A stretch of DNA of 63,962 bases, the filler included, from Lenisia limosa (Eukaryota; Protista; Breviatea), in NCBI GenBank assembly GCA_001655205.1. It is 9 parts of 9 records of this genome, joined end to end, with 100 filler letters (N's around TTAATTAATTAA, not from the genome) between each part and the next. Parts side by side here need not be neighbours in the genome. Positions count along the whole stretch, not along the records: positions 19,823 to 23,301 come from LPNZ01007765.1; positions 23,402 to 25,678 come from LPNZ01007925.1; positions 25,779 to 41,234 come from LPNZ01008948.1; positions 41,335 to 46,822 come from LPNZ01009495.1; positions 46,923 to 49,654 come from LPNZ01001830.1; positions 49,755 to 55,498 come from LPNZ01011034.1; positions 55,599 to 62,200 come from LPNZ01008663.1; positions 62,301 to 63,962 come from LPNZ01001374.1; 1 more part is not named here. The stretch is one strand, 5' to 3'. The translations under genes were made by a program, and so were the position numbers. Below the pieces are notes generated by a model. That model was not told the DNA's origin and did not search any database. It worked only from the letters and a program-made list of their open reading frames with translations. Positions within the stretch are counted from its first letter, which is position 1, and every line of letters begins with the position of its first letter. Below are positions 1 through 63,962 of this stretch, in pieces.

Positions 1-31
1 GATTAATGCTCTGGGATATTCACATTTTCAG

Positions 32-3000
32 AACAATCTACAAAGCCTCCGAAGATGCAATGGAATCTCTCCCTTGCCCTGAATCCTTCAAAGTCTACAC
101 CACACCACAAAACCCCACGGTACTACCCACGTTTATGTATCATGCCTTTTCCATTCGAGCTTGATAGACATGCCTCTCATGATGTGTAGATGATTCCACA
201 GGAAAAGTCCCATCTCTTTCCCCAGGTAAGTGACTTTTTAGGAAAACAACAGGTGTTAGTTGAATCTGATTGCTGTTTTTCGCCCCTTCACTTTTACAGC
301 TCATTGGATGTGCCATGCTTTCTCTTCCGGAATGGAGGAGAGCGTTTGTTTGCCTAACAGAGTGGCATTCTCGGTCAGAGTCCCCGATCTTCCTTCTTCG
401 AGTACGTGGGATGAAATTGAAGCGTATACAAACGGGTGATATTTATGCAATCTATGATGTGCTTGATGCAAATCACGCGTTGATTACCCAAACCAAGTAT
501 ATTTCACCAACTTTCCAACAGGGTCCTGCTGGAACCCCCGCTGGTTTACGTCCCTCTATGAGCCTCTACGCACTTTTCGGTTCAAAGAGGCCCTCACTCA
601 GAGAAATGAGATCTGTTCTTCCCTGTGTGTTATTCATTTTTGGTGTTTTCATATTTTGAGAAAGGCTAATACATATTGTAAATGCTAACACCTCCAGGGT
701 CTTGGTCCCGAGAAGCGGAATTGGATGAAACCACTCCTTTCAGTAAGGCCTGCGAAGCTGTGCGACAAGCTGACACACTTCTGTCGGATACGCTCAAGGA
801 AATGACCAAGTCCTTCTTGATGGATGAACAACTTGCGTGCGGGGGNNNNNNNNNNNNNNNNNNNNNNNNNNNNNNNNNNNNNNNNNNNNNNNNNNNNNNN
901 NNNNNNNNNNNNNNNNNNNNNNNNNNNNNNNNNNNNNNNNNNNNNNNNNNNNNNNNNNATCAAAACTCCCCGACAGCTTGAGTTGTTCATATAATCATCA
1001 TAAACCCTATTTCCCTTTGGTTTTCGCAAGAAATTTCAATCTTAATCAAAGGATGAAACGCCAATTTTACATATTGTCGGGTCAAAACCAAATTAAGTGC
1101 CTAAGCCATCTGTTTAAGGCCCAAATACTGTCAAAAACACCAAAAAAAACCGTCATAAAAGACCATATTCAAAGAATAAATGGCAACTATCCGGTAAAGT
1201 TTACCCAAGTAGACAGTGCTATTTTGAGCATTTTTCTCTCACAGTTCACCATTACACAGCCAAAACAAAGGTTAACCCGGAACCAATTACTCCGAGGGGT
1301 ACAAGTTTTTGTTTATTAACTCTAAAAGAGGGTAAGATTCAGAAAAAATCCAGTGAAAAGGCAAAAGGGGGAACCTCGTGAGACCAAATTCACGGATTTT
1401 TGACATTTGTTCAAAATTGAAAAAAAACAAAAAAAAAGTTGAAGCAGATATTCGAAAAACACTAACAATGGCCAAGACAAGGTGTCAACTTCAACTGTCC
1501 GGGAGTTTTCCACATATATTTTTTTTTTCTTGTTTCTGATTGTATTACTATTTAATTTTTCCGTGCTCTTAAATAAGTTGTCTTTTACCTTCTTAACACT
1601 CTAGTCTTCCCAACTCCCCAGCAGGAAGCGACAATCTCTGCCCTCGTAATTTCTTCCTGTGCTGGCTTGACAGCTTGGTCACCTCATCGTTGGGAAGAAC
1701 TTAGTTATTTCAAAGAATATATTACAGTTTTTTTTTATTATTATTTGCTCTGACGATTGTAGAACCGAACAAACTTCACCTTCACATGGAGCAATGAGTA
1801 ATCTCTTTGTTATCATTGCGGAACTAGCTCTTGACCCTGAAATGGGTGGAACAGAAGGTAGGTTCCTGCCTTCAACATATTTAATCTACCTGTGTATTGT
1901 GAATACTGATTATTATCAGATCCTCAAGTTTGGCAAGAATGTTTTCCTAATATCGCTTTCCACCCTGAAAAGGTAAGATAGGGAGATGTGTTAATGATCA
2001 TAGGGATTAAATGTACACGGGTGGCCCCTTCTTGGTGGTGCGGTTTCCAGTATTAGACTCGAAGACCCCTTCCCTACGGTATGTTAATTGATGAAGACTA
2101 TTTTGGCTGCCTTTTCTTTTGCTTTTTCACTTTTTCATCTCATTTCCCATAAAGGCATACATCCCAAAAGCTGACCTCCCCGAGCCTTCAACAGTGATGA
2201 AACCAAACAAGGTCAGTCGAAGTAATTTGGACTGTTCAAAATTAGACAAGTAAATTTTCGTATAGCCTTTTATTCTTTAGACAAGAAGAACGTTGGATTC
2301 TAGCAATCCCCAAACTCAAGTCACTTCCAATGGTAAATGAGGCAAGGTATAATTGTAAACCTTAGTTGCCTGATAATATGCTTCTTATTCATCTAGAAGG
2401 CCCGAAAACCGATTCTGATGATGACTCCATCCCAAGTCTGGAAGACCTCGATGTAAATGTGGGAAATGGTAACTCCACTAAGTTTTGCCTATAATCAAAA
2501 TTGTGGTGATAATAACTAACATATTAGGGAGCTCCGCCTACCATTTCAAATGAAGGTGAGTGGAAGCATTTTTTTGTCCCTTTTTTAAGTTCTACATTTG
2601 ATAATACAACATAAGTACACATACGTCTACATAAGCAGTTAAAATAATGAACACAATTTCATTCCAACAAGACAACACTGAAGCTTCAAATGAAAGTGGG
2701 CAGACTCCTGACGGTACGAATACTCTATTTTTTTATATCTATTTGACAAATCAGAGATCATGCGCCAGGCTGTGAACAGATTAAATACCCTCATGGCATC
2801 TGGGTAGGTATTTTTAATCCCTCTTATTTCTAACGTGTTAAGGGGAACCTCTGGCTCTGATAGATCCGTTTGCGGCTTATGGATCAGTTTGAATTGAGGG
2901 ATTTTAATTTCCATTTGTCTAAGAATTGAATCCAATAATGGTCTAGATTGAAGAGCAAATTGCCAGTATTATGAACAACGCACTTAGTGGGACAACTGAG

Positions 3001-6000
3001 AAGAAGAAACGAGCAAAGAGCGTGGTAGCCGACCCTGAAAATACCAAGGTATGTTCTTGATGAAGAGGTGTCTTTTGTTCTGTATAATATATTGTTTCAT
3101 TACCCCCAAGATTGTCAATGATCCATTGGAGTCTTTCCATATCGACCATGTGCAGCTCCCTAATAAGCTCGGTGATCACGCCATTTTCTGCCATGGTATG
3201 GGGGCTAAAGTGCTCTTAAAAAATTTGGATCGTTTTGGTTGTTTATTTTGCCCCAAAGACAAGCTGAGGCTTCATTAAATATTTGGCTTAATGTTCATGT
3301 TGCTCTATCAGCTTTACTGCTGTAACGTTCTGAAAACTCTCATATCATTCTAGGAAAAGAGCACTTACCCCTGTCGGTTATTCTTCTCAACTCTGCCATT
3401 CTTCTGGAGAACAACACCAAAATGTCCTTCAGCACTTTGCAAAATGAACAGAGTCAAGCTTCGGTGGGGGGGGGGGGGNNNNNNNNNNNNNNNNNNNNNN
3501 NNNNNNNNNNNNNNNNNNNNNNNNNNNNNNNNNNNNNNNNNNNNNNNNNNNNNNNNNNNNNNNNNNNNNNAAACGTTCATCAATTATGCTATTTTCATTT
3601 CTCAGGCGCGATTCAACCAACTCGTGATACAATCTAAAGAAAGTTCTGCAATATTATGTGCATCAACTCACCACTCCCCCTTGTGCGTTGGAGAAGTATA
3701 ATGATCAAACGTGTAGTATCCTTCTTTTTTTCGGAATCTAATTTGGTCAGGCTTCAAAGCGATAGAGAGCAGATAATCGCCTCTTTGAAAATGTTCCAAT
3801 CTGTCTGTGGTGTTACGGTTTTCTTCTTTCAAAGCGCTGTTTCAATTACTTATTCATCTAGGACATCAATGACATTAGTCGCACTTTGATTTTTATCAAC
3901 TCCCGTGTTTTCACTGTGCGGCACATTGATCTCATCAACTCTGTACGTTTCTTTTTTTTTGGGTAACTGAATTTTTGGTGGAAAATGTGATTATTTTTTT
4001 TCGGGTGTGTTGATTTTAAAGCACTCTTTGTTTACTCCTCCTCCCCCCCCCCCCNNNNNNNNNNNNNNNNNNNNNNNNNNNNNNNNNNNNNNNNNNNNNN
4101 NNNNNNNNNNNNNNNNNNNNNNNNNNNNNNNNNNNNNNNNTCAATAAGCCTACTGCCGGATTCAACACTAAGAGTCTTCCAACTCCTCCCGCAGTCGCAA
4201 GAAAAGAAGGTATAAAATTTTTAATCAAAAAGCTTCATTTGAACTCGAAAAAATATTGACTGCATATTGTCTCGATAAGTATCGGTGTAATTACACCTGT
4301 ATTTTTTGGACTATCGTGATTCCTAATTAAGTCATTACCATGCAGTGCGATGCGATGTTCTTCGCTATGTTCCTGCTGTCTACCTCCAGTGTCTTGGTGG
4401 CCTCAGTTCCTACATAACTGGCTTGCGAAACTGTGGGTAACTAACCACTATCGAAACTTTTCTGTCACAGAAAATGACAGTTTCCAGCTCCCGGTCCTGG
4501 AGTTTCGAGCTTGGAGCTATTTGCTTACCATATCAATGACTACAGAATTGTTCTCCCTCAAATCAAGGTACAGCCTAAAACCTTAAAATCCTCCCTCAGG
4601 GAATGGCATTCTTTTTTTCTTTTCTGTGATAAAATCTGACATGATATAGCCCATTTGCCTGCACCGCTGTCTCGAAAACCTTACCAATATTGAAAACCTC
4701 AAACGACTTGAGTCGAGTCCCCTTGTATGTCCTTTGGAAAATGTTATATTATGACCGGATATGAGATTGTTTACATCAGTGGATCTGACCGCCAGGCACT
4801 TGATTGTATTGCACGTCGCTTCCTTGACACCTACACTTCTAATAGTGGCGAATGGGCTGTGGTATCCCCTGCTATTGTAGCTGCCTGGCATACCAAGGTT
4901 GGAGGGTATTTTGTGAGGAATTTTGGAGGGTGATCTTAGTGTGGTCATCCAATATACATATCTAGCTATATCTATGATGATATATATGTATATATTATAT
5001 ATGATATGTATTAGTATATATTATCTACATGTATATATATCATATATATATATATATACTATATAGTATATCATATAGTATTTACATATATCATATATAT
5101 TGGATGACCACCTTAGATCTTGTTATTATTTTCTCAACTGCAACCATTTTCTGCTGCTGAATCTTAATTATTTCAACAGAAGCTCTTTGAGGACTGCAGT
5201 ACCGAGTTTACTTCGGAGCCCTTAGCCCAGGTGAGAGGCTTGCTCTTGTAGTGGAGGGGGTGAAGTATTGGGAAAGACATGTTAGTCATATTATAATGCT
5301 TGTTATTGAGGTGTCCGATGCTTCTTTTGGATGATTGGCCTGGGATCTATTTGTGAAATGTTTCTTGAACTTCGACCTGTTTCTTTTGTATTTTTTTTTC
5401 CTCACACCACAGAAATACATCAGCGTTTTGCTCCCGGATGCTCTCCACCCGAAAGTACAGGAGTTAGAACCACATTCCGTAAGATAACGAACTTCTTTTC
5501 AAGCGTGTTATATTTCCCTCTCGTTGACCAACTGTAGGAATCACAGGGTGAACACGATGTACCTAAGACTGCACCAGTTTCACTCATTAATGAGATCTTC
5601 AACAAATTTAGCAGGTATTTTTTATTCTGTTGTGGTGGTGGTCATTATGTTTATTATTATTATTTTCTTTTTTTTCGGTTCACTTTCCCAGTACGTACAG
5701 TGAATATGAGGCGACAACACGAACCTTGATTGATAACCTTGAAAAAGAAAACGACAACAGTATGTTGGTTCACTTCTATTGGTTATTCCATTTTTTTAAA
5801 TAGCATTTCCTTCAACAATATTTATTCCTTACCCCTTAGGTGACCAGGATCGTGCAACTACTTTAAGGCGATTTAGTGTGTTCTCTTTGGCTGTTCGCTC
5901 TTTGATGGAAATCTGCGAATGTGTCGCAATTTCAGATTCCAGAGTGTTCCTAAACGGTTTGCAAGTTACCTCATGAATTTTTTGTTCTTTTTATAACATG

Positions 6001-7188
6001 AGTTGTACCGTTCTCTGGGTAATGATAACCTTTATTTTCCACCAGAAAGCCAAGAAGTGGCCTTACATAGACTCTGCGAAATGACCACAGCGATTATGAG
6101 ATCTGTAGTCAAGCCGAAACCTGACTTAGGTAAGGTCTTGCTAAGCTGCGTGATATTTGTGTCAGGATGCATTTGCTTCACTATTGCAGCTTATCCCATC
6201 ACTCATGCCTCTTAGATGCAACCATAGTGTTCAGAGACCTGAAGCAACTACCCGTTCATTTGATGCATTTTGGAGCTGCGATTTCAACCATATTGATCCT
6301 CTGTGGTAAGATCAACATACTATTTCATATCTTATATGTCACGCATATATCATATTGTTTTTTTTTACCAATTATATAAATTGATGTTTATTTACTCTTC
6401 CCCAGAAAACAGTCAGTATGAGAAGATTGCTACAGCCTTACTCAGAGCGGATCCGACATTTATGGAATGCGTGGGTTGGGGTCAACTTCGTCCATTTGGT
6501 TTCCCTTTGAAATGTAGGATGGGTTGGATATGTGTTGACACTTTAGGTCCCAGCCCTTGTTACTGCGGATTACCCTGCAATGTACCGACAAATCAACCCA
6601 GGTATGTGGTTTCCTCTCAAAACAAAATTGTTACTGTTTTAGAAGCGACCGTCCCAAAGAGTATCTACGAGATTGAACCTAAAGTAGGCTGTCCCAACAC
6701 TAAAACCTGCTCCCTCTGACCAGAATTGATACCACTGTGGCTAAGCCTGTATGATTATATTTAGATGAGTAAACTGTGTACTGCTCTTCTCAACAAAGAA
6801 GTCGAAATCAAGGAACATGAGGTCAGGACAAAGAATGAGTTTCTCATGGAATGAAAACGGAGCTCCCACCTTAATATTGTAGGATGACGAAGTAGAAGGG
6901 CCCGTTTGCTCTATTTGCTGCGTTGATGGGGTAGGGGGGGTTTCTTTCTGTGATTTGATTCGTGGAGTATTTTACTCTTCAGATCGACCGAGTGTTTACC
7001 CCGTGTCGACATTTCTCCTGTCGTCGCTGTATTGACAGACATCTTCTCAATAGCACTGAATGCTTCTTCTGCAAAGCACATATTGATAAGGTGTGTTGGT
7101 GATCCTTTCCCCCTATAGATTCGGTTCTTCTTATTCCCAATAGGTGTGCGTGGCAACAGAGGAGGACCTCAAGTCCTTGGATATCTAA
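32..7188 (+). CDS. RNF123: RNF123/KPC1-like E3 ubiquitin ligase, multi-exon (>30 exons), 5' end lies outside the window
   Basis: Spliced C-terminus reads EGPVCSICCVDG|IDRVFTPCRHFSCRRCIDRHLLNSTECFFCKAHIDK|VCVATEEDLKSLDI* (exons 6883-6930, 6983-7090, 7144-7188). This is a RING finger matching the recalled RNF123 pattern CPIC...[28 protein letters not shown]. Upstream exons (SLINEIFNKFSSTYSEY; FSLAVRSLMEICEC...EVALHRLCEM; KIATALLRADPTF; LRYVPAVYLQ) follow the RNF123 helical region in order. Assigning exons before ~4300 to the same gene is less certain. Confidence 0.85.
960..1509. mobile_element. Non-autonomous TIR element (family H), intronic; left end runs into a gap
   Basis: Left end tcaaaactccccgacagcttga and right end ttcaactgtccgggagtttt are inverted. 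The interior is homologous, in opposite orientation, to 30824-31680 (e.g. gtgaaaaggcaaaag...gagaccaaattcac.gatttttgaca). Confidence 0.8.
4941..5111. mobile_element. MITE-like hairpin (family G) with TA-rich interior, in an RNF123 intron
   Basis: Perfect 16-bp inverted repeats gtggtcatccaatata / tatattggatgaccac, with ttag close to both flanks. Only one copy in the window. Confidence 0.6.
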
Positions 7189-7379
7189 GGTTTGTTGCAT
7201 CCACTTGTACTTATTATTTACCAAATCAACTCTTTTTGTATAAATGTACATTATTGTCTTTGTTCATTGTGTGAAATTTCTGGTGTATTGGCGTATCTAA
7301 CATTGACCTGCGAGGATTACAAAGAGCCATGCTTCGGAAGAAATTAAATCTAAAATTAGAACTATTACACAAATCTTTT

Positions 7380-10232
7380 AAACCGAAGGTCGCCTGAAGA
7401 GGGAAGGCTTGCGACCTGAGTTATTAGTGCATGTAGGAGCAATAGTATGAAGTGGGGGGGGGGGGNNNNNNNNNNNNNNNNNNNNNNNNNNNNNNNNNNN
7501 NNNNNNNNNNNNNNNNNNNNNNNNNNNNNNNNNNNNNNNNNNNNNNNNNNNNNNNTGGCGGGGTGAGGCCGCGACTTGCCGAGGCATTAGAGTTATCGGG
7601 AGTGGTCATGGTAACTGTTGTCAGAAAAGAAATCACATTAAAACATAGAGTACCGCAACAAACTTTTCGGTTTAAAGAGAGAGTTCCTTCGGCGTCTTTC
7701 GAGGGGTGGGGTAAAGGACTCAGAAACTGGGGCTTCAAGGGTGAACAGAAAAAAAATACAGAAAGAAGTCAAAGGGAGAGGGGTGGAGTATGAATTGACA
7801 CAATAAAAAAAAATATATAAATATGTGAAACTAGCTGAAAATACCTTTTGGGCTAGGGTTGGGAGGTGGGGAGAAAGGACGGAGGGTGGTGGCGGCTTGG
7901 CGCCTCTGTCGGGGCCTCTGCCGTGTCTACAGGAGAATGAGCAAAGCAGCCTGGATGTGGAAAAGAAGCGGAATTTTATTTCACGGAAAGAATTAAAACA
8001 TGTAGCCAAACCTCTTACAACTGAACCCTGTCCATACCCCCTCCCACCACTGCAGTGACGTTCTGGACCCTTCGTTGCCTTTTGGCCTGGGGAGCTTGGG
8101 GTGTGGGATGGGGATCGTGTGCAGAGAGGCTAACACTTGGCATGGTTGCGGAGCCCTGAACAGTGCGCTTGAACCGCCGAGGGTTACGAACCTCCTGGAA
8201 GATCAATACTTTCCTCCATTTCATAACTTACAGTTTGGTGAAGACTGACCATCGGCTTTTTGGAGAGGCGATTGGCTGGCTCCTGAAAAGTGAAAACCGC
8301 AATGGCCATACGATACCGGTCAAAACCAGCCCCTCCCATACCTGCACAACTGGGGGTGGGGTGACGGAAGGGCCTAATCGAGCACTTGTGGTCACTTTCA
8401 ATGGCACTGCGACAGCGGGTTTGAGGCTGAAAGACATGAGCAAATGGACATGATGATTCTCCAAGGTAAAGTTGAGGCTCACTTTGCTTGTTCGCTCGGT
8501 TGTTGTGGCTCAATACGGCTATTCTCTCGGCGACTAGGCCTGAGGGAGAGGTTGAGCAACAGACAGGTGTAAGATAAGGTCATATTGAACTGTTATGCAA
8601 AACTAGTTGTTTGATACTCTTGGAACGTACCTGTTGTCACTGCGGAGAAGGTTCTTTCTTAGCTGCTTGAGAGTATCATCGCTTGCAACAGGGGAGGTAT
8701 TTTCAACAGGTTTTACGGGCGGTGCTAAACAATAAAATGGGAGCTAATTATAAACAATATTATTATGCTGTTGTTTATTTGTTTTGTAAAAAGGACTCTT
8801 TTGAAATGAAGATCTTAAAAATTGACTCGTTCCACTGGAGGGTCCAATTGGATAAAGTTCTCGCAGTCCCTATTCTGTATAGTATGGTTTATACTCACAG
8901 GTTTCTTCCAATCTTGCGGGGGACCGCTTTTTCGGAGGTATCATTCGGGCGTGGGTTTTAGCAAGAACCCTTCCAGCGTGGCAATGCGAAGGTGAAATAC
9001 TGCGGCGCACCTACAGCATGAAATCGTAATAAGGGTCAAAATACACAAATAGGATCCTATTTCAATAATGATACATACATACTATATTATTACTATTGAC
9101 CACCTTCCATAGATGCCCCCCCCCCCCNNNNNNNNNNNNNNNNNNNNNNNNNNNNNNNNNNNNNNNNNNNNNNNNNNNNNNNNNNNNNNNNNNNNNNNNN
9201 NNNNNNNNNNNNNNNNNNNNNNNNNNNNNNNNNNNNNNNNNNNNNAAGACCCAGATATAGCTCCTCCATCTATATCATCCTAGGATTAAGGTCCACTAGT
9301 TGACCGTGTTAAGCACGGGAGGGGATGGAGGCTTACGCGGCTGGAGCAACATCAGGGTCAACATTGGGGCTCTGAATGGGCGGACTTATAGCCTCAGGCA
9401 AAGACCTTCAAGGTGAATATGGTGACCTTAATTGTACACAAATACAAGTAGCAATTCCAAGCAACAGTACAATTTCAAACGCCCTAAGAAATGCAACCCA
9501 TCCTCCCCAAACAGTTGCGGTCTTTCCCTTGGTGGAGGCGTAGGGGTGGGTCTGAAAGGCGAGTTGTAGCCTGTAGACGGCTCAGTTGCACGCGGATCCA
9601 ATGATGGTGACTCACTTCGGACGACTGACGGTGTTGCTGACTACATACATAAGAAATACTGCATGTTGCAGTAATGCAAATATAGTTAAATGAATGTACA
9701 ATGAATCGAATTGTAGCACACACTGCAAACCCATCATAACACTCACCTTCGGTCTGAGTACTTCAACAAAGGGGTCCTTTGAGACACATCTGCTGGGGCT
9801 GCCGGACCGATTTTCGTCATCCGAGCCAAAAAGACTACGTGAACGACCTACAGAGTAAACAGAATGAAGTTGAGGAGGGAGTAAACTGGGCGGAGATAAG
9901 GGTATGAAAGCGGAGGGCTGCAAACTTTTCTGTTTTGGTGTGACAACAACCTCCAGTTCAGGTAAGAGTTGAATGGGGGGTGGATCGGATAGCCTTGAGC
10001 TTGATTTGACAGGAATCTAATTGTGTAAGGGGTAGTAACAATAACAAGGTCACTGTTAACCCGGGCTAAATAGGAAATAAAGGGCAAGGTTGATCCGTAA
10101 TCATTTACGTGACACCATCGAGTCTACCTTGGGGGTTAAGGTAGTGGGGGAAGGCACGGCAGGTGGGATTGTGAGGAGTGGAACAGGAGACGGCACAGTA
10201 ACTACCGGCTCTGGGGATGCTCTACATTCCAT
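7380..10232 (-). CDS. Uncharacterised Pro/Ser/Arg-rich, probably disordered protein, multi-exon
   Basis: ATG at 10232 (MECRASPEPVVTVPSPVPLL...). Successive GT-AG exons are phase-compatible where checked (SDDTLKQLRKNLLRSDNR|PSRRENSRIEPQQ...|LKPAVAVPLKVTTS...|EPANRLSKKPMVSLHQT|EVRNPRRFKRTVQG...). No recognisable domain; 3' end uncertain. Confidence 0.6.
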
Positions 10233-10574
10233 GAAAACGAGTTGCTGAAAATGGACTGTTCATACTGTGGCTTTATTGGAGCTTAACTCAAAAATTAATT
10301 TCCCATGCTATACATGTGTTTTCTTTTCAGAAATCAGGGAAGTCTTAGTTGTACCCCTCCAACCTTCGCCTAAATACCACTTCTTTTTGGAGAACTTCTA
10401 TTTCAGGATGGGATAGTTTTTGAATGATATCCGAGTACTAAAGAGCAGTGAAAAAAGCTAATTACAATGATCAAATGTGGAATATGCCCAGTGGCAATTC
10501 GAACATATAATATCATATCATGTTACTTGATTGTGGATTCCCCTCTGAGGGTACTTTTGCTTGACCGCGCCACC

Positions 10575-13404
10575 TACCAGAATTGGATCCGGGCTAAAAA
10601 GTCAGAGTTAACAAGAAAAGGAAGAACAGATGTTAAACTTCAAGACCAACACCATTCAAAATACAAGTATTGAACGTGAGCAAATCACAGAAAGAGTTAC
10701 ACAGAAAGAAAATCCCACATTTCGTTGACAGTGTATCGTCGAATGACACCAATAGAAAAGTCCAGTTGTCGAGCGAGCGAATGGCAAAGATCAATAAGCA
10801 GCTGGGGTGTGGCCCTGATACCATCAGAAAAGGACAAAAGTCAACACATCTCAGGACGATCATCAAAATCAAACATGAACAAAACTCGGATTGAGAAATG
10901 ATCGACAATGGTGAGAGGGGGGGGGGGTGCCGGTTTGGTTGTAGTCCGCAAATTCAAAAAGATGATCTTCATACTTCTCGTAAAACTCGCTTGGCGGGAA
11001 CTTCTTATCAAACCCGTGCTTATCCAAGCCAGATAAGCCATGCTGGAATCGCTGGTGATATGACTGCTTCTTACGGCCTGTCAGCGATTTCGAAGATATA
11101 GTATCTGTTTGGGTGAGATGATCAGTAGCCAAAGAGATTTTCAAGCATACTTCTTTTCAGTCTTGGAACAAGCCCTTCGGTTGAGGGGTGCAGGGAGCTG
11201 TGTATTACGAGCGGCGAAATTGCCCGTCCTTCTTCAAGCTTCTTTTTTGAGACCGCTGGTGGATGAGTAGAGGTAAAAATAAATATCTATGACACTCAAA
11301 CTAAAACTAAAAACTAAAAAAAATCCATCATATATACATGTATGCTCATTATATAATAACATCACAGAAAATGCAAACCATAACCCGCGGCGGGAGACTA
11401 ACCAGTCCTTAGGTTTAGGTGATATTCACAACTCACCACTATCAACTGCCGGTACTTGACCTTCTAATCTGTCTTCCACTTCTTCGGGTTTACCTTCAGC
11501 TTCTTCGGGTTTACATTCAACTCCTTCAGATTTGTCTTTAGTTTCAACTTCGAATTTGTCTTCAGATTTCCGCTCTTGTCTGTCTTCAGATTTACCTTCT
11601 AGGGTGTCTTCAGTTTTGCCTTTTGTTTGTGATTGTTTCGACTTGTGTTCTTCTTCATCTTCGTCATTCTTCTTTTCAATCAAGCTGTCTCCGTACTCAT
11701 CATCACTGCAAGGTGAGTACAAGAAATAGACCTTTATCTGAACGTGTCACAAAACCAAAAGACGTACCTCAATATCTCGTAATCCACTTCATCATCCTCA
11801 TGGACACGACTCTCAGTATGAGGCTGCTGGACCTTCAGGTCGTCGGCGTGTTCATCCCCTTCCAGGTGCATACGGAGGCTCTCGACCGAAGCTTCCCTGC
11901 TCTGAATTCGTTAATAAAATCCATGAAAATCATAAATACTCCTATCGACCCTTTGCCCCCCCCCCCCCCNNNNNNNNNNNNNNNNNNNNNNNNNNNNNNN
12001 NNNNNNNNNNNNNNNNNNNNNNNNNNNNNNNNNNNNNNNNNNNNNNNNNNNNNNNNNNNNNNNNNNNNNNNNNNNNNNNNNNNNNNNNNNNNNNNNNTAA
12101 CTGCTCTTGACTGAGACACTTCATATGTTGGGTCGTTGGTGTCCAGTGCTAGCTCAGTAGGGTGAGGCTTATTTCCTTCTGATTCAATAATAAACTCTCT
12201 TTCTGCGGGGGGAGGGGGGTAAGCTCAACTTTTAGCCAAGGAAAAAAAATATGAAAAACTACTGATCAAGTGGTCAAACCACAAGAAAACCGTACTAGGA
12301 TTGTAGCGCTCAGATGAGGTAGCGGGGTAGAATCTGCACTCAAAAAACTGGAGATTTAAAGAGAGNNNNNNNNNNNNNNNNNNNNNNNNNNNNNNNNNNN
12401 NNNNNNNNNNNNNNNNNNNNNNNNNNNNNNNNNNNNNNNNNNNNNNNNNNNNNNNNNNNNNNNNNNNNNNNNNNNNNNNNNNNNNNNNNNNNNNNNNNNN
12501 NNNNNNNNNNNNNNNNNNNNNNNNNNNNNNNNNNNNNNNNNNNNNNNNNNNNNNNNNNNNNNNNNNNNNNNNNNCAACCCAACCTTTACTACACGAAGAA
12601 CGTAGTCAATTAGTTCCTGGGGCCTCTCGTAGTATACCATCGTGTCAAAAAGGTTCTCACCATATTTATTAGTGATGAATGGGTCACCCTAAAGGGTGAT
12701 GACATAATGTAAAGCTAAGAGAAGTAAATATACCACACCCGCCCCCATACACCAGCCTCAAGGAGAAGGCGAATTAATCTTGATCCTCCACCAGCAGCAT
12801 AGTGAAGCGCGGTGCACTGAGATTGGTCTTGATAGTTGACTTTCGCGCCACAGTGGACAAGAAACTGCGCAATCTTATCGAGATTTGCTTGAGCGGCCTG
12901 AATGCGTTAAACTGGGAATTTGCATAATTATTACGATGGTGTAGTTTTTTTCAAGAACAAACGTCAAACAAAAAAAAAAATACAAGCAGAAATGCTAAAT
13001 ATTATAAATCACATGAAGAAATACGCAACATGAAAAGAAGATGACAATTATCTTATAAACCCATTGGGTTATTAAACCAAACTCACTAAGATAAGAGGCG
13101 AATATCCATTGTTGATGCAAATGTGAATATTGGCACCTTGAATGACAAGTTCATGGACAAGATCAAAGGACTCCAATCGGATTGCGAAGGCCAACATAGT
13201 TCGTCCAGTTATGTATGCATTCGGGGAGGCTCCTTCATTAACTAAACGACGGATTTTCGGGAGGTCTTTATTGATGACTGCTCCGTGAAGTGCCCTGTTC
13301 AGCTGAGCTTGAAGTTTGTTTGGCTTCGGTCTCTTCACATTACTGGGAGTATCCCCAGCGCCAGGCGATAGCCTTGGACGTTTCTGTTCTTTATTTACAT
13401 TCAT
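10575..13404 (-). CDS. Ankyrin-repeat protein with acidic/Lys-rich middle region, multi-exon
   Basis: Exon 1 (13404-13087): ALHGAVINKDLPKIRRLVNEGASPNA...GRTMLAFAIRLESFDLVHELVIQGANIHI...NGYSPLIL. Exon 2 (12897-12751): AAQANLDKIAQFLVHCGAKVNYQDQSQCTALHYAAGGGSRLIRLLLEAG. These are canonical ankyrin repeats. An acidic exon lies at 11706-11436. 3' end uncertain. Confidence 0.8.
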
Positions 13405-13635
13405 CAGGCGAGTTGGAAGAGGAAAGAGGTGGTCAGCAGTGTGTTTCGCTTCACATTTCTTGACAACACAGAGATCAGCCTTCCTTCTTTCAAATTTACA
13501 ATCAGCAACGATTAGTTGTTATCAATATGCTTTTCTTCCTCTGAACTTCAAACACCAGATCGACATCCGGCGCCGTCGCAGGGGTAAATATTATTTTATT
13601 TGTGTTTTTTGTCATTGAAGAAGATTTAATCAAAA
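13405..13635. promoter_or_regulatory. Short divergent intergenic region (probable bidirectional promoter)
   Basis: 231 bp between the ankyrin-gene ATG (13404, minus) and the exportin-2 ATG (13636, plus). Promoter function is inferred from position only. Confidence 0.5.
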
Positions 13636-16600
13636 ATGAAAGCACAACTCAGGGCTTTATTCCAGGAGACACTCTCTACAGATGTGGCAGCAATGCAGAA
13701 AGGTATTCAACAATTATCCATTTTTCGTTTTGCTCACACTTCTTCAGCTGGACTTCAGATTATTGAAGCACAAAAGCAACCTGGCTATCTCTTAGCTTCA
13801 TTCGATATTCTAGCCCAAGAGACAGATCCAACTGTTGCACTCGTTGCAGCTACGCAGGTCAAGCTCTTCGTCAAGCACCATTGGAATGCTGAAGTTGGAA
13901 AAACATTTAAATAGGCCCTAACTACTTTCAGCTCGACGACAAACCGGAAATCGTTATTGCCCAACAAGAGCGTCATCAACTAATCAGCAACATTCTCAAA
14001 GTGATGAGTACTGCAACTCAATTGTGGGTTCAAATATTTAAAACATTGATATCTCTGAAAACTGCAGAGTATTTTGAACTTCCTTGAAATCAATCCCATT
14101 GTTTTGTACTCCTAACTGTTTTATGAAATCATCTGTCAGTATTCACCATTCCAGGGTTCAGTCACAGCTGATGACCACTGTTGAACTCATGGCCTCAACG
14201 TCGTATCCGCTTGAGTGGCCCAACCTTGTCAAGGTGTGTATCCATACTTCATTCTCTCTTGCCTTCCAACCGTTCCCACCACTTCAACGGTTAACCCTCT
14301 CGACATTCGATTATCTTATCCCACCCAAGGAACTTGGTACGTTGGCATCTATCCAAAGCCCTGCTGCGATGTACTGCGGAATCGAAACCGCTCACANNNN
14401 NNNNNNNNNNNNNNNNNNNNNNNNNNNNNNNNNNNNNNNNNNNNNNNNNNNNNNNNNNNNNNNNNNNNNNNNNNNNNNNNNNNNNNNNNNNNNNNNNGTA
14501 TTGATAGTATAAGGTTTTTGGCCAGACCCAATGAAAAAAGTGAGATTAAAAGTGTGATTTTATGCCTCAGACCCCATGAGGATATATATAATATATGTGT
14601 GTATATCTGTATACATACATATGTATTATATCATATTCAATGTATATATAGATATTTATTTTCAACAACTATCCTATAAACATCTTTGTATTTCCATGCA
14701 ATCTTTTAAAAAATAGGTATTGGAACTCCTTTCTTTGTGTTTTCGATAATTATCCATAGTCAATTGGAAATCAATATTATCAAGCATTTCTAAAAGTTTA
14801 CAAACTTTAAACGGTGAACACTCCTTTACACAGCGTCTTTTCTTGGCCCAATTCTGGGGGGGGGGGGGGNNNNNNNNNNNNNNNNNNNNNNNNNNNNNNN
14901 NNNNNNNNNNNNNNNNNNNNNNNNNNNNNNNNNNNNNNNNNNNNNNNNNNNNNNNNNNNNNNNNNNNNNNNNNNNNNNNNNAGGCTACACCGGCAGTTGA
15001 GGCCGAGTTTGGTGTGGTACTGACTCACCTTCAGGAGTGCCATCTTAATGTGATGAAAGTGGGGGGAGGGAGATACTTATTGCTATGTATTGTGATATAT
15101 AGTATACGACTTTCTATCAATTTCATTAAATATACATATTTGATGGTATTCACAGATTCGACCAGATACAATACTTTATTCTGTACCTCCTGGTTTCATT
15201 TTTTTTAAGAATAAGTACTCATAGCGCAGACTGCCCGTAGTCTCCCTGGTAATGATGGAGTTGAACTGGCCAAGTCTTGCGCAGAGCTTTTCCTGGACTT
15301 TAATGCAATGACTATTCCTGAATTTTACGAAGGTGTGTCGCATTATTCGCGTTATCACCATTGTGAAAGTAAAAAAGATACAACCCAAAACATTACCTTT
15401 ACCCATAGTGTTCTTTATGTTCCCATGATCACGGAGCTATCACGTAAATTTATTTGAGTACACTCTTACCTCACCTCTCAGATCACCTCAACGAGTGGAT
15501 GGAGCTCTTTACGTACTATTTCACCAATGTACAGGCTGATATGGTTGGTAGATTTGCCTCCTCATTGTCACTCAGTTTTTCCAACTTTTCTCAAAATGAA
15601 AATCCTATCTTCCCTCATTTTTTAGATTCCTCTGACCAACCTCCGAGCTATCATTTGTGACTGTTTGAACCACTATGTCAATCACTACTTTGAGGAGTTC
15701 AAGCCCTTCTTTTCCATTTTCGTTACTCAAATCTGGACTCTTCTCATCTCCGTTCCTTCTGAAAGCGAGTATAACGCTGTAAGCTATTTTGGAACCGATG
15801 CCTTCCTCCAAATGAGTATCTCGTCAAATAGTTCCAACCAGCCTTTCACACTGCAGTTTGCCGTTTCCGCACTGAAGTTCCTATCATCAGTTGCCGACTG
15901 TGAAAGAAGTGACCTTTTCGAATCTGAAGATACGCTGACTAGCCTCGTCGAAAAGGCGGTTCTCAACAACATCCAACTCTCCGAGGTTTGGGGGGGGGGG
16001 GNNNNNNNNNNNNNNNNNNNNNNNNNNNNNNNNNNNNNNNNNNNNNNNNNNNNNNNNNNNNNNNNNNNNNNNNNTAATATTATAACTCATTCTTGTTTAG
16101 GAAGACATGGAGATCTTTGAGGATGAACCCACAACCTATTTCAGAAATGACATTGAATCAGGAGATGGTGAATCAAGGTACGGGATTCCAGGATAGTTTC
16201 AACACCTCGCGGATATGTTTATTAACATATTGTATTCTCATCACTTCAGACGTGATGCTGCTTGCAAGCTTCTTCATGCCCTGAACCTTAAGTTTGGAGC
16301 TCGTCTCAGTAATATTGCCCTCAAGTTCATCGTGCAGCTGCTTCAGGTTCGTCAACAAAACCCATCCCCCTCCCACAACAGTCAACAGCCTTGATAGTGT
16401 CTTACTCCTTCAGAACTACGCTAGTGACCCGGCTGCAAACTATAAGTCCAAATTTGTCGCAGTGTCTATGATGATGGCCATCGGTGCCAAGACCAAAACT
16501 CCTGCTAAGGGTTGGCCGCATTCCCTCTNNNNNNNNNNNNNNNNNNNNNNNNNNNNNNNNNNNNNNNNNNNNNNNNNNNNNNNNNNNNNNNNNNNNNNNN

Positions 16601-19600
16601 NNNNNNNNNNNNNNNNNNNNNNNNNNNNNNNNNNNNNNNNNNNNNNNNNNNNNNNNNNNNNNNNNNNNNNNNNNNNNNNNNNNNNNNNNNNNNNNNNNNN
16701 NNNNNNTATTGTAGGAGCGGTTCTTCTTTTTGAGGGTGTTGACATTCCCCAATTCTTTGCTCAAGCCATCATTCCCGACCTTAAGGTGGGTGTCTTTCGG
16801 CCCAAGAGTTATATTCATTATTATCGCTGTTTTTCGTCTCATTTCCTCAGAACTCTGCTAACTGCCACCCCGTCCTTCTAACCGTTTACATCAAATACGT
16901 AGTGCTCTTCCGCCCCTATGTTTGAGGGGGTTTGAACAGGGCCAAGGCAAGACTTCCAGTGGTCTTTCATGTGGTGAAGTGCATTTTACGCCTATAGATC
17001 AGCAAATCCGATCTCATGGCAGTCCTGGCTCTCCTTGTCTCCCTTCTGAAGTCCCCTAATGTTGCGCTTCACACCTATGCGGCATACTGCTTTGACATTC
17101 TTCTCAAAATGACTGGTGACAACAAGGCTCCCACTTTCACTCTTGCCGTGGGTTCGGTTTCATACGGTCCTTGATATTTTTCATAAGGGCTTCCCTACGA
17201 CTGATAAGATGAAACAATGAATGTGTGCTCCAACTTCCCTTCTTACACATCAGGATATCTCTCCCCTGGCTGGAGAGGCCATGACCAACGTCACTGAAGC
17301 CATTGAGTCAACTATCACTACCGAGAATCCTCATCTTGCTGCTGGTTAGAGGCGTTATGTCTTTTTTTTTTTATTTTAACCTTTATATAAGATTTCACCT
17401 CTTAGAAGTGAAATCCGTTTTAGTTTTGTAACCTGATAAAAGGCCACAAATTTTCGTTTACCCCCCCTCCCCAGCTCTCCTTCGTTTGACAGCGATTGCC
17501 GGCTCCAGTGCTGCCGAATTTGCCAGCCATCTCATCGCCAAGTTCTCTAAGTTCCTGGAAACCTCCATAAAGAATCCCCTCAACGCCCACTTCAGACATA
17601 ACCTCTTTGAAACGTTGGCTCCTTGTTTTCTTTTCAACCAATGTGATCATTTTCACCATGATAATCATTATTTTCCTAATTGCTTCAACCAATCTGTGCT
17701 TGTTTTAAATGTCCCTCACTGTACAGTATTGCCTGCTTGGTTTCAAACGTGTGCAAGTCTAACCCTGCTGCTGTGGCCAACTTTGAGGCTCTTCTCTTCC
17801 CCCCACTCAAAGCCATTTTGGGCATGGATTTACCAGGTGTGTGATGTGATAGACCCATGTTTCAGCCAGGGTGTGTGTTTGTTTCATAATGCCCATTTTA
17901 CCATATAGACTTCATCCCCTACGTTCTTCAAATTCTGTCGCTACTGTTGAACCTCCGCCAAGGCCCCATCACCCCTGAGTACTCCCAGCTCCTACCCCCT
18001 CTTCTCAACAAGTGGGCTGCACTCTTCGTTATATCGCTCTAAATAAGCTGTAACATCTATAGGGAGTTCTGGCAACCCCCCGGTAACGCAGCGGGTCTGT
18101 ACCGATTCATCAGAAGCGCTTTGGCCAAGGACGCCGCCAACGTAAGAGGGCTTTTNNNNNNNNNNNNNNNNNNNNNNNNNNNNNNNNNNNNNNNNNNNNN
18201 NNNNNNNNNNNNNNNNNNNNNNNNNNNNNNNNNNNNNNNNNNNNNNNNNNNNNNNNNNNNNNNNNNNNNNNNNNNNNNNNNNNNNNNNNNNNNNNNNNNN
18301 NNNNNNNNNNNNNNNNNNNNNNNNNNNNNNNNNNNNNNNNNNNNTCTTCCTTTCTCTTATTTTGGTTCACAAAAACACGCAAACTGGCTTCAATCTCCTT
18401 GGTGCTTGCGTGGAGTTTTGCCCACTGTATGCAGGGTCTTCTTCTTCTTTCCCCTCCTCCGCCTCCTCTTTTCTTCTTGTTGTAACTCACTCGCGTAGCC
18501 CCCAAATCCAAGCCCTGCTTACCCAAGATATGCACTACATATTCAGTCGCTTTTCTCAGATCAAAAGCAAGAAGGTAGGACAAAGGACAATTGATTATTA
18601 TATTCTTGATAGGAAGATACAACTCCATTATTTTTTATTATTTTTTTTTTTTCCCTTACTTTTTATAATTATTTCTACAAAATGAGTTTTCATTTACATC
18701 CACCAGATTTTCTTCGGTCTTCAAATCATCACGTTTGTCGCACGTTTCATTTCAACATACGGTCCTGAGGCTATCGTCCAACTCATGGACTCTGTCAAGC
18801 CTGGGTTGGGGGGATCATATAATGAATGCTTCGTTTAGTGCAATACCAAGAGAACAATATAACTATTTAATGTGTAAATCACCCCCCCCCCCNNNNNNNN
18901 NNNNNNNNNNNNNNNNNNNNNNNNNNNNNNNNNNNNNNNNNNNNNNNNNNNNNNNNNNNNNNNNNNNNNNNNNNNNNNNNNNNNNNNNNNNNNNNNNNNN
19001 CACGGCTGAACTCAATCACTGGGCCTGATGCTCGAACCTGTGTTGTTGGATTCGGCAGGTGGCTTACTTCTCCCCTCTCAGCCTCCCCAGCCTATTCAAA
19101 TGCCTGGTGAGTTCCATTCTTAAAACTGCGAGTGACATTGCTTTAGGATGCCTATTATGTCAGGCCTTGTTAAGATGCTTGGTGACGCCAACACTTATGC
19201 TGCAGTTAAAGACGGAGCTGGTGAGGAGTAGTGTCAGCCTCTTTCGTGCGGTATTTACGAATTGTTCTTCATTTGACCCATTTCAGTGGGCACTTCAATG
19301 GACTTTTCAGCTGCTTTCGAGCCCCTTTCGTTTGCTGAGCCANNNNNNNNNNNNNNNNNNNNNNNNNNNNNNNNNNNNNNNNNNNNNNNNNNNNNNNNNN
19401 NNNNNNNNNNNNNNNNNNNNNNNNNNNNNNNNNNNNNNNNNNNNNNNNNNNNNNNNNNNNNNNNNNNNNNNNNNNNNNNNNNNNNNNNNNNNNNNNNNNN
19501 NNNNNNNNNNNNNNTGTGATTCTTCGTTGGGTTAGTGTTTTGGGATTCCTGACATACCAGGTCAATAAGGGCGATATACAAGGAGGTAACCTGAACCCTC

Positions 19601-19722
19601 TTCTCAAGGAGGCTGTCACCTTCGCTGCTAAGAATCTTAACATCACCGCTGAAATGGTGGGCGGGGGGTGAGACTTTGCCTTTTCTAGCTTTGGACATAT
19701 TCCCATTTACCCCCCAGGTTTT
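13636..19722 (+). CDS. CSE1L: Exportin-2 / CSE1 / CAS, multi-exon, 3'-truncated at scaffold end
   Basis: Importin-beta N-terminus (VAATQVKLFVKHHW; VQSQLMTTVELMASTSYPLEWPNL), followed by PEFYE|DHLNEWMELF, YFEEFKPFFSIFVTQIWTLL, ALKFLSSVADCERSDLFESEDTLTSLVEKAVLNN, EIFEDEPTTYFRNDIES..RRDAACKLL, LQNYASDPAANYKSK and VDIPQFFAQAIIPDLK. All are collinear with recalled CSE1 motifs. Confidence 0.95.
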
Positions 19723-19822
19723 NNNNNNNNNNNNNNNNNNNNNNNNNNNNNNNNNNNNNNNNNNNNTTAATTAATTAANNNNNNNNNNNNNNNNNNNNNN
19801 NNNNNNNNNNNNNNNNNNNNNN
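19723..19822. other. Artificial scaffold-joining linker (44 N + TTAATTAATTAA + 44 N). Identical linkers at 23302-23401, 25679-25778, 41235-41334, 46823-46922, 49655-49754, 55499-55598, 62201-62300
   Basis: Eight identical 100-bp units; the 12-mer places stop codons in all six frames; genes are cut off at these points. Confidence 0.97.
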
Positions 19823-22800
19823 AGCTTCAGTCAGCTTTTCAAAGACGGCCGGGGTGCCTTGGTGGGGTTGGAGGAAGTCGGTGATCTGTGGAACAAAGTG
19901 AGTCTGGAAGACTTTTAAACAAGACAAAAAAAGGAAAGAAGTGATCTTTTTTTTTTTATTGTTTTAAAAAAAGTGTAAGGAATCAGTTGATCTGTGGAAA
20001 AAAGTTTCAGGAAGGGAGTGGAAAAGGATAACATGCTATTAACTTCTCGATTTCCATGATCAACATTTTCGTCATGACCAGATCTTTAACACAATAGTAT
20101 CGGATGAATACCCATAAGCCTAGAAAAAGGATGGACAGACGGAACATATTATGGTACTGCAAGAATTGACACTGAGGATATTCAAGTTCAACCACCCCAC
20201 CAACTATGACAAACAAGTGTCAAACAAAGAAGAAGCAAAATGGGATTATGAAGTGGACAAATAAGGAAGGAAGTTGGTTATCAATGCAAAAAAAAGTGTC
20301 AGGAGGGAAGTTGTTCTTTTTTTAAACAATACAAGTATGGAAGTACGTAAGTGGAAACATACTAGAACTTCACTTTCCGTTCCAATAAAGACTGAACTCA
20401 GAATAAATCCTCCAAAAATAAAAACCGAAAGTGAAGCCTAGCATTCACCATCGTCATCATCATTATCATCACCATCAAGAGAGGAAGTACCATGATGATC
20501 CCTATAGTCCCACCAGAGCGTGATAATCTTGCTGAAGGGGGTGGATGAGAGAGAAAAGAGCCACCGCGGCCGGCTCTATGAGATCCTCGGTTAGCGGTCG
20601 GAGCAGGACCATGTTCAGGACCTCTCCCAGGAAGTGCTGGAGTGGGAGGAGGCGAGTAAAAAGTGTGATTATTTTGAATGCAGATTAAAATGGAAAATAT
20701 GAAACAAAAAAAGAAGCCCAAAATAAATTAATTTGAAACAAAAAAAATAAAACCCAAGAATCACTGTTGGCTGACACCTCGCTCCAGAATACGGCAAAAT
20801 TTCCCGATAAATCATAGATTTAGAGTAACTGGGATAAGTCTTCATCGATTTTCCTTGATACATCGCAAAGCAAATCAGTCCAGACTTATCCTGGCCACTG
20901 TATATCACCCAAAAACAAATAAAGAAAGAAATAGTGCACCCACTTTTAATGCAGCTAAAAGAAGGGGTGCTTCTTGCTTGCACTGTCGTGTGAAGTACCT
21001 ACGATATGAAACACTAATCAAAGTAGCGCTTCACGTTTGGCCCACCGAAATAAACTGTTTGTATCTGGCATCAACAGCTTTCTGCGTGCCTCCCCAGCAT
21101 ATGGAGAATAGTAAAATATATAGATAATTTATTGTAAAATATTAAAGCGTGATGGTGTGGACGGCTTCAGCCAGATACACCCTTATTTCTCATCTCTAAT
21201 CATAATTCATTCACCCCCCCCCCCNNNNNNNNNNNNNNNNNNNNNNNNNNNNNNNNNNNNNNNNNNNNNNNNNNNNNNNNNNNNNNNNNNNNNNNNNNNN
21301 NNNNNNNNNNNNNNNNNNNNTTCACAGAAGTTGCGTACTGGTTTGGTCAGATAATGGGGTAGGGGTAATGATTCACTTCGTTTCGAAAAAAGACTGAATT
21401 TCTCGATAAATCCTCAAAAACTAGATTTATTTCCATCCGACGTGAAACCCTAGATGGAAGGAAGTAAAACGAAGGAAATTTCGATGAAGAATATTGCCGT
21501 AAAGGTATTAATCACGAACCGAATAATCTGAAACTCCAAACAAACTAACAATAAAATAAGCAATAACAAACACGAAGCACATGCTAAACCACAAAAATCA
21601 GATGGGTGGGAGGGGGAGTAAAAGAGGAAAATTTATAAAACAAAAAAAAAATAACACAAATCAACTCTGTTGGCTGAAAACACACGAGGTTTGATAGCAA
21701 CANNNNNNNNNNNNNNNNNNNNNNNNNNNNNNNNNNNNNNNNNNNNNNNNNNNNNNNNNNNNNNNNGGGGGATTTTGGATAGAGATTAGATGAGTTTGGT
21801 AGACATTGGTGAAATGTCACCAGTAAGACTTCACTACGGTTCCGAAAATACTGGTTAAATATCGATAGTTTTCGAGGATTTATCGAAATATTTAGTATTT
21901 TTCGAATCGAAGTGAAGCCCAAGTCACCAGCTCCAAAAATAATCCTCCCACGGGCTTGGCAGAGAATGTCCGTTAAAATACCCAAGAGTTCCGGCTGCAT
22001 CTCCACCATTCTAGTGAAATAAAAATACGGTACCATTCCTAAGGAATAAATTATACCGTAACATTCTTGAGAAAAATAAATAATAAAAGGTACCATTCTA
22101 GCGAAATAATAATTATACTGTATTCTTATTATGATGGGGAGGCACGCAGAAAGTTGTGTACACGCAGTTTTAAGGCAAATGATTGGGTGAATTAATACTA
22201 AGCTTTAATCCATCATCACACCGTGTATATGTTAAACAGGCCGGGATGTCTTGAGCGTTTTCCTTGAGAAATCACAGAGCAAATCGGTCAAGACTTATCC
22301 CGGCCACTGTATACTACATGAAATTTGCTTTCACCTGCTTTATTATTATTTTTTTGTTCAAATAAATTTTTAGTCACAAAAGCGGTCACTTACTGTGCAG
22401 GGTAGATTTCGGCGACAAAGGACACGAGTCCGAAGAAGGTTCCTGCTAACGCGGGGTATTCGAGAATGTCACTGGAAACTAGGGGGGGGGGGNNNNNNNN
22501 NNNNNNNNNNNNNNNNNNNNNNNNNNNNNNNNNNNNNNNNNNNNNNNNNNNNNNNNNNNNNNNNNNNNNNNNNNNNNNNNNNNNNNNNNNNNNNNNNNNN
22601 NNNNNNNNNNNNNNNNNNNNNNNNNNNNNNNNNNNNNNNNNNNNNNNNNNNNNNNNNNNNNNNNNNNNNNNNNNNCACAGGAGGGGGAAATGGAAATTTA
22701 GGATACCCTCAAAAAAATAACACAAAAAGAGCAAAAAAAAAAAAGATAAAAAGAGATACAAAGACAAAGAAAAAACAAAAAACAAAACAACAAACCCACC

Positions 22801-23301
22801 CAGGGGGAACACAAGGTTGAGACCGAAGAAGACCACTTCAGCAATTGTGTCTGCTGTTCCATCTTTCTTCACAAATATCTGGGGTGTGGTAAGAGGGTTA
22901 TGAGAGAAACACGGGGTAATTTGCTTTATGGGATACCTATGTAAACAAAGAAAGGCGTGGCGTTTCATATAGCCACACCGTATTGAAATCCCTATGCAAT
23001 ATTTTGTTTCCTTTGATTTCTAATGTACAGTGGCCGGGATGTCGATATTCTTTGGGAAACTAGAGCAAATCGGTCAAGACTTCTCCCGGTTACGTCACCA
23101 TGATATTATTTCTCGTTTTCTTTTTTTAAAAAAAAACAAAAACAAAAAAACATTAAAAACAACAACAACAAAAACAAAAAAACATTAAAAACAACAACAA
23201 CAAAAACAAACCAAAAAAGACGGCTCGTTCACTGACCTCATTATCGCCGAAATCTAAGAAGTCTCGCGAGACAATGCATTGGAGCATCGAAAGAATTGCC
23301 A
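19823..23301 (-). CDS. XPO4: Exportin-4 (C-terminal fragment), multi-exon, truncated at both scaffold ends
   Basis: Exons read AILSMLQCIVSRDFLDFGDNE; TIAEVVFFGLN; SSDILEYPALAGTFFGLVSFVAEIYPAQ|MVEMQPELL; HFLGEVLNMVLLRPLTEDLIEPAAVALFSLIHPLQQDYHAL|ITDFLQPHQGTPAVFEKLTEA. These are collinear with recalled XPO4 (LSKEFIDFSD; DVVLYGVNL..MSQDLLKFPTLCNQYYKLITFICEIFPE; HFLKLVFDML...AGEAFYTLVCLHQAEY). Confidence 0.88.
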
Positions 23302-23401
23302 NNNNNNNNNNNNNNNNNNNNNNNNNNNNNNNNNNNNNNNNNNNNTTAATTAATTAANNNNNNNNNNNNNNNNNNNNNNNNNNNNNNNNNNNNNNNNNNN
23401 N

Positions 23402-25678
23402 ATCCCATCACTCCAGCGTAGGGGGGAGGTGAAGATGATGGAGGTAAGGACGAAAAAGTAGGATAGAAAAACTCCTCATAATCAACTGTTTTAGTATAAA
23501 AACACAGGAGGGTTGAAAACAACAACAAAAAACAAAACACAAAAAAAAAACAGGCTAGTCGCTTCCGAAAACAACACTGACGACTCCGGGAGGGGNNNNN
23601 NNNNNNNNNNNNNNNNNNNNNNNNNNNNNNNNNNNNNNNNNNNNNNNNNNNNNNNNNNNNNNNNNNNNNNNNNNNNNNNNNNNNNNNNNNNNNNNNNNNN
23701 NNNNNNNNNNNNNNNNNNNNNNNAGGTGACTTCGGAGTTTTCGGTTTCTTCGGTCGGGATTCGGTAAAATGGCGATCGTTTGTGATCTGAGATCGCGTGC
23801 GTGGACGTGGCTTGACGGCAACAGCCCGGCGCGGCTTACCAAGCGGAATCGTCGGAAGCTTCTTCTTCTTCGGCCTTTCCTTGGTGACCAGGGGCGATAA
23901 GGGCTCGGGGAACGGTTTGAGTGACGGAGTGATGGGGCGCGACGGCGGGGGAGAACTGGACCGAAGTTTCGACACAGTTTTTCGTGGGGGTGAAAAAGAT
24001 GTCAGCGGCTTCAGCATCCGTAATTTGGTGGCGAGATTGGGCGGTGGCGGGTCAACATGGGGGATCCTTCGGACGAATAGCATTTCAAGACAAGGAATGT
24101 GATGGTGGATTTCAGGCACCGTGAGAACCTCAGAAACCGCTTCAATTGGTCGGACCACTTTCGGTGCTAGTACGTCAAGGAGGCTCAAGTCCATCTGCCT
24201 GTCACGTGACAGCGGCTGCGCCGGCGGCGGTCGTATCTTGCATGGGCGCTCCTGTAGTTTTGGGGTAATTGTGAACAGTGGTGGCCCCGGGGAGACTTCA
24301 GGGGACCGGAGCAATCGGGAACGAGGCTCGGCGGGTGGCTGGATGGTGAGGGTTTGGGAAATGTGGAAATAGGGTGTTTTAAAACACAGTGAAACACAAC
24401 CAAACTTAATGTATATTGCATCATTTATCATATGATAATATGTATTCAGGTCATTTTATTCGCATATTATTTATTCAGAATTATCTTTTCGCGCATGAAG
24501 TATCTGGCCGAAGCCGTCCACACAACAAGTGTGATATATCACGCTTCTCAGAGAATTGGATAATAGAATATGATGTATATAGTCATTCACTCAATCTTTT
24601 GCTTTACAACTCGTTACACACACTGCTTGACCCCCAACGGAGGCATAGTAATTTGTTTATGGTATCCCTATGTATTTATTTGTTTCCCTAGATTTCTCAT
24701 GTATCATATATTCTTTCTCTTGTTAAAAAACAAACCATTATGATTAGAAACAACAAAAACAGTCCACCTACTGGAGAATTGGAGTGTGAAGGAGGCGGAG
24801 GTGGTGCACTGGGCAAGTTACCAATGGCGTAGTGAGAAGGCGAATAGGCTGCCCGAATGTGATCGTCTTTTGAGTCGGGCGGCGAGGCTGGAAAATGAGA
24901 TGGGGTGACTTTTCTGCTTGGAGAGTGGCTGAATATGGGGGGGGGGGGNNNNNNNNNNNNNNNNNNNNNNNNNNNNNNNNNNNNNNNNNNNNNNNNNNNN
25001 NNNNNNNNNNNNNNNNNNNNNNNNNNNNNNNNNNNNNNNNNNNNNNTCACCCAATCATTTGTCTTACAACTCCTATACACAGCTTTCTTTCTGCCAAAAA
25101 GGCTACATTGTCTCATTGAGGGGTGGCTGGAGTCTTTGACCCCCTCGCCCTCCACCAAAAAACCCCACCCTAACGATGAGTCAGGATAACAATACCTTAG
25201 GTTATGGTATCCTACGGAGTCCTTATTTCTCATTGCTACATACAGTGACCGGGATAAGACTTGACCAATTTTACTTGGGAAATCACACAGCAAATCGGTC
25301 AAGACTTATCCCGGTCACTGTATAGCTATAGTGTATATATCTCATTTCTACATATCATCTACAGTGCCAGGATAAGTCTTGACCGATTTGCTATGTGATC
25401 AGGTCAAGACTTCCCGGTCACTGTATATCATATACTATGTATACTAGCCTCGGCAACCCTAGATATATTATATACTATGTGGAGCTTCACTTCGGTTCAA
25501 AAAAAGACTAAATTTCTCGATAAATCCTCGAAAACTATCGATATTTTACCGGTATTTTTCGAACCGAAATGAAGTCCTTATTATATAAGTACCACAACCC
25601 ACGTGGAAGGGGCTCGAACGGGAGCGCAGTGAAATCCAGCACGGGGGCGTCGGGAATTGGCTCGAAGGCCTGGAGTTG
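23402..25678 (-). CDS. Uncharacterised protein fragment with long Pro/Lys/Arg-rich exon
   Basis: Phase-compatible exons QLQAFEPIPDAPVLDFTALPFEPLPRG|YCYPDSSLGWGFLVEGEG..., plus a ~610-nt open exon (~24340-23724). No recognisable domain. Confidence 0.55.
25243..25320. mobile_element. MITE family B (~78 bp, Tc1/mariner-pogo type). Other copies: 20823-20900, 22237-22309, 23028-23093, 25362-25423, 39117-39148 (partial), 39433-39512, 39785-39860, 58686-58735, 61220-61297
   Basis: TA|CAGTGACCGGGATAAGACTTGACC...GGTCAAGACTTATCCCGGTCACTG|TA. TIRs are ~24 bp and a TA flank occurs on both sides in five complete copies. CAGT termini with TA duplication are the established Tc1/mariner-superfamily signature. 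Confidence 0.9.
25482..25577. mobile_element. MITE family A (~95 bp). Other copies: 21371-21424 (partial), 21827-21920, 32036-32096 (into gap), 33462-33556, 41534-41626, 43403-43480, 55767-55860, 56230-56273 and 56495-56545 (partial); variants at 57118-57210 and 58547-58633
   Basis: TIRs gggcttcacttcggttcgaaaaa / tttttcgaaccgaartgaagccc around a conserved spacer (gactgaatttctcgataaatcctcgaaaactatcgata). Flanked by TA/TTA in several copies. GGG termini with a TWA-like target suggest PIF/Harbinger (Tourist-like), which is an inference. Confidence 0.88.
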
Positions 25679-25891
25679 NNNNNNNNNNNNNNNNNNNNNN
25701 NNNNNNNNNNNNNNNNNNNNNNTTAATTAATTAANNNNNNNNNNNNNNNNNNNNNNNNNNNNNNNNNNNNNNNNNNNNGCACTCTTATTCTCATAATTAC
25801 AACTGTACCTTTTTATTGTGAGAATACATCAGGGTAATAATCATACTGGAAGAGAGGGGGTGGTAGGCCTATAGACAATTGTTTGTCCCTC

Positions 25892-26006
25892 TTACCATTA
25901 GTAATGACATCATCAACGAGTTTCCTCAAGTCGCCAAAGGACGCCTTGTTTCGAACTTGCATAAGTCGAGTCATCAGGACACTATGGAAACAGATTGCTT
26001 CAGCCT
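25892..26006 (-). CDS. Isolated exon of an unidentified gene at scaffold start
   Basis: caacag|AEAICFHSVLMTRLMQVRNKASFGDLRKLVDDVITN|gtaag: good splice signals and an open frame; no domain recognised. Confidence 0.4.
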
Positions 26007-26409
26007 GTTGGTCAGCTTATTGCTGTGAACACGGAATTTAGGTGGTATGCCAGAAGCTAGTCAAACGACAGGTACTCAAAGCAAATATTGTAATTTCTTT
26101 ATGGGGGGAGGACAAGAGCGGTACTCTTGATTTCCAGGAGGGAGGGCTGTGATTGCGTGTGTGATAAAGGGAGTTGATTTCAGAGAGAAGTCAAAAGCAA
26201 ACAGAACAGCAAAAGAGGAAATGAGTAGGTGAATGTTATGATACATACATGTACATGTACATACGTGTTTGACACTATATACATATGTATGTCTGTATAT
26301 AGTTTTGAGGAAAACACCAAAGAGCGGGAATAAAGCAAAAGGGGACGTGGGCTAAGTGCCTGATTTGTTTTTATATTTTCCTTTTACAGTTTCCCCTAAT
26401 TCCTTTCTA

Positions 26410-29060
26410 GTGTCGATACTGCAACCGAAGAGGGTATTATCGTTGGGTTTAAGGCAGTTGCTGGTAAATTAACAGATGAATTATTCATCTGTTAATTTCA
26501 CGCTATTCGCCCTGAGCCTTGGGGTCATCTACTTTAATATATAAGCCTTTTTTGTTGCTTAAGTCAATACCCCTCGTTATTTAACACTTCTAGTCCTATG
26601 AGAGTACTTTTGATCGATGCCAGGAGTGAATCCTGGTGAATGTTCCGATTGGAAAGAAGGTCAACCCCCAAGCTGCCACCCCTGATGCTGTGAACCCAGC
26701 TCCAACCCCCAAGAAGAAGAAGAAGCAAGAGTGCGTTGATATCAGGCTTTTCAACAATTGATTCATCCATAGCAGTTCTATAACTGGATTGAAAACGAAG
26801 CTGTTAGCCGCTTCATCTATGTGCTGTGGTTCTTCCTTTTCTGAATCTCAAATTTCCTTCAAGTCCAAGTGCAAATACAATTCCAAAGTATTGCCACTTA
26901 AAAAAGATTGAATTGAGTATTTATATATATGACTTCAGATACTGCCACTGAAGACCTTCCCTTGATTGAGTGCTACGTCAAGATTATCGAGGACCAACAT
27001 ATCACCAAGGACGATGTTATTCAAATTGTTGGAGGGTTTATTGAAATTACCTTGAATACATCCATACAGAGTCTGTAACTGCCTAATAGTTGTGTTTGTA
27101 CTGTTACATGTTTTGGTCAAATAGGTAATATACCTTGTTTTTTTAATCTTATAGTGGCCAAGACCTGTTAACAAATTCTTTCAATGTAACAATATCCAAA
27201 CATATATTGGCAACTTGATCAATGCTCTTCAGAAGTAAGAATCACAAGCATGAAGTTTGACTGATATCTTAGATTCATCCACGTCTAATTTTAAACATGG
27301 ATGAAACAATGTTCAACATCGTGGATTCTAAGACGAAAGTCATGACACTGAAGGAGGCCAAGGAAGCTGTCAAGACCAATCACAACCATCAGGTATAAAA
27401 TGATGTCAATTCTGAAGAACATTCTCTTTTCAATTATCGAATTCCATAATACTGATGTAGCACACATCTTCAGCAGGTAAAGAACCTTTTCTACTTCCCC
27501 AAAAGATAATTTCTGCCGAGAAACCTCTTCTGGAGGCATACAAAGCTGAGGCTGCTTATTCCCCCAAAGGGTGGTAAGCCAGTTCATATCGATTAAGTAT
27601 CGAAAACAAACTCATAAGATGATGAACACAGTCTCACATTTGTTTAGAACTCTGACTCATTCCTCCACTACGTCAAGACCTTGATCATCCCCCATATAGT
27701 TGCCTACCGAAAAGAGAACGGTCTTCCTGACGACGCCCTTGCTTTGCTTTTCACTGACGGAAACAACTCACGCTTGACCCCAGCAGAATATCATCCTCTT
27801 CCTTTTCCCTTCTCACACATCCAATCGAACTCAGACCCTTTATTTGGTAACATTTGGCGCTTTTAAGGCAAAGTTATCCGCAAAACTTGACCGCATTTCA
27901 AAGCCCATCGAGTCTTACAACAAATCTTTGGAGCTGCGTGTTCTGCTTCTTGCATCCGGTCTCCGCCCTTACCCATGTTTTGGACCCGATTTCTGTCCAG
28001 AGTGCATTTGAGCGTGCCGGGATCATTGGCAATACCCTTACTTCTGATGACCCACACGTTGCGATTAGACCGTCAGTCCTACTCAAGCGTTGCCCTGGTG
28101 TGGCCGATCTTAACGAGCCTGTATCTCTACCGAAGCGGAAGTCTTTGGAAGGCACTGTCCTCAACGACACCCCTTCCAGAAAGATTGTCCGTACGTTCAA
28201 GAAAGGCACTGCACAAGGAGATAGTAGCAAAACTGCTGTTTTATTGAATCATGCGCAATCACTTACTGCTCGTGAGCAAGCTGACAACGAGATGCGAAAG
28301 CCACACAGTCTTCTACCTTGGTACACCAGCCCGTTGGTTTCTGAATCAATTTCGGCAAGACCACCATCCCCTGAGCTTGGCCCTGGTCGAACTTCAATTG
28401 ATGTTGACGAGACTGCAGAGAAACGCCGTCTTGAATTCCAGCTGAAATTGAAAAGGCACGTAGAGAAGAGAAGGTGAAGGAAAAGAATGATGAAGGAGCA
28501 CGTGGACGCGGACGTGGATGTGCCTGCCGTGTCTAATTCGCTGTTGATTCTACTCTATAAGACTTATTATTGTTTGTGACAGCCTCGGTGCTTAACTGTT
28601 TTTAATCCTAATATTCCAATTCAGTGGCATCCCACCCTCTACCGAAGAAACGCCAGACGCAAGCCGATATCTGGTTTCCAGAGGTCCCTCTCCTGACAAC
28701 CCAAAGACCAATGTAAGAACTATTTATCGAAATCTCTTCTATGAGTTTTGCTCAGTGTGATATGTTCGCGACCATTGCCAAGCTCGGCACCTTGCTGCAT
28801 TCCAGCTCAAGCATGACAGCGACTATTTTGCAGTCCGCCGGAGCCCACACGGGGTACACTTTTGTGTTCTCTTAAGAAGGGACGGAGGAAGCTACAATAA
28901 ACGGTGCATTGACCAGTGTGGTATGGTCAGCGGTGAGGATGATCCACACATTACATCGCCCCAGTAATTGGATGAGGTGCCAACTCTGGAGACTGATGGG
29001 TACATTGACCTTCTTGTGAAGTCTGTCGGAAGCGAAGAATCTGGATGAGGATAGACTCCC
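26410..29060 (+). pseudogene. Decayed pogo/Tc5-type (DDE_1, CENP-B-like) transposase with apparent introns; catalytic core 27273-28050
   Basis: IHPRLILNMDET (D at 27300), AYSPKGW, NSDSFLHYVKTLIIPHI...ALALLFTDGNNSR (D at 27756), NIILFLFPSHTSNRTQTLYLVTFGAFK (QPLD replaced by QTLY at 27841), ISVQSAFERAGII. Frameshifts separate these blocks and in-frame stops occur downstream. Outer boundaries are uncertain and no TIRs were found. Confidence 0.8.
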
Positions 29061-29229
29061 GCAAGTTCGTTACAATGTTTTTCTTAACTTTTTTTTAAAA
29101 CTGTTTTTCATCCGCTGTAAGGTAGCACTTGGCCTAAGCCGTTAAGAGTAAACAACAATACAAAGATAAAAAAAAGTGGAAGAATGGCAATACCATCATA
29201 AAAACACTGTCAACTACTTGACAATCCAA

Positions 29230-32200
29230 ATGTAAAAAAAAGTTATCTGTGGCAAGTAAATCTCGCGACCTACCATATAAGGGCAATATGAGTTGGATGC
29301 AAGAATGACGTGAAGAGCATGGCTAGGTTTATGATCCTCTGGAGCAATTGACAGGAACATCATTGCTGTCGCACAAAACATATCAGAACAACATGCTTTT
29401 AGGACTTGGGGTGAACTCTAGATCGGTCAGGAATGTAGTTTTAGTATAAAGCAACAGGTACAGTCAGGTTTAGTAAAAGCCAACAGCCAAATTTAATTAA
29501 CTTGCAACAATCATTATTTAAAAAAAACCCAACGCAAGGAATCCAATAATCTAACATGATGTTCAATAAAATTATATTCTCGCAATAACTGCAAAATGTT
29601 GCCTCACTTCCTACATTCAAATCCATAATTTTAAAATAATGTTTTAACACAATATGGCTAATATTATAATATAACAAAAATAGCATATTTTTGTGCTTGA
29701 ACAGATTGCAAAACAAGCTAAAAAAAAACCTCGCTTGCTTTATTTGAAATCCACAACCGTCAAACCAAGTTCCGTCGTATAGCCTGATGACCAAGTCCTC
29801 GGTCTCCTCGGTCTATAGTCGAAGACTCCCTTCGACTGAGCCCAGTTACTGTCAGCTCAATCGGAATTTCCTAGGGGGATGAGGGAATGTTTGAAGGTAG
29901 GGAGGGATAAGGTGAGGGATAGGGGGATGTATGTTGATATTCGGGGTGGGAGAGAGAAAGGTGTGAAGATTTAAACGAAGAACAGGTTCAGGCGAGACTG
30001 GATAGCGGGAAGGGGAGTACTGTGATGAAACAAAAATCCCCAAAATTAACAGGTTCGGTGACAAAGAAATAAACCTCCCGACTTTGAAAATATCCATAAA
30101 TGGTCGGAGGGGTGGCCTTTTCTTAGGGGAAGCTTCCGACAGCAAACTACTGGAATAAGGGGTGGATAGAACAATAACTGGGTGACGACTTTAGGCAAAA
30201 TTGTAAACAATTTAAGCCCTTCTGTGGATAAAAAAAACCAGTATGCTCCACGTCCCACGAGAGCTGTTGAAAGAGGGCAATTGGATCAGTGGGCTGATTT
30301 GGCGTGACGGGGGACACAAACTCCACAAAGCGGCGAACAATTTGCCTAATTGAGTAACACTAACCTTCCTATTATGACACCGTTCATAGAGTTGCAAAGG
30401 AATTGTACATTATAGTAATATATTCTTGCACACCAGCAGCCGCCCTCATACATCCAATAGCCCTGGTTAACTTCTGGTAATTTGTCTCGGCAGATCTTCA
30501 GGGCGGAGTACTCGATAAAACAGGCTTTTTTAAGGAACATGGACTCACTAAGAAGCGCCTTCTGGGTACCAATTTGCTGGAAAGAATGGGTAAATCAAGA
30601 TGCTTCCAAAATTTGAATCACACAAAATGTGTTGGCATATTTATAATGTCTGTCAAATGAGAGAAAAAACCAGGTAGAATTTTGTCAGTCCAATAAAAAT
30701 ATCTCTGATAAGAGAGATGGCCTCGACCAAAAGATGAGAACCTGCTTTGATTTCTCATACTTATCATACAAACAAAAAAAAAGCAAGAGAGTATTTGAAT
30801 TAAAAAATGAAAAATATGGGTCCTCAAAGCTCCTGACAGCATTCAAAATTCACCGGACACATCAAAACTCACGGACAGCTTGAAGTTGACCCCTTGTATG
30901 GGTCAACAGTAGTGTTTAATACAAAACTGGGTCGACAGATATATCCCCTTGGGGCCCGAGGCCTTTTTTGAAAAACCCCATTTTTGTACTTTGTATCATA
31001 ACTAAACGCAATTTTATCCAAAAACAATAATTAAAACAGATTTAAAGAGGAAATTGTATGTAGGTTTTGAATATATTCAACATTTCTGTCACTCTGTCAA
31101 AACAAACAAAATAATAAAAAAAAGAAAATGACCGCTTAATGTTCCCCAATTTTTTTTTTTTAACTTTGTGCAAGTGTCAAAAATCTGTGAATTTGGTCTC
31201 CCGGGGGTGGCTTTTGCCTTTTCACGGGAATTTTTGTCGATTATAACGGTTTTGATTGTTTGTGGCAGTTTAAGGGCCGCAAACGGGTAGCCAAGTGATT
31301 TAATTTCGCCTTGAGCCAAGAATATGTAAAAATCGCATTCTATTCTGTGATTAAAATTACTTTCGAAAATAACAAGAAAATGAAGTTTAAAAGTACTTTT
31401 ATTGGGAAAATTCAAGCTGTCCGGGAGTTTTGATGTGTCCGGAGATTTTGANNNNNNNNNNCTGGTTATTTTTGGCAGTTTAAGGGCCGCAAACGGGTAG
31501 CCAAGTGACTTAATTTGGGTTTGAGTCAAGAATATGTAAAAATCGCATTCCATCCTGTGATTATGACTGAAATTACCTTCGAAAATAACATGAAAATGAA
31601 GTTTATAGACTTAGGGAAAATTTAAGCTGTCCGGGAGTTTTGATGTGTCCGGAGATTTTGAATGATGTCCGGAGCTTTGACTANNNNNNNNNNCTCCATC
31701 CAGATGGAATAAAAATAACAAGAACTCGATTTCGACAGAGGCCTTTTTTTCCAAAAAAAAAAAATACAAATCAAATAAAACAAGATCGTGGTATTTTTGT
31801 GTACAAACAAGATAAATGATTAAACAAGATCAAGAATTGACACCAACCTTGGTCGGATCTTTGAAATCGGTGTGTCCCTAAAAGTGTAAATAAACACAAA
31901 AAAAAGTAGTAGAAAAAAACGGTTAGGGAGAGAGGGAGTGTGGGGGCTTAAAATAATTCGATGTATTAACTAGGACAAAAAAATATTCAAATAAAGGGCC
32001 TAGTTTTCTTCTCTTGGATTGGGCGAATGGGGGTGGGGCTTCACTTCGGTTCGAAAAAAGACTGAATTTCTCGATAAATCCTCGAAAACTATCGANNNNN
32101 NNNNNNNNNNNNNNNNNNNNNNNNNNNNNNNNNNNNNNNNNNNNNNNNNNNNNNNNNNNNNNNNNNNNNNNNNNNNNNNNNNNNNNNNNNNNNNNNNNNN

Positions 32201-35200
32201 NNNNNNNNNNNNNNNNNNNNNNNNNNNNNNNNCGGAAATCCGCGTGAACCATGTGCCCAATTGATCTGCCTGAAAAGGGACCGAAGTAAAATTGGACAAT
32301 TTATGAATAAAGAAAAAAGCCCAAAATCAACTCTGTTGGCTTACAACACACAATGGTTGATAAAACAGACAAAACCCAGGCCAGTCGCTTCTGCAGCACC
32401 ACATCCCATCACGTAAAAGGAACGTTTACGAAACAAAACACATAAAACAGAACCCTATCTTACACCCTTGAATAAACTGATAACCTCAACCATAAGCTAA
32501 TCTATCACCCTCACCATAAGCTTATCATCCTGTTTTCTATTCCACTCGGTTAGTGTATGGGTCATGAAGTGGTTGAAGACTGGGCTGAAGTACTGACAAG
32601 GTGAGTTGGTGAAGCAGATGTTATTCAGAAAACTCAAACACCTATCATATCATGCCAAAATAAAGAAGAATGCTTTCATAAAATCATAATTAGGACTTCA
32701 CACGGTCCCCCCCCCCCCCNNNNNNNNNNNNNNNNNNNNNNNNNNNNNNNNNNNNNNNNNNNNNNNNNNNNNNNNNNNNNNNNNNNNNNNNNNNNNNNNN
32801 NNNNNNNNNNNNNNNNNNNNNNNNNNNNNNNNNNNNNNNNNNNNNNNNTAGGGAAGTCATTAATAATAAATCCTGGCTTACAGGAGCGACTGTTACATTA
32901 CCCTTGGTGCTCGCAGTGATAATGGTCACCACCTTCTCCAGCATCTGGACAGGTGATTGTTTGACAGTAAAGTCTCTATTGAAACTAGGATTTTAAGATC
33001 CTATTAAATTTGCAGTAAAGTCTCTATTGAAACGAGGATTATAAAGATCTGGTCTTATTTACAGTAAAGTCTCTACTGAGACTACGATTAAAAAGATTCG
33101 ACAGTTGAATTGTGCAAAGAAAACACCCGGGGTGAGAGCGAGGGATAGATTGTATTCAAATGATAAAAGATATTACATGTATGTAATACACTAGCCATTT
33201 CTTATGTTTCTAGACCACCTCTACTTCAATACCACCTTATAACCACAAACCATCCAACAAATACTTCCCCTTTTTTACTCCCTCCTCTGTTATTAATTAC
33301 CTTCCCCACCTCCCACTCTATTGCACCCCCCCCCCTACTGCAGGCCATAGACTCGGCAACATTGAGTTGTTGAGGGAATTGGCAACAAACATGTTGATGA
33401 TGGTCCTAGATGGTGAGAGCTATGGGGTAATGCTAGGTAAGGATAGTGAGAGTAATGGGTAGAGCTTCACTTCGGTTCTAAAAAAGACTGAATTTCTCGA
33501 TAAATCTTCAAAAATTATCAATATTGTCCCGGTATTTTTCGAACCAAATTAAGCCCTAGTGATGGGGTACTACTAGGTGAGTATTCGGATTATGCATTGG
33601 TTTGAAGTACTAGGTAGACAACAGTTTTGATGTATAAGTGGATGAAATTAATTGATACATTTACACTGTACAATTAACTGGAATGAAGCTAGAACTCCAT
33701 TTTATACAATTAGAACTTAATATCCTTAAAATTTATGGTAATAATATGCATAATATATCGATATATGATATGACACAATATACACAGACATACACACATT
33801 TTTAGCTAAGTATACGAAACTATTATTAGACGCTTAAGCTTCGACCAGACACCATCTTGTTATATTTTTCATCTCCAGGTAGTCTTATTGTATCCCCACA
33901 AACATAACCAGGATGTAAGGGACGCAGTGGTGAGTTTTCGAGAGACGATCCAGTACCGCAAGGATTACATTCAGAACTTCGCTGTGTTTCAAAGGCAAGT
34001 GACTGATGGTTAAAAACAACGGCACAATAATAGTAAAAAAAAACGAAAACAGAAAAAGCAGAATCAACACATTAAAGTGGTAGTCTGCCTAGTTTTTCTT
34101 AATTTTAACTCCTGGGGTGGTAGGAAGATCGGAATTCAACTTTCTTCGTCTTTTCAGCACAACCCTTGCCTCGTTTGTTCAAGCAAGACAATACAGTGAT
34201 CAGGTGAGGGGGTTTTGATGTGGGGGTTGGGGCCTCGAGTATGTTCACAAGCACCATCATTGCAAATTTTAACAACATATTATAGCAAAATACTCCTCTA
34301 TTGTTGTTGGAGTCAGAACCATGGTTGAGTCAGCTAATTTCGTTGCTCTTTAAACTCTCGGTTGCTTCCATCAATACACAAAGACCTCGGTTAAATATAC
34401 TATTGATCAACTAAATATTTTGATTTGTTTTCGAAAATAATATTGTGAGAATTATGTTAATAATATGAATATAATGAGTGCACTATCAAGATGTTTCTTC
34501 AATATTATATTCTCATATGGTGCGCCCCATCGCCTTTCTTTTAGTTTTGATGTTTTCCAGATTTATAGATGAAGGTAATTAAGGTGTAATAAGGGTAGCA
34601 AAGGAGAGAGAGCAGCATAAAGTGAACTAGTTTTTGAGATCTCAGTGAACATCTGGATCAAAGTGTCCTGACGTAATAGTTCTGAGATAATCTAGACACT
34701 GAAAGCTAAGGATGTAATAAATCTGCAGCTTTGATCATCCTAAGGATCACCAAGGTTTTTTTCCCCCTTGAAGTCTATCGCTTGGGCTCTTTGATCATAC
34801 AGTGCTTACCAGGGATAAGCAATAAAACTTGGATCGCAATATGATTTCAATAGTTGGATTTGGCCCTCTCTCTCTCTTCTTCTCTGCTTTTCTTTGGTTT
34901 AAGAACAGCTTTGACTGAATCTTGCAGTGATCTGATGAGGGTCGAGAATTTCCTTTAAATCTCCAACAAAAATAGATAATAATTATCTTTGTATCAATCC
35001 AGAGTATTCCCAACTCCCCCAACTGCGTAATAATGGTGTGGATAAGCGGAGGCAGCAGACGAAACAGTTTCTGTAGCAATGAGATATGATTCGAATCAAT
35101 TCCTCTTGCGATTTTGGCTTGCTTCAACCCCCCCCCCCTACTTTTTCTGAGCTTTGATTGATCAGTTGCTTCAGTTCAGGGAAATATTCATCCTTCATAG

Positions 35201-38200
35201 ACTTGCTCCAAATTGCCTCTCTCATCTGTGCGAGGAGTGATAATTACGGAAGAACTGAAATAGAATAAATAGAATAAAAAAGAAATCCCCAAAAATATGT
35301 TTAATACAAGCAGAGTAACAACCCCGAAAACAAACAGAGCAAACAAATGAAAGTAATCCAACCACTCACCCCTTTATATTCCACCCACACTGCGTCCCTT
35401 TCACCCCCCCCCCCCNNNNNNNNNNNNNNNNNNNNNNNNNNNNNNNNNNNNNNNNNNNNNNNNNNNNNNNNNNNNNNNNNNNNNNNNNNNNNNNNNNNNN
35501 NNNNNNNNNNNNNNNNNNNNNNNNNNNNNNNNNNNNNNNNGTTTCAAATTTTGGTTCCTGGATGAAGGGAGGAGGAGGCTCATTGGAGCGCAGTGTGGTG
35601 TGAAGGTATCTGAAAAGAGGCCGATAAGCTGAGAGAGGTCCAAAATGTAACAGAAAAAGAATTGAAAATATGTTGAATCTGGCTGAAGTCGTCCACACCA
35701 TCACACTTCTAGGAGACCAATAAAATTTCTCTGAATCCTTCTATATAATACCCTATCAACAGGAAGGAATGTATGGTTAAATGGAGACAATAAAAAAAAG
35801 ACAAATCACGTGGCAAAGATTAACAGATAAGATAGGGTAAACTAGGATTTTCCTATTTACCTCCAGAAATAATGGCGTTTGATTTGGCATTCAAAAGACT
35901 CCTGTTCCAGGTTTGCAATGATTCTTGTGAGATAGTTTTGTTGATTGATGAGATGCGATGCCTATTTTGGTAAGTGGCGCTGTTTACCTTCAAAGGAAAG
36001 TAATTTCGACAATTTAAAACATGTCTATCAGGTAAAACAGAGTTAAAACCACTCTTCTCCCGGCATACATTCGCACAGAGTTGATTACCCTAAAAGTATA
36101 AAACAATGTGAAAATTTCGAAGATGGATATGATGATTGTGTTGTAAAAATGGAAACACAATAAAACTACCCAGTTGGTACTTTAAAACATTCTTAATATG
36201 GTAAGTAATTTGCTACCAACCTTGATACAAATCTGGCACTTTCTTGACTGAACCTCTGGCTTCATATTCTCCAAATCAGGCACGTGGTGAGTACTGTATT
36301 GCGCCACAACTTCATCTAATTCAGCCACGCGCTGGGGGAGGTAAAATTGGACAGTTTATGAAACAAAAAAACAATGCCCAAAATCAGCTGTTAGCAAGCA
36401 ACACACGTGTCGTAGTGAGAACAACAAAACAAAAAAAGCCCTGGCGCCAGTCGCTTCTGAGATACCACATCCCATCAGAGGGGGAGTAAAATTGGAAAAT
36501 TTATGAGAAAAAAAGAAGCCCCAAATCAACTGTTGGCTGATAACACACAAGCCCTTGTGAGAAAAACANNNNNNNNNNNNNNNNNNNNNNNNNNNNNNNN
36601 NNNNNNNNNNNNNNNNNNNNNNNNNNNNNNNNNNNNNNNNNNNNNNNNNNNNNNNNNNNNNNNNNNNNNNNNNNNNNNNACCTGTTTATAAAATATGATG
36701 CCTACCACTGAGAGAGGCTTCGTGGCTTCCAATACCCTGTCCACTGCATTGAACGATACAATCCACATAGCCATGAACTGCGAGAGAATGAGTCGATCTA
36801 CGTCAGGGAAGGAGAAGAAGTGGTAGGCCTCGAAGCACTGAAGGAGCTACAAGAGGTCAGGAAGGAAATAACGGAAAACAAGGCTCATATTATATCATCT
36901 GAAAAACATCATGTTCATGATATTCTAAATGGTCTGGAACTTAATGATCCAATAGGTACCCACAACAAAAATAAAATAAAATAATAATAATAAAAAATCT
37001 ATTTTTAGCATACCCGTTCGAAAACCTTCGCGCTACTCATGAGGCTGGAGTTATGCAGCACTTTTCGGAACATATCAAACGTCTCTCTCGGGTCTATGTC
37101 GCCTGAGGGGGAGTAAAATTGGAAAATTAATGAGAAAAAAAAACCAAATCAACAGGTAAATTACAGTATCAAAGAAAAACACAAGCCCAAAATCTAGGGG
37201 GGGGGGGTAAGACGGGCATGTTAATATGACGGCTAATTGAATTATTGTGTCAAAGTGTAAAGCTTGTGAGGCAGGAGGCCAGCTCGCAAATTGGAAAAGT
37301 TATGAAACTAAAAAAAAGCCCAAAATCAACTCGCAAAAGACGAACAAAACAATGCCCAGCCTGCGGGGTAATTGTGAAAAAAGTAAGCCCGATTTCATGT
37401 TTATTCAAAGTATTCTTTGTTCTTCAACAAAGGTGGGATCTGGGACACGTCCCTTGGTTTTTAGACCCATGTTTTCGACCCAGGTTTTAGACACATGATT
37501 TTTGACACATGATTTTTGACACATGATTTTTGACAAATGATTTGATTTTTAGACACATGATTTTTAGACACATGATTTTTAGACCCCCCGCCCCTCACGA
37601 CGAGCTCCTTCGAGAAGAGTGTTGATGAATGCCTGTGCATCACCTAATAAAGAGTTAACGAAGGAAAACGAATGAAGAAAGAGTTTCATTTCAGGTCTTA
37701 ATTTCAAAATTAAGATTGTCTAGTATTCCATTATTAACTCCCCTGCTTACCATCAGGGAACATGAGACGGCTAATGTCTTCACTTGATGTGTCAAACTAG
37801 GGTGTGAAAATGAAAGGGAAAATGGGAGAAAGGGGTGGGAGAGTAAAACGAATGAATTTTTGATGAAGAATATCGGCGTAATGTACTAATCACGANNNNN
37901 NNNNNNNNNNNNNNNNNNNNNNNNNNNNNNNNNNNNNNNNNNNNNNNNNNNNNNNNNNNNNNNNNNNNNNNNNNNNNNNNNNNNNNNNCCCCTGTTTCGC
38001 TGTTTCCAACTAAATATCAGACCACTATTTTCACGACCCTCAATAAATATGAGTTACAATAATGTCGCACTCCAGTTAATAGCTTCATTCTCACCCAGCT
38101 GAGTAGGACCACACCCGAATCCTAAGACAGATTCTCGTCTGCTTCTACTGCTGAGTTGTTGTAATTCTCCCTATCAACTAACCTCATTTGACCTATCCTT

Positions 38201-41200
38201 GAACCTTGCGATAAGGCTTGGTACAAGCCCTTGACTTCCAAGATTGCGCACTACCTGAGGGGCGGGGAGGAGTAAATTTGGAAAATTTATGAAACACATA
38301 CAAAAAAACGACTCTATTGATGGGGTGAGTAAACTTGGAAATTTATGAAGAAAAAAGCCCATATCAAGTCTGTTGAGTGAAAACAAACACACTAAACAAA
38401 ACAGCCCATCATGTTTTCACAAGATACTCGATCATGTATTAGATCATCTTTCATCCTGCGGAGACAGTTGAGACGTCCCACCGATTTCCAGTAAACGACA
38501 TTGGTTTTTTCTTGAGCGAGTTTTTCGTGTAGTAAAGCAAGAGGTCGAGAGAGGAGATTAGGGTTTGAACCTGGGCAGAGGCAGAGTGGTAGCTATGGGG
38601 GGGGGGGGATTAAAAACGAAAATTATGAAGACAAAAACCAACAAAATAACTTAGTTAAATATATCATATGAGTTTACGGGAGTCCCCCTTCCCATAACCA
38701 TCGCTACATAATAAAGGTATACATAAAGAGACCTTCTGTCACTCTACTGATATTTGCGAAGCAAATATGGTGTATTTTTGCTTTCTTGTATCCCCATTGT
38801 AACATTCTGTATTCCTAGATCTTAATGTATTTTCACCATACCAGGATTTTGAGGACCAAAAGAGCTCTTCCACACGTGGCCTTTGTGAAAGGTGAGCTCT
38901 GGGAAAAGTGAGTATGGAAACCCAATTTGACAAATAATGTAACATATCATAACACTGGAAAATATCATACATAGCTATATGTATGTAATATACATAATAC
39001 ATATATTATGCTTTGTAGACATATATATTGATGTCGTATGTTGAAAAAAGAAATGAGATAGAAGCTGCCCAAACTATCAGGCTTATCGAACACATATATG
39101 TATGATATGAAATATACAGTGACCGGGATAAATCTTGACCGAATTGCTTAGTAAAAACATAAAAAAAGCTATCAAAATCAAAACGAATGTCCAGTATTAT
39201 GAATCTGTTTTAATGTGATATTCAATATATCATATTATATGATATATCGATATATTTGTAATATGTGATGTATAATACGTAGAAACGAGAAAAAAAAAGT
39301 AGTATTTGACTGAATCCAAAAATAATAATCTTTCCTCTCTTGCCGAGCATACAGATTCTTGGGGAACTGCAGCCTAAAGAGTCAACATTAAAGGGCATGA
39401 AAAAAAAAAGTTTTATAATATATCCCTATCTACAGTGAACAGGATAAGTCTTGATCGATTTGCTGTATGATTTCCCAAGGAAAATATAGGTCAAGACTTA
39501 TCCCTGTCACTGTATATCATATATATCAGATGTTACCTCGTGATATGATAAAACTGTTTGAAAGTGAAAGGTCCAAAAAAACTGAATTTCCCTAATTATG
39601 ACTTACATATGATGACTCAAAACACACGCCCAACTGCCCACCTTGAAGAGACAATGAAGCGTGCAGTACCAAATAGCCTCCTCTCTAAAGACGTCAGCAG
39701 ATATAATGTGCATGGGAATTGGGGATAAGAGAGAGAGACCCACTCCCCTCCCTTTTCCACAAATAGTACATGCACATCTTCATACAGTGACCAGGATAAG
39801 TCTTGACCGATTTGATATGATTTCCCAAGGAAAATTGGTCAAGGCTTATCCAGGTCATTGTATATATCCCCCATATGAAGACCCTCCCCCACGAAGGACA
39901 AGCCCACTTCCGCTCCACATTCCACAAATAACCCTTACATGCACACATTTATNNNNNNNNNNNNNNNNNNNNNNNNNNNNNNNNNNNNNNNNNNNNNNNN
40001 NNNNNNNNNNNNNNNNNNNNNNNNNNNNTTCACCCCCCCCCCCTTACGAATAAGACGTAGCCTGGGCAATGATACGGATCTGGCTGCCGACCTGATTGAG
40101 CGGCCGGAGGTTAGTGAGAGTCGACCACACTAATACAGCGGCGGACGCGCTGTTCGGAGTGCTGGTCTGGCCTTCCTGTGGGTGGGGGGTGAGGGGTTTG
40201 GAGGGAGTGGTGAACGTGATTGGTTATCGTTCACTGGGGGTGTCTTTCTGGGGGAATAATTTGAGGTTGTTCACTGTTTTTGGGTCTAATTTGAGGTTAA
40301 GAAGGATATCGAGTCAGAGGTACTGGTCTGGCCTTCCTGAGGGTTGTTGTCTTTTCAAACGGTTTGATGGGTGTCCAACACCACCCCCTCCCTCCTCTTT
40401 GCAAAAGACGAACCAAAAAGAGGTTTTCCCCTTTCCGCAAAAAAGAGGTTTTCTTCTCTATGCGAAAAGGATTCAATGCGAAAGACTAACCAAAAAGAGG
40501 TTTTTGGCCTTCAAGGGGTGGTCGGCATGATTAACGTTCCGCTTTGCAATGGCCAAAAGAACACTCTGGATTGCCGCAAGTTGAACATAGTCTGACGAGC
40601 CTTTGTTTTGGATTTGCCTGAGAGGGGGGGGGGGTAAAATTGAAGTAATGAAACAAAAAAGCCCAAATTCAACTCTGTTGACTGTAATTTGAAAGAAATA
40701 GTACAAATCAAGAACCAAATAATATGAAACTCTAAACAAACCAAAAGGAAATCTATGTTTCGAATGGGGCACGATACACCCCATCCCTCAACCTTATAAT
40801 CCCCCCCCCCCCNNNNNNNNNNNNNNNNNNNNNNNNNNNNNNNNNNNNNNNNNNNNNNNNNNNNNNNNNNNNNNNNNNNNNNNNNNNNNNNNNNNNNNNN
40901 NNNNNNNNNNNNNNNNNNNNNNNNNNNNNNGGCGGCTGCGAGGAAATGACAAACGATATTTTTTTGGAAAAAGAATGTAAATGTCAATTAATTGAGCGAG
41001 AAAAATACAAATAATTCTGTACAAACAAGACAACCCTCCCGCCCAAAAACAAAACAAAACACAAACATAACCAATAACAAATACACAACGCAAAAGATAT
41101 CCAAAGTAAGCGATTAACAGAATCCAAAGGAATAGAGAATAATAAGAAAAAAGACAAAGAAATAGAATATAGGTGCGCCCACTAACATAACCGCGCCCAC

Positions 41201-41234
41201 TTTTTGAAAAACCATGTTTCTTTGGACAAAGTCC
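29230..41234 (-). CDS. Large uncharacterised alpha-helical (ARM/HEAT-like) protein, >25 exons, 5'-truncated
   Basis: Many open GT-AG exons on the minus strand, e.g. QIQNKGSSDYVQLAAIQSVLLAIAKR; VQTLISSLDLLLYYTKNSLKKK; VVRNLGSQGLVPSLIARFKDRSNE; LLQCFEAYHFFSFPDVDRLILSQFMAMW; QAKIARGIDSNHISLLQKLFRLLPPLIHTII; HLPLKHSEVLNVILAVLDRLSK. Family not recognised; could be more than one gene. Confidence 0.65.
30824..31680. mobile_element. Non-autonomous TIR element (family H), intronic, with ~65-bp TIRs
   Basis: Left tcaaagctcctgacagcattcaaaattcaccggacacatcaaaactcacggacagcttgaa matches the reverse complement of the right end (tttaagctgtccgggagttttgatgtgtccggagattttgaatgatgtccggagctttga). The TIR contains three ccggaca-like subrepeats. 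An internal ~190-bp duplication spans a 10-N gap. Confidence 0.85.
32270..32412 (-). repeat. Dispersed intronic repeat family D (~140 bp, no TIRs). Other copies: 20637-20780, 21610-21700, 23450-23577, 36332-36477 and 36478-36568 (tandem), 37103-37190, 37285-37350, 38255-38410, 40618-40690, 43598-43690, 47935-47980, 48968-49108, 56880-56930, 59342-59375, 60930-60984, 62600-62655, 63535-63630
   Basis: Host-sense consensus: tgatgggatgtggtgctgcagaagcgactggcctgggttttg...tgtgt....ccaacagagttgattttgggcttttt...ttcataaattttccaattttactccccctcag. Blocks of this are recognisable in each listed copy, many of them partial or diverged. Confidence 0.85.
32965..33098. repeat. Tandem repeat, 3 x ~48 bp, intronic
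   Basis: cagtaaagtctcta(t/c)tga(a/g)ac..gatt..aagat starting at 32965, 33013 and 33062. Confidence 0.85.
37485..37584. repeat. Minisatellite, 14-15 bp unit, intronic
   Basis: About 7 copies of ttt(a)gacacatgatt. Confidence 0.9.
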
Positions 41235-41334
41235 NNNNNNNNNNNNNNNNNNNNNNNNNNNNNNNNNNNNNNNNNNNNTTAATTAATTAANNNNNNNNNN
41301 NNNNNNNNNNNNNNNNNNNNNNNNNNNNNNNNNN

Positions 41335-44300
41335 ATAAGTAGCGCGGCAGTTTGCAGCCAATTTGCCTTGAAAAGAGGAACGGTGAGGTATTTGAGAGAC
41401 TCAGAGAGGAAACTGAAGAGGACCGTAGAGAACTGTGTAAACTGGGGGGAGTGATGGAAACTTATGGAGAAAAAGAGCGCCAGCTTTGTGGACACACATT
41501 CGGAAATACAGCAGTGCTGAAATTAGCGAATTAGGGCTTCCCTCGGTCCAAAAAAGACTGATTTTTCAATAAATCCTCGAGAAATAACGGTAATTTAACG
41601 GTGTTTTTCGGACCTTAAAGAAGCCTTAGTTGAAATCAACAAAATAAAGCCCAGGTGAGCCGCTTCTGGGGGATAATGGGAATGGAAAATAAAAGGGAAA
41701 AGGATAATTGATGGGGGCGGGAAGATCATGGCAATTTACGAAACAAAAAGTTGAACGCAATAATGTTTGAAGAAATTAAATGACAAAATTAGAAATTAGT
41801 ATCAGAAATTGAGTTTACATTAATATGTCGCACTTCAAATTTTGCAATTATTTTTTCAGTGAATTGCACGGAGCCCTGATTTTTACACTACTCCCAACCC
41901 CCAAACAATGCTGCTAAAAACCCAGGCTGAGTGACAGTCAACGATTCGGAACATTTCCTTCAAGAGGAGTTGGGGGTTGGGAAGCTGAAGAGTCAAAAAA
42001 CGTGGGTTTTGGGGAATGATACAAAAGTCGCGTGTGAACACATAGAATGATACAAAAGTCGCGTGTGAACATAACACATAGAATGATACAAAAGTCGCGT
42101 GTGAACATAACACATAGAATCATAACCAACATACAATATTAGATAATTCCAACCCCCCTCCGAAACATGATTTTAGCAATAACACAATGAAACACTATTG
42201 ATATCGAGATGGTAATAATATAGCAATGTTAACTAAAAAAAAACATGGTTAGATCTGGACAAAGCCTTCCACAACAAAACGCTGAAATATAAGAGATATT
42301 GGATTAAATTATATATTAATTCAATTATTCATTTTCCTTACAACTCTCAGCATACTGCTTTCTGCGTGCCTCCCCAGCATACGATAATGATGATGTAAAA
42401 ACACACATACATATATCAACCCACCTGAAACATGATTTTAGCGATGACAAGAGAGGCACGAGTGGCGGTGTTGCAATATGCTAAGGCGGCACGCATCTCA
42501 TCGTTTCCGCTATAGCATGAAANNNNNNNNNNNNNNNNNNNNNNNNNNNNNNNNNNNNNNNNNNNNNNNNNNNNNNNNNNNNNNNNNNNNNNNNNNNNNN
42601 NNNNNNNNNNNNNNNNNNNNNNNNNNCATAAAAGCCTTGATAAATTCCCGAAAATTTGTAATATACATTGGTCCTGACTGATTGGCTATGTGACTTCTCA
42701 AGGAAAATCGGTCAAATCCTGGTTACTGATAATATATATCATTTATTACATATGACATATCGATATTCCATTGGTCCATTTGGGACCAAAGTGAGGTCAA
42801 TGGGCGGTAAATGGTTGATTTCGGCTCAAAAACTGGAACTTCACTTCAAGTTCTAAAGGTACACAAGTCATTGATAGTTTACGAGGAGATATTTCGAGGA
42901 TATACTTCGAATATACTTCTGTCTTTTCTAGAACCGAGTATTATAAGAAGCTCTATCAAAAGTACTGAAAGTAGAACAAAAAAAGTCACCACCACCCCCT
43001 TTCACACTTTTTGGGTAGATTCAAAACCGCAAGAGAGCCCTAAAAAGATTAAAGTGATTGGCCTATTATTTATTTTAAAAGTGGCCCTCCCCAATTGTCT
43101 CTTCTATCCCACACACATGAACTGCCTCAATAAGGAACATGTGCATAGGAATAAGTGTGAACGCTGCAACCGGTTTGACTAGCTTTTGACCGAGGGCAGA
43201 TACGGCCAAAACAAACCTATCTGGTTAAAATGGACAATGCATGAAAAAACAACACCCACTCATGAAGATCCACGGAAGGGAAGGCCTCTATGAGGCCAAG
43301 GCAGAGCACGCGGGTTCCCCAGTCCGGGCAGTGGCAGAAGGCCTCCAATACAGGCACTATTAGAGGGACAAGGTGGCGCTTCATGTCTGAGGGTGGTGAG
43401 TAAGCCTTCACTTCGGTTCGAAAAAAGACTGAGTTTGTTCGAAAACTATAATGTACTTTTTCGAACCGAAGTGAATTCCCAGGGTTGAGGAAAATAGAAA
43501 ACTGTTTTTGAATTAAACCAAAGAGAAATATAACCCTGGTGATATGGGTGGAGGAAGGAAAAGGAAGAGAGAAAGAAGGTGCTCATTCATCCAAGAGGCG
43601 GGGTAAAATTGGAAAATTTGAAACAAAAAATGCTGGAGGAGGGCAAGCAAACAAAAAAAAAACCTGAATCAAGAACCAACAGTAGATGTGTTTGGGTATT
43701 GGCTATATACGGATACAATAAGTAAGAGAAAAGGAGTCCCTACAATGAGTTAGAACTTACTTGGTCTGAGGGAAACGAGAAGGTCAATTAACTTCAGATC
43801 TTCCGGATTTTTCAGCGTGCAGAAGCGACACACCTGTTACATGAGCTGATTCCCAAATATTATGAAATTGTAAAATAAAAAAATTTCAAGGATGTCAAGG
43901 AGCATATCAAATTATGCTACATACATTATCGTATAGCAGATTTATGAGGATATTACAGAAGGATAATATAGGATAACAAATTCTATAGTATATCATCTGA
44001 TTATCAAATTCATCACATTACCTCCCACACACCGCATCATAAGTGTCTTGCTCGATCTGCTGATCATTTGGCATGTATTCGGGTTCTTCCAGCTTTTCCT
44101 CCTTAACTCCTTCGAGTTTGGTGTGTTTTAGGTACTGTTGAGCCTATGGCAGTGATGATAATGCGCGATACTCTTGGGGATAACATTATCACCATCATAT
44201 GAAGATGATTGTGCAAATGATGGCGATAATAAAGATTATGGTGGGAATGATGGTTTATGATAATTATAATTGTATTACAAATGATGGTAGTTGTTGTTGT

Positions 44301-45100
44301 TGTTTTTGATGTAGTTGATGTTAATGGTTGTAGTGACGTTGATAGAAATCTTAACGACCCTCTAACCTGTGCATCTGAGAGGTTCATCTGCTGATACGCA
44401 CTAACAAAAGCCTGTTCGATCTCGAGCTCCTTTTCTGTGGGTGGCGCGGGCGCCTCGGTTTGCGCGGCTGACGCTTTTTGGAGCTCACTAATGGGGTCAT
44501 CCAAATACGTGAAGTGGGGAAATAGATATAGAGGAGAGGGGAGCTCAATCTATAGGTACAATACTCCAATTTAGCAATTAAAAACCTGTGAATGATTGAG
44601 AGTGAGACATAGAGACATACTACCATACACGCTTGTAAGATAATACGAAGCTTATCAGAATACCACTGTGTTAGCTTTCGCTGATTATCAAACCAGTAAA
44701 TACATGATATTTTATCCGTACATGTACATATACGATATGTATAATATAGTTAAAAAAAAAAGAAGATATTAGCGCGGGAGCGCATATCTGTGAAGAATAT
44801 ACATACTAAAGAGGAATAAATCCGCCTCTTAGCATAAATTTGCATATCTACTAATTATATTCCTCCTAGCATAGATTCCCATTATGCAATTCAGTTATTG
44901 GGAGGTACTCAGAATGATGCATATGATCCCCCCCCCCNNNNNNNNNNNNNNNNNNNNNNNNNNNNNNNNNNNNNNNNNNNNNNNNNNNNNNNNNNNNNNN
45001 NNNNNNNNNNNNNNNNNNNNNNNNNNAATTGCTCGCTAGCCTCCTCAAGCGAGGTACTGGTGCAGGGGCTTAGCTAAGAGGGGCTTACAAGAACTACGAT
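41335..45100 (-). CDS. Uncharacterised HEAT-like helical protein, multi-exon fragment
   Basis: Exons include IELPSPLYLFPHFTYLDDPISELQK...EIEQAFVSAYQQMNLSDAQ; VCRFCTLKNPEDLKLIDLLVSLRP; DMKRHLVPLIVPVLEAFCHCPDWGTRVLCLGLIEAF (HEAT-like); FVLAVSALGQKLVKPVAAF; FSTVLFSFLSESLKYLTVPLFKANW. Start not located. Confidence 0.6.
42014..42120. repeat. Tandem repeat, 3 x 31-36 bp, intronic
   Basis: gaatgatacaaaagtcgcgtgtgaac(ataac)acata repeated three times. Confidence 0.9.
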
Positions 45101-45278
45101 TTTTGGCTCTATTTTACTCTGCTCTCTCATCAGATTATCAGATTAATGGAATTTGATCTGAATTTGAACTTTGAGAGGAGAGAGAATGGGTTTTTTTTCG
45201 TGAAAATGCAAAACTTGGCGTCATGACGTCACCAGTATATATATTCACCAAAACAGTAAAACAGTAGAATCAAATAAA

Positions 45279-46765
45279 ATGGTGATCCAGCTTGTATACT
45301 ATGTAGCCAGCACCCAAGATGGCTTTATTGCACGAAGTAAGTTGGGCATATGCTTTGGCATATGTTATGGCATATGTTGGCAGGCATATGTTGGCAGGCA
45401 TATGTTGGCAGGCATATGTTGGCAGGCATATGTTGGCAGGCATATGCTTTGGCATATGTTGGCAGGCATATGTTGGCAGGCATATGCTTTGGCATATGTT
45501 GGGCGTGTGTAGTTTACATATGGACATTCGCTATAATGAATATTGAAACCTTTCAGATGACGGAGGGGTGGACTTCCTTGACAAAGCCTGTCCAAATGTG
45601 GGAGGGACCACGAATTGTGGTATATCTTTTTTTTTTTTTTTTTTTTTNNNNNNNNNNNNNNNNNNNNNNNNNNNNNNNNNNNNNNNNNNNNNNNNNNNNN
45701 NNNNNNNNNNNNNNNNNNNNNNNNNNNNNNNNNNNNNNNNNNNNNNNNNNNNNNNNCTATTAACCAGTTCCAGCAAAACATGAAGGAGTACGAGTCATTC
45801 TATAACTCCATTGACGGACTGTTTATGGGCAGAGGTACTTTCGAGGCTTGCGAGAGTTGGTGGTTTTATTAATGTTAAATCCGCTAAAAGCTAAAATGAT
45901 GTTCTAAAAATAAAGCTCGATCGTGTCAGGACTTATAGTGGTCAGTCTTTGCACTATCTCTAAAATATTTCAATGCATTTGATCACATAGTCCCCTTTTA
46001 CGCTGGTACAGAATTGAGCACTGGCGTATGGCCATACCCTGGAAAACCTTGTTTGGTTGCTTCGAATTCCCTTCCCGCAAGTTGGTTATGTGGCAAAAGC
46101 GGTAAAGCCTAGATTGGAACTGTAATTATATAAAACCAGCGGCTTCCAAAGAAACTGCTAAAACTGGGGTTCTTCGTCGAGAGGGGCTGCAATGCGATAG
46201 TAATCCTCATACATGATACTATGCTCCTAAGAACTTTGTTTGAACTTTTGAAAAATACAGTTATGACTTTAGATTCACCTCAGCATTGTCACTGAGAAGT
46301 CTTTGAACCTACTTTTGCATTAGTTACCTGCATGTTTGGCTTTACCTCTATTATAGAAAGTAAAACTGATGTGACTATCCAACCGGTCGACAACTTCAAA
46401 GATACTTTTGAGGCATTTTTCAAAAAAGAAATTGAAACCAAGAAGAGTATGGTGTTTGGCTGTTTTTATGTTTTCGATCCCCCCCAATCTCCCAACAAAT
46501 TGCAGTACCCCCAAACATTTACTACTTTTTCTGTTATTGTTCAAGTGTATTGTTATTTCCCCCTCATTTATAACCTTTCACCTAGTTCATTCCCGCTGAA
46601 CATTTTAGTCAATTTTTGATTGGTTGAAATTATTTGAGAGTGGATGCAGTACTCTTTCTCTAATACGTTCCAGACGACGGTGATGGTCCCTTCCGCATTT
46701 GGGTGGTTGGAGGAGGAAAGATTGTGTCCGACATTCTTGAATCAGGATTGAAGATGACCTTCCAA
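45279..46765 (+). CDS. Dihydrofolate-reductase-like / RibD C-terminal-domain protein (bacterial-type family), spliced, 3'-truncated
   Basis: Spliced product MVIQLVYYVASTQDGFIAR|NDGGVDFLDK...|..YESFYNSIDGLFMGRGTFEACE|KLSTGVWPYPGKPCLVAS...|..PFRIWVVGGGKIVSDILESGL. It carries the family motifs Y(V/I)AxSxDGFIA, DxLxMGRxT(Y/F)E, WPY.GK and IWxVGGG. Confidence 0.85.
45341..45503. repeat. Minisatellite, 11-14 bp unit, filling most of intron 1 (45337-45556) of the DHFR-like gene
   Basis: Repeats of gcatatgttggcag with gcatatgctttg variants; explains the spurious repetitive ORFs here. Confidence 0.95.
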
Positions 46766-47016
46766 GTGAGTGATGTGTGATATAGCATGATATGGTTCTG
46801 GAACAGAGGGGGGGGGGGCGGANNNNNNNNNNNNNNNNNNNNNNNNNNNNNNNNNNNNNNNNNNNNTTAATTAATTAANNNNNNNNNNNNNNNNNNNNNN
46901 NNNNNNNNNNNNNNNNNNNNNNTCCCCCAAGAGTTTCGAGCCACAGTATCAACAGCTCAGCAATAAAAACTTCTCCATGACAATAATATATCTCTATTGC
47001 AATAACCCCCCACCAG

Positions 47017-49371
47017 AGATTTGGGACACATTATGGAGTGGAGCAACGCTCGAGGCCTCCGGGCTCTGTTTGGACTTATTGATGCCGGGGTCACCAGGAT
47101 CCTTGACGCCACTTTGGTCACTCCCGAGCTTGCTGCTGATTTGGGTGGGGGGCATCTGTAATCATTAGAGCTGGTTTTGGGCTTCTGCATCCATAAATTC
47201 GTCATTGAAATTTCCTTCGTCATCTGTTTGTTCACGTTATTTGTTTGCCGATTGTCCGTTCAATCAATTGACTACTCAGGAATGGTTGAAGCCTACCTTA
47301 CACGACGTCTTGTTTTCGCGCTTATTTGGGCCCTTTCTGGTGACTGCCCAACATCGAGTCGACAGCATCTGTCCGCCTTTATTGCCTCGGCTACCACCAT
47401 CCCCGTTCCTCATGGGGACGTCGTCGGTATGCTACTGGCTTATGGGAGGAACAACGGTGCTCTGTTAACATCCCCCATTCTCATATTTGCATCATCTTAA
47501 CTCTGTTAACATCCCCCATTCTCATATTTGCATCATCTTAACTCACATTGGTGTCTCTATTTATTTTTGGTCTCCCCAGAATTCATAAATGCATATATTT
47601 ATCATTTCAAAAATGTAGCTACACTCCCTCTCTAAACTTTCCCTGTTAATTTTTGCAGATTATGACGTGTCTCTTGAGGGAGATTGGGTTGAATGGATAT
47701 CTAAGGTGGGGGCTCAAATCGTTTTTAAATGTTCTATCCTTTTAGGGTATTGTCTCACCCCCCCCCCCTCTTAGGTTCCTGTTAACGATATTGAAGCCTC
47801 CCGAGTTGCTGCGAGTGATTTAGTCGTGCCCACCATTGACACACTGAGGTGACCGGGCTTCTAAGTTTCAAGGTGACAATAAAATAAGGGTGTATGAATA
47901 GTTTTCAAGAGCATATCGAATATCTTGCCTCTTTGTTATTTTTGTTTCGTCAATTTTCCAATTTACCCCCCCCCCCTCAGACACCAGGAAGTAGTGGTGT
48001 CATGGCTACGGTCAAGAGCCCCGGTCATTCTCTGCGGACCCCCAGGATCGGGTAAATCTATGACACTTACTGACGTGCTTAACACGCTGCCTGATACCGA
48101 CTTGGTGAGAGGGGATGTGGCAAACAATGAACATTGTATACTATTTGAACACTGCATACTGTTTAACATTTATTCTAATTTAGTGGTGGTTGTGGGGGTT
48201 AACAAATACATGTTTGTTTTGTTACTAATTTGAAGGGCAGGGAGTGTAGGTATGGGGGGTTTTGGTGGGTGGGGGTTAACACTGATTAGGCAATGTCTCT
48301 ACTTCGGGCACTATCCTTGTTTCTATGTCCTTATCCAATAATGAATGTGAACTTTCATTATCACAGGAGACCTTGCAATCGATAGCTACAATTCCCCTTT
48401 AAACTAATGGCAAAATAGGTGACGGTCAACTTCAGTAGCACTACCACTCCCCGCCATGTTCTCCAGACGCTTCTTCAGGTACGAGGCCTCAACTGGTGTT
48501 CTCTAGGTTTATTAATATGGCTTTCTAATGGGCTAAAAACGAACGAATTGCCACCCAAATCCTACTATTGCTAGTTTTTCGGTCTTTTGGACGGTGCAGA
48601 AGCCGTGCTCAATGATTTCTGTTTTCATTCCAGTTGAATAACAGCGTATTGATATGTAACGATTGGGTGAATCAACATTACTATAATCAAAGTCCTCCGT
48701 ATTGGGTTTTAGCTTTTCCAATAACTAATTAAGTTTGGTCGTCCTTTTCACTTTGTATCTGTGGCAGCAACCTGAATGTTGTCGCTCCAGAGTCTAGTAG
48801 TAAACCCATTGCCTTATCTCACACCCCTCCAGTACTGTGAGGTTATCAAGACGGTTCGCGGTACTGTGATGCGACCTTTGAACGCCGGCAGGGTGGGGGT
48901 GGGGGCTTGTATTTTGCATAGGTTTTCTTCATCAAAATTTCCTTCATTTCAAATTTTCCACTGTGGAGTGATGTGATACACAGAAGCGATTGTTTTGTTG
49001 TTCTCAGCCGTTGTGTGTTGATAGCCTAGATCTGATTTTTGTTTTTGTTTTGTTTTTGTTTTATGAATTGTCTAATTTCACGCCCCCCCCCCCCAATAAC
49101 CGGTTTAGTGGCTGGTCTTGTTCTGTGATGAGGTGAACCTTCCTGCCGAAGACGCCTATGGCACTCAGACGGTTATTCAGCTCATAAGGTGGGTGTAAAC
49201 AAAGCAAGCCATTATTATGTTGTAAGAGGGTAAAGAAAGGCATTATCATGTTGGTCATGGGGTATAATACAATTCTGCACTTATAAGCCCTTACCCCACA
49301 GGTCTATGACAGAACTTGGCGGTTATTGGAATGCCAAGGACCTGACTTGGGTTTCACTCGACCGCATTCAG
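47017..49371 (+). CDS. DYNC1H1: Cytoplasmic dynein-1 heavy chain, AAA2 extension to AAA3 fragment
   Basis: HIMEWSNARGLRALF; RRLVFALIWALSGD; DYDVSLEGDWVEWISK|VPVNDIEASRVAASDLVVPTIDTLR|HQEVVVSWLRSRAPVILCGPPGSGKSMTL; NFSSTTTP; WLVLFCDEVNLPAEDAYGTQTVI; WVSLDRIQ. The CGPPGSGK Walker A, the WLVLFCDE Walker B and the surrounding sequence match recalled cytoplasmic dynein-1. Confidence 0.93.
47461..47542. repeat. Direct tandem duplication, 2 x 41 bp, intronic
   Basis: tctgttaacatcccccattctcatatttgcatcatcttaac twice, identical. Confidence 0.95.
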
Positions 49372-50041
49372 GTAGGCGTCAACAAGAGGGAAATATGGAG
49401 GACGCTGCGTTATATGTTCCCCACATTGTGTTGAATAGATTTCCTTGCAGTGATATGATACCCAGTGACACTGTTTCCGGTCTTCTTCGTTTTAACGATA
49501 TGTCTCTACCCCCAACCTATCCAGTTGAATTCAGGGATTATTTAGTATATCATCATAACTATTATATATGTATTATACAATGATACACTCAAATACATGT
49601 ATACATATGATATATAAATATAATATCAATCGCATCATTCACCTCCATCCAAGCNNNNNNNNNNNNNNNNNNNNNNNNNNNNNNNNNNNNNNNNNNNNTT
49701 AATTAATTAANNNNNNNNNNNNNNNNNNNNNNNNNNNNNNNNNNNNNNNNNNNNATTTGTTTCAGAAAAAAAAAATGAGAGAGAATATAATTTTGCCTTG
49801 ATTTGGAGGAAGTTCAATTTTGTCCACGGTTTCCGCTATATATATGATATATATTCTTTATCAAATCAGTTGTGTCCGTATTTGAAATTCCAAAAAACAT
49901 GATTTTCGTAACATAAGTAGTGGACTTCGGCTTTAATAATGCGTTTTGTTTTTAATTTTTTAGGACAGAGAGGAATATGATCAAAAACTTGTACACATCA
50001 ACACTGGCCTTTCATTCTTCGATGAAGTTTTCACATTCATT

Positions 50042-50991
50042 TTAATTCGATCTAGCTTCAAGTAAGGACTCCTTCAGACCGACCATGGCAGTTTCATTCA
50101 GCATGCTCGGAGAGGTTGAAACCTATGTCGAGTACACGTGATTCTTTGCGGCCCAAACACCAGAATCGTAGGTTGTGGGCGACGAAAGTTGGCACGAATC
50201 GTAGACGCAGAAAAAGGTTGTCATTGAGGCAAACCAGTCTTTGTCAAAGTACTAGACATTGTTGTAGTCTGTGATAGGGTGGCCGACCTTCAGAGAGCCA
50301 ATGGCGTTACCGATGTACAGCTCCATGACTTCCATGACGGTCTCCTCCAGCTTCTTCCAGGGCTGGGCATATTCTGACATCGATATCTGCAATCATTACG
50401 AAAGTTGACAATGTCAAATACGCGGATATCTATAACTATAATTATAACGTAAAGGCAAGTATTTTACAGAGTTCAATGTAGAATACATATTATATTATAT
50501 AAGCCTTACAATTGTTCCCGAAGTTTTCCAGTCGACCAAGAAGACACCAAAAACAGTGTACGGGCCGAGATACTCAGCGAGATGGCTTGTCCGACGAGCA
50601 ACTGCAATTTGCCAGAGAAGTTGGAGGATGTAGGAAGAGCTGGGGGAATGACCCAACTTTCTGATCACTTCGCTTCGACAATCCACGGTTTCGAATCGTT
50701 AAGGATGAGTCCGTCTGGCGACATTCCCATGAACTCCTGCCAATCCCATACAAATACCCTTCCGAGTTCGGTCTTTGGTCCTATTTAATTACAGCAGCCG
50801 GTTGTCTTTGATGCCGACACATGGATGAGGTGGAAGGGGTCCGCTAACGTCGACAGTGTAGGTAGATCCAAGAAGACCGATTGGACTGCAGAACCACTGA
50901 CTGCCGTCAGGCGACTTGTTGAAGGTGGCAACGACACGAGGCGGTTGAGAAGCATACACACTCATCAGCTCGCCACGAAGGTGAACAAATC
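50042..50991 (-). pseudogene. Decayed YqaJ-like (lambda-exonuclease fold, PD-(D/E)xK) nuclease gene with apparent introns, probably a DNA-transposon relic
   Basis: ELGRVFVWDWQEFMGMSPDGLILNDSKPWIVEAK* contains the SPDG...E.K motif; TGA at 50665-50667 lies where Cys is expected. It continues GKLQLLVGQAISL..RTLFLVSSW, and the next exon ISMSEYAQPWKKLEETVMEVMELY has an in-frame TAG at 50252-50254. Confidence 0.7.
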
Positions 50992-52599
50992 CTAAAAGGC
51001 TGTTAACATTAGTATAAATGTATAATTTGGAGTTTTATCGTTAACGTTAGATTATTAGCTGAATTCCTTTATAGGGCATAGTAATGGCTCTGTTTTACAC
51101 CGCTTTGTGAAATCATGATCTAAATTGAATTTAGCACTTTCTACGGGTAATATTAGATTTGAAAACTATACGATTTGACCAATATTTTAGGACAAGTTAA
51201 TACCTAGAAAACGACAAAATATTAATGTTATTCTGAGTTGACTCAGAAAAGTGCATATTTCTTGCAACCTTACATGAAAAAGCGGGGGAAATTCCAAAAA
51301 AACATTGTTTTCGCAATTTAAACAGACTCTCGCTTTAAATTGATCAATAATCTCACGGATCTGATTATTAACAATAGTCAAGGGATCATCAATGAATTTT
51401 TGAACGTCGTCCAATGTTAAAGCCCATTTTTTCGAAAGAATGGTGGGCTTAATTCTCTTTTCCAGTCAAAAATACGGTTTTTAAAATGAATATATTATCT
51501 CATATAGATAGTTCATTTGGTTTTTTGACATACCCCCATGGGGTATGGATATACTTTATATATGTGCCCTGACTGACATATACATATCACACCGTCCAGA
51601 AATATGTGAAATTTTCCGATATATGTGAAATTTGGCCATTTTCAATACATTTTGAAACAAAACAAGCCAATCTTATGATATTTCGATGTGATTACCACAA
51701 AAAATTATCAAACACATTATAACGACTATATTGCAGTTGTTAGTAAACAGAGTACCTTTGTGTGTTCTTAAATACATTGTTAAAAATGCGAAAAAGAAGA
51801 GAGAAAAAATAGAAGAGAGAAAACAGAAGAGAAAAAAAAGTACCACGCCGAGGTTTGAACTGAAAACCTTCTAACTACGGCGGCGGAAATGAACTCAGGT
51901 CATCCAGTTGCCTTTTCACCGTTTTTTTTTGAAATCCCCCTTTTCAAAAGTTTGCTTAAAATAATGGTCCTTTCTTTTCTATATGATATAAGAGCCTTTT
52001 AATTCTATGTTTCACAACAATTTTCAACCAATTATTTATTGGGTTGTTCAAATAATTTCGCCGATCAAGAGAAAATATTTTATATGCTACAAATACTGAC
52101 TAATATCCACTGGGGATATGATCAAATGACCGACTTACGAGTCGAAATGATAACGGAGATATCACAAAGTTCATTCCGAGTGTATCAGAGGGTCATCGAG
52201 ACTTAATTATGAGGCAATATTCAGATTACTGTGTAGAAAATGATAGTGCACACGGGTGAAAAAGACTCAAAAAGTGATGTTTTTGCTTATTTGGAAACAA
52301 AGTATGTAAAATACCAAAAAACATTGTTTCTTTTGCTCTATTTGGATTTTTAGTGACTACCGTGTAGGAGTTTGTCAGTTCCAACGTCCGATATCGCACT
52401 TTTTCCTCCAACTCCGCTTGTTCTTCCAGCAAATTTGCGTTACTGGTCATTGTATTGGCAATGGAGAGAGACATGTCCCAATTCGGCTTCTAAATCGGTC
52501 AGTTTTGTGAGATTGCTAAATGGCACTCTGTGAAGTGAAAAAACTGTATAGGGACAATACCAATTGTAAGAGGGTGAATTGTGGGGGAAAGGAATATTG

Positions 52600-54450
52600 C
52601 GTTATAATCTGTAGATATACAGTTTAAGAAGATGTAAGGGGTGCAATTAACGGAGTTTTGGGATAGGCCGAGGAGGCCTTTCGTTTAGACTATCTCCGAT
52701 GTCAAGATTCTTCTTCGATCGACCAAAAGCTTTGCTAGGAGTGTGACGAGGCCTTAGTGAGGGCATTCTACGGCTAGGTGGTGGAACGATTCTGGTTGGG
52801 CTACGCAGAGAGGGAATAGTGGGATAGTGTTCTGGAATTTTGCGAACCACTTGTGCGTGGGGAGGGTATCTGAGATGACCTGAAATCTGAATTTTTCAAG
52901 GGTTCACTGAAGAAGTTTTTTACTGTTGCAGCCAGAGCCTGGTATAAATTCGTTTGTACCAGTGTAGATTGCGTATGTGGCGATCTGTAGTGCGGAGTGC
53001 ATCGCGAGGTTTGCAAGCCGGGACTCAGGGCTTTTGTGAACATTGCCAAGGAATGTTTGGTGTCCGAGCTGTTGTTTGGGGAGGCCGAGAGGGGGTCATT
53101 AATAGTTTCGCAGGTGAAGTAGTCTCCTTGGTGCTTGGTAATTATGGGGGCTAGGTTGTGGAGAAACTGTGACGGCGGCTTAGAAGCTCCTTCCTTCGCC
53201 AGTTTAGCTCCTTCCTTCCCCAGTTTATCCGCAATGTCGTTGCCTTTGGCTTCTGGGCTTTCAGTATGCGATTGATGGGCCTTGATCCATTTAATGTCTG
53301 TTGTTACCTTTCGTGAGTCGGATGGCTATGGCGTATGCTTCTTCACGGGGGTGTGGAGAGGAAACACGGATTTATCTCTGTTTGAAGTTTTGAACACGTC
53401 CTTGTTATCGCAGAATATTATTGTTTGCTCGTCTTGAGGGAAGACTAGGATTGCTTGCAGTAGTTCTATAAGGAAGATGCTCTTCAGGAAGCCCGGGGGT
53501 GTGCCAGCTTTGAGCTACAGGAAGGTCTGGACAATAGGTACCGTATCCTGTTTGGTCTGGATTGCCGAAGAGTGAGCCGTCGGTGAAAATTTTCAGTGGG
53601 TGGTCTCTGGCTGTGACTGCACGGAGCGGGGGGAGTTGTTGAGTTTCCGGTTTCTTGTAATTTGTGAGATTTGGTAGCCTGATGCTGGGCCCGTTCACAT
53701 TAGGATGGATTCTATTCGAGTGAGGTTGTTTGCCGTGAGGAAAAGTGGGACACAAAATTCTGTTTTCTGGGATCTCCTGGATTTAGCCGGGTTTGGGTTG
53801 TCTGGAGTTCCCCACCACTCAATGTTGTCGGAAATTTAGACGAATCTTGTTTTCAAGTGCGGGTCTGGGGATGATGGGAGGTCGGCTATCGTTTGGTTTG
53901 GTATTGAAGGGGAAAGAAGTTGCTGATTTCGTTGAGATAGTGCTCATATTAGCGTAGGTCCATTATTGATATTTCTTGGGGGGAGAAGGGCCATTTAGTA
54001 TCGAGGGCTAAAGCTGCCAGAGGAAGGGGGAGTTTGTTTATATCAGATGGGATGATGGCGATTCTGAACTGAAAAAGGATAGGGCAAATTGCCAGGTGCT
54101 ACCCTTTTCTATATCTGGCTGGTTTATTTGTTGGGCCGAAGCCGGGGGTCATCCATGGTGGCCAGGGGAGGTGAAAATCTTTGCCTGAATCCTTGCCGGA
54201 TGTGATTACTTGGCGTTGCTGGGGTAAGTTGAGTTTGGTCATGAAGTAGTGAAGCATGGTGGCTATTCTGCTGGCTGCGGTGGCTGCGAGGGACTGGAGC
54301 CCCAGTCCAAAACGGTTGCCTGTTAGGTGTAGTATATTGTTCTTTATCCAGGCTATGATGAAGCTGTCGCCATACAGTCTCATAAGATCCGCCCGTCAAA
54401 CGGCTACTAGAGTGGTTCCACTCCGTCCCGACCTTCCTCGTCAAAGCTAT
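52600..54450 (-). mobile_element. Decayed 5'-truncated non-LTR retrotransposon (LINE) 3' part: post-RT region, RNase H, C-terminal zinc knuckle
   Basis: ILHLTGNRFGLGLQSL (GLGL motif after RT), LKIFTDGSLFG (53573-53590), SIFLIELLQAIL...IIFCDNK, IKWIKAHQ...GNDIADKLGKEGA (RNase H), and DTLPTHKWF...PLCVAQPESFHHLAVECP (zinc-knuckle-like). Multiple frameshifts and stops. Confidence 0.85.
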
Positions 54451-54479
54451 CGTTTCCTAGCAACTTAGCTGGCCTTCGG

Positions 54480-54930
54480 ACAGCCTCTTTTGGATCAAAG
54501 TAAACTCTTTTCCTTGAACAATGGTGGTGTCTCTTGACGCCCCCCCCCATAACGCCGCATGAGCGACAGGTGGTAGCGGTGGGAGTTGCATGACCAAGAC
54601 AGAGAGAGCGGTGGTCAGGGCCGGGTTCTCCTTCTGGTGATATCGACAGGCTCGAGGATTGATTTTTTGCTGAGCCCTGTGTCAAGATGAGAAGATGAAG
54701 GAGGTAGGGTTCCCATAATCCAGGACTATCAGGCGCCGTGGCAAACTTGGAGAGAGCATCGGCTCGATTGTTTGCGATCGCCATCGCGCTGTTTTGCGAC
54801 TGATGGGCTTTGATCTAGCTGATCGTGGGGGATTGGAGAGGAGAGAGGCGACGACGGAGATGACGGAAATGATCGCAAAGGCCGAGTTCTTGGAGTGGGG
54901 AGGCGAGGCAAGTGCGTCATTAAGATAGAG
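54480..54930 (-). mobile_element. Second, diverged LINE fragment (RNase H C-terminal remnant)
   Basis: IS*IKAHQSQNSAMAIANNRADALSKFATA (TAG at 54815-54817 in the Trp position) parallels IKWIKAHQ...GNDIADKL in the adjacent element. Confidence 0.65.
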
Positions 54931-55612
54931 GCGGGAAAATGAGGTAGGTACTGATCAAATGTTGCCCACTCATCTCGCTTGAACCTTTCTGTACGTTACG
55001 ATATCGTGTTACTTCAAATATTATGGCATTTGGTGTTTTTTTTGGTATATTTCAATTTTGCGAACATACCCCTTGAAGAAGAGGTTTTTTTTTACTCTTA
55101 TTTAGCAATTCCAAAAACTGTGTGACAGGGTGACGTTTAATATTAAAGTAGACTCAGAAAGTGACAGTATGTTATCAGGGGTTCGTTGACGATTTTGTAT
55201 GGCAAAAGATCGGTTGATTTCCACACTCAATTTCTTATGTGAATTATAACAGGGGGCACCTAACCAAACCTTGGGGCGTGTAAAGCCGAAAGCTTTTTCG
55301 AAGGAATTTTGTGTTTCTCCGTTGTGTTGTACTGATTTTCTAGTGTGTAACAAGGGAGGCGGTTAGGAAATATTCAAGTATATACATATATGCTACCGAC
55401 ACTAAACCCGATTTTACCCGATTTTTTAACTGAAATTTTTTTTTTAACATAGGTACAAATCTAATTTCAAAATGGGCAACAGATCACTGTTACTTACANN
55501 NNNNNNNNNNNNNNNNNNNNNNNNNNNNNNNNNNNNNNNNNNTTAATTAATTAANNNNNNNNNNNNNNNNNNNNNNNNNNNNNNNNNNNNNNNNNNNNCC
55601 CCCCCCCCCCAG

Positions 55613-58600
55613 TTCCATACTGCAACCCGTGCCGTGGACACCATCAACGCCTCGATCCAGGACATTTCGGAGAGGACTCAGAACGCCATGGCCACAGCCG
55701 AGGTCAATGTGTCGGTTCTGAAGGAGTCTGTTTCTACTATCAAGGTACTGCGAAGGGATAAGATTAGGGCTTCACTTCGGTTCGAATAAAGACTGAATCT
55801 CGATAAATCCTTGAAAACTATCGATATTTTACCGGTATTTTTCGAACCGAAATGAAGCCTTATGTATTATTTCTGTTCAAAGAGTTTTCGTTTTTGCCCC
55901 CCCCCCCCATCATTAAATAANNNNNNNNNNNNNNNNNNNNNNNNNNNNNNNNNNNNNNNNNNNNNNNNNNNNNNNNNNNNNNNNNNNNNNNNNNNNNNNN
56001 NNNNNNNNNNNNNNNCCCAACTTACCCCCGTAGAACGAACAGCGCGTTCTTCAGAACTCTCTGTCGGAAGAGGAAAACCGGCTAGAAGCTGCAACTAAGG
56101 CCCGGAAGGGCTATATGAGGTAGGGGGGGTGGGGGTGATGAGAAATTGTGATGTTAATCAAGGCATGAATTTTTGTACTCCAACTACCCAGTCCCTAGGG
56201 TTACATATCTATATTATCGAGGACTTATCTAGAATTCAGTCTTTTTTTTTTTTTTGAAACCGAAGTGAAGCCCAAGGTAGTAGTCCTCATATCACTACTC
56301 ATCATTTGACCTCTCAGCCTGGCACGTAGAATCATGGCTGTGTATCTGAGCAATCTCCATGGTCTCAGTGAGTGGCCAACATGCCAATGGGACCTCCGTT
56401 CTGTTGTTGAGGTGCGTCACTATTACCCACTCTGGTTCTTGCCTTATGACATGAAACGTCTTTTTTTTGTTATCCTTATTATCCTATTTCCCCTAATTCT
56501 TCGAAAATTATCGATATTCTACCTGTATTTTTCGAACCGAAGCTCCCCATCACTCACCACCAATAGGAAGCAGTGAGCAACGTGAAGGCCACTAAGCCCA
56601 TTGACAACACCGCTCAAGAGANNNNNNNNNNNNNNNNNNNNNNNNNNNNNNNNNNNNNNNNNNNNNNNNNNNNNNNNNNNNNNNNNNNNNNNNNNNNNNN
56701 NNNNNNNNNNNNNNNNNNNNNNNNNNNNNNNNNNNNNNNNNNNNNNNNNNNNNNNNNNNAAGTGAACGGGATGATAAATCATACAGCAAATCAGTTAGAC
56801 TTTTCCTGGTCACTATATACATGTATACTGTACATCAATATAGTATGATATGATATGAAATAAACTGTTGTTTTTTTCGTTTTTTCCAGAGTTGATTTTG
56901 AGGGTTTGTTCATTACTTTTCCACCATGTTGTAAGGGATGTTGATGAAGCTTGAACAATATACACGCTAGAGCAGTTTTTCTCATTTTGCCACACATTCC
57001 TCACCCCTCCAGCGCTTGATGACTTTACGCCAAGACAACACCAACGCCGTGATACATGGTGGGGGTCTGTGTGGTGGATGGGCGGCTTCATAACGTCCAT
57101 TAGGGGCTTATCATTAGGATTTCCCTACGGTCCAAAAAGACTGGTAAACTATTGATATTTATCGAAGGTTTATCGAGGAATTCTGTCTTTTTTGGGACCG
57201 CAGGGAAGCCTTGGTTATCATAGTAGTATTTGGTTAGGGGAGTCATGCAGAAAGCACTGGAGAGCTCTCAACACGAACGAACGGCTTTACTCTTTCAGTC
57301 TAACCACTTAGCCATTTCGAGGTCGCTTACATTCGCTCAACACTCTGCGCTTCTCTGGAACGGTTGGTGGTCGTTTAACACTCAAGAGCTACCTTAGGAA
57401 TTACATCAATGCAATACCGCCCCCGCCCCTTCATAAAAAAAACTGTCTAAAAGCCCTCTTTGGGTTGTAAGTTCACCCAGTTCGTCTCAGTTTGATTCCA
57501 TTCCCTCTTCCACCAAATAGTATCACTAAATCCTAGGGCTCCGTGCAATTAATTGGAATATCAATTTCAAAATTTGAAGTCGGACATATTGTAATGAGAA
57601 CCCTCAGACACTTTAATTTCTAATTTTGTCAATTAATTACCTCAAAATAACTTAATTTGCATGGAGCCCTACAAAATACATATCTCTAGTTCATTTTTAT
57701 TTTTATTGTTGAAATCCTGCTTCATGCTGCCCTCTCACGCCATCTCTTTGATCCTGCCCAGCAATCTTGCTGAGACCCGCCCTTAACAAGCCCAGCAATC
57801 GCCCAACTTATCCGCTCACACACCACCACCCCCCAGGATGTCTCAACGTCCTCATAGCCAACAACGACTGTGACCCGCGCATTCGTCTCATTATGACGTC
57901 CCTTGATTACCAGGTGTGAAGGGCGGTCATGATAAATCTATTTGGGCTGCGAATTTATGTCGGTCGGAAAAGACCAGCCAAGTGTCGCGTTTTATCGAGG
58001 CAAAGTGTCAATATTTATCAGGACTCGGTCTTTTTCAGACCAAGGGAAGCCCCATTGGAGGCATTTGGGGGGAGGGATCACTATCTATTTGTTTTTTTTT
58101 TTGAGCGAATGATTAATATCACGCTTAAAGTATTAGGGTAGACGTTAGTGAATAACCTGGTTCTTTTGTTATATTTTTCCAATTGGTGTTAACAACCAGG
58201 GCTCCGACGTATTAAGAAGTCGGTTTATTTAATAAAGATATCCTTACTGTGTTTTCACTTATCAGGATGAAAATTGGCTCATTGAAACTGAAAAAGACCT
58301 CCTTGAAGTGACCCCCAACATGCCTGTTTTCAATATTGGTGGGGGGGGGGGGCGATCAACCTCAAAAATAATAATGTATGTTGAAGGCCTTGGTTTCACT
58401 TGGGATCTCCTTTGACATTATTCAGACCTGCCCCAGCCTGAAGGAACGTCGTATCTTACACCGTCTCGATGGAAAGCCCTGTGGTTTGTTTGGTTTTAAA
58501 GGCTTGTTGGGATACGGCTTTTTAGACCATTTTTGGCCTGATTTTAGGGATTCCCTTCGGTCCCAAAAAGACTGAATTTCTCGATATATTGAGATTTAAA

Positions 58601-61600
58601 CGGTCTTTTACAGACCAGACCGTAGGGAAGCCAAGCCCAAGGTTAACTTCATTTCTCCCCAGTTGTCACTTTTCATCCTATTATACAGGGACCGGGAAAT
58701 CAAATAGCAAATCGGTCAAGACTTATCCCGGTCACCTTACTTTTCATCGCAATTTGAGTTATTAACTGTTTTCATCTTTGCAGCCAACTCATGGCATTGC
58801 CGGCCCTGAGTAGCCTAATGCCCCAATTGCCCCTGAGAGTCGTACAATGGGCCGATATCGCGGCGTCTACCCAGCCCCTTCTTTGCCCCCTCATGGTTTG
58901 TCTACCTCCTTATTTCCCTCCTATCACTTCACTCACTCATATCAGTCCTAACACTCTGAGCACCCCTCTCTCCTTTCTTTCATACTCTGTGCAACCTCCT
59001 GTCTGTTTCAAAAACAGTCGCCAATAATTAGGGCTCCGTGCAATTAATTGGAAAAATATTTGAAAATTTTGAAGTGCGACATATTGTAATGTAAACTCAA
59101 TTTCAGACAGTTTAATTTCAATTTGTATGTTCAAAAAATTAGTTGCACGGTCCTGCTAAAAAGCATACATCTCTACCTTCTTTTTCTTCTACATACAAAT
59201 CACGAAACCAAACCTGACCTCTTCAGGGAGTGCCGACGTCAGTTGAGACAGTCTACCGTCTCTGTCTCTACATCATTATCCGCCCTGATACTTTCGGCGC
59301 TTGTGTGGAGGTGAGGGAGAGGCCTATTAATTGTCGCACGCTGATGGGACGCTGCAGAAGCGACTGGCCTGGGTGNNNNNNNNNNNNNNNNNNNNNNNNN
59401 NNNNNNNNNNNNNNNNNNNNNNNNNNNNNNNNNNNNNNNNNNNNNNNNNNNNNNNNNNNNNNNNNNNNNNNNNNNNNNNNNNNNNNNNNNNNNNNNNNNN
59501 NNNNNNNNNNNNNNNNNNNNNNNNNNNNNNNATCCTAAATATCTATATTTACCCAGTCTTTTTCGGACTGTATGGAAGCCCCTGATATCCTCGCATTTAC
59601 CGATCCCCCTCAGACCTTAGCACGAGAAGTATTCGGTCCGTGTTCGATCGAGCATCCGATTGTGGAACTTGGCGACCTCATCACTAAGGCCGGAAGCTCT
59701 TCGCCCGTCCTCGTGCTCTCCCCTGACTGTTCGCCGCTTGTTTTGCGTTTATAATAATATCTCCCACGGCCTGTCATTAACCATTACCTCTCCGCGCTGC
59801 AGCATAGAATATCCATGTCTATACCCCCCCCCCCCANNNNNNNNNNNNNNNNNNNNNNNNNNNNNNNNNNNNNNNNNNNNNNNNNNNNNNNNNNNNNNNN
59901 NNNNNNNNNNNNNNNNNNNNNNNNNNNNNNNNNNNNNNNNNNNNNNNNNCCTTTTGTTTTTATTTCATGAATCATCCCCTAGGCGGAAGCTGCACAGACG
60001 CCGCCGCAGCTGTTCGACACATCGCCCGCCACCGCGGAACCATCCAGCGTCTCCACACTGTTGCGGTCAATAACGGCACTTTCCCGGACCAGGCGCTGAG
60101 CGTGGTCGAGGAGGCTGCAGATAGGGGTTTGGGGGTGTGGGACTATACGGGATTGTTTTCAAACAAGAGAAATAATATTTGAGATGATTAGAAACCTAGA
60201 AAAACAAATAGATACATAGGGATTATCCCTTTAGGATGGTGGTGCGTCATTGACGACATTGACCGAGCCCCCCAAAACACCCTGGAGAAATTTGCGCAGA
60301 GTGTAGCTGAAATACCTGCTGGTGGGAAGGGCAGTGGTATCTGTGAATCCGTGAGGTTTTTATGTATACTGTCGAAATAAATGAGTTTATGCAGTCTTTA
60401 TTATGTGTGGTAAACATACCTAGTTTATGCAGTCTTTATTATGTGTGGTAAACATACCTAGTTTATGCAGTCTTTATATGTGTGGTAAACATACCTAGCT
60501 TATGCAGTCTTTATTATGTGTGGTAAACATACCTATTTTTTTAAAATGGGCTTAATTGTTTGTAATATACACCTAGTTTTTAAAAAAATATTACATGAGC
60601 TTCACGTTTGTGCTTACCCCCTGCAGCGCGGAAGGATGGGGAGTTCCGCCTGATTATGACTTCGAGAGCCAGCGCCAAGCTCCCCCTGCTACTTTGTTGG
60701 TTCTTATCTCGATTCAGCACTTTGGAATATCGCCTTTTGTTGACAGCAATATTCAAATTCGTACTTTCCTTATAAGTCAGTCCATCCACTCACACTGACC
60801 TTTTAAGGCAGTTCCTCAGTGCGGGCAATGTGGACCCAGCCAGCCACTTTCAGGGGTGCTGCCATTTCGTAGGAATGGGTATTTTTTGTTTGATATTTTT
60901 TGGGATTTTGTCTCAGGTATTGTTGTAGTATTTTACCATGCGGTGCTGCTACAGAAGCGACAGGCTTGGGTTTTGTTAGCTTTGNNNNNNNNNNNNNNNN
61001 NNNNNNNNNNNNNNNNNNNNNNNNNNNNNNNNNNNNNNNNNNNNNNNNNNNNNNNNNNNNNNNNNNNNNNNNNNNNNNNNNNNNNGTATCCCCCCCAGAC
61101 ACCTGCGTAGTTTGCGTCATGCATATGACACAGGGCCCAGCTCCACCTTAAATCTGCCTCCAATCTCCCTCCTCCCGGGAGACAGGCCAGGTGGGGTAGT
61201 AAATAAAGGATATGTTATACAGTGACAGGGATAAGTTTTGACCGATTTTCTACGTAATTTCCCCTGTATAATCGGTCAAGACTTATCCCGGTCACTGTAT
61301 ATATTTTGATGAAGAAGACTGGTGTAGAGGTTCTAATCACTGAACTTCAAAAACACTTTTTCCTTTGTCATTATCCTTTATCTTTCGCTCTATCCTTCCT
61401 TCCTTTTGTCCCTTCTCGTTCGTCCTTCCCCTAATCCCTTGTCCCTTCTCCCTTGACTCTGTGCAACATTAATAATTTTTGAGATTTTATTGCGATCATG
61501 GATCTTTTCTCTTTTCCTACCCAAACGAAGCTCTGACCCCCCAGCATGGAAGCGTCTCGTTGCCACCCTCGGTGTCATGCACGCTGTTTGTCGTACACGT

Positions 61601-61795
61601 TGTTGGGCAAAGGTGGGAGGGATGTATGTTTAACTTCAATATTGCAAGGTTCTTTATTAGTATTTCATTTTATCCATCCACTTCCATGCTCTGAATAATC
61701 AGGCACCCCACTTCGCCGATCGGGTTCTTCGTAGGGCTCTCAAGTCCATTGGCTTGGTTGTGATTTCGGCCCAATTATCCTCCTCTTCCGTGCCG
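55613..61795 (+). CDS. Highly diverged dynein heavy chain, C-terminal region (AAA5 extension to AAA6), truncated at both ends
   Basis: Collinear dynein motifs: EAATKARKGYMS|LARRIMAVY (R..Y.P.A), RLCLYIIIRPDTF (lRPD), VFGPCSIEHPIVELGDL...SPVLVLS, EEAADRG|WWCVIDDIDRA (G.W...N.HL position), GEFRLIMTSRASAKLPPATLL (FRLwlTs...fP), WKRLVATLGVMHAVCRTR (FHAvvqER position). Confidence 0.85.
57536..57669. mobile_element. MITE family C (~134 bp). Other copies: 59031-59155 and ~41770-41876 (inverted, partial)
   Basis: TA|gggctccgtgcaattaattggaa...ttgcatggagccc|TA, with shared interior aaattt(t)gaagt.(c/g)gacatattgtaatg. Confidence 0.8.
60384..60534. repeat. Tandem repeat, 4 x 37-38 bp, intronic
   Basis: agtttatgcagtctttattatgtgtggtaaacatacct, four near-identical copies. 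Confidence 0.95.
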
Positions 61796-62410
61796 GTGGG
61801 GGGGGGGNNNNNNNNNNNNNNNNNNNNNNNNNNNNNNNNNNNNNNNNNNNNNNNNNNNNNNNNNNNNNNNNNNNNNNNNNNNNTCTAAAAAACAAACTGA
61901 TTAATATTAGACTGTCTCATGAACATGGTGTGCTTATATTATTTCATGCATTTCTACATCTACTCACTCTCCAGGGAATCATACAGCTCTACTTCCCCTT
62001 CATATTGCGTCATATCCAAAATGTAAGTGGTTCTCTCGTGTCGATGAGAGGTATTAAAATGGCTACAATGGGGATGGTGGACTGTTCATAATACGGAATT
62101 ATACAGATGATAATATGATCATTAGTGTATGTAAACAGATAGATAATGCTGACCTATTTGGCCTGATATACCGATTTGTCCTGAGCCTTTTTTTTTTTTT
62201 NNNNNNNNNNNNNNNNNNNNNNNNNNNNNNNNNNNNNNNNNNNNTTAATTAATTAANNNNNNNNNNNNNNNNNNNNNNNNNNNNNNNNNNNNNNNNNNNN
62301 TTATGTTTGGCATGTTTGGTATTTTGGGGGTTTCAGTGGTACTAAACCACGGCCGATATATCCTGCTTTTTGAGCATCTGTGATAAATTTTCCATTTTTA
62401 CTCGGCATAG

Positions 62411-63725
62411 GTGCCAGTAGTATCATCAGATGAGACGGAAGGTACCGTAAGCCCTAGCGTCCTCACATTCGATGCCGGAGACTGGAATGTCGACAAGACT
62501 GTGACTGTCACTGGAATTGTATCTTGGGATGGGCGTGACCAAGCTAATTGTGTGTTTTTTTTTGAGCTGAACGCAGGAGTCCGTACTGTTTTCAACCCTT
62601 TTGTATTTCACAATGTTGAGTTTATTTTTGGGTTTTGGTTTTATAAATGTTCCATTTTATCCCTTCTGAAGTGCCGGCCCTTGATAGCCTCGTCTACATT
62701 TGACTGATTGAAATGGCCAAAACCTTGGGGAAAAACTATCTTAGGCCCTCTTTAGAGTATAATCTGACCCCCCACCCCCAGGATGATAGTCTTGCAGATG
62801 AATCAGTGGAATACACAGTGCAAGTCGGCCCAACCACATCCGCTGATGCCAACTTCAACTCACTCCCTTTGGTCACTAAGTGGGCGGAAGGAGTTCAGTT
62901 CAGTTCAGTTCATTTTGTTGCTTATGCTTCCAATCTTCCTAAGTGCTTTTACTACACCATTAGTATTTTCTAATTAATCATACTAATATCTCATTATCAC
63001 GTGATGGTGCGTTAAACTTCGGCTTGTTTATTTCCCATTATTTGTTCTCCCTCCCTTTGACTCACTCTCAAGAACTCTGGTGAACATCGATGACGAAACT
63101 GCCGAGATAAATCTTGCTTTTACGTGGGGGGGTAGATCTTAAGTTTCTTCTGGGGACCCCATAGTTGCCTAAGTTGTCCTTAATCTCCCAATACTCCCTA
63201 ATTACAACCTGGATTGTAATTTGACAAATGCGTTGTTTATGGTGGACCTGTGTATTTGATAAGACCAGTTTTTCTTCTTTTTTTTTTCATCTTAAACAAG
63301 GCTGAATTTCCAGGTCTCCAGCCCCCCACGTTACCTCGGAAAACGGCACGTTTGTCATTACCTTCTCCGTTCAGCTCACCAGCCAGCCGTCAGCCTCAGT
63401 TATCATTGATGGTGCGGGGGATATGGAAATGATCTATTTTGTATTCTTCTTAATATCATTTTGATTGTCTCATGCCTTGGTGTCCCCTTGTTGTTTTTCT
63501 CCTCAGGCGATTCTCGATTATTGAAATAGAGTTCATTCTGGGTGTTTGTTTCATACATTCCAATTTTACCCAACAGAGTTGATTTGGGTTTTTTTCGTTT
63601 CATAAATTTTCCAATTTTACCCACCCCCAGTTGCCACTACAAAACCGACCGAAGCCACTCCTTCCCCCGCAACCATGACTTTCACTACTGATCAATGGAA
63701 CATTCTCAAGACCGTCACAATCTCG
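62411..63725 (+). CDS. Surface/adhesin-like protein fragment with ~110-aa beta-sandwich repeats (Calx-beta/cadherin-like type seen in prokaryotic giant surface proteins), spliced
   Basis: Spliced product: VPVVSSDETEGTVSPSVLTFDAGDWNVDKTVTVTGI|DDSLADESVEYTVQVGPTTSADANFNSLPLVT|KTLVNIDDETAEINLAF|TSPAPHVTSENGTFVITFSVQLTSQPSASVIID|VATTKPTEATPSPATMTFTTDQWNILKTVTIS. This gives two repeats of the TEG.VSP..LTF...W....TVTV.G.DD...D motif. Confidence 0.8.
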
Positions 63726-63962
63726 GTAGGCTTGATAGGCTTCTTAGATAAAAAGAATGAACCATCCTTTTTCTTCCCCCCCTCCCCGTTTGGCTGATCG
63801 AGCGGTGGTGGGCTCTTCAAAGGCTATCTCAGGCTTGTTTTGGTTTTTGTGTTTTTGTCATCTGGCTTTTGTCAAATTTTAGCGTTGGTTGCTCATGTTT
63901 GTTGTTGCTTGTTTTTTTGTTCTTTGTTTGTTTGGAGTTTCAGATTATTCGGTTCGTGATTA

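Follow-up and report, generated by a model that had tools for sequence, protein, structure and literature searches.

The introns of Lenisia limosa raise the question of whether a dispersed repeat near their 3' ends, designated family D, is a mobile element or a homogenised cis-acting splicing module; a preliminary description had offered these two readings side by side. We addressed this question in a window of 63,962 nt from assembly GCA_001655205.1, in which 9 records are joined.

Family D is a dispersed repeat distinct from generic pyrimidine tracts

Three full copies of 143-149 nt were found at 32270-32412, 36332-36478, and 48960-49108, and the unit is ~145-150 nt in length overall. A profile search of the window gave 36 matches at E<=10 and 23 at E<=0.1, 13 of which had served as seeds of the profile model. 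The count at E<=0.1 is larger than the ~17 copies originally claimed. These 23 matches form 20 arrays in 8 genes on 7 scaffolds, and the repeat therein is shared by introns of unrelated genes, as in introners. Fourteen matches scored above the best of 20 block shuffles (12.8 bits), while matches below 13 bits overlap the shuffle range. The 20-nt tail motif occurred 9 times at <=3 mismatches versus 0.04 expected. Identity among copies is only 65-92%, the tail alignment is noisy over T-runs, and a GC-rich head is common to 6 copies. The individual copies and related features are listed in Table 1.

It is scarcely credible that the likeness among these copies arose in the assembly or merely mirrors the composition of introns in general. 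The last 15 nt of D resemble a generic host acceptor, and the weakest matches are in the shuffle range. However, the tail motif count, the bimodal scores of the 20-nt core, and the shared GC-rich head argue against this explanation, as do DNA contigs that run through the copies into unique flanks. It is refuted for the 14 strong copies. We conclude that the dispersed family of ~140 bp, as initially described, is real and distinct from generic pyrimidine-tract sequence.

The dynein label given to one host gene was borne out by homology, and the XPO4 label was also correct, on the minus strand. A homolog search with the scaffold-4 host gene found none, returning one spurious repeat protein only. 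A PDB search with two exons gave no match, and D patterns gave 0 and 0 matches in JGI metagenome contigs.

Table 1. Copies of family D and related features in the window (positions count along the whole window).
Position	Strand	Feature	Score and support
17837..17908	+	Whole 72-nt CSE1 intron, weak D likeness	Suggestive only
20637..20782	-	Two degenerate D tails, 25-nt insertion, XPO4 acceptor	8.6 bits; XPO4 strand
21456..21702	-	D (21606-21702) then subunit E	65.1 and 124.6 bits
23402..23575	-	Degenerate D then head of another D, scaffold end	59.7 bits
30023..30064	-	Weak D-like tail, 5' third of RNA-supported intron 30082-29871	7.2 bits, shuffle range
32270..32412	-	Full D at acceptor	120 bits; intron 32545-32270 keeps open frame
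36332..36568	-	Head-to-tail D pair	98.6 and 67.3 bits; in-frame exon
37103..37165	-	5'-truncated D tail at acceptor	28.4 bits; intron 37598-37103, open exon chain
37287..37332	-	Mid-intron D tail	27.7 bits; same intron as 37103; acceptor 184 nt downstream
38255..38393	-	Two stacked D tails, downstream one at acceptor	20.2 and 43.7 bits; open exon chain
38571..38643	-	Weak D-like tail near acceptor	7.7 bits; frame test
40618..40747	-	D tail at acceptor, subunit E piece fused upstream	38.6 bits each; downstream frame open
41442..41672	-	Old D, tail at probable acceptor	Head 10.9, tail 3.5 bits; frame open after AG
43595..43630	-	Mid-intron D tail	11.8 bits; 3-mismatch motif; probable acceptor ~205 nt downstream
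47936..47980	+	D tail at dynein acceptor	12.3 bits; intron 47849-47980
48960..49108	+	Full D, dynein intron 48893-49108	78.5 bits; homology-supported acceptor
56886..56925	+	Mid-intron D fragment	8.8 bits; probable acceptor 87 nt downstream
59340..59375	+	D head into N gap	21.2 bits
60937..60984	+	D head into N gap	31.6 bits
61303..61345	-	Antisense subunit E fragment, 43 nt	16.6 bits, E=2e-4; host frame on +
62381..62410	+	Short D tail at acceptor	2-mismatch motif; core score 26; open exon chain
62587..62659	+	Mid-intron D tail	9.7 bits; intron 62519-62781; acceptor 122 nt downstream
63522..63630	+	Two stacked D tails, downstream one at acceptor	12.6 and 49.7 bits; open exon chain

Orientation, truncation, and stacking of the copies

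All 23 matches at E<=0.1 are host-sense, in 8 of 8 genes (sign test P=0.008). In contrast, a TIR element that shares these introns with D occurs in both orientations (7:4; Fisher P=0.007 for the contrast). The assertion that every copy is host-sense therefore holds at this threshold, but not for 4 of the 13 weaker matches (E 0.1-10, chance level) or for a fragment of subunit E that adjoins a TIR element, the one clear exception. Non-genic DNA, which by boundaries that we drew ourselves covers ~13 kb or 23% of the called bases, contained no D copy.

The truncated copies with a visible 5' side all keep the tail and all lack the head. The same was observed for four mid-intron truncated copies that serve no acceptor, and no head-only copy with visible continuation was present among the window copies. 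D thus has the 5' truncation and retained 3' end of non-LTR retroposed elements. No poly(A) tail was found on the D strand whose 3' end is kept.

The head-to-tail tandems previously noted at 36332-36568, 38255-38410, and 63535-63630 are real, and further ones were found at 32413-32465, 20687-20782, and 23402-23575. The first of these is an older D-like tail upstream of the full copy at 32270-32412, and the match of 69 DNA contigs ends at 32412. The head within 23402-23575 has a 9-nt 5' extension that matches the loose-end consensus at 32412. In the pair at 36332-36568, the full copy (36332-36478) lies at the acceptor and the second copy is interrupted by an N gap; these partners are 77% alike, whereas dispersed D pairs reach 83-89%. 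Tandem partners ranked 2, 9, 15, 16, 17, 20, and 22 of 25 by identity. Since these ranks are mostly low, most tandems are not local duplicates. A polarity in which the downstream copy is younger was rejected (only 3 of 7 pairs fit). At other loci in the DNA run, D was joined head-to-tail or to subunit E. An E-type tail precedes the full copy at 48960-49108, and the D-E array at 21456-21702 is mid-intron with a TIR element downstream. Homology between the D and E tails was not shown (P=0.22), and E is therefore kept as an associated subunit.

In 6 of 8 cases, the D head is preceded at its junction by a branch-point-like motif or a C-run versus 8% background, with the pattern and the junctions picked post hoc. 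Direct repeats of variable rather than fixed length end at a branch-point motif in 4 of the 5 junctions shown; that at 63522-63630 is 14 nt. No clean target-site duplication was found around D in the window. At one junction, a branch-point motif is joined straight to the D head, which suggests the idea of a lariat circle; however, the other junctions differ.

The main rival explanation is random insertion, without choice of strand or site, of a common type of non-autonomous element derived from a SINE, a Helitron, or a MITE. Selection would then have removed antisense (A-rich) copies and mid-intron copies with cryptic acceptors, keeping tails usable as a branch point. On the sense strand, host introns contain 36% T and 27% A, with 23 T-runs versus 6 A-runs (33 introns), and A-runs lie on the other strand of D. 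Because of this skew, selection alone could remove antisense copies. The short host introns (median 130 nt, range 38-496, n=44), six mid-intron arrays, the single antisense E fragment, and the abundance of other mobile elements in introns are also consistent with random insertion. However, none of the 23 matches is antisense, and D is missing from non-genic DNA, which is free of selection on splicing. Moreover, junctions directly follow branch-point-like motifs, and D has no TIR and no tRNA or Rfam head. We consider this explanation somewhat unlikely.

Position of D relative to the intron 3' end

The end is visible in 17 arrays. Nine of these reach an acceptor, 2 stop close to one, and the other 6 terminate in mid-intron (21606, 30023, 37287, 43595, 56925, and 62659). 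Approximately a third of the arrays provide no splice site. In fully sequenced introns, 6 of 10 arrays end <=30 nt from the AG versus 2.4 expected (P=0.012); the value for a 20-nt window (P=0.001) was set aside since it counts 49108, an array that such a window does not reach. The enrichment is only ~2.5-fold because host introns are short. It supports the earlier view that D repeatedly supplies the 3' splice site, whereas the mid-intron arrays do not.

This view also needs to be modified with respect to what D supplies. The homology stops at the branch-point hexamer, in some copies a few Cs beyond it, and the AG is thus often the host's own. The stretch from the hexamer to the AG differs between copies, so that D mainly supplies the branch-point motif. 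About half of the arrays with a visible end lie at the intron end, where D likely provides the branch point for splicing. In line with this role, 7 of the 9 D acceptors have no further branch-point-like motif between the D hexamer and the AG. The spacing speaks against it: D motif and AG are 15-18 nt apart at 4 of these 9 acceptors, whereas 37 of 44 acceptors without D have a distance of 6-11 nt.

D had been placed at nine acceptors, and its tail runs into seven of them (32270, 36332, 37103, 38255, 40618, 47980, and 63630). The other two differ: the AG at 49108 follows the last D motif only after 27 nt and is part of non-D sequence, and 25 inserted nt lie between the D tail and the XPO4 acceptor at 20637. 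The acceptor of the tail at 62381-62410 was absent from the earlier list. For the tail at 38571-38643, the AG closest to it (38593) does not keep the reading frame, and the in-frame AG is 38571. The gap after the head at 60937-60984 has a length compatible with a full D ending at an acceptor near 61098.

The predicted acceptors 47980 and 49108 are supported by dynein homology; the exons around intron 47849-47980 join gap-free against dynein homologs. Six further predicted D acceptors are supported by open frames. RNA contigs (26 records on 25779-41234, where lack of cover is no evidence) contained no joint at any D acceptor. One RNA contig splices past the weak D-like tail at 30023-30064 with an open spliced frame, and the AG near this tail is unused in that contig.

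The 20-nt core is present at 7 of 53 annotated acceptors, which bears on the second reading of the preliminary description. If D were not selfish but a host splicing module that gene conversion had spread and homogenised among the 3' ends of introns, its sense-only orientation, its proximity to acceptors, and the mosaic similarity between copies would be explained. However, the core is absent from the other 46 acceptors, the copies are 65-92% alike and many are truncated, and D has no conserved or stable fold (z -0.2 to +0.7). In addition, a TIR element (about 41536-41628) interrupts the copy at 41442-41672. We regard a homogenised module as highly improbable. The mobile-element half of that description fits better, with dispersal on unlinked scaffolds, 5' truncation, independent stacked copies, sense-only orientation, and enrichment at acceptors.

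D may alternatively be a decayed introner that once made whole introns from GT to AG, with later 5' growth of these introns by insertions or duplications and loss of the head. The head contains a GT, several tails end in AG, and sense-only repeats are described as typical of Micromonas introner elements (PMC4540971). Furthermore, the CSE1 intron at 17837-17908, placed by Pfam CAS_CSE1 positions 129 and 132 because a CSE1 homolog search found none, is weakly D-like end to end (E=0.073 in the intron set, shuffle P=0.001). However, its score is the same as those of non-D introns, and the sequence from the hexamer to the AG varies. Intron-like pyrimidine sequence also precedes the heads, including in the 69-contig consensus. 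In the two fully modelled introns, the head begins 133 nt downstream of the used donor at 32545 and 67 nt downstream of that at 48893, and D does not span donor to acceptor. The initial statement that D is not a classical introner is consistent with these distances, and we consider a decayed introner quite improbable. The effect of D is introner-like, yet D is not an introner.

Element class, proposed mechanism, and known systems

The three full copies lack TIRs (P 0.33-0.95), as previously stated, whereas two TIR controls gave P 0.0005. Traits of SINEs were not found in D, with no tRNA, no Rfam match, and no A tail. An LTR/TRIM reading, with the purine run as a polypurine tract, was rejected since inspection by eye revealed neither TG..CA ends nor a primer site that is conserved. 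No autonomous partner, including the Rep/helicase of a Helitron or Helentron, was identified in the window, and 67 further ORFs had no Pfam match. There is a very faint chance that D is an amplified intronic small RNA, such as a box C/D snoRNA-like retroposon, which would likewise be sense-only and near intron ends. Two copies have a box-C-like head with a box-D-like motif ~90 nt on. However, canonical box C was found in 0 of 6 head-bearing copies, the region 32233-36568 had no Rfam match at E<=1, and most copies are headless.

We tentatively favor, at slightly less than an even chance, the reading that D is a non-autonomous, likely RNA-derived mobile element inserting at the branch-point region of existing introns. 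D would be copied through RNA, and a borrowed reverse transcriptase may copy this RNA into DNA, starting at its 3' end. The D tail may anneal to the matching branch point or C-tract of a target intron, which would fix the strand and site of insertion. Insertion would leave a direct repeat of 6-14 nt. Older D tails would be the best targets, resulting in head-to-tail arrays. In the target intron, the D tail would take over as the branch point, and the copy is thus predicted to leave with the intron during splicing; the AG would mostly stay the host's. Several results count against this reading, namely that the RNA contigs have no joint at a D acceptor and that one of them splices past a D-like tail, the six mid-intron arrays, the long spacing from motif to AG, and the lack of a poly(A) tail, a clean target-site duplication, and an autonomous partner in the window. 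The T skew of host introns, the antisense E fragment, and the noisy tail alignment weigh in the same direction. A more specific form, splice-site homing, is unlikely in our estimation. It supposes that intron-derived RNA is rewritten into the branch-point region of other existing introns, replacing the host branch point and stacking head-to-tail.

Antisense Alu and intronic SINEs donate a pyrimidine tract and acceptor in one orientation. These elements occur in both orientations and also between genes, and they usually create new exons. Unlike them, D abuts existing coding exons and has no tRNA, 7SL, or poly(A) part.

Introners are described as short, non-coding, splicing-linked, and restricted to the coding strand, and an RNA-based spread has been proposed for them (PMC9860276, PMC4540971, PMC12130899). 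Some families are reported without TIR or TSD (Micromonas introner elements and fungal introner-like elements), and some carry the 3' splice site. However, introners as described give rise to entire introns within exons and are recognised by end-to-end likeness, whereas D lies inside introns with their own donor. D is also mostly 5'-truncated and stacked head-to-tail, with approximately a third of its arrays in mid-intron.

The sister stwintrons of Hypoxylon (PMC9024468) resemble D in that a repeated intronic element lies at the splice signal of another intron. According to that account, they split the donor, are removed as an internal intron, and carry terminal inverted repeats, whereas D lies at the branch point without TIRs. 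Retrohoming of linear group II introns by partial reverse splicing, as outlined in PMC3280974, provides an analogy only: insertion is sense, with a fixed 3' end and a ragged 5' end. However, that process is described as dependent on a ribozyme and on a reverse transcriptase of its own. D has neither fold nor ORF, and its 3' limit is at the branch point and not always at the AG.

If targeting is real, D would use the spliceosome's own signal as a safe harbour, rewriting 3' splice signals without creating introns, a strategy that has no counterpart in the literature searched. Introner screens demanding end-to-end likeness would miss D. Hundreds or more copies per genome would allow junction statistics and empty/filled sites to test the debated RNA route of intron transposition. 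If selection explains D, it would still be a clean, but ordinary, case of a repeat co-opted as a branch point. As side observations, a lone RNase H match lies at 52804-53325 with no D close by, and introns in the window are full of other mobile elements.

D, a dispersed intronic repeat

D is a real repeat of introns and has apparently not been described before. The D profile, first built on 4 cited copies and then rebuilt on 14, gave 36 matches in the window at E<=10 and 23 at E<=0.1, 13 of which were seeds. Block shuffling, repeated 20 times, reached at most 12.8 bits, a score that 14 of the matches exceeded; the reversed window yielded 4 matches with a top score of 4.6 bits. A plain motif search returned 9 matches against 0.04 expected. 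In a DNA run, contig depth summed over the 36.1-36.6 kb bin was 14,022 vs. approximately 36-40 in unique bins, which shows that the family is abundant and speaks to abundance only, not to copy number.

Full copies measured 143-149 nt. Their head is richer in GC and their middle rich in TG, and the tail closes with a hexamer resembling a branch point and a C tract that varies. The unit delimited in the preliminary description was too short: the head reaches approximately 9 nt further (23402-23420), and this extension matches the consensus that 69 contigs give for their loose ends at 32412 (agreement 0.49). Since the stretch from the hexamer to the AG differs between copies (7-27 nt), common origin can be traced no further than the hexamer, in some cases plus a few Cs. 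We found no TIRs or tRNA in D and no stable fold (z-scores of -0.2 to +0.7 in all six tests); the stretch compared with Rfam matched no family. Subunit E, of approximately 145 nt, is joined to D in both orders; the two tails are alike by eye only (homology P=0.22). One significant E fragment was antisense to its host.

Orientation and position in host introns

The host is an intron-dense eukaryote, and its genes in the window include CSE1 (Pfam IBN_N, Cse1, and CAS_CSE1), a cytoplasmic-type dynein heavy chain, exportin-4 (XPO4, minus strand), and others. The window consists of nine scaffolds with spacers between them. N gaps are numerous; because many start at G- or C-runs, the assembly under-represents intron ends and D copies. 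Introns and acceptors were modelled manually, with homology and open frames as guides, giving 44 whole introns (range 38-496 nt, with a median of 130) and 53 acceptors. A YYNAY-type motif, usually accompanied by a short C tract, lies 6-11 nt before the intron end at 37 of the 44 non-D acceptors. Over the whole window, donors were weak (GTGGG commonest, 14/44, often with G-runs next) and acceptors had C-runs.

All 23 matches at E<=0.1, spread over eight genes, were host-sense. The host strand was set by homology (dynein and XPO4), by RNA (the 29.8-30.3 kb gene), by open exon chains (the scaffold-4 gene and the surface-protein gene), or by weaker ORF and signal counts (scaffolds 3, 5, and 8, scaffold 3 being the weakest). 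The approximately 95-nt TIR element in the same genes showed 7:4 orientations (11 copies, one self-overlapping match excluded; Fisher P=0.007 vs. D). Against the strand bias stand the antisense cases, namely 4 of 13 chance-level D matches and the significant E fragment, and an excess of T on the sense strand of host introns, a skew for which the near-symmetric TIR element is no control.

The 23 matches form 20 arrays, three of which run into N gaps; by hand tally, the remaining 17 comprise nine at an acceptor, two close to one, and six mid-intron. Six of the ten arrays in fully sequenced, modelled introns have their end no more than 30 nt from the AG (2.4 expected, P=0.012). The D-specific core, scored with the branch point, the C tract, and the AG excluded, reached >=26 at 7 of the 53 acceptors and <=19 at the remaining 46. 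By core score alone, three cited acceptor cases (40618, 49108, and 20637) belong to the low group; 40618 and 49108 are nevertheless strong profile matches. The preliminary description, in which an always host-sense repeat repeatedly supplied the 3' splice site, is partly confirmed: the repeat is real, with a strict strand bias and a moderate bias to intron ends. At both dynein D acceptors, the flanking exons join gap-free against homologs; the other D acceptors are predicted from open frames. The polyA RNA contigs contained no joints at D acceptors (contigs only), and one contig (depth 4) splices out intron 30082-29871, bypassing a weak D-like tail and a nearby AG.

Proposed arrival of D in existing introns

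Used donors lie 133 and 67 nt upstream of the D head, and are therefore separate from it, which argues that D was added to introns already in existence. Truncated copies, including mid-intron ones, lost the head (5') and kept the tail, as would be expected if reverse transcription started at a 3' end. Six of eight head junctions come directly after a C run or a motif resembling a branch point, vs. a background of 8% (a post hoc comparison). Tandem partners are seldom nearest relatives (the 36.3 kb pair is 77% alike vs. 83-89% to distant copies), suggesting that copies reached the same site more than once. On these grounds, we favor, at slightly below an even chance, D as an RNA-derived copy put in at the branch-point region by homology guidance. 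D would be copied through RNA, a putative enzyme would copy and insert it, and the branch-point region would be its target. Random insertion followed by selective filtering, which we regard as somewhat unlikely, covers most of the same facts; however, it does not easily explain why D is missing from non-genic DNA. That D is an element homing to branch points of existing introns is unlikely, but would be of much greater interest if true. Among 185 ORFs scanned, no partner gene was found save an unlinked RNase H match.

D resembles introners in that it occurs only in sense orientation and is presumably removed by splicing; however, introners span the whole intron, whereas D does not. The literature examined (including PMC9860276, PMC4540971, PMC11282704, PMC9024468, PMC7789003, PMC12130899, PMC3280974) held no family inserting at branch points of existing introns; introner family lists in supplements could affect the novelty of D.

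Other repeats and local features

Repeats and elements other than D in the window
Feature	Positions	Orientation or remark
Subunit E, T-rich	21456-21600, 37835-37895, 40683-40747, 48909-48959, 63860-63962	host-sense at all five
TIR element, ~95 nt, intronic, abundant	25484-25578, 33464-33557, 55769-55863, 21372-21450, 21827-21918, 32040-32095, 41536-41628, 43406-43480, 56200-56270, 57120-57210, 58555-58630	both orientations
Second TIR element, ~86 nt	61216-61301, 25240-25324, 39431-39517, 39782-39865, 20817-20905, 22241-22313	TA at flanks
Third dispersed family, ~120 nt	41766-41884, 57528-57664, 59023-59150	same host-relative orientation in 3/3
Small dispersed family	21074-21109, 22122-22212, 42300-42390	both orientations
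Another small dispersed family	24664-24736, 60150-60223	
Intronic minisatellites	45341-45502, 60384-60539, 37459-37584, 47460-47544	
Intergenic repeat	959-1158, 31241-31661	common to two scaffolds
RNase H match	52804-53325	E=0.003
Multi-copy region	26400-28400	many variant bases; DNA-run depth 50-335

DNA depth of the ~95-nt TIR element, summed over the 32.0 kb bin, was 124,889. The second TIR element is, by its pattern, presumably Tc1/mariner-like. The RNase H match, on a scaffold without host-like introns, is likely a decayed retroelement. ORFs of the multi-copy region are broken, none with a Pfam match.

Intron density is very high at 13636-19722 and 46923-49654; the dynein gene has eight modelled introns within 2.35 kb, and its exons are mostly 45-150 nt. 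An acceptor and exon start are duplicated approximately 160 nt apart in the same intron (40160-40180 and 40325-40345), a possible alternative acceptor.
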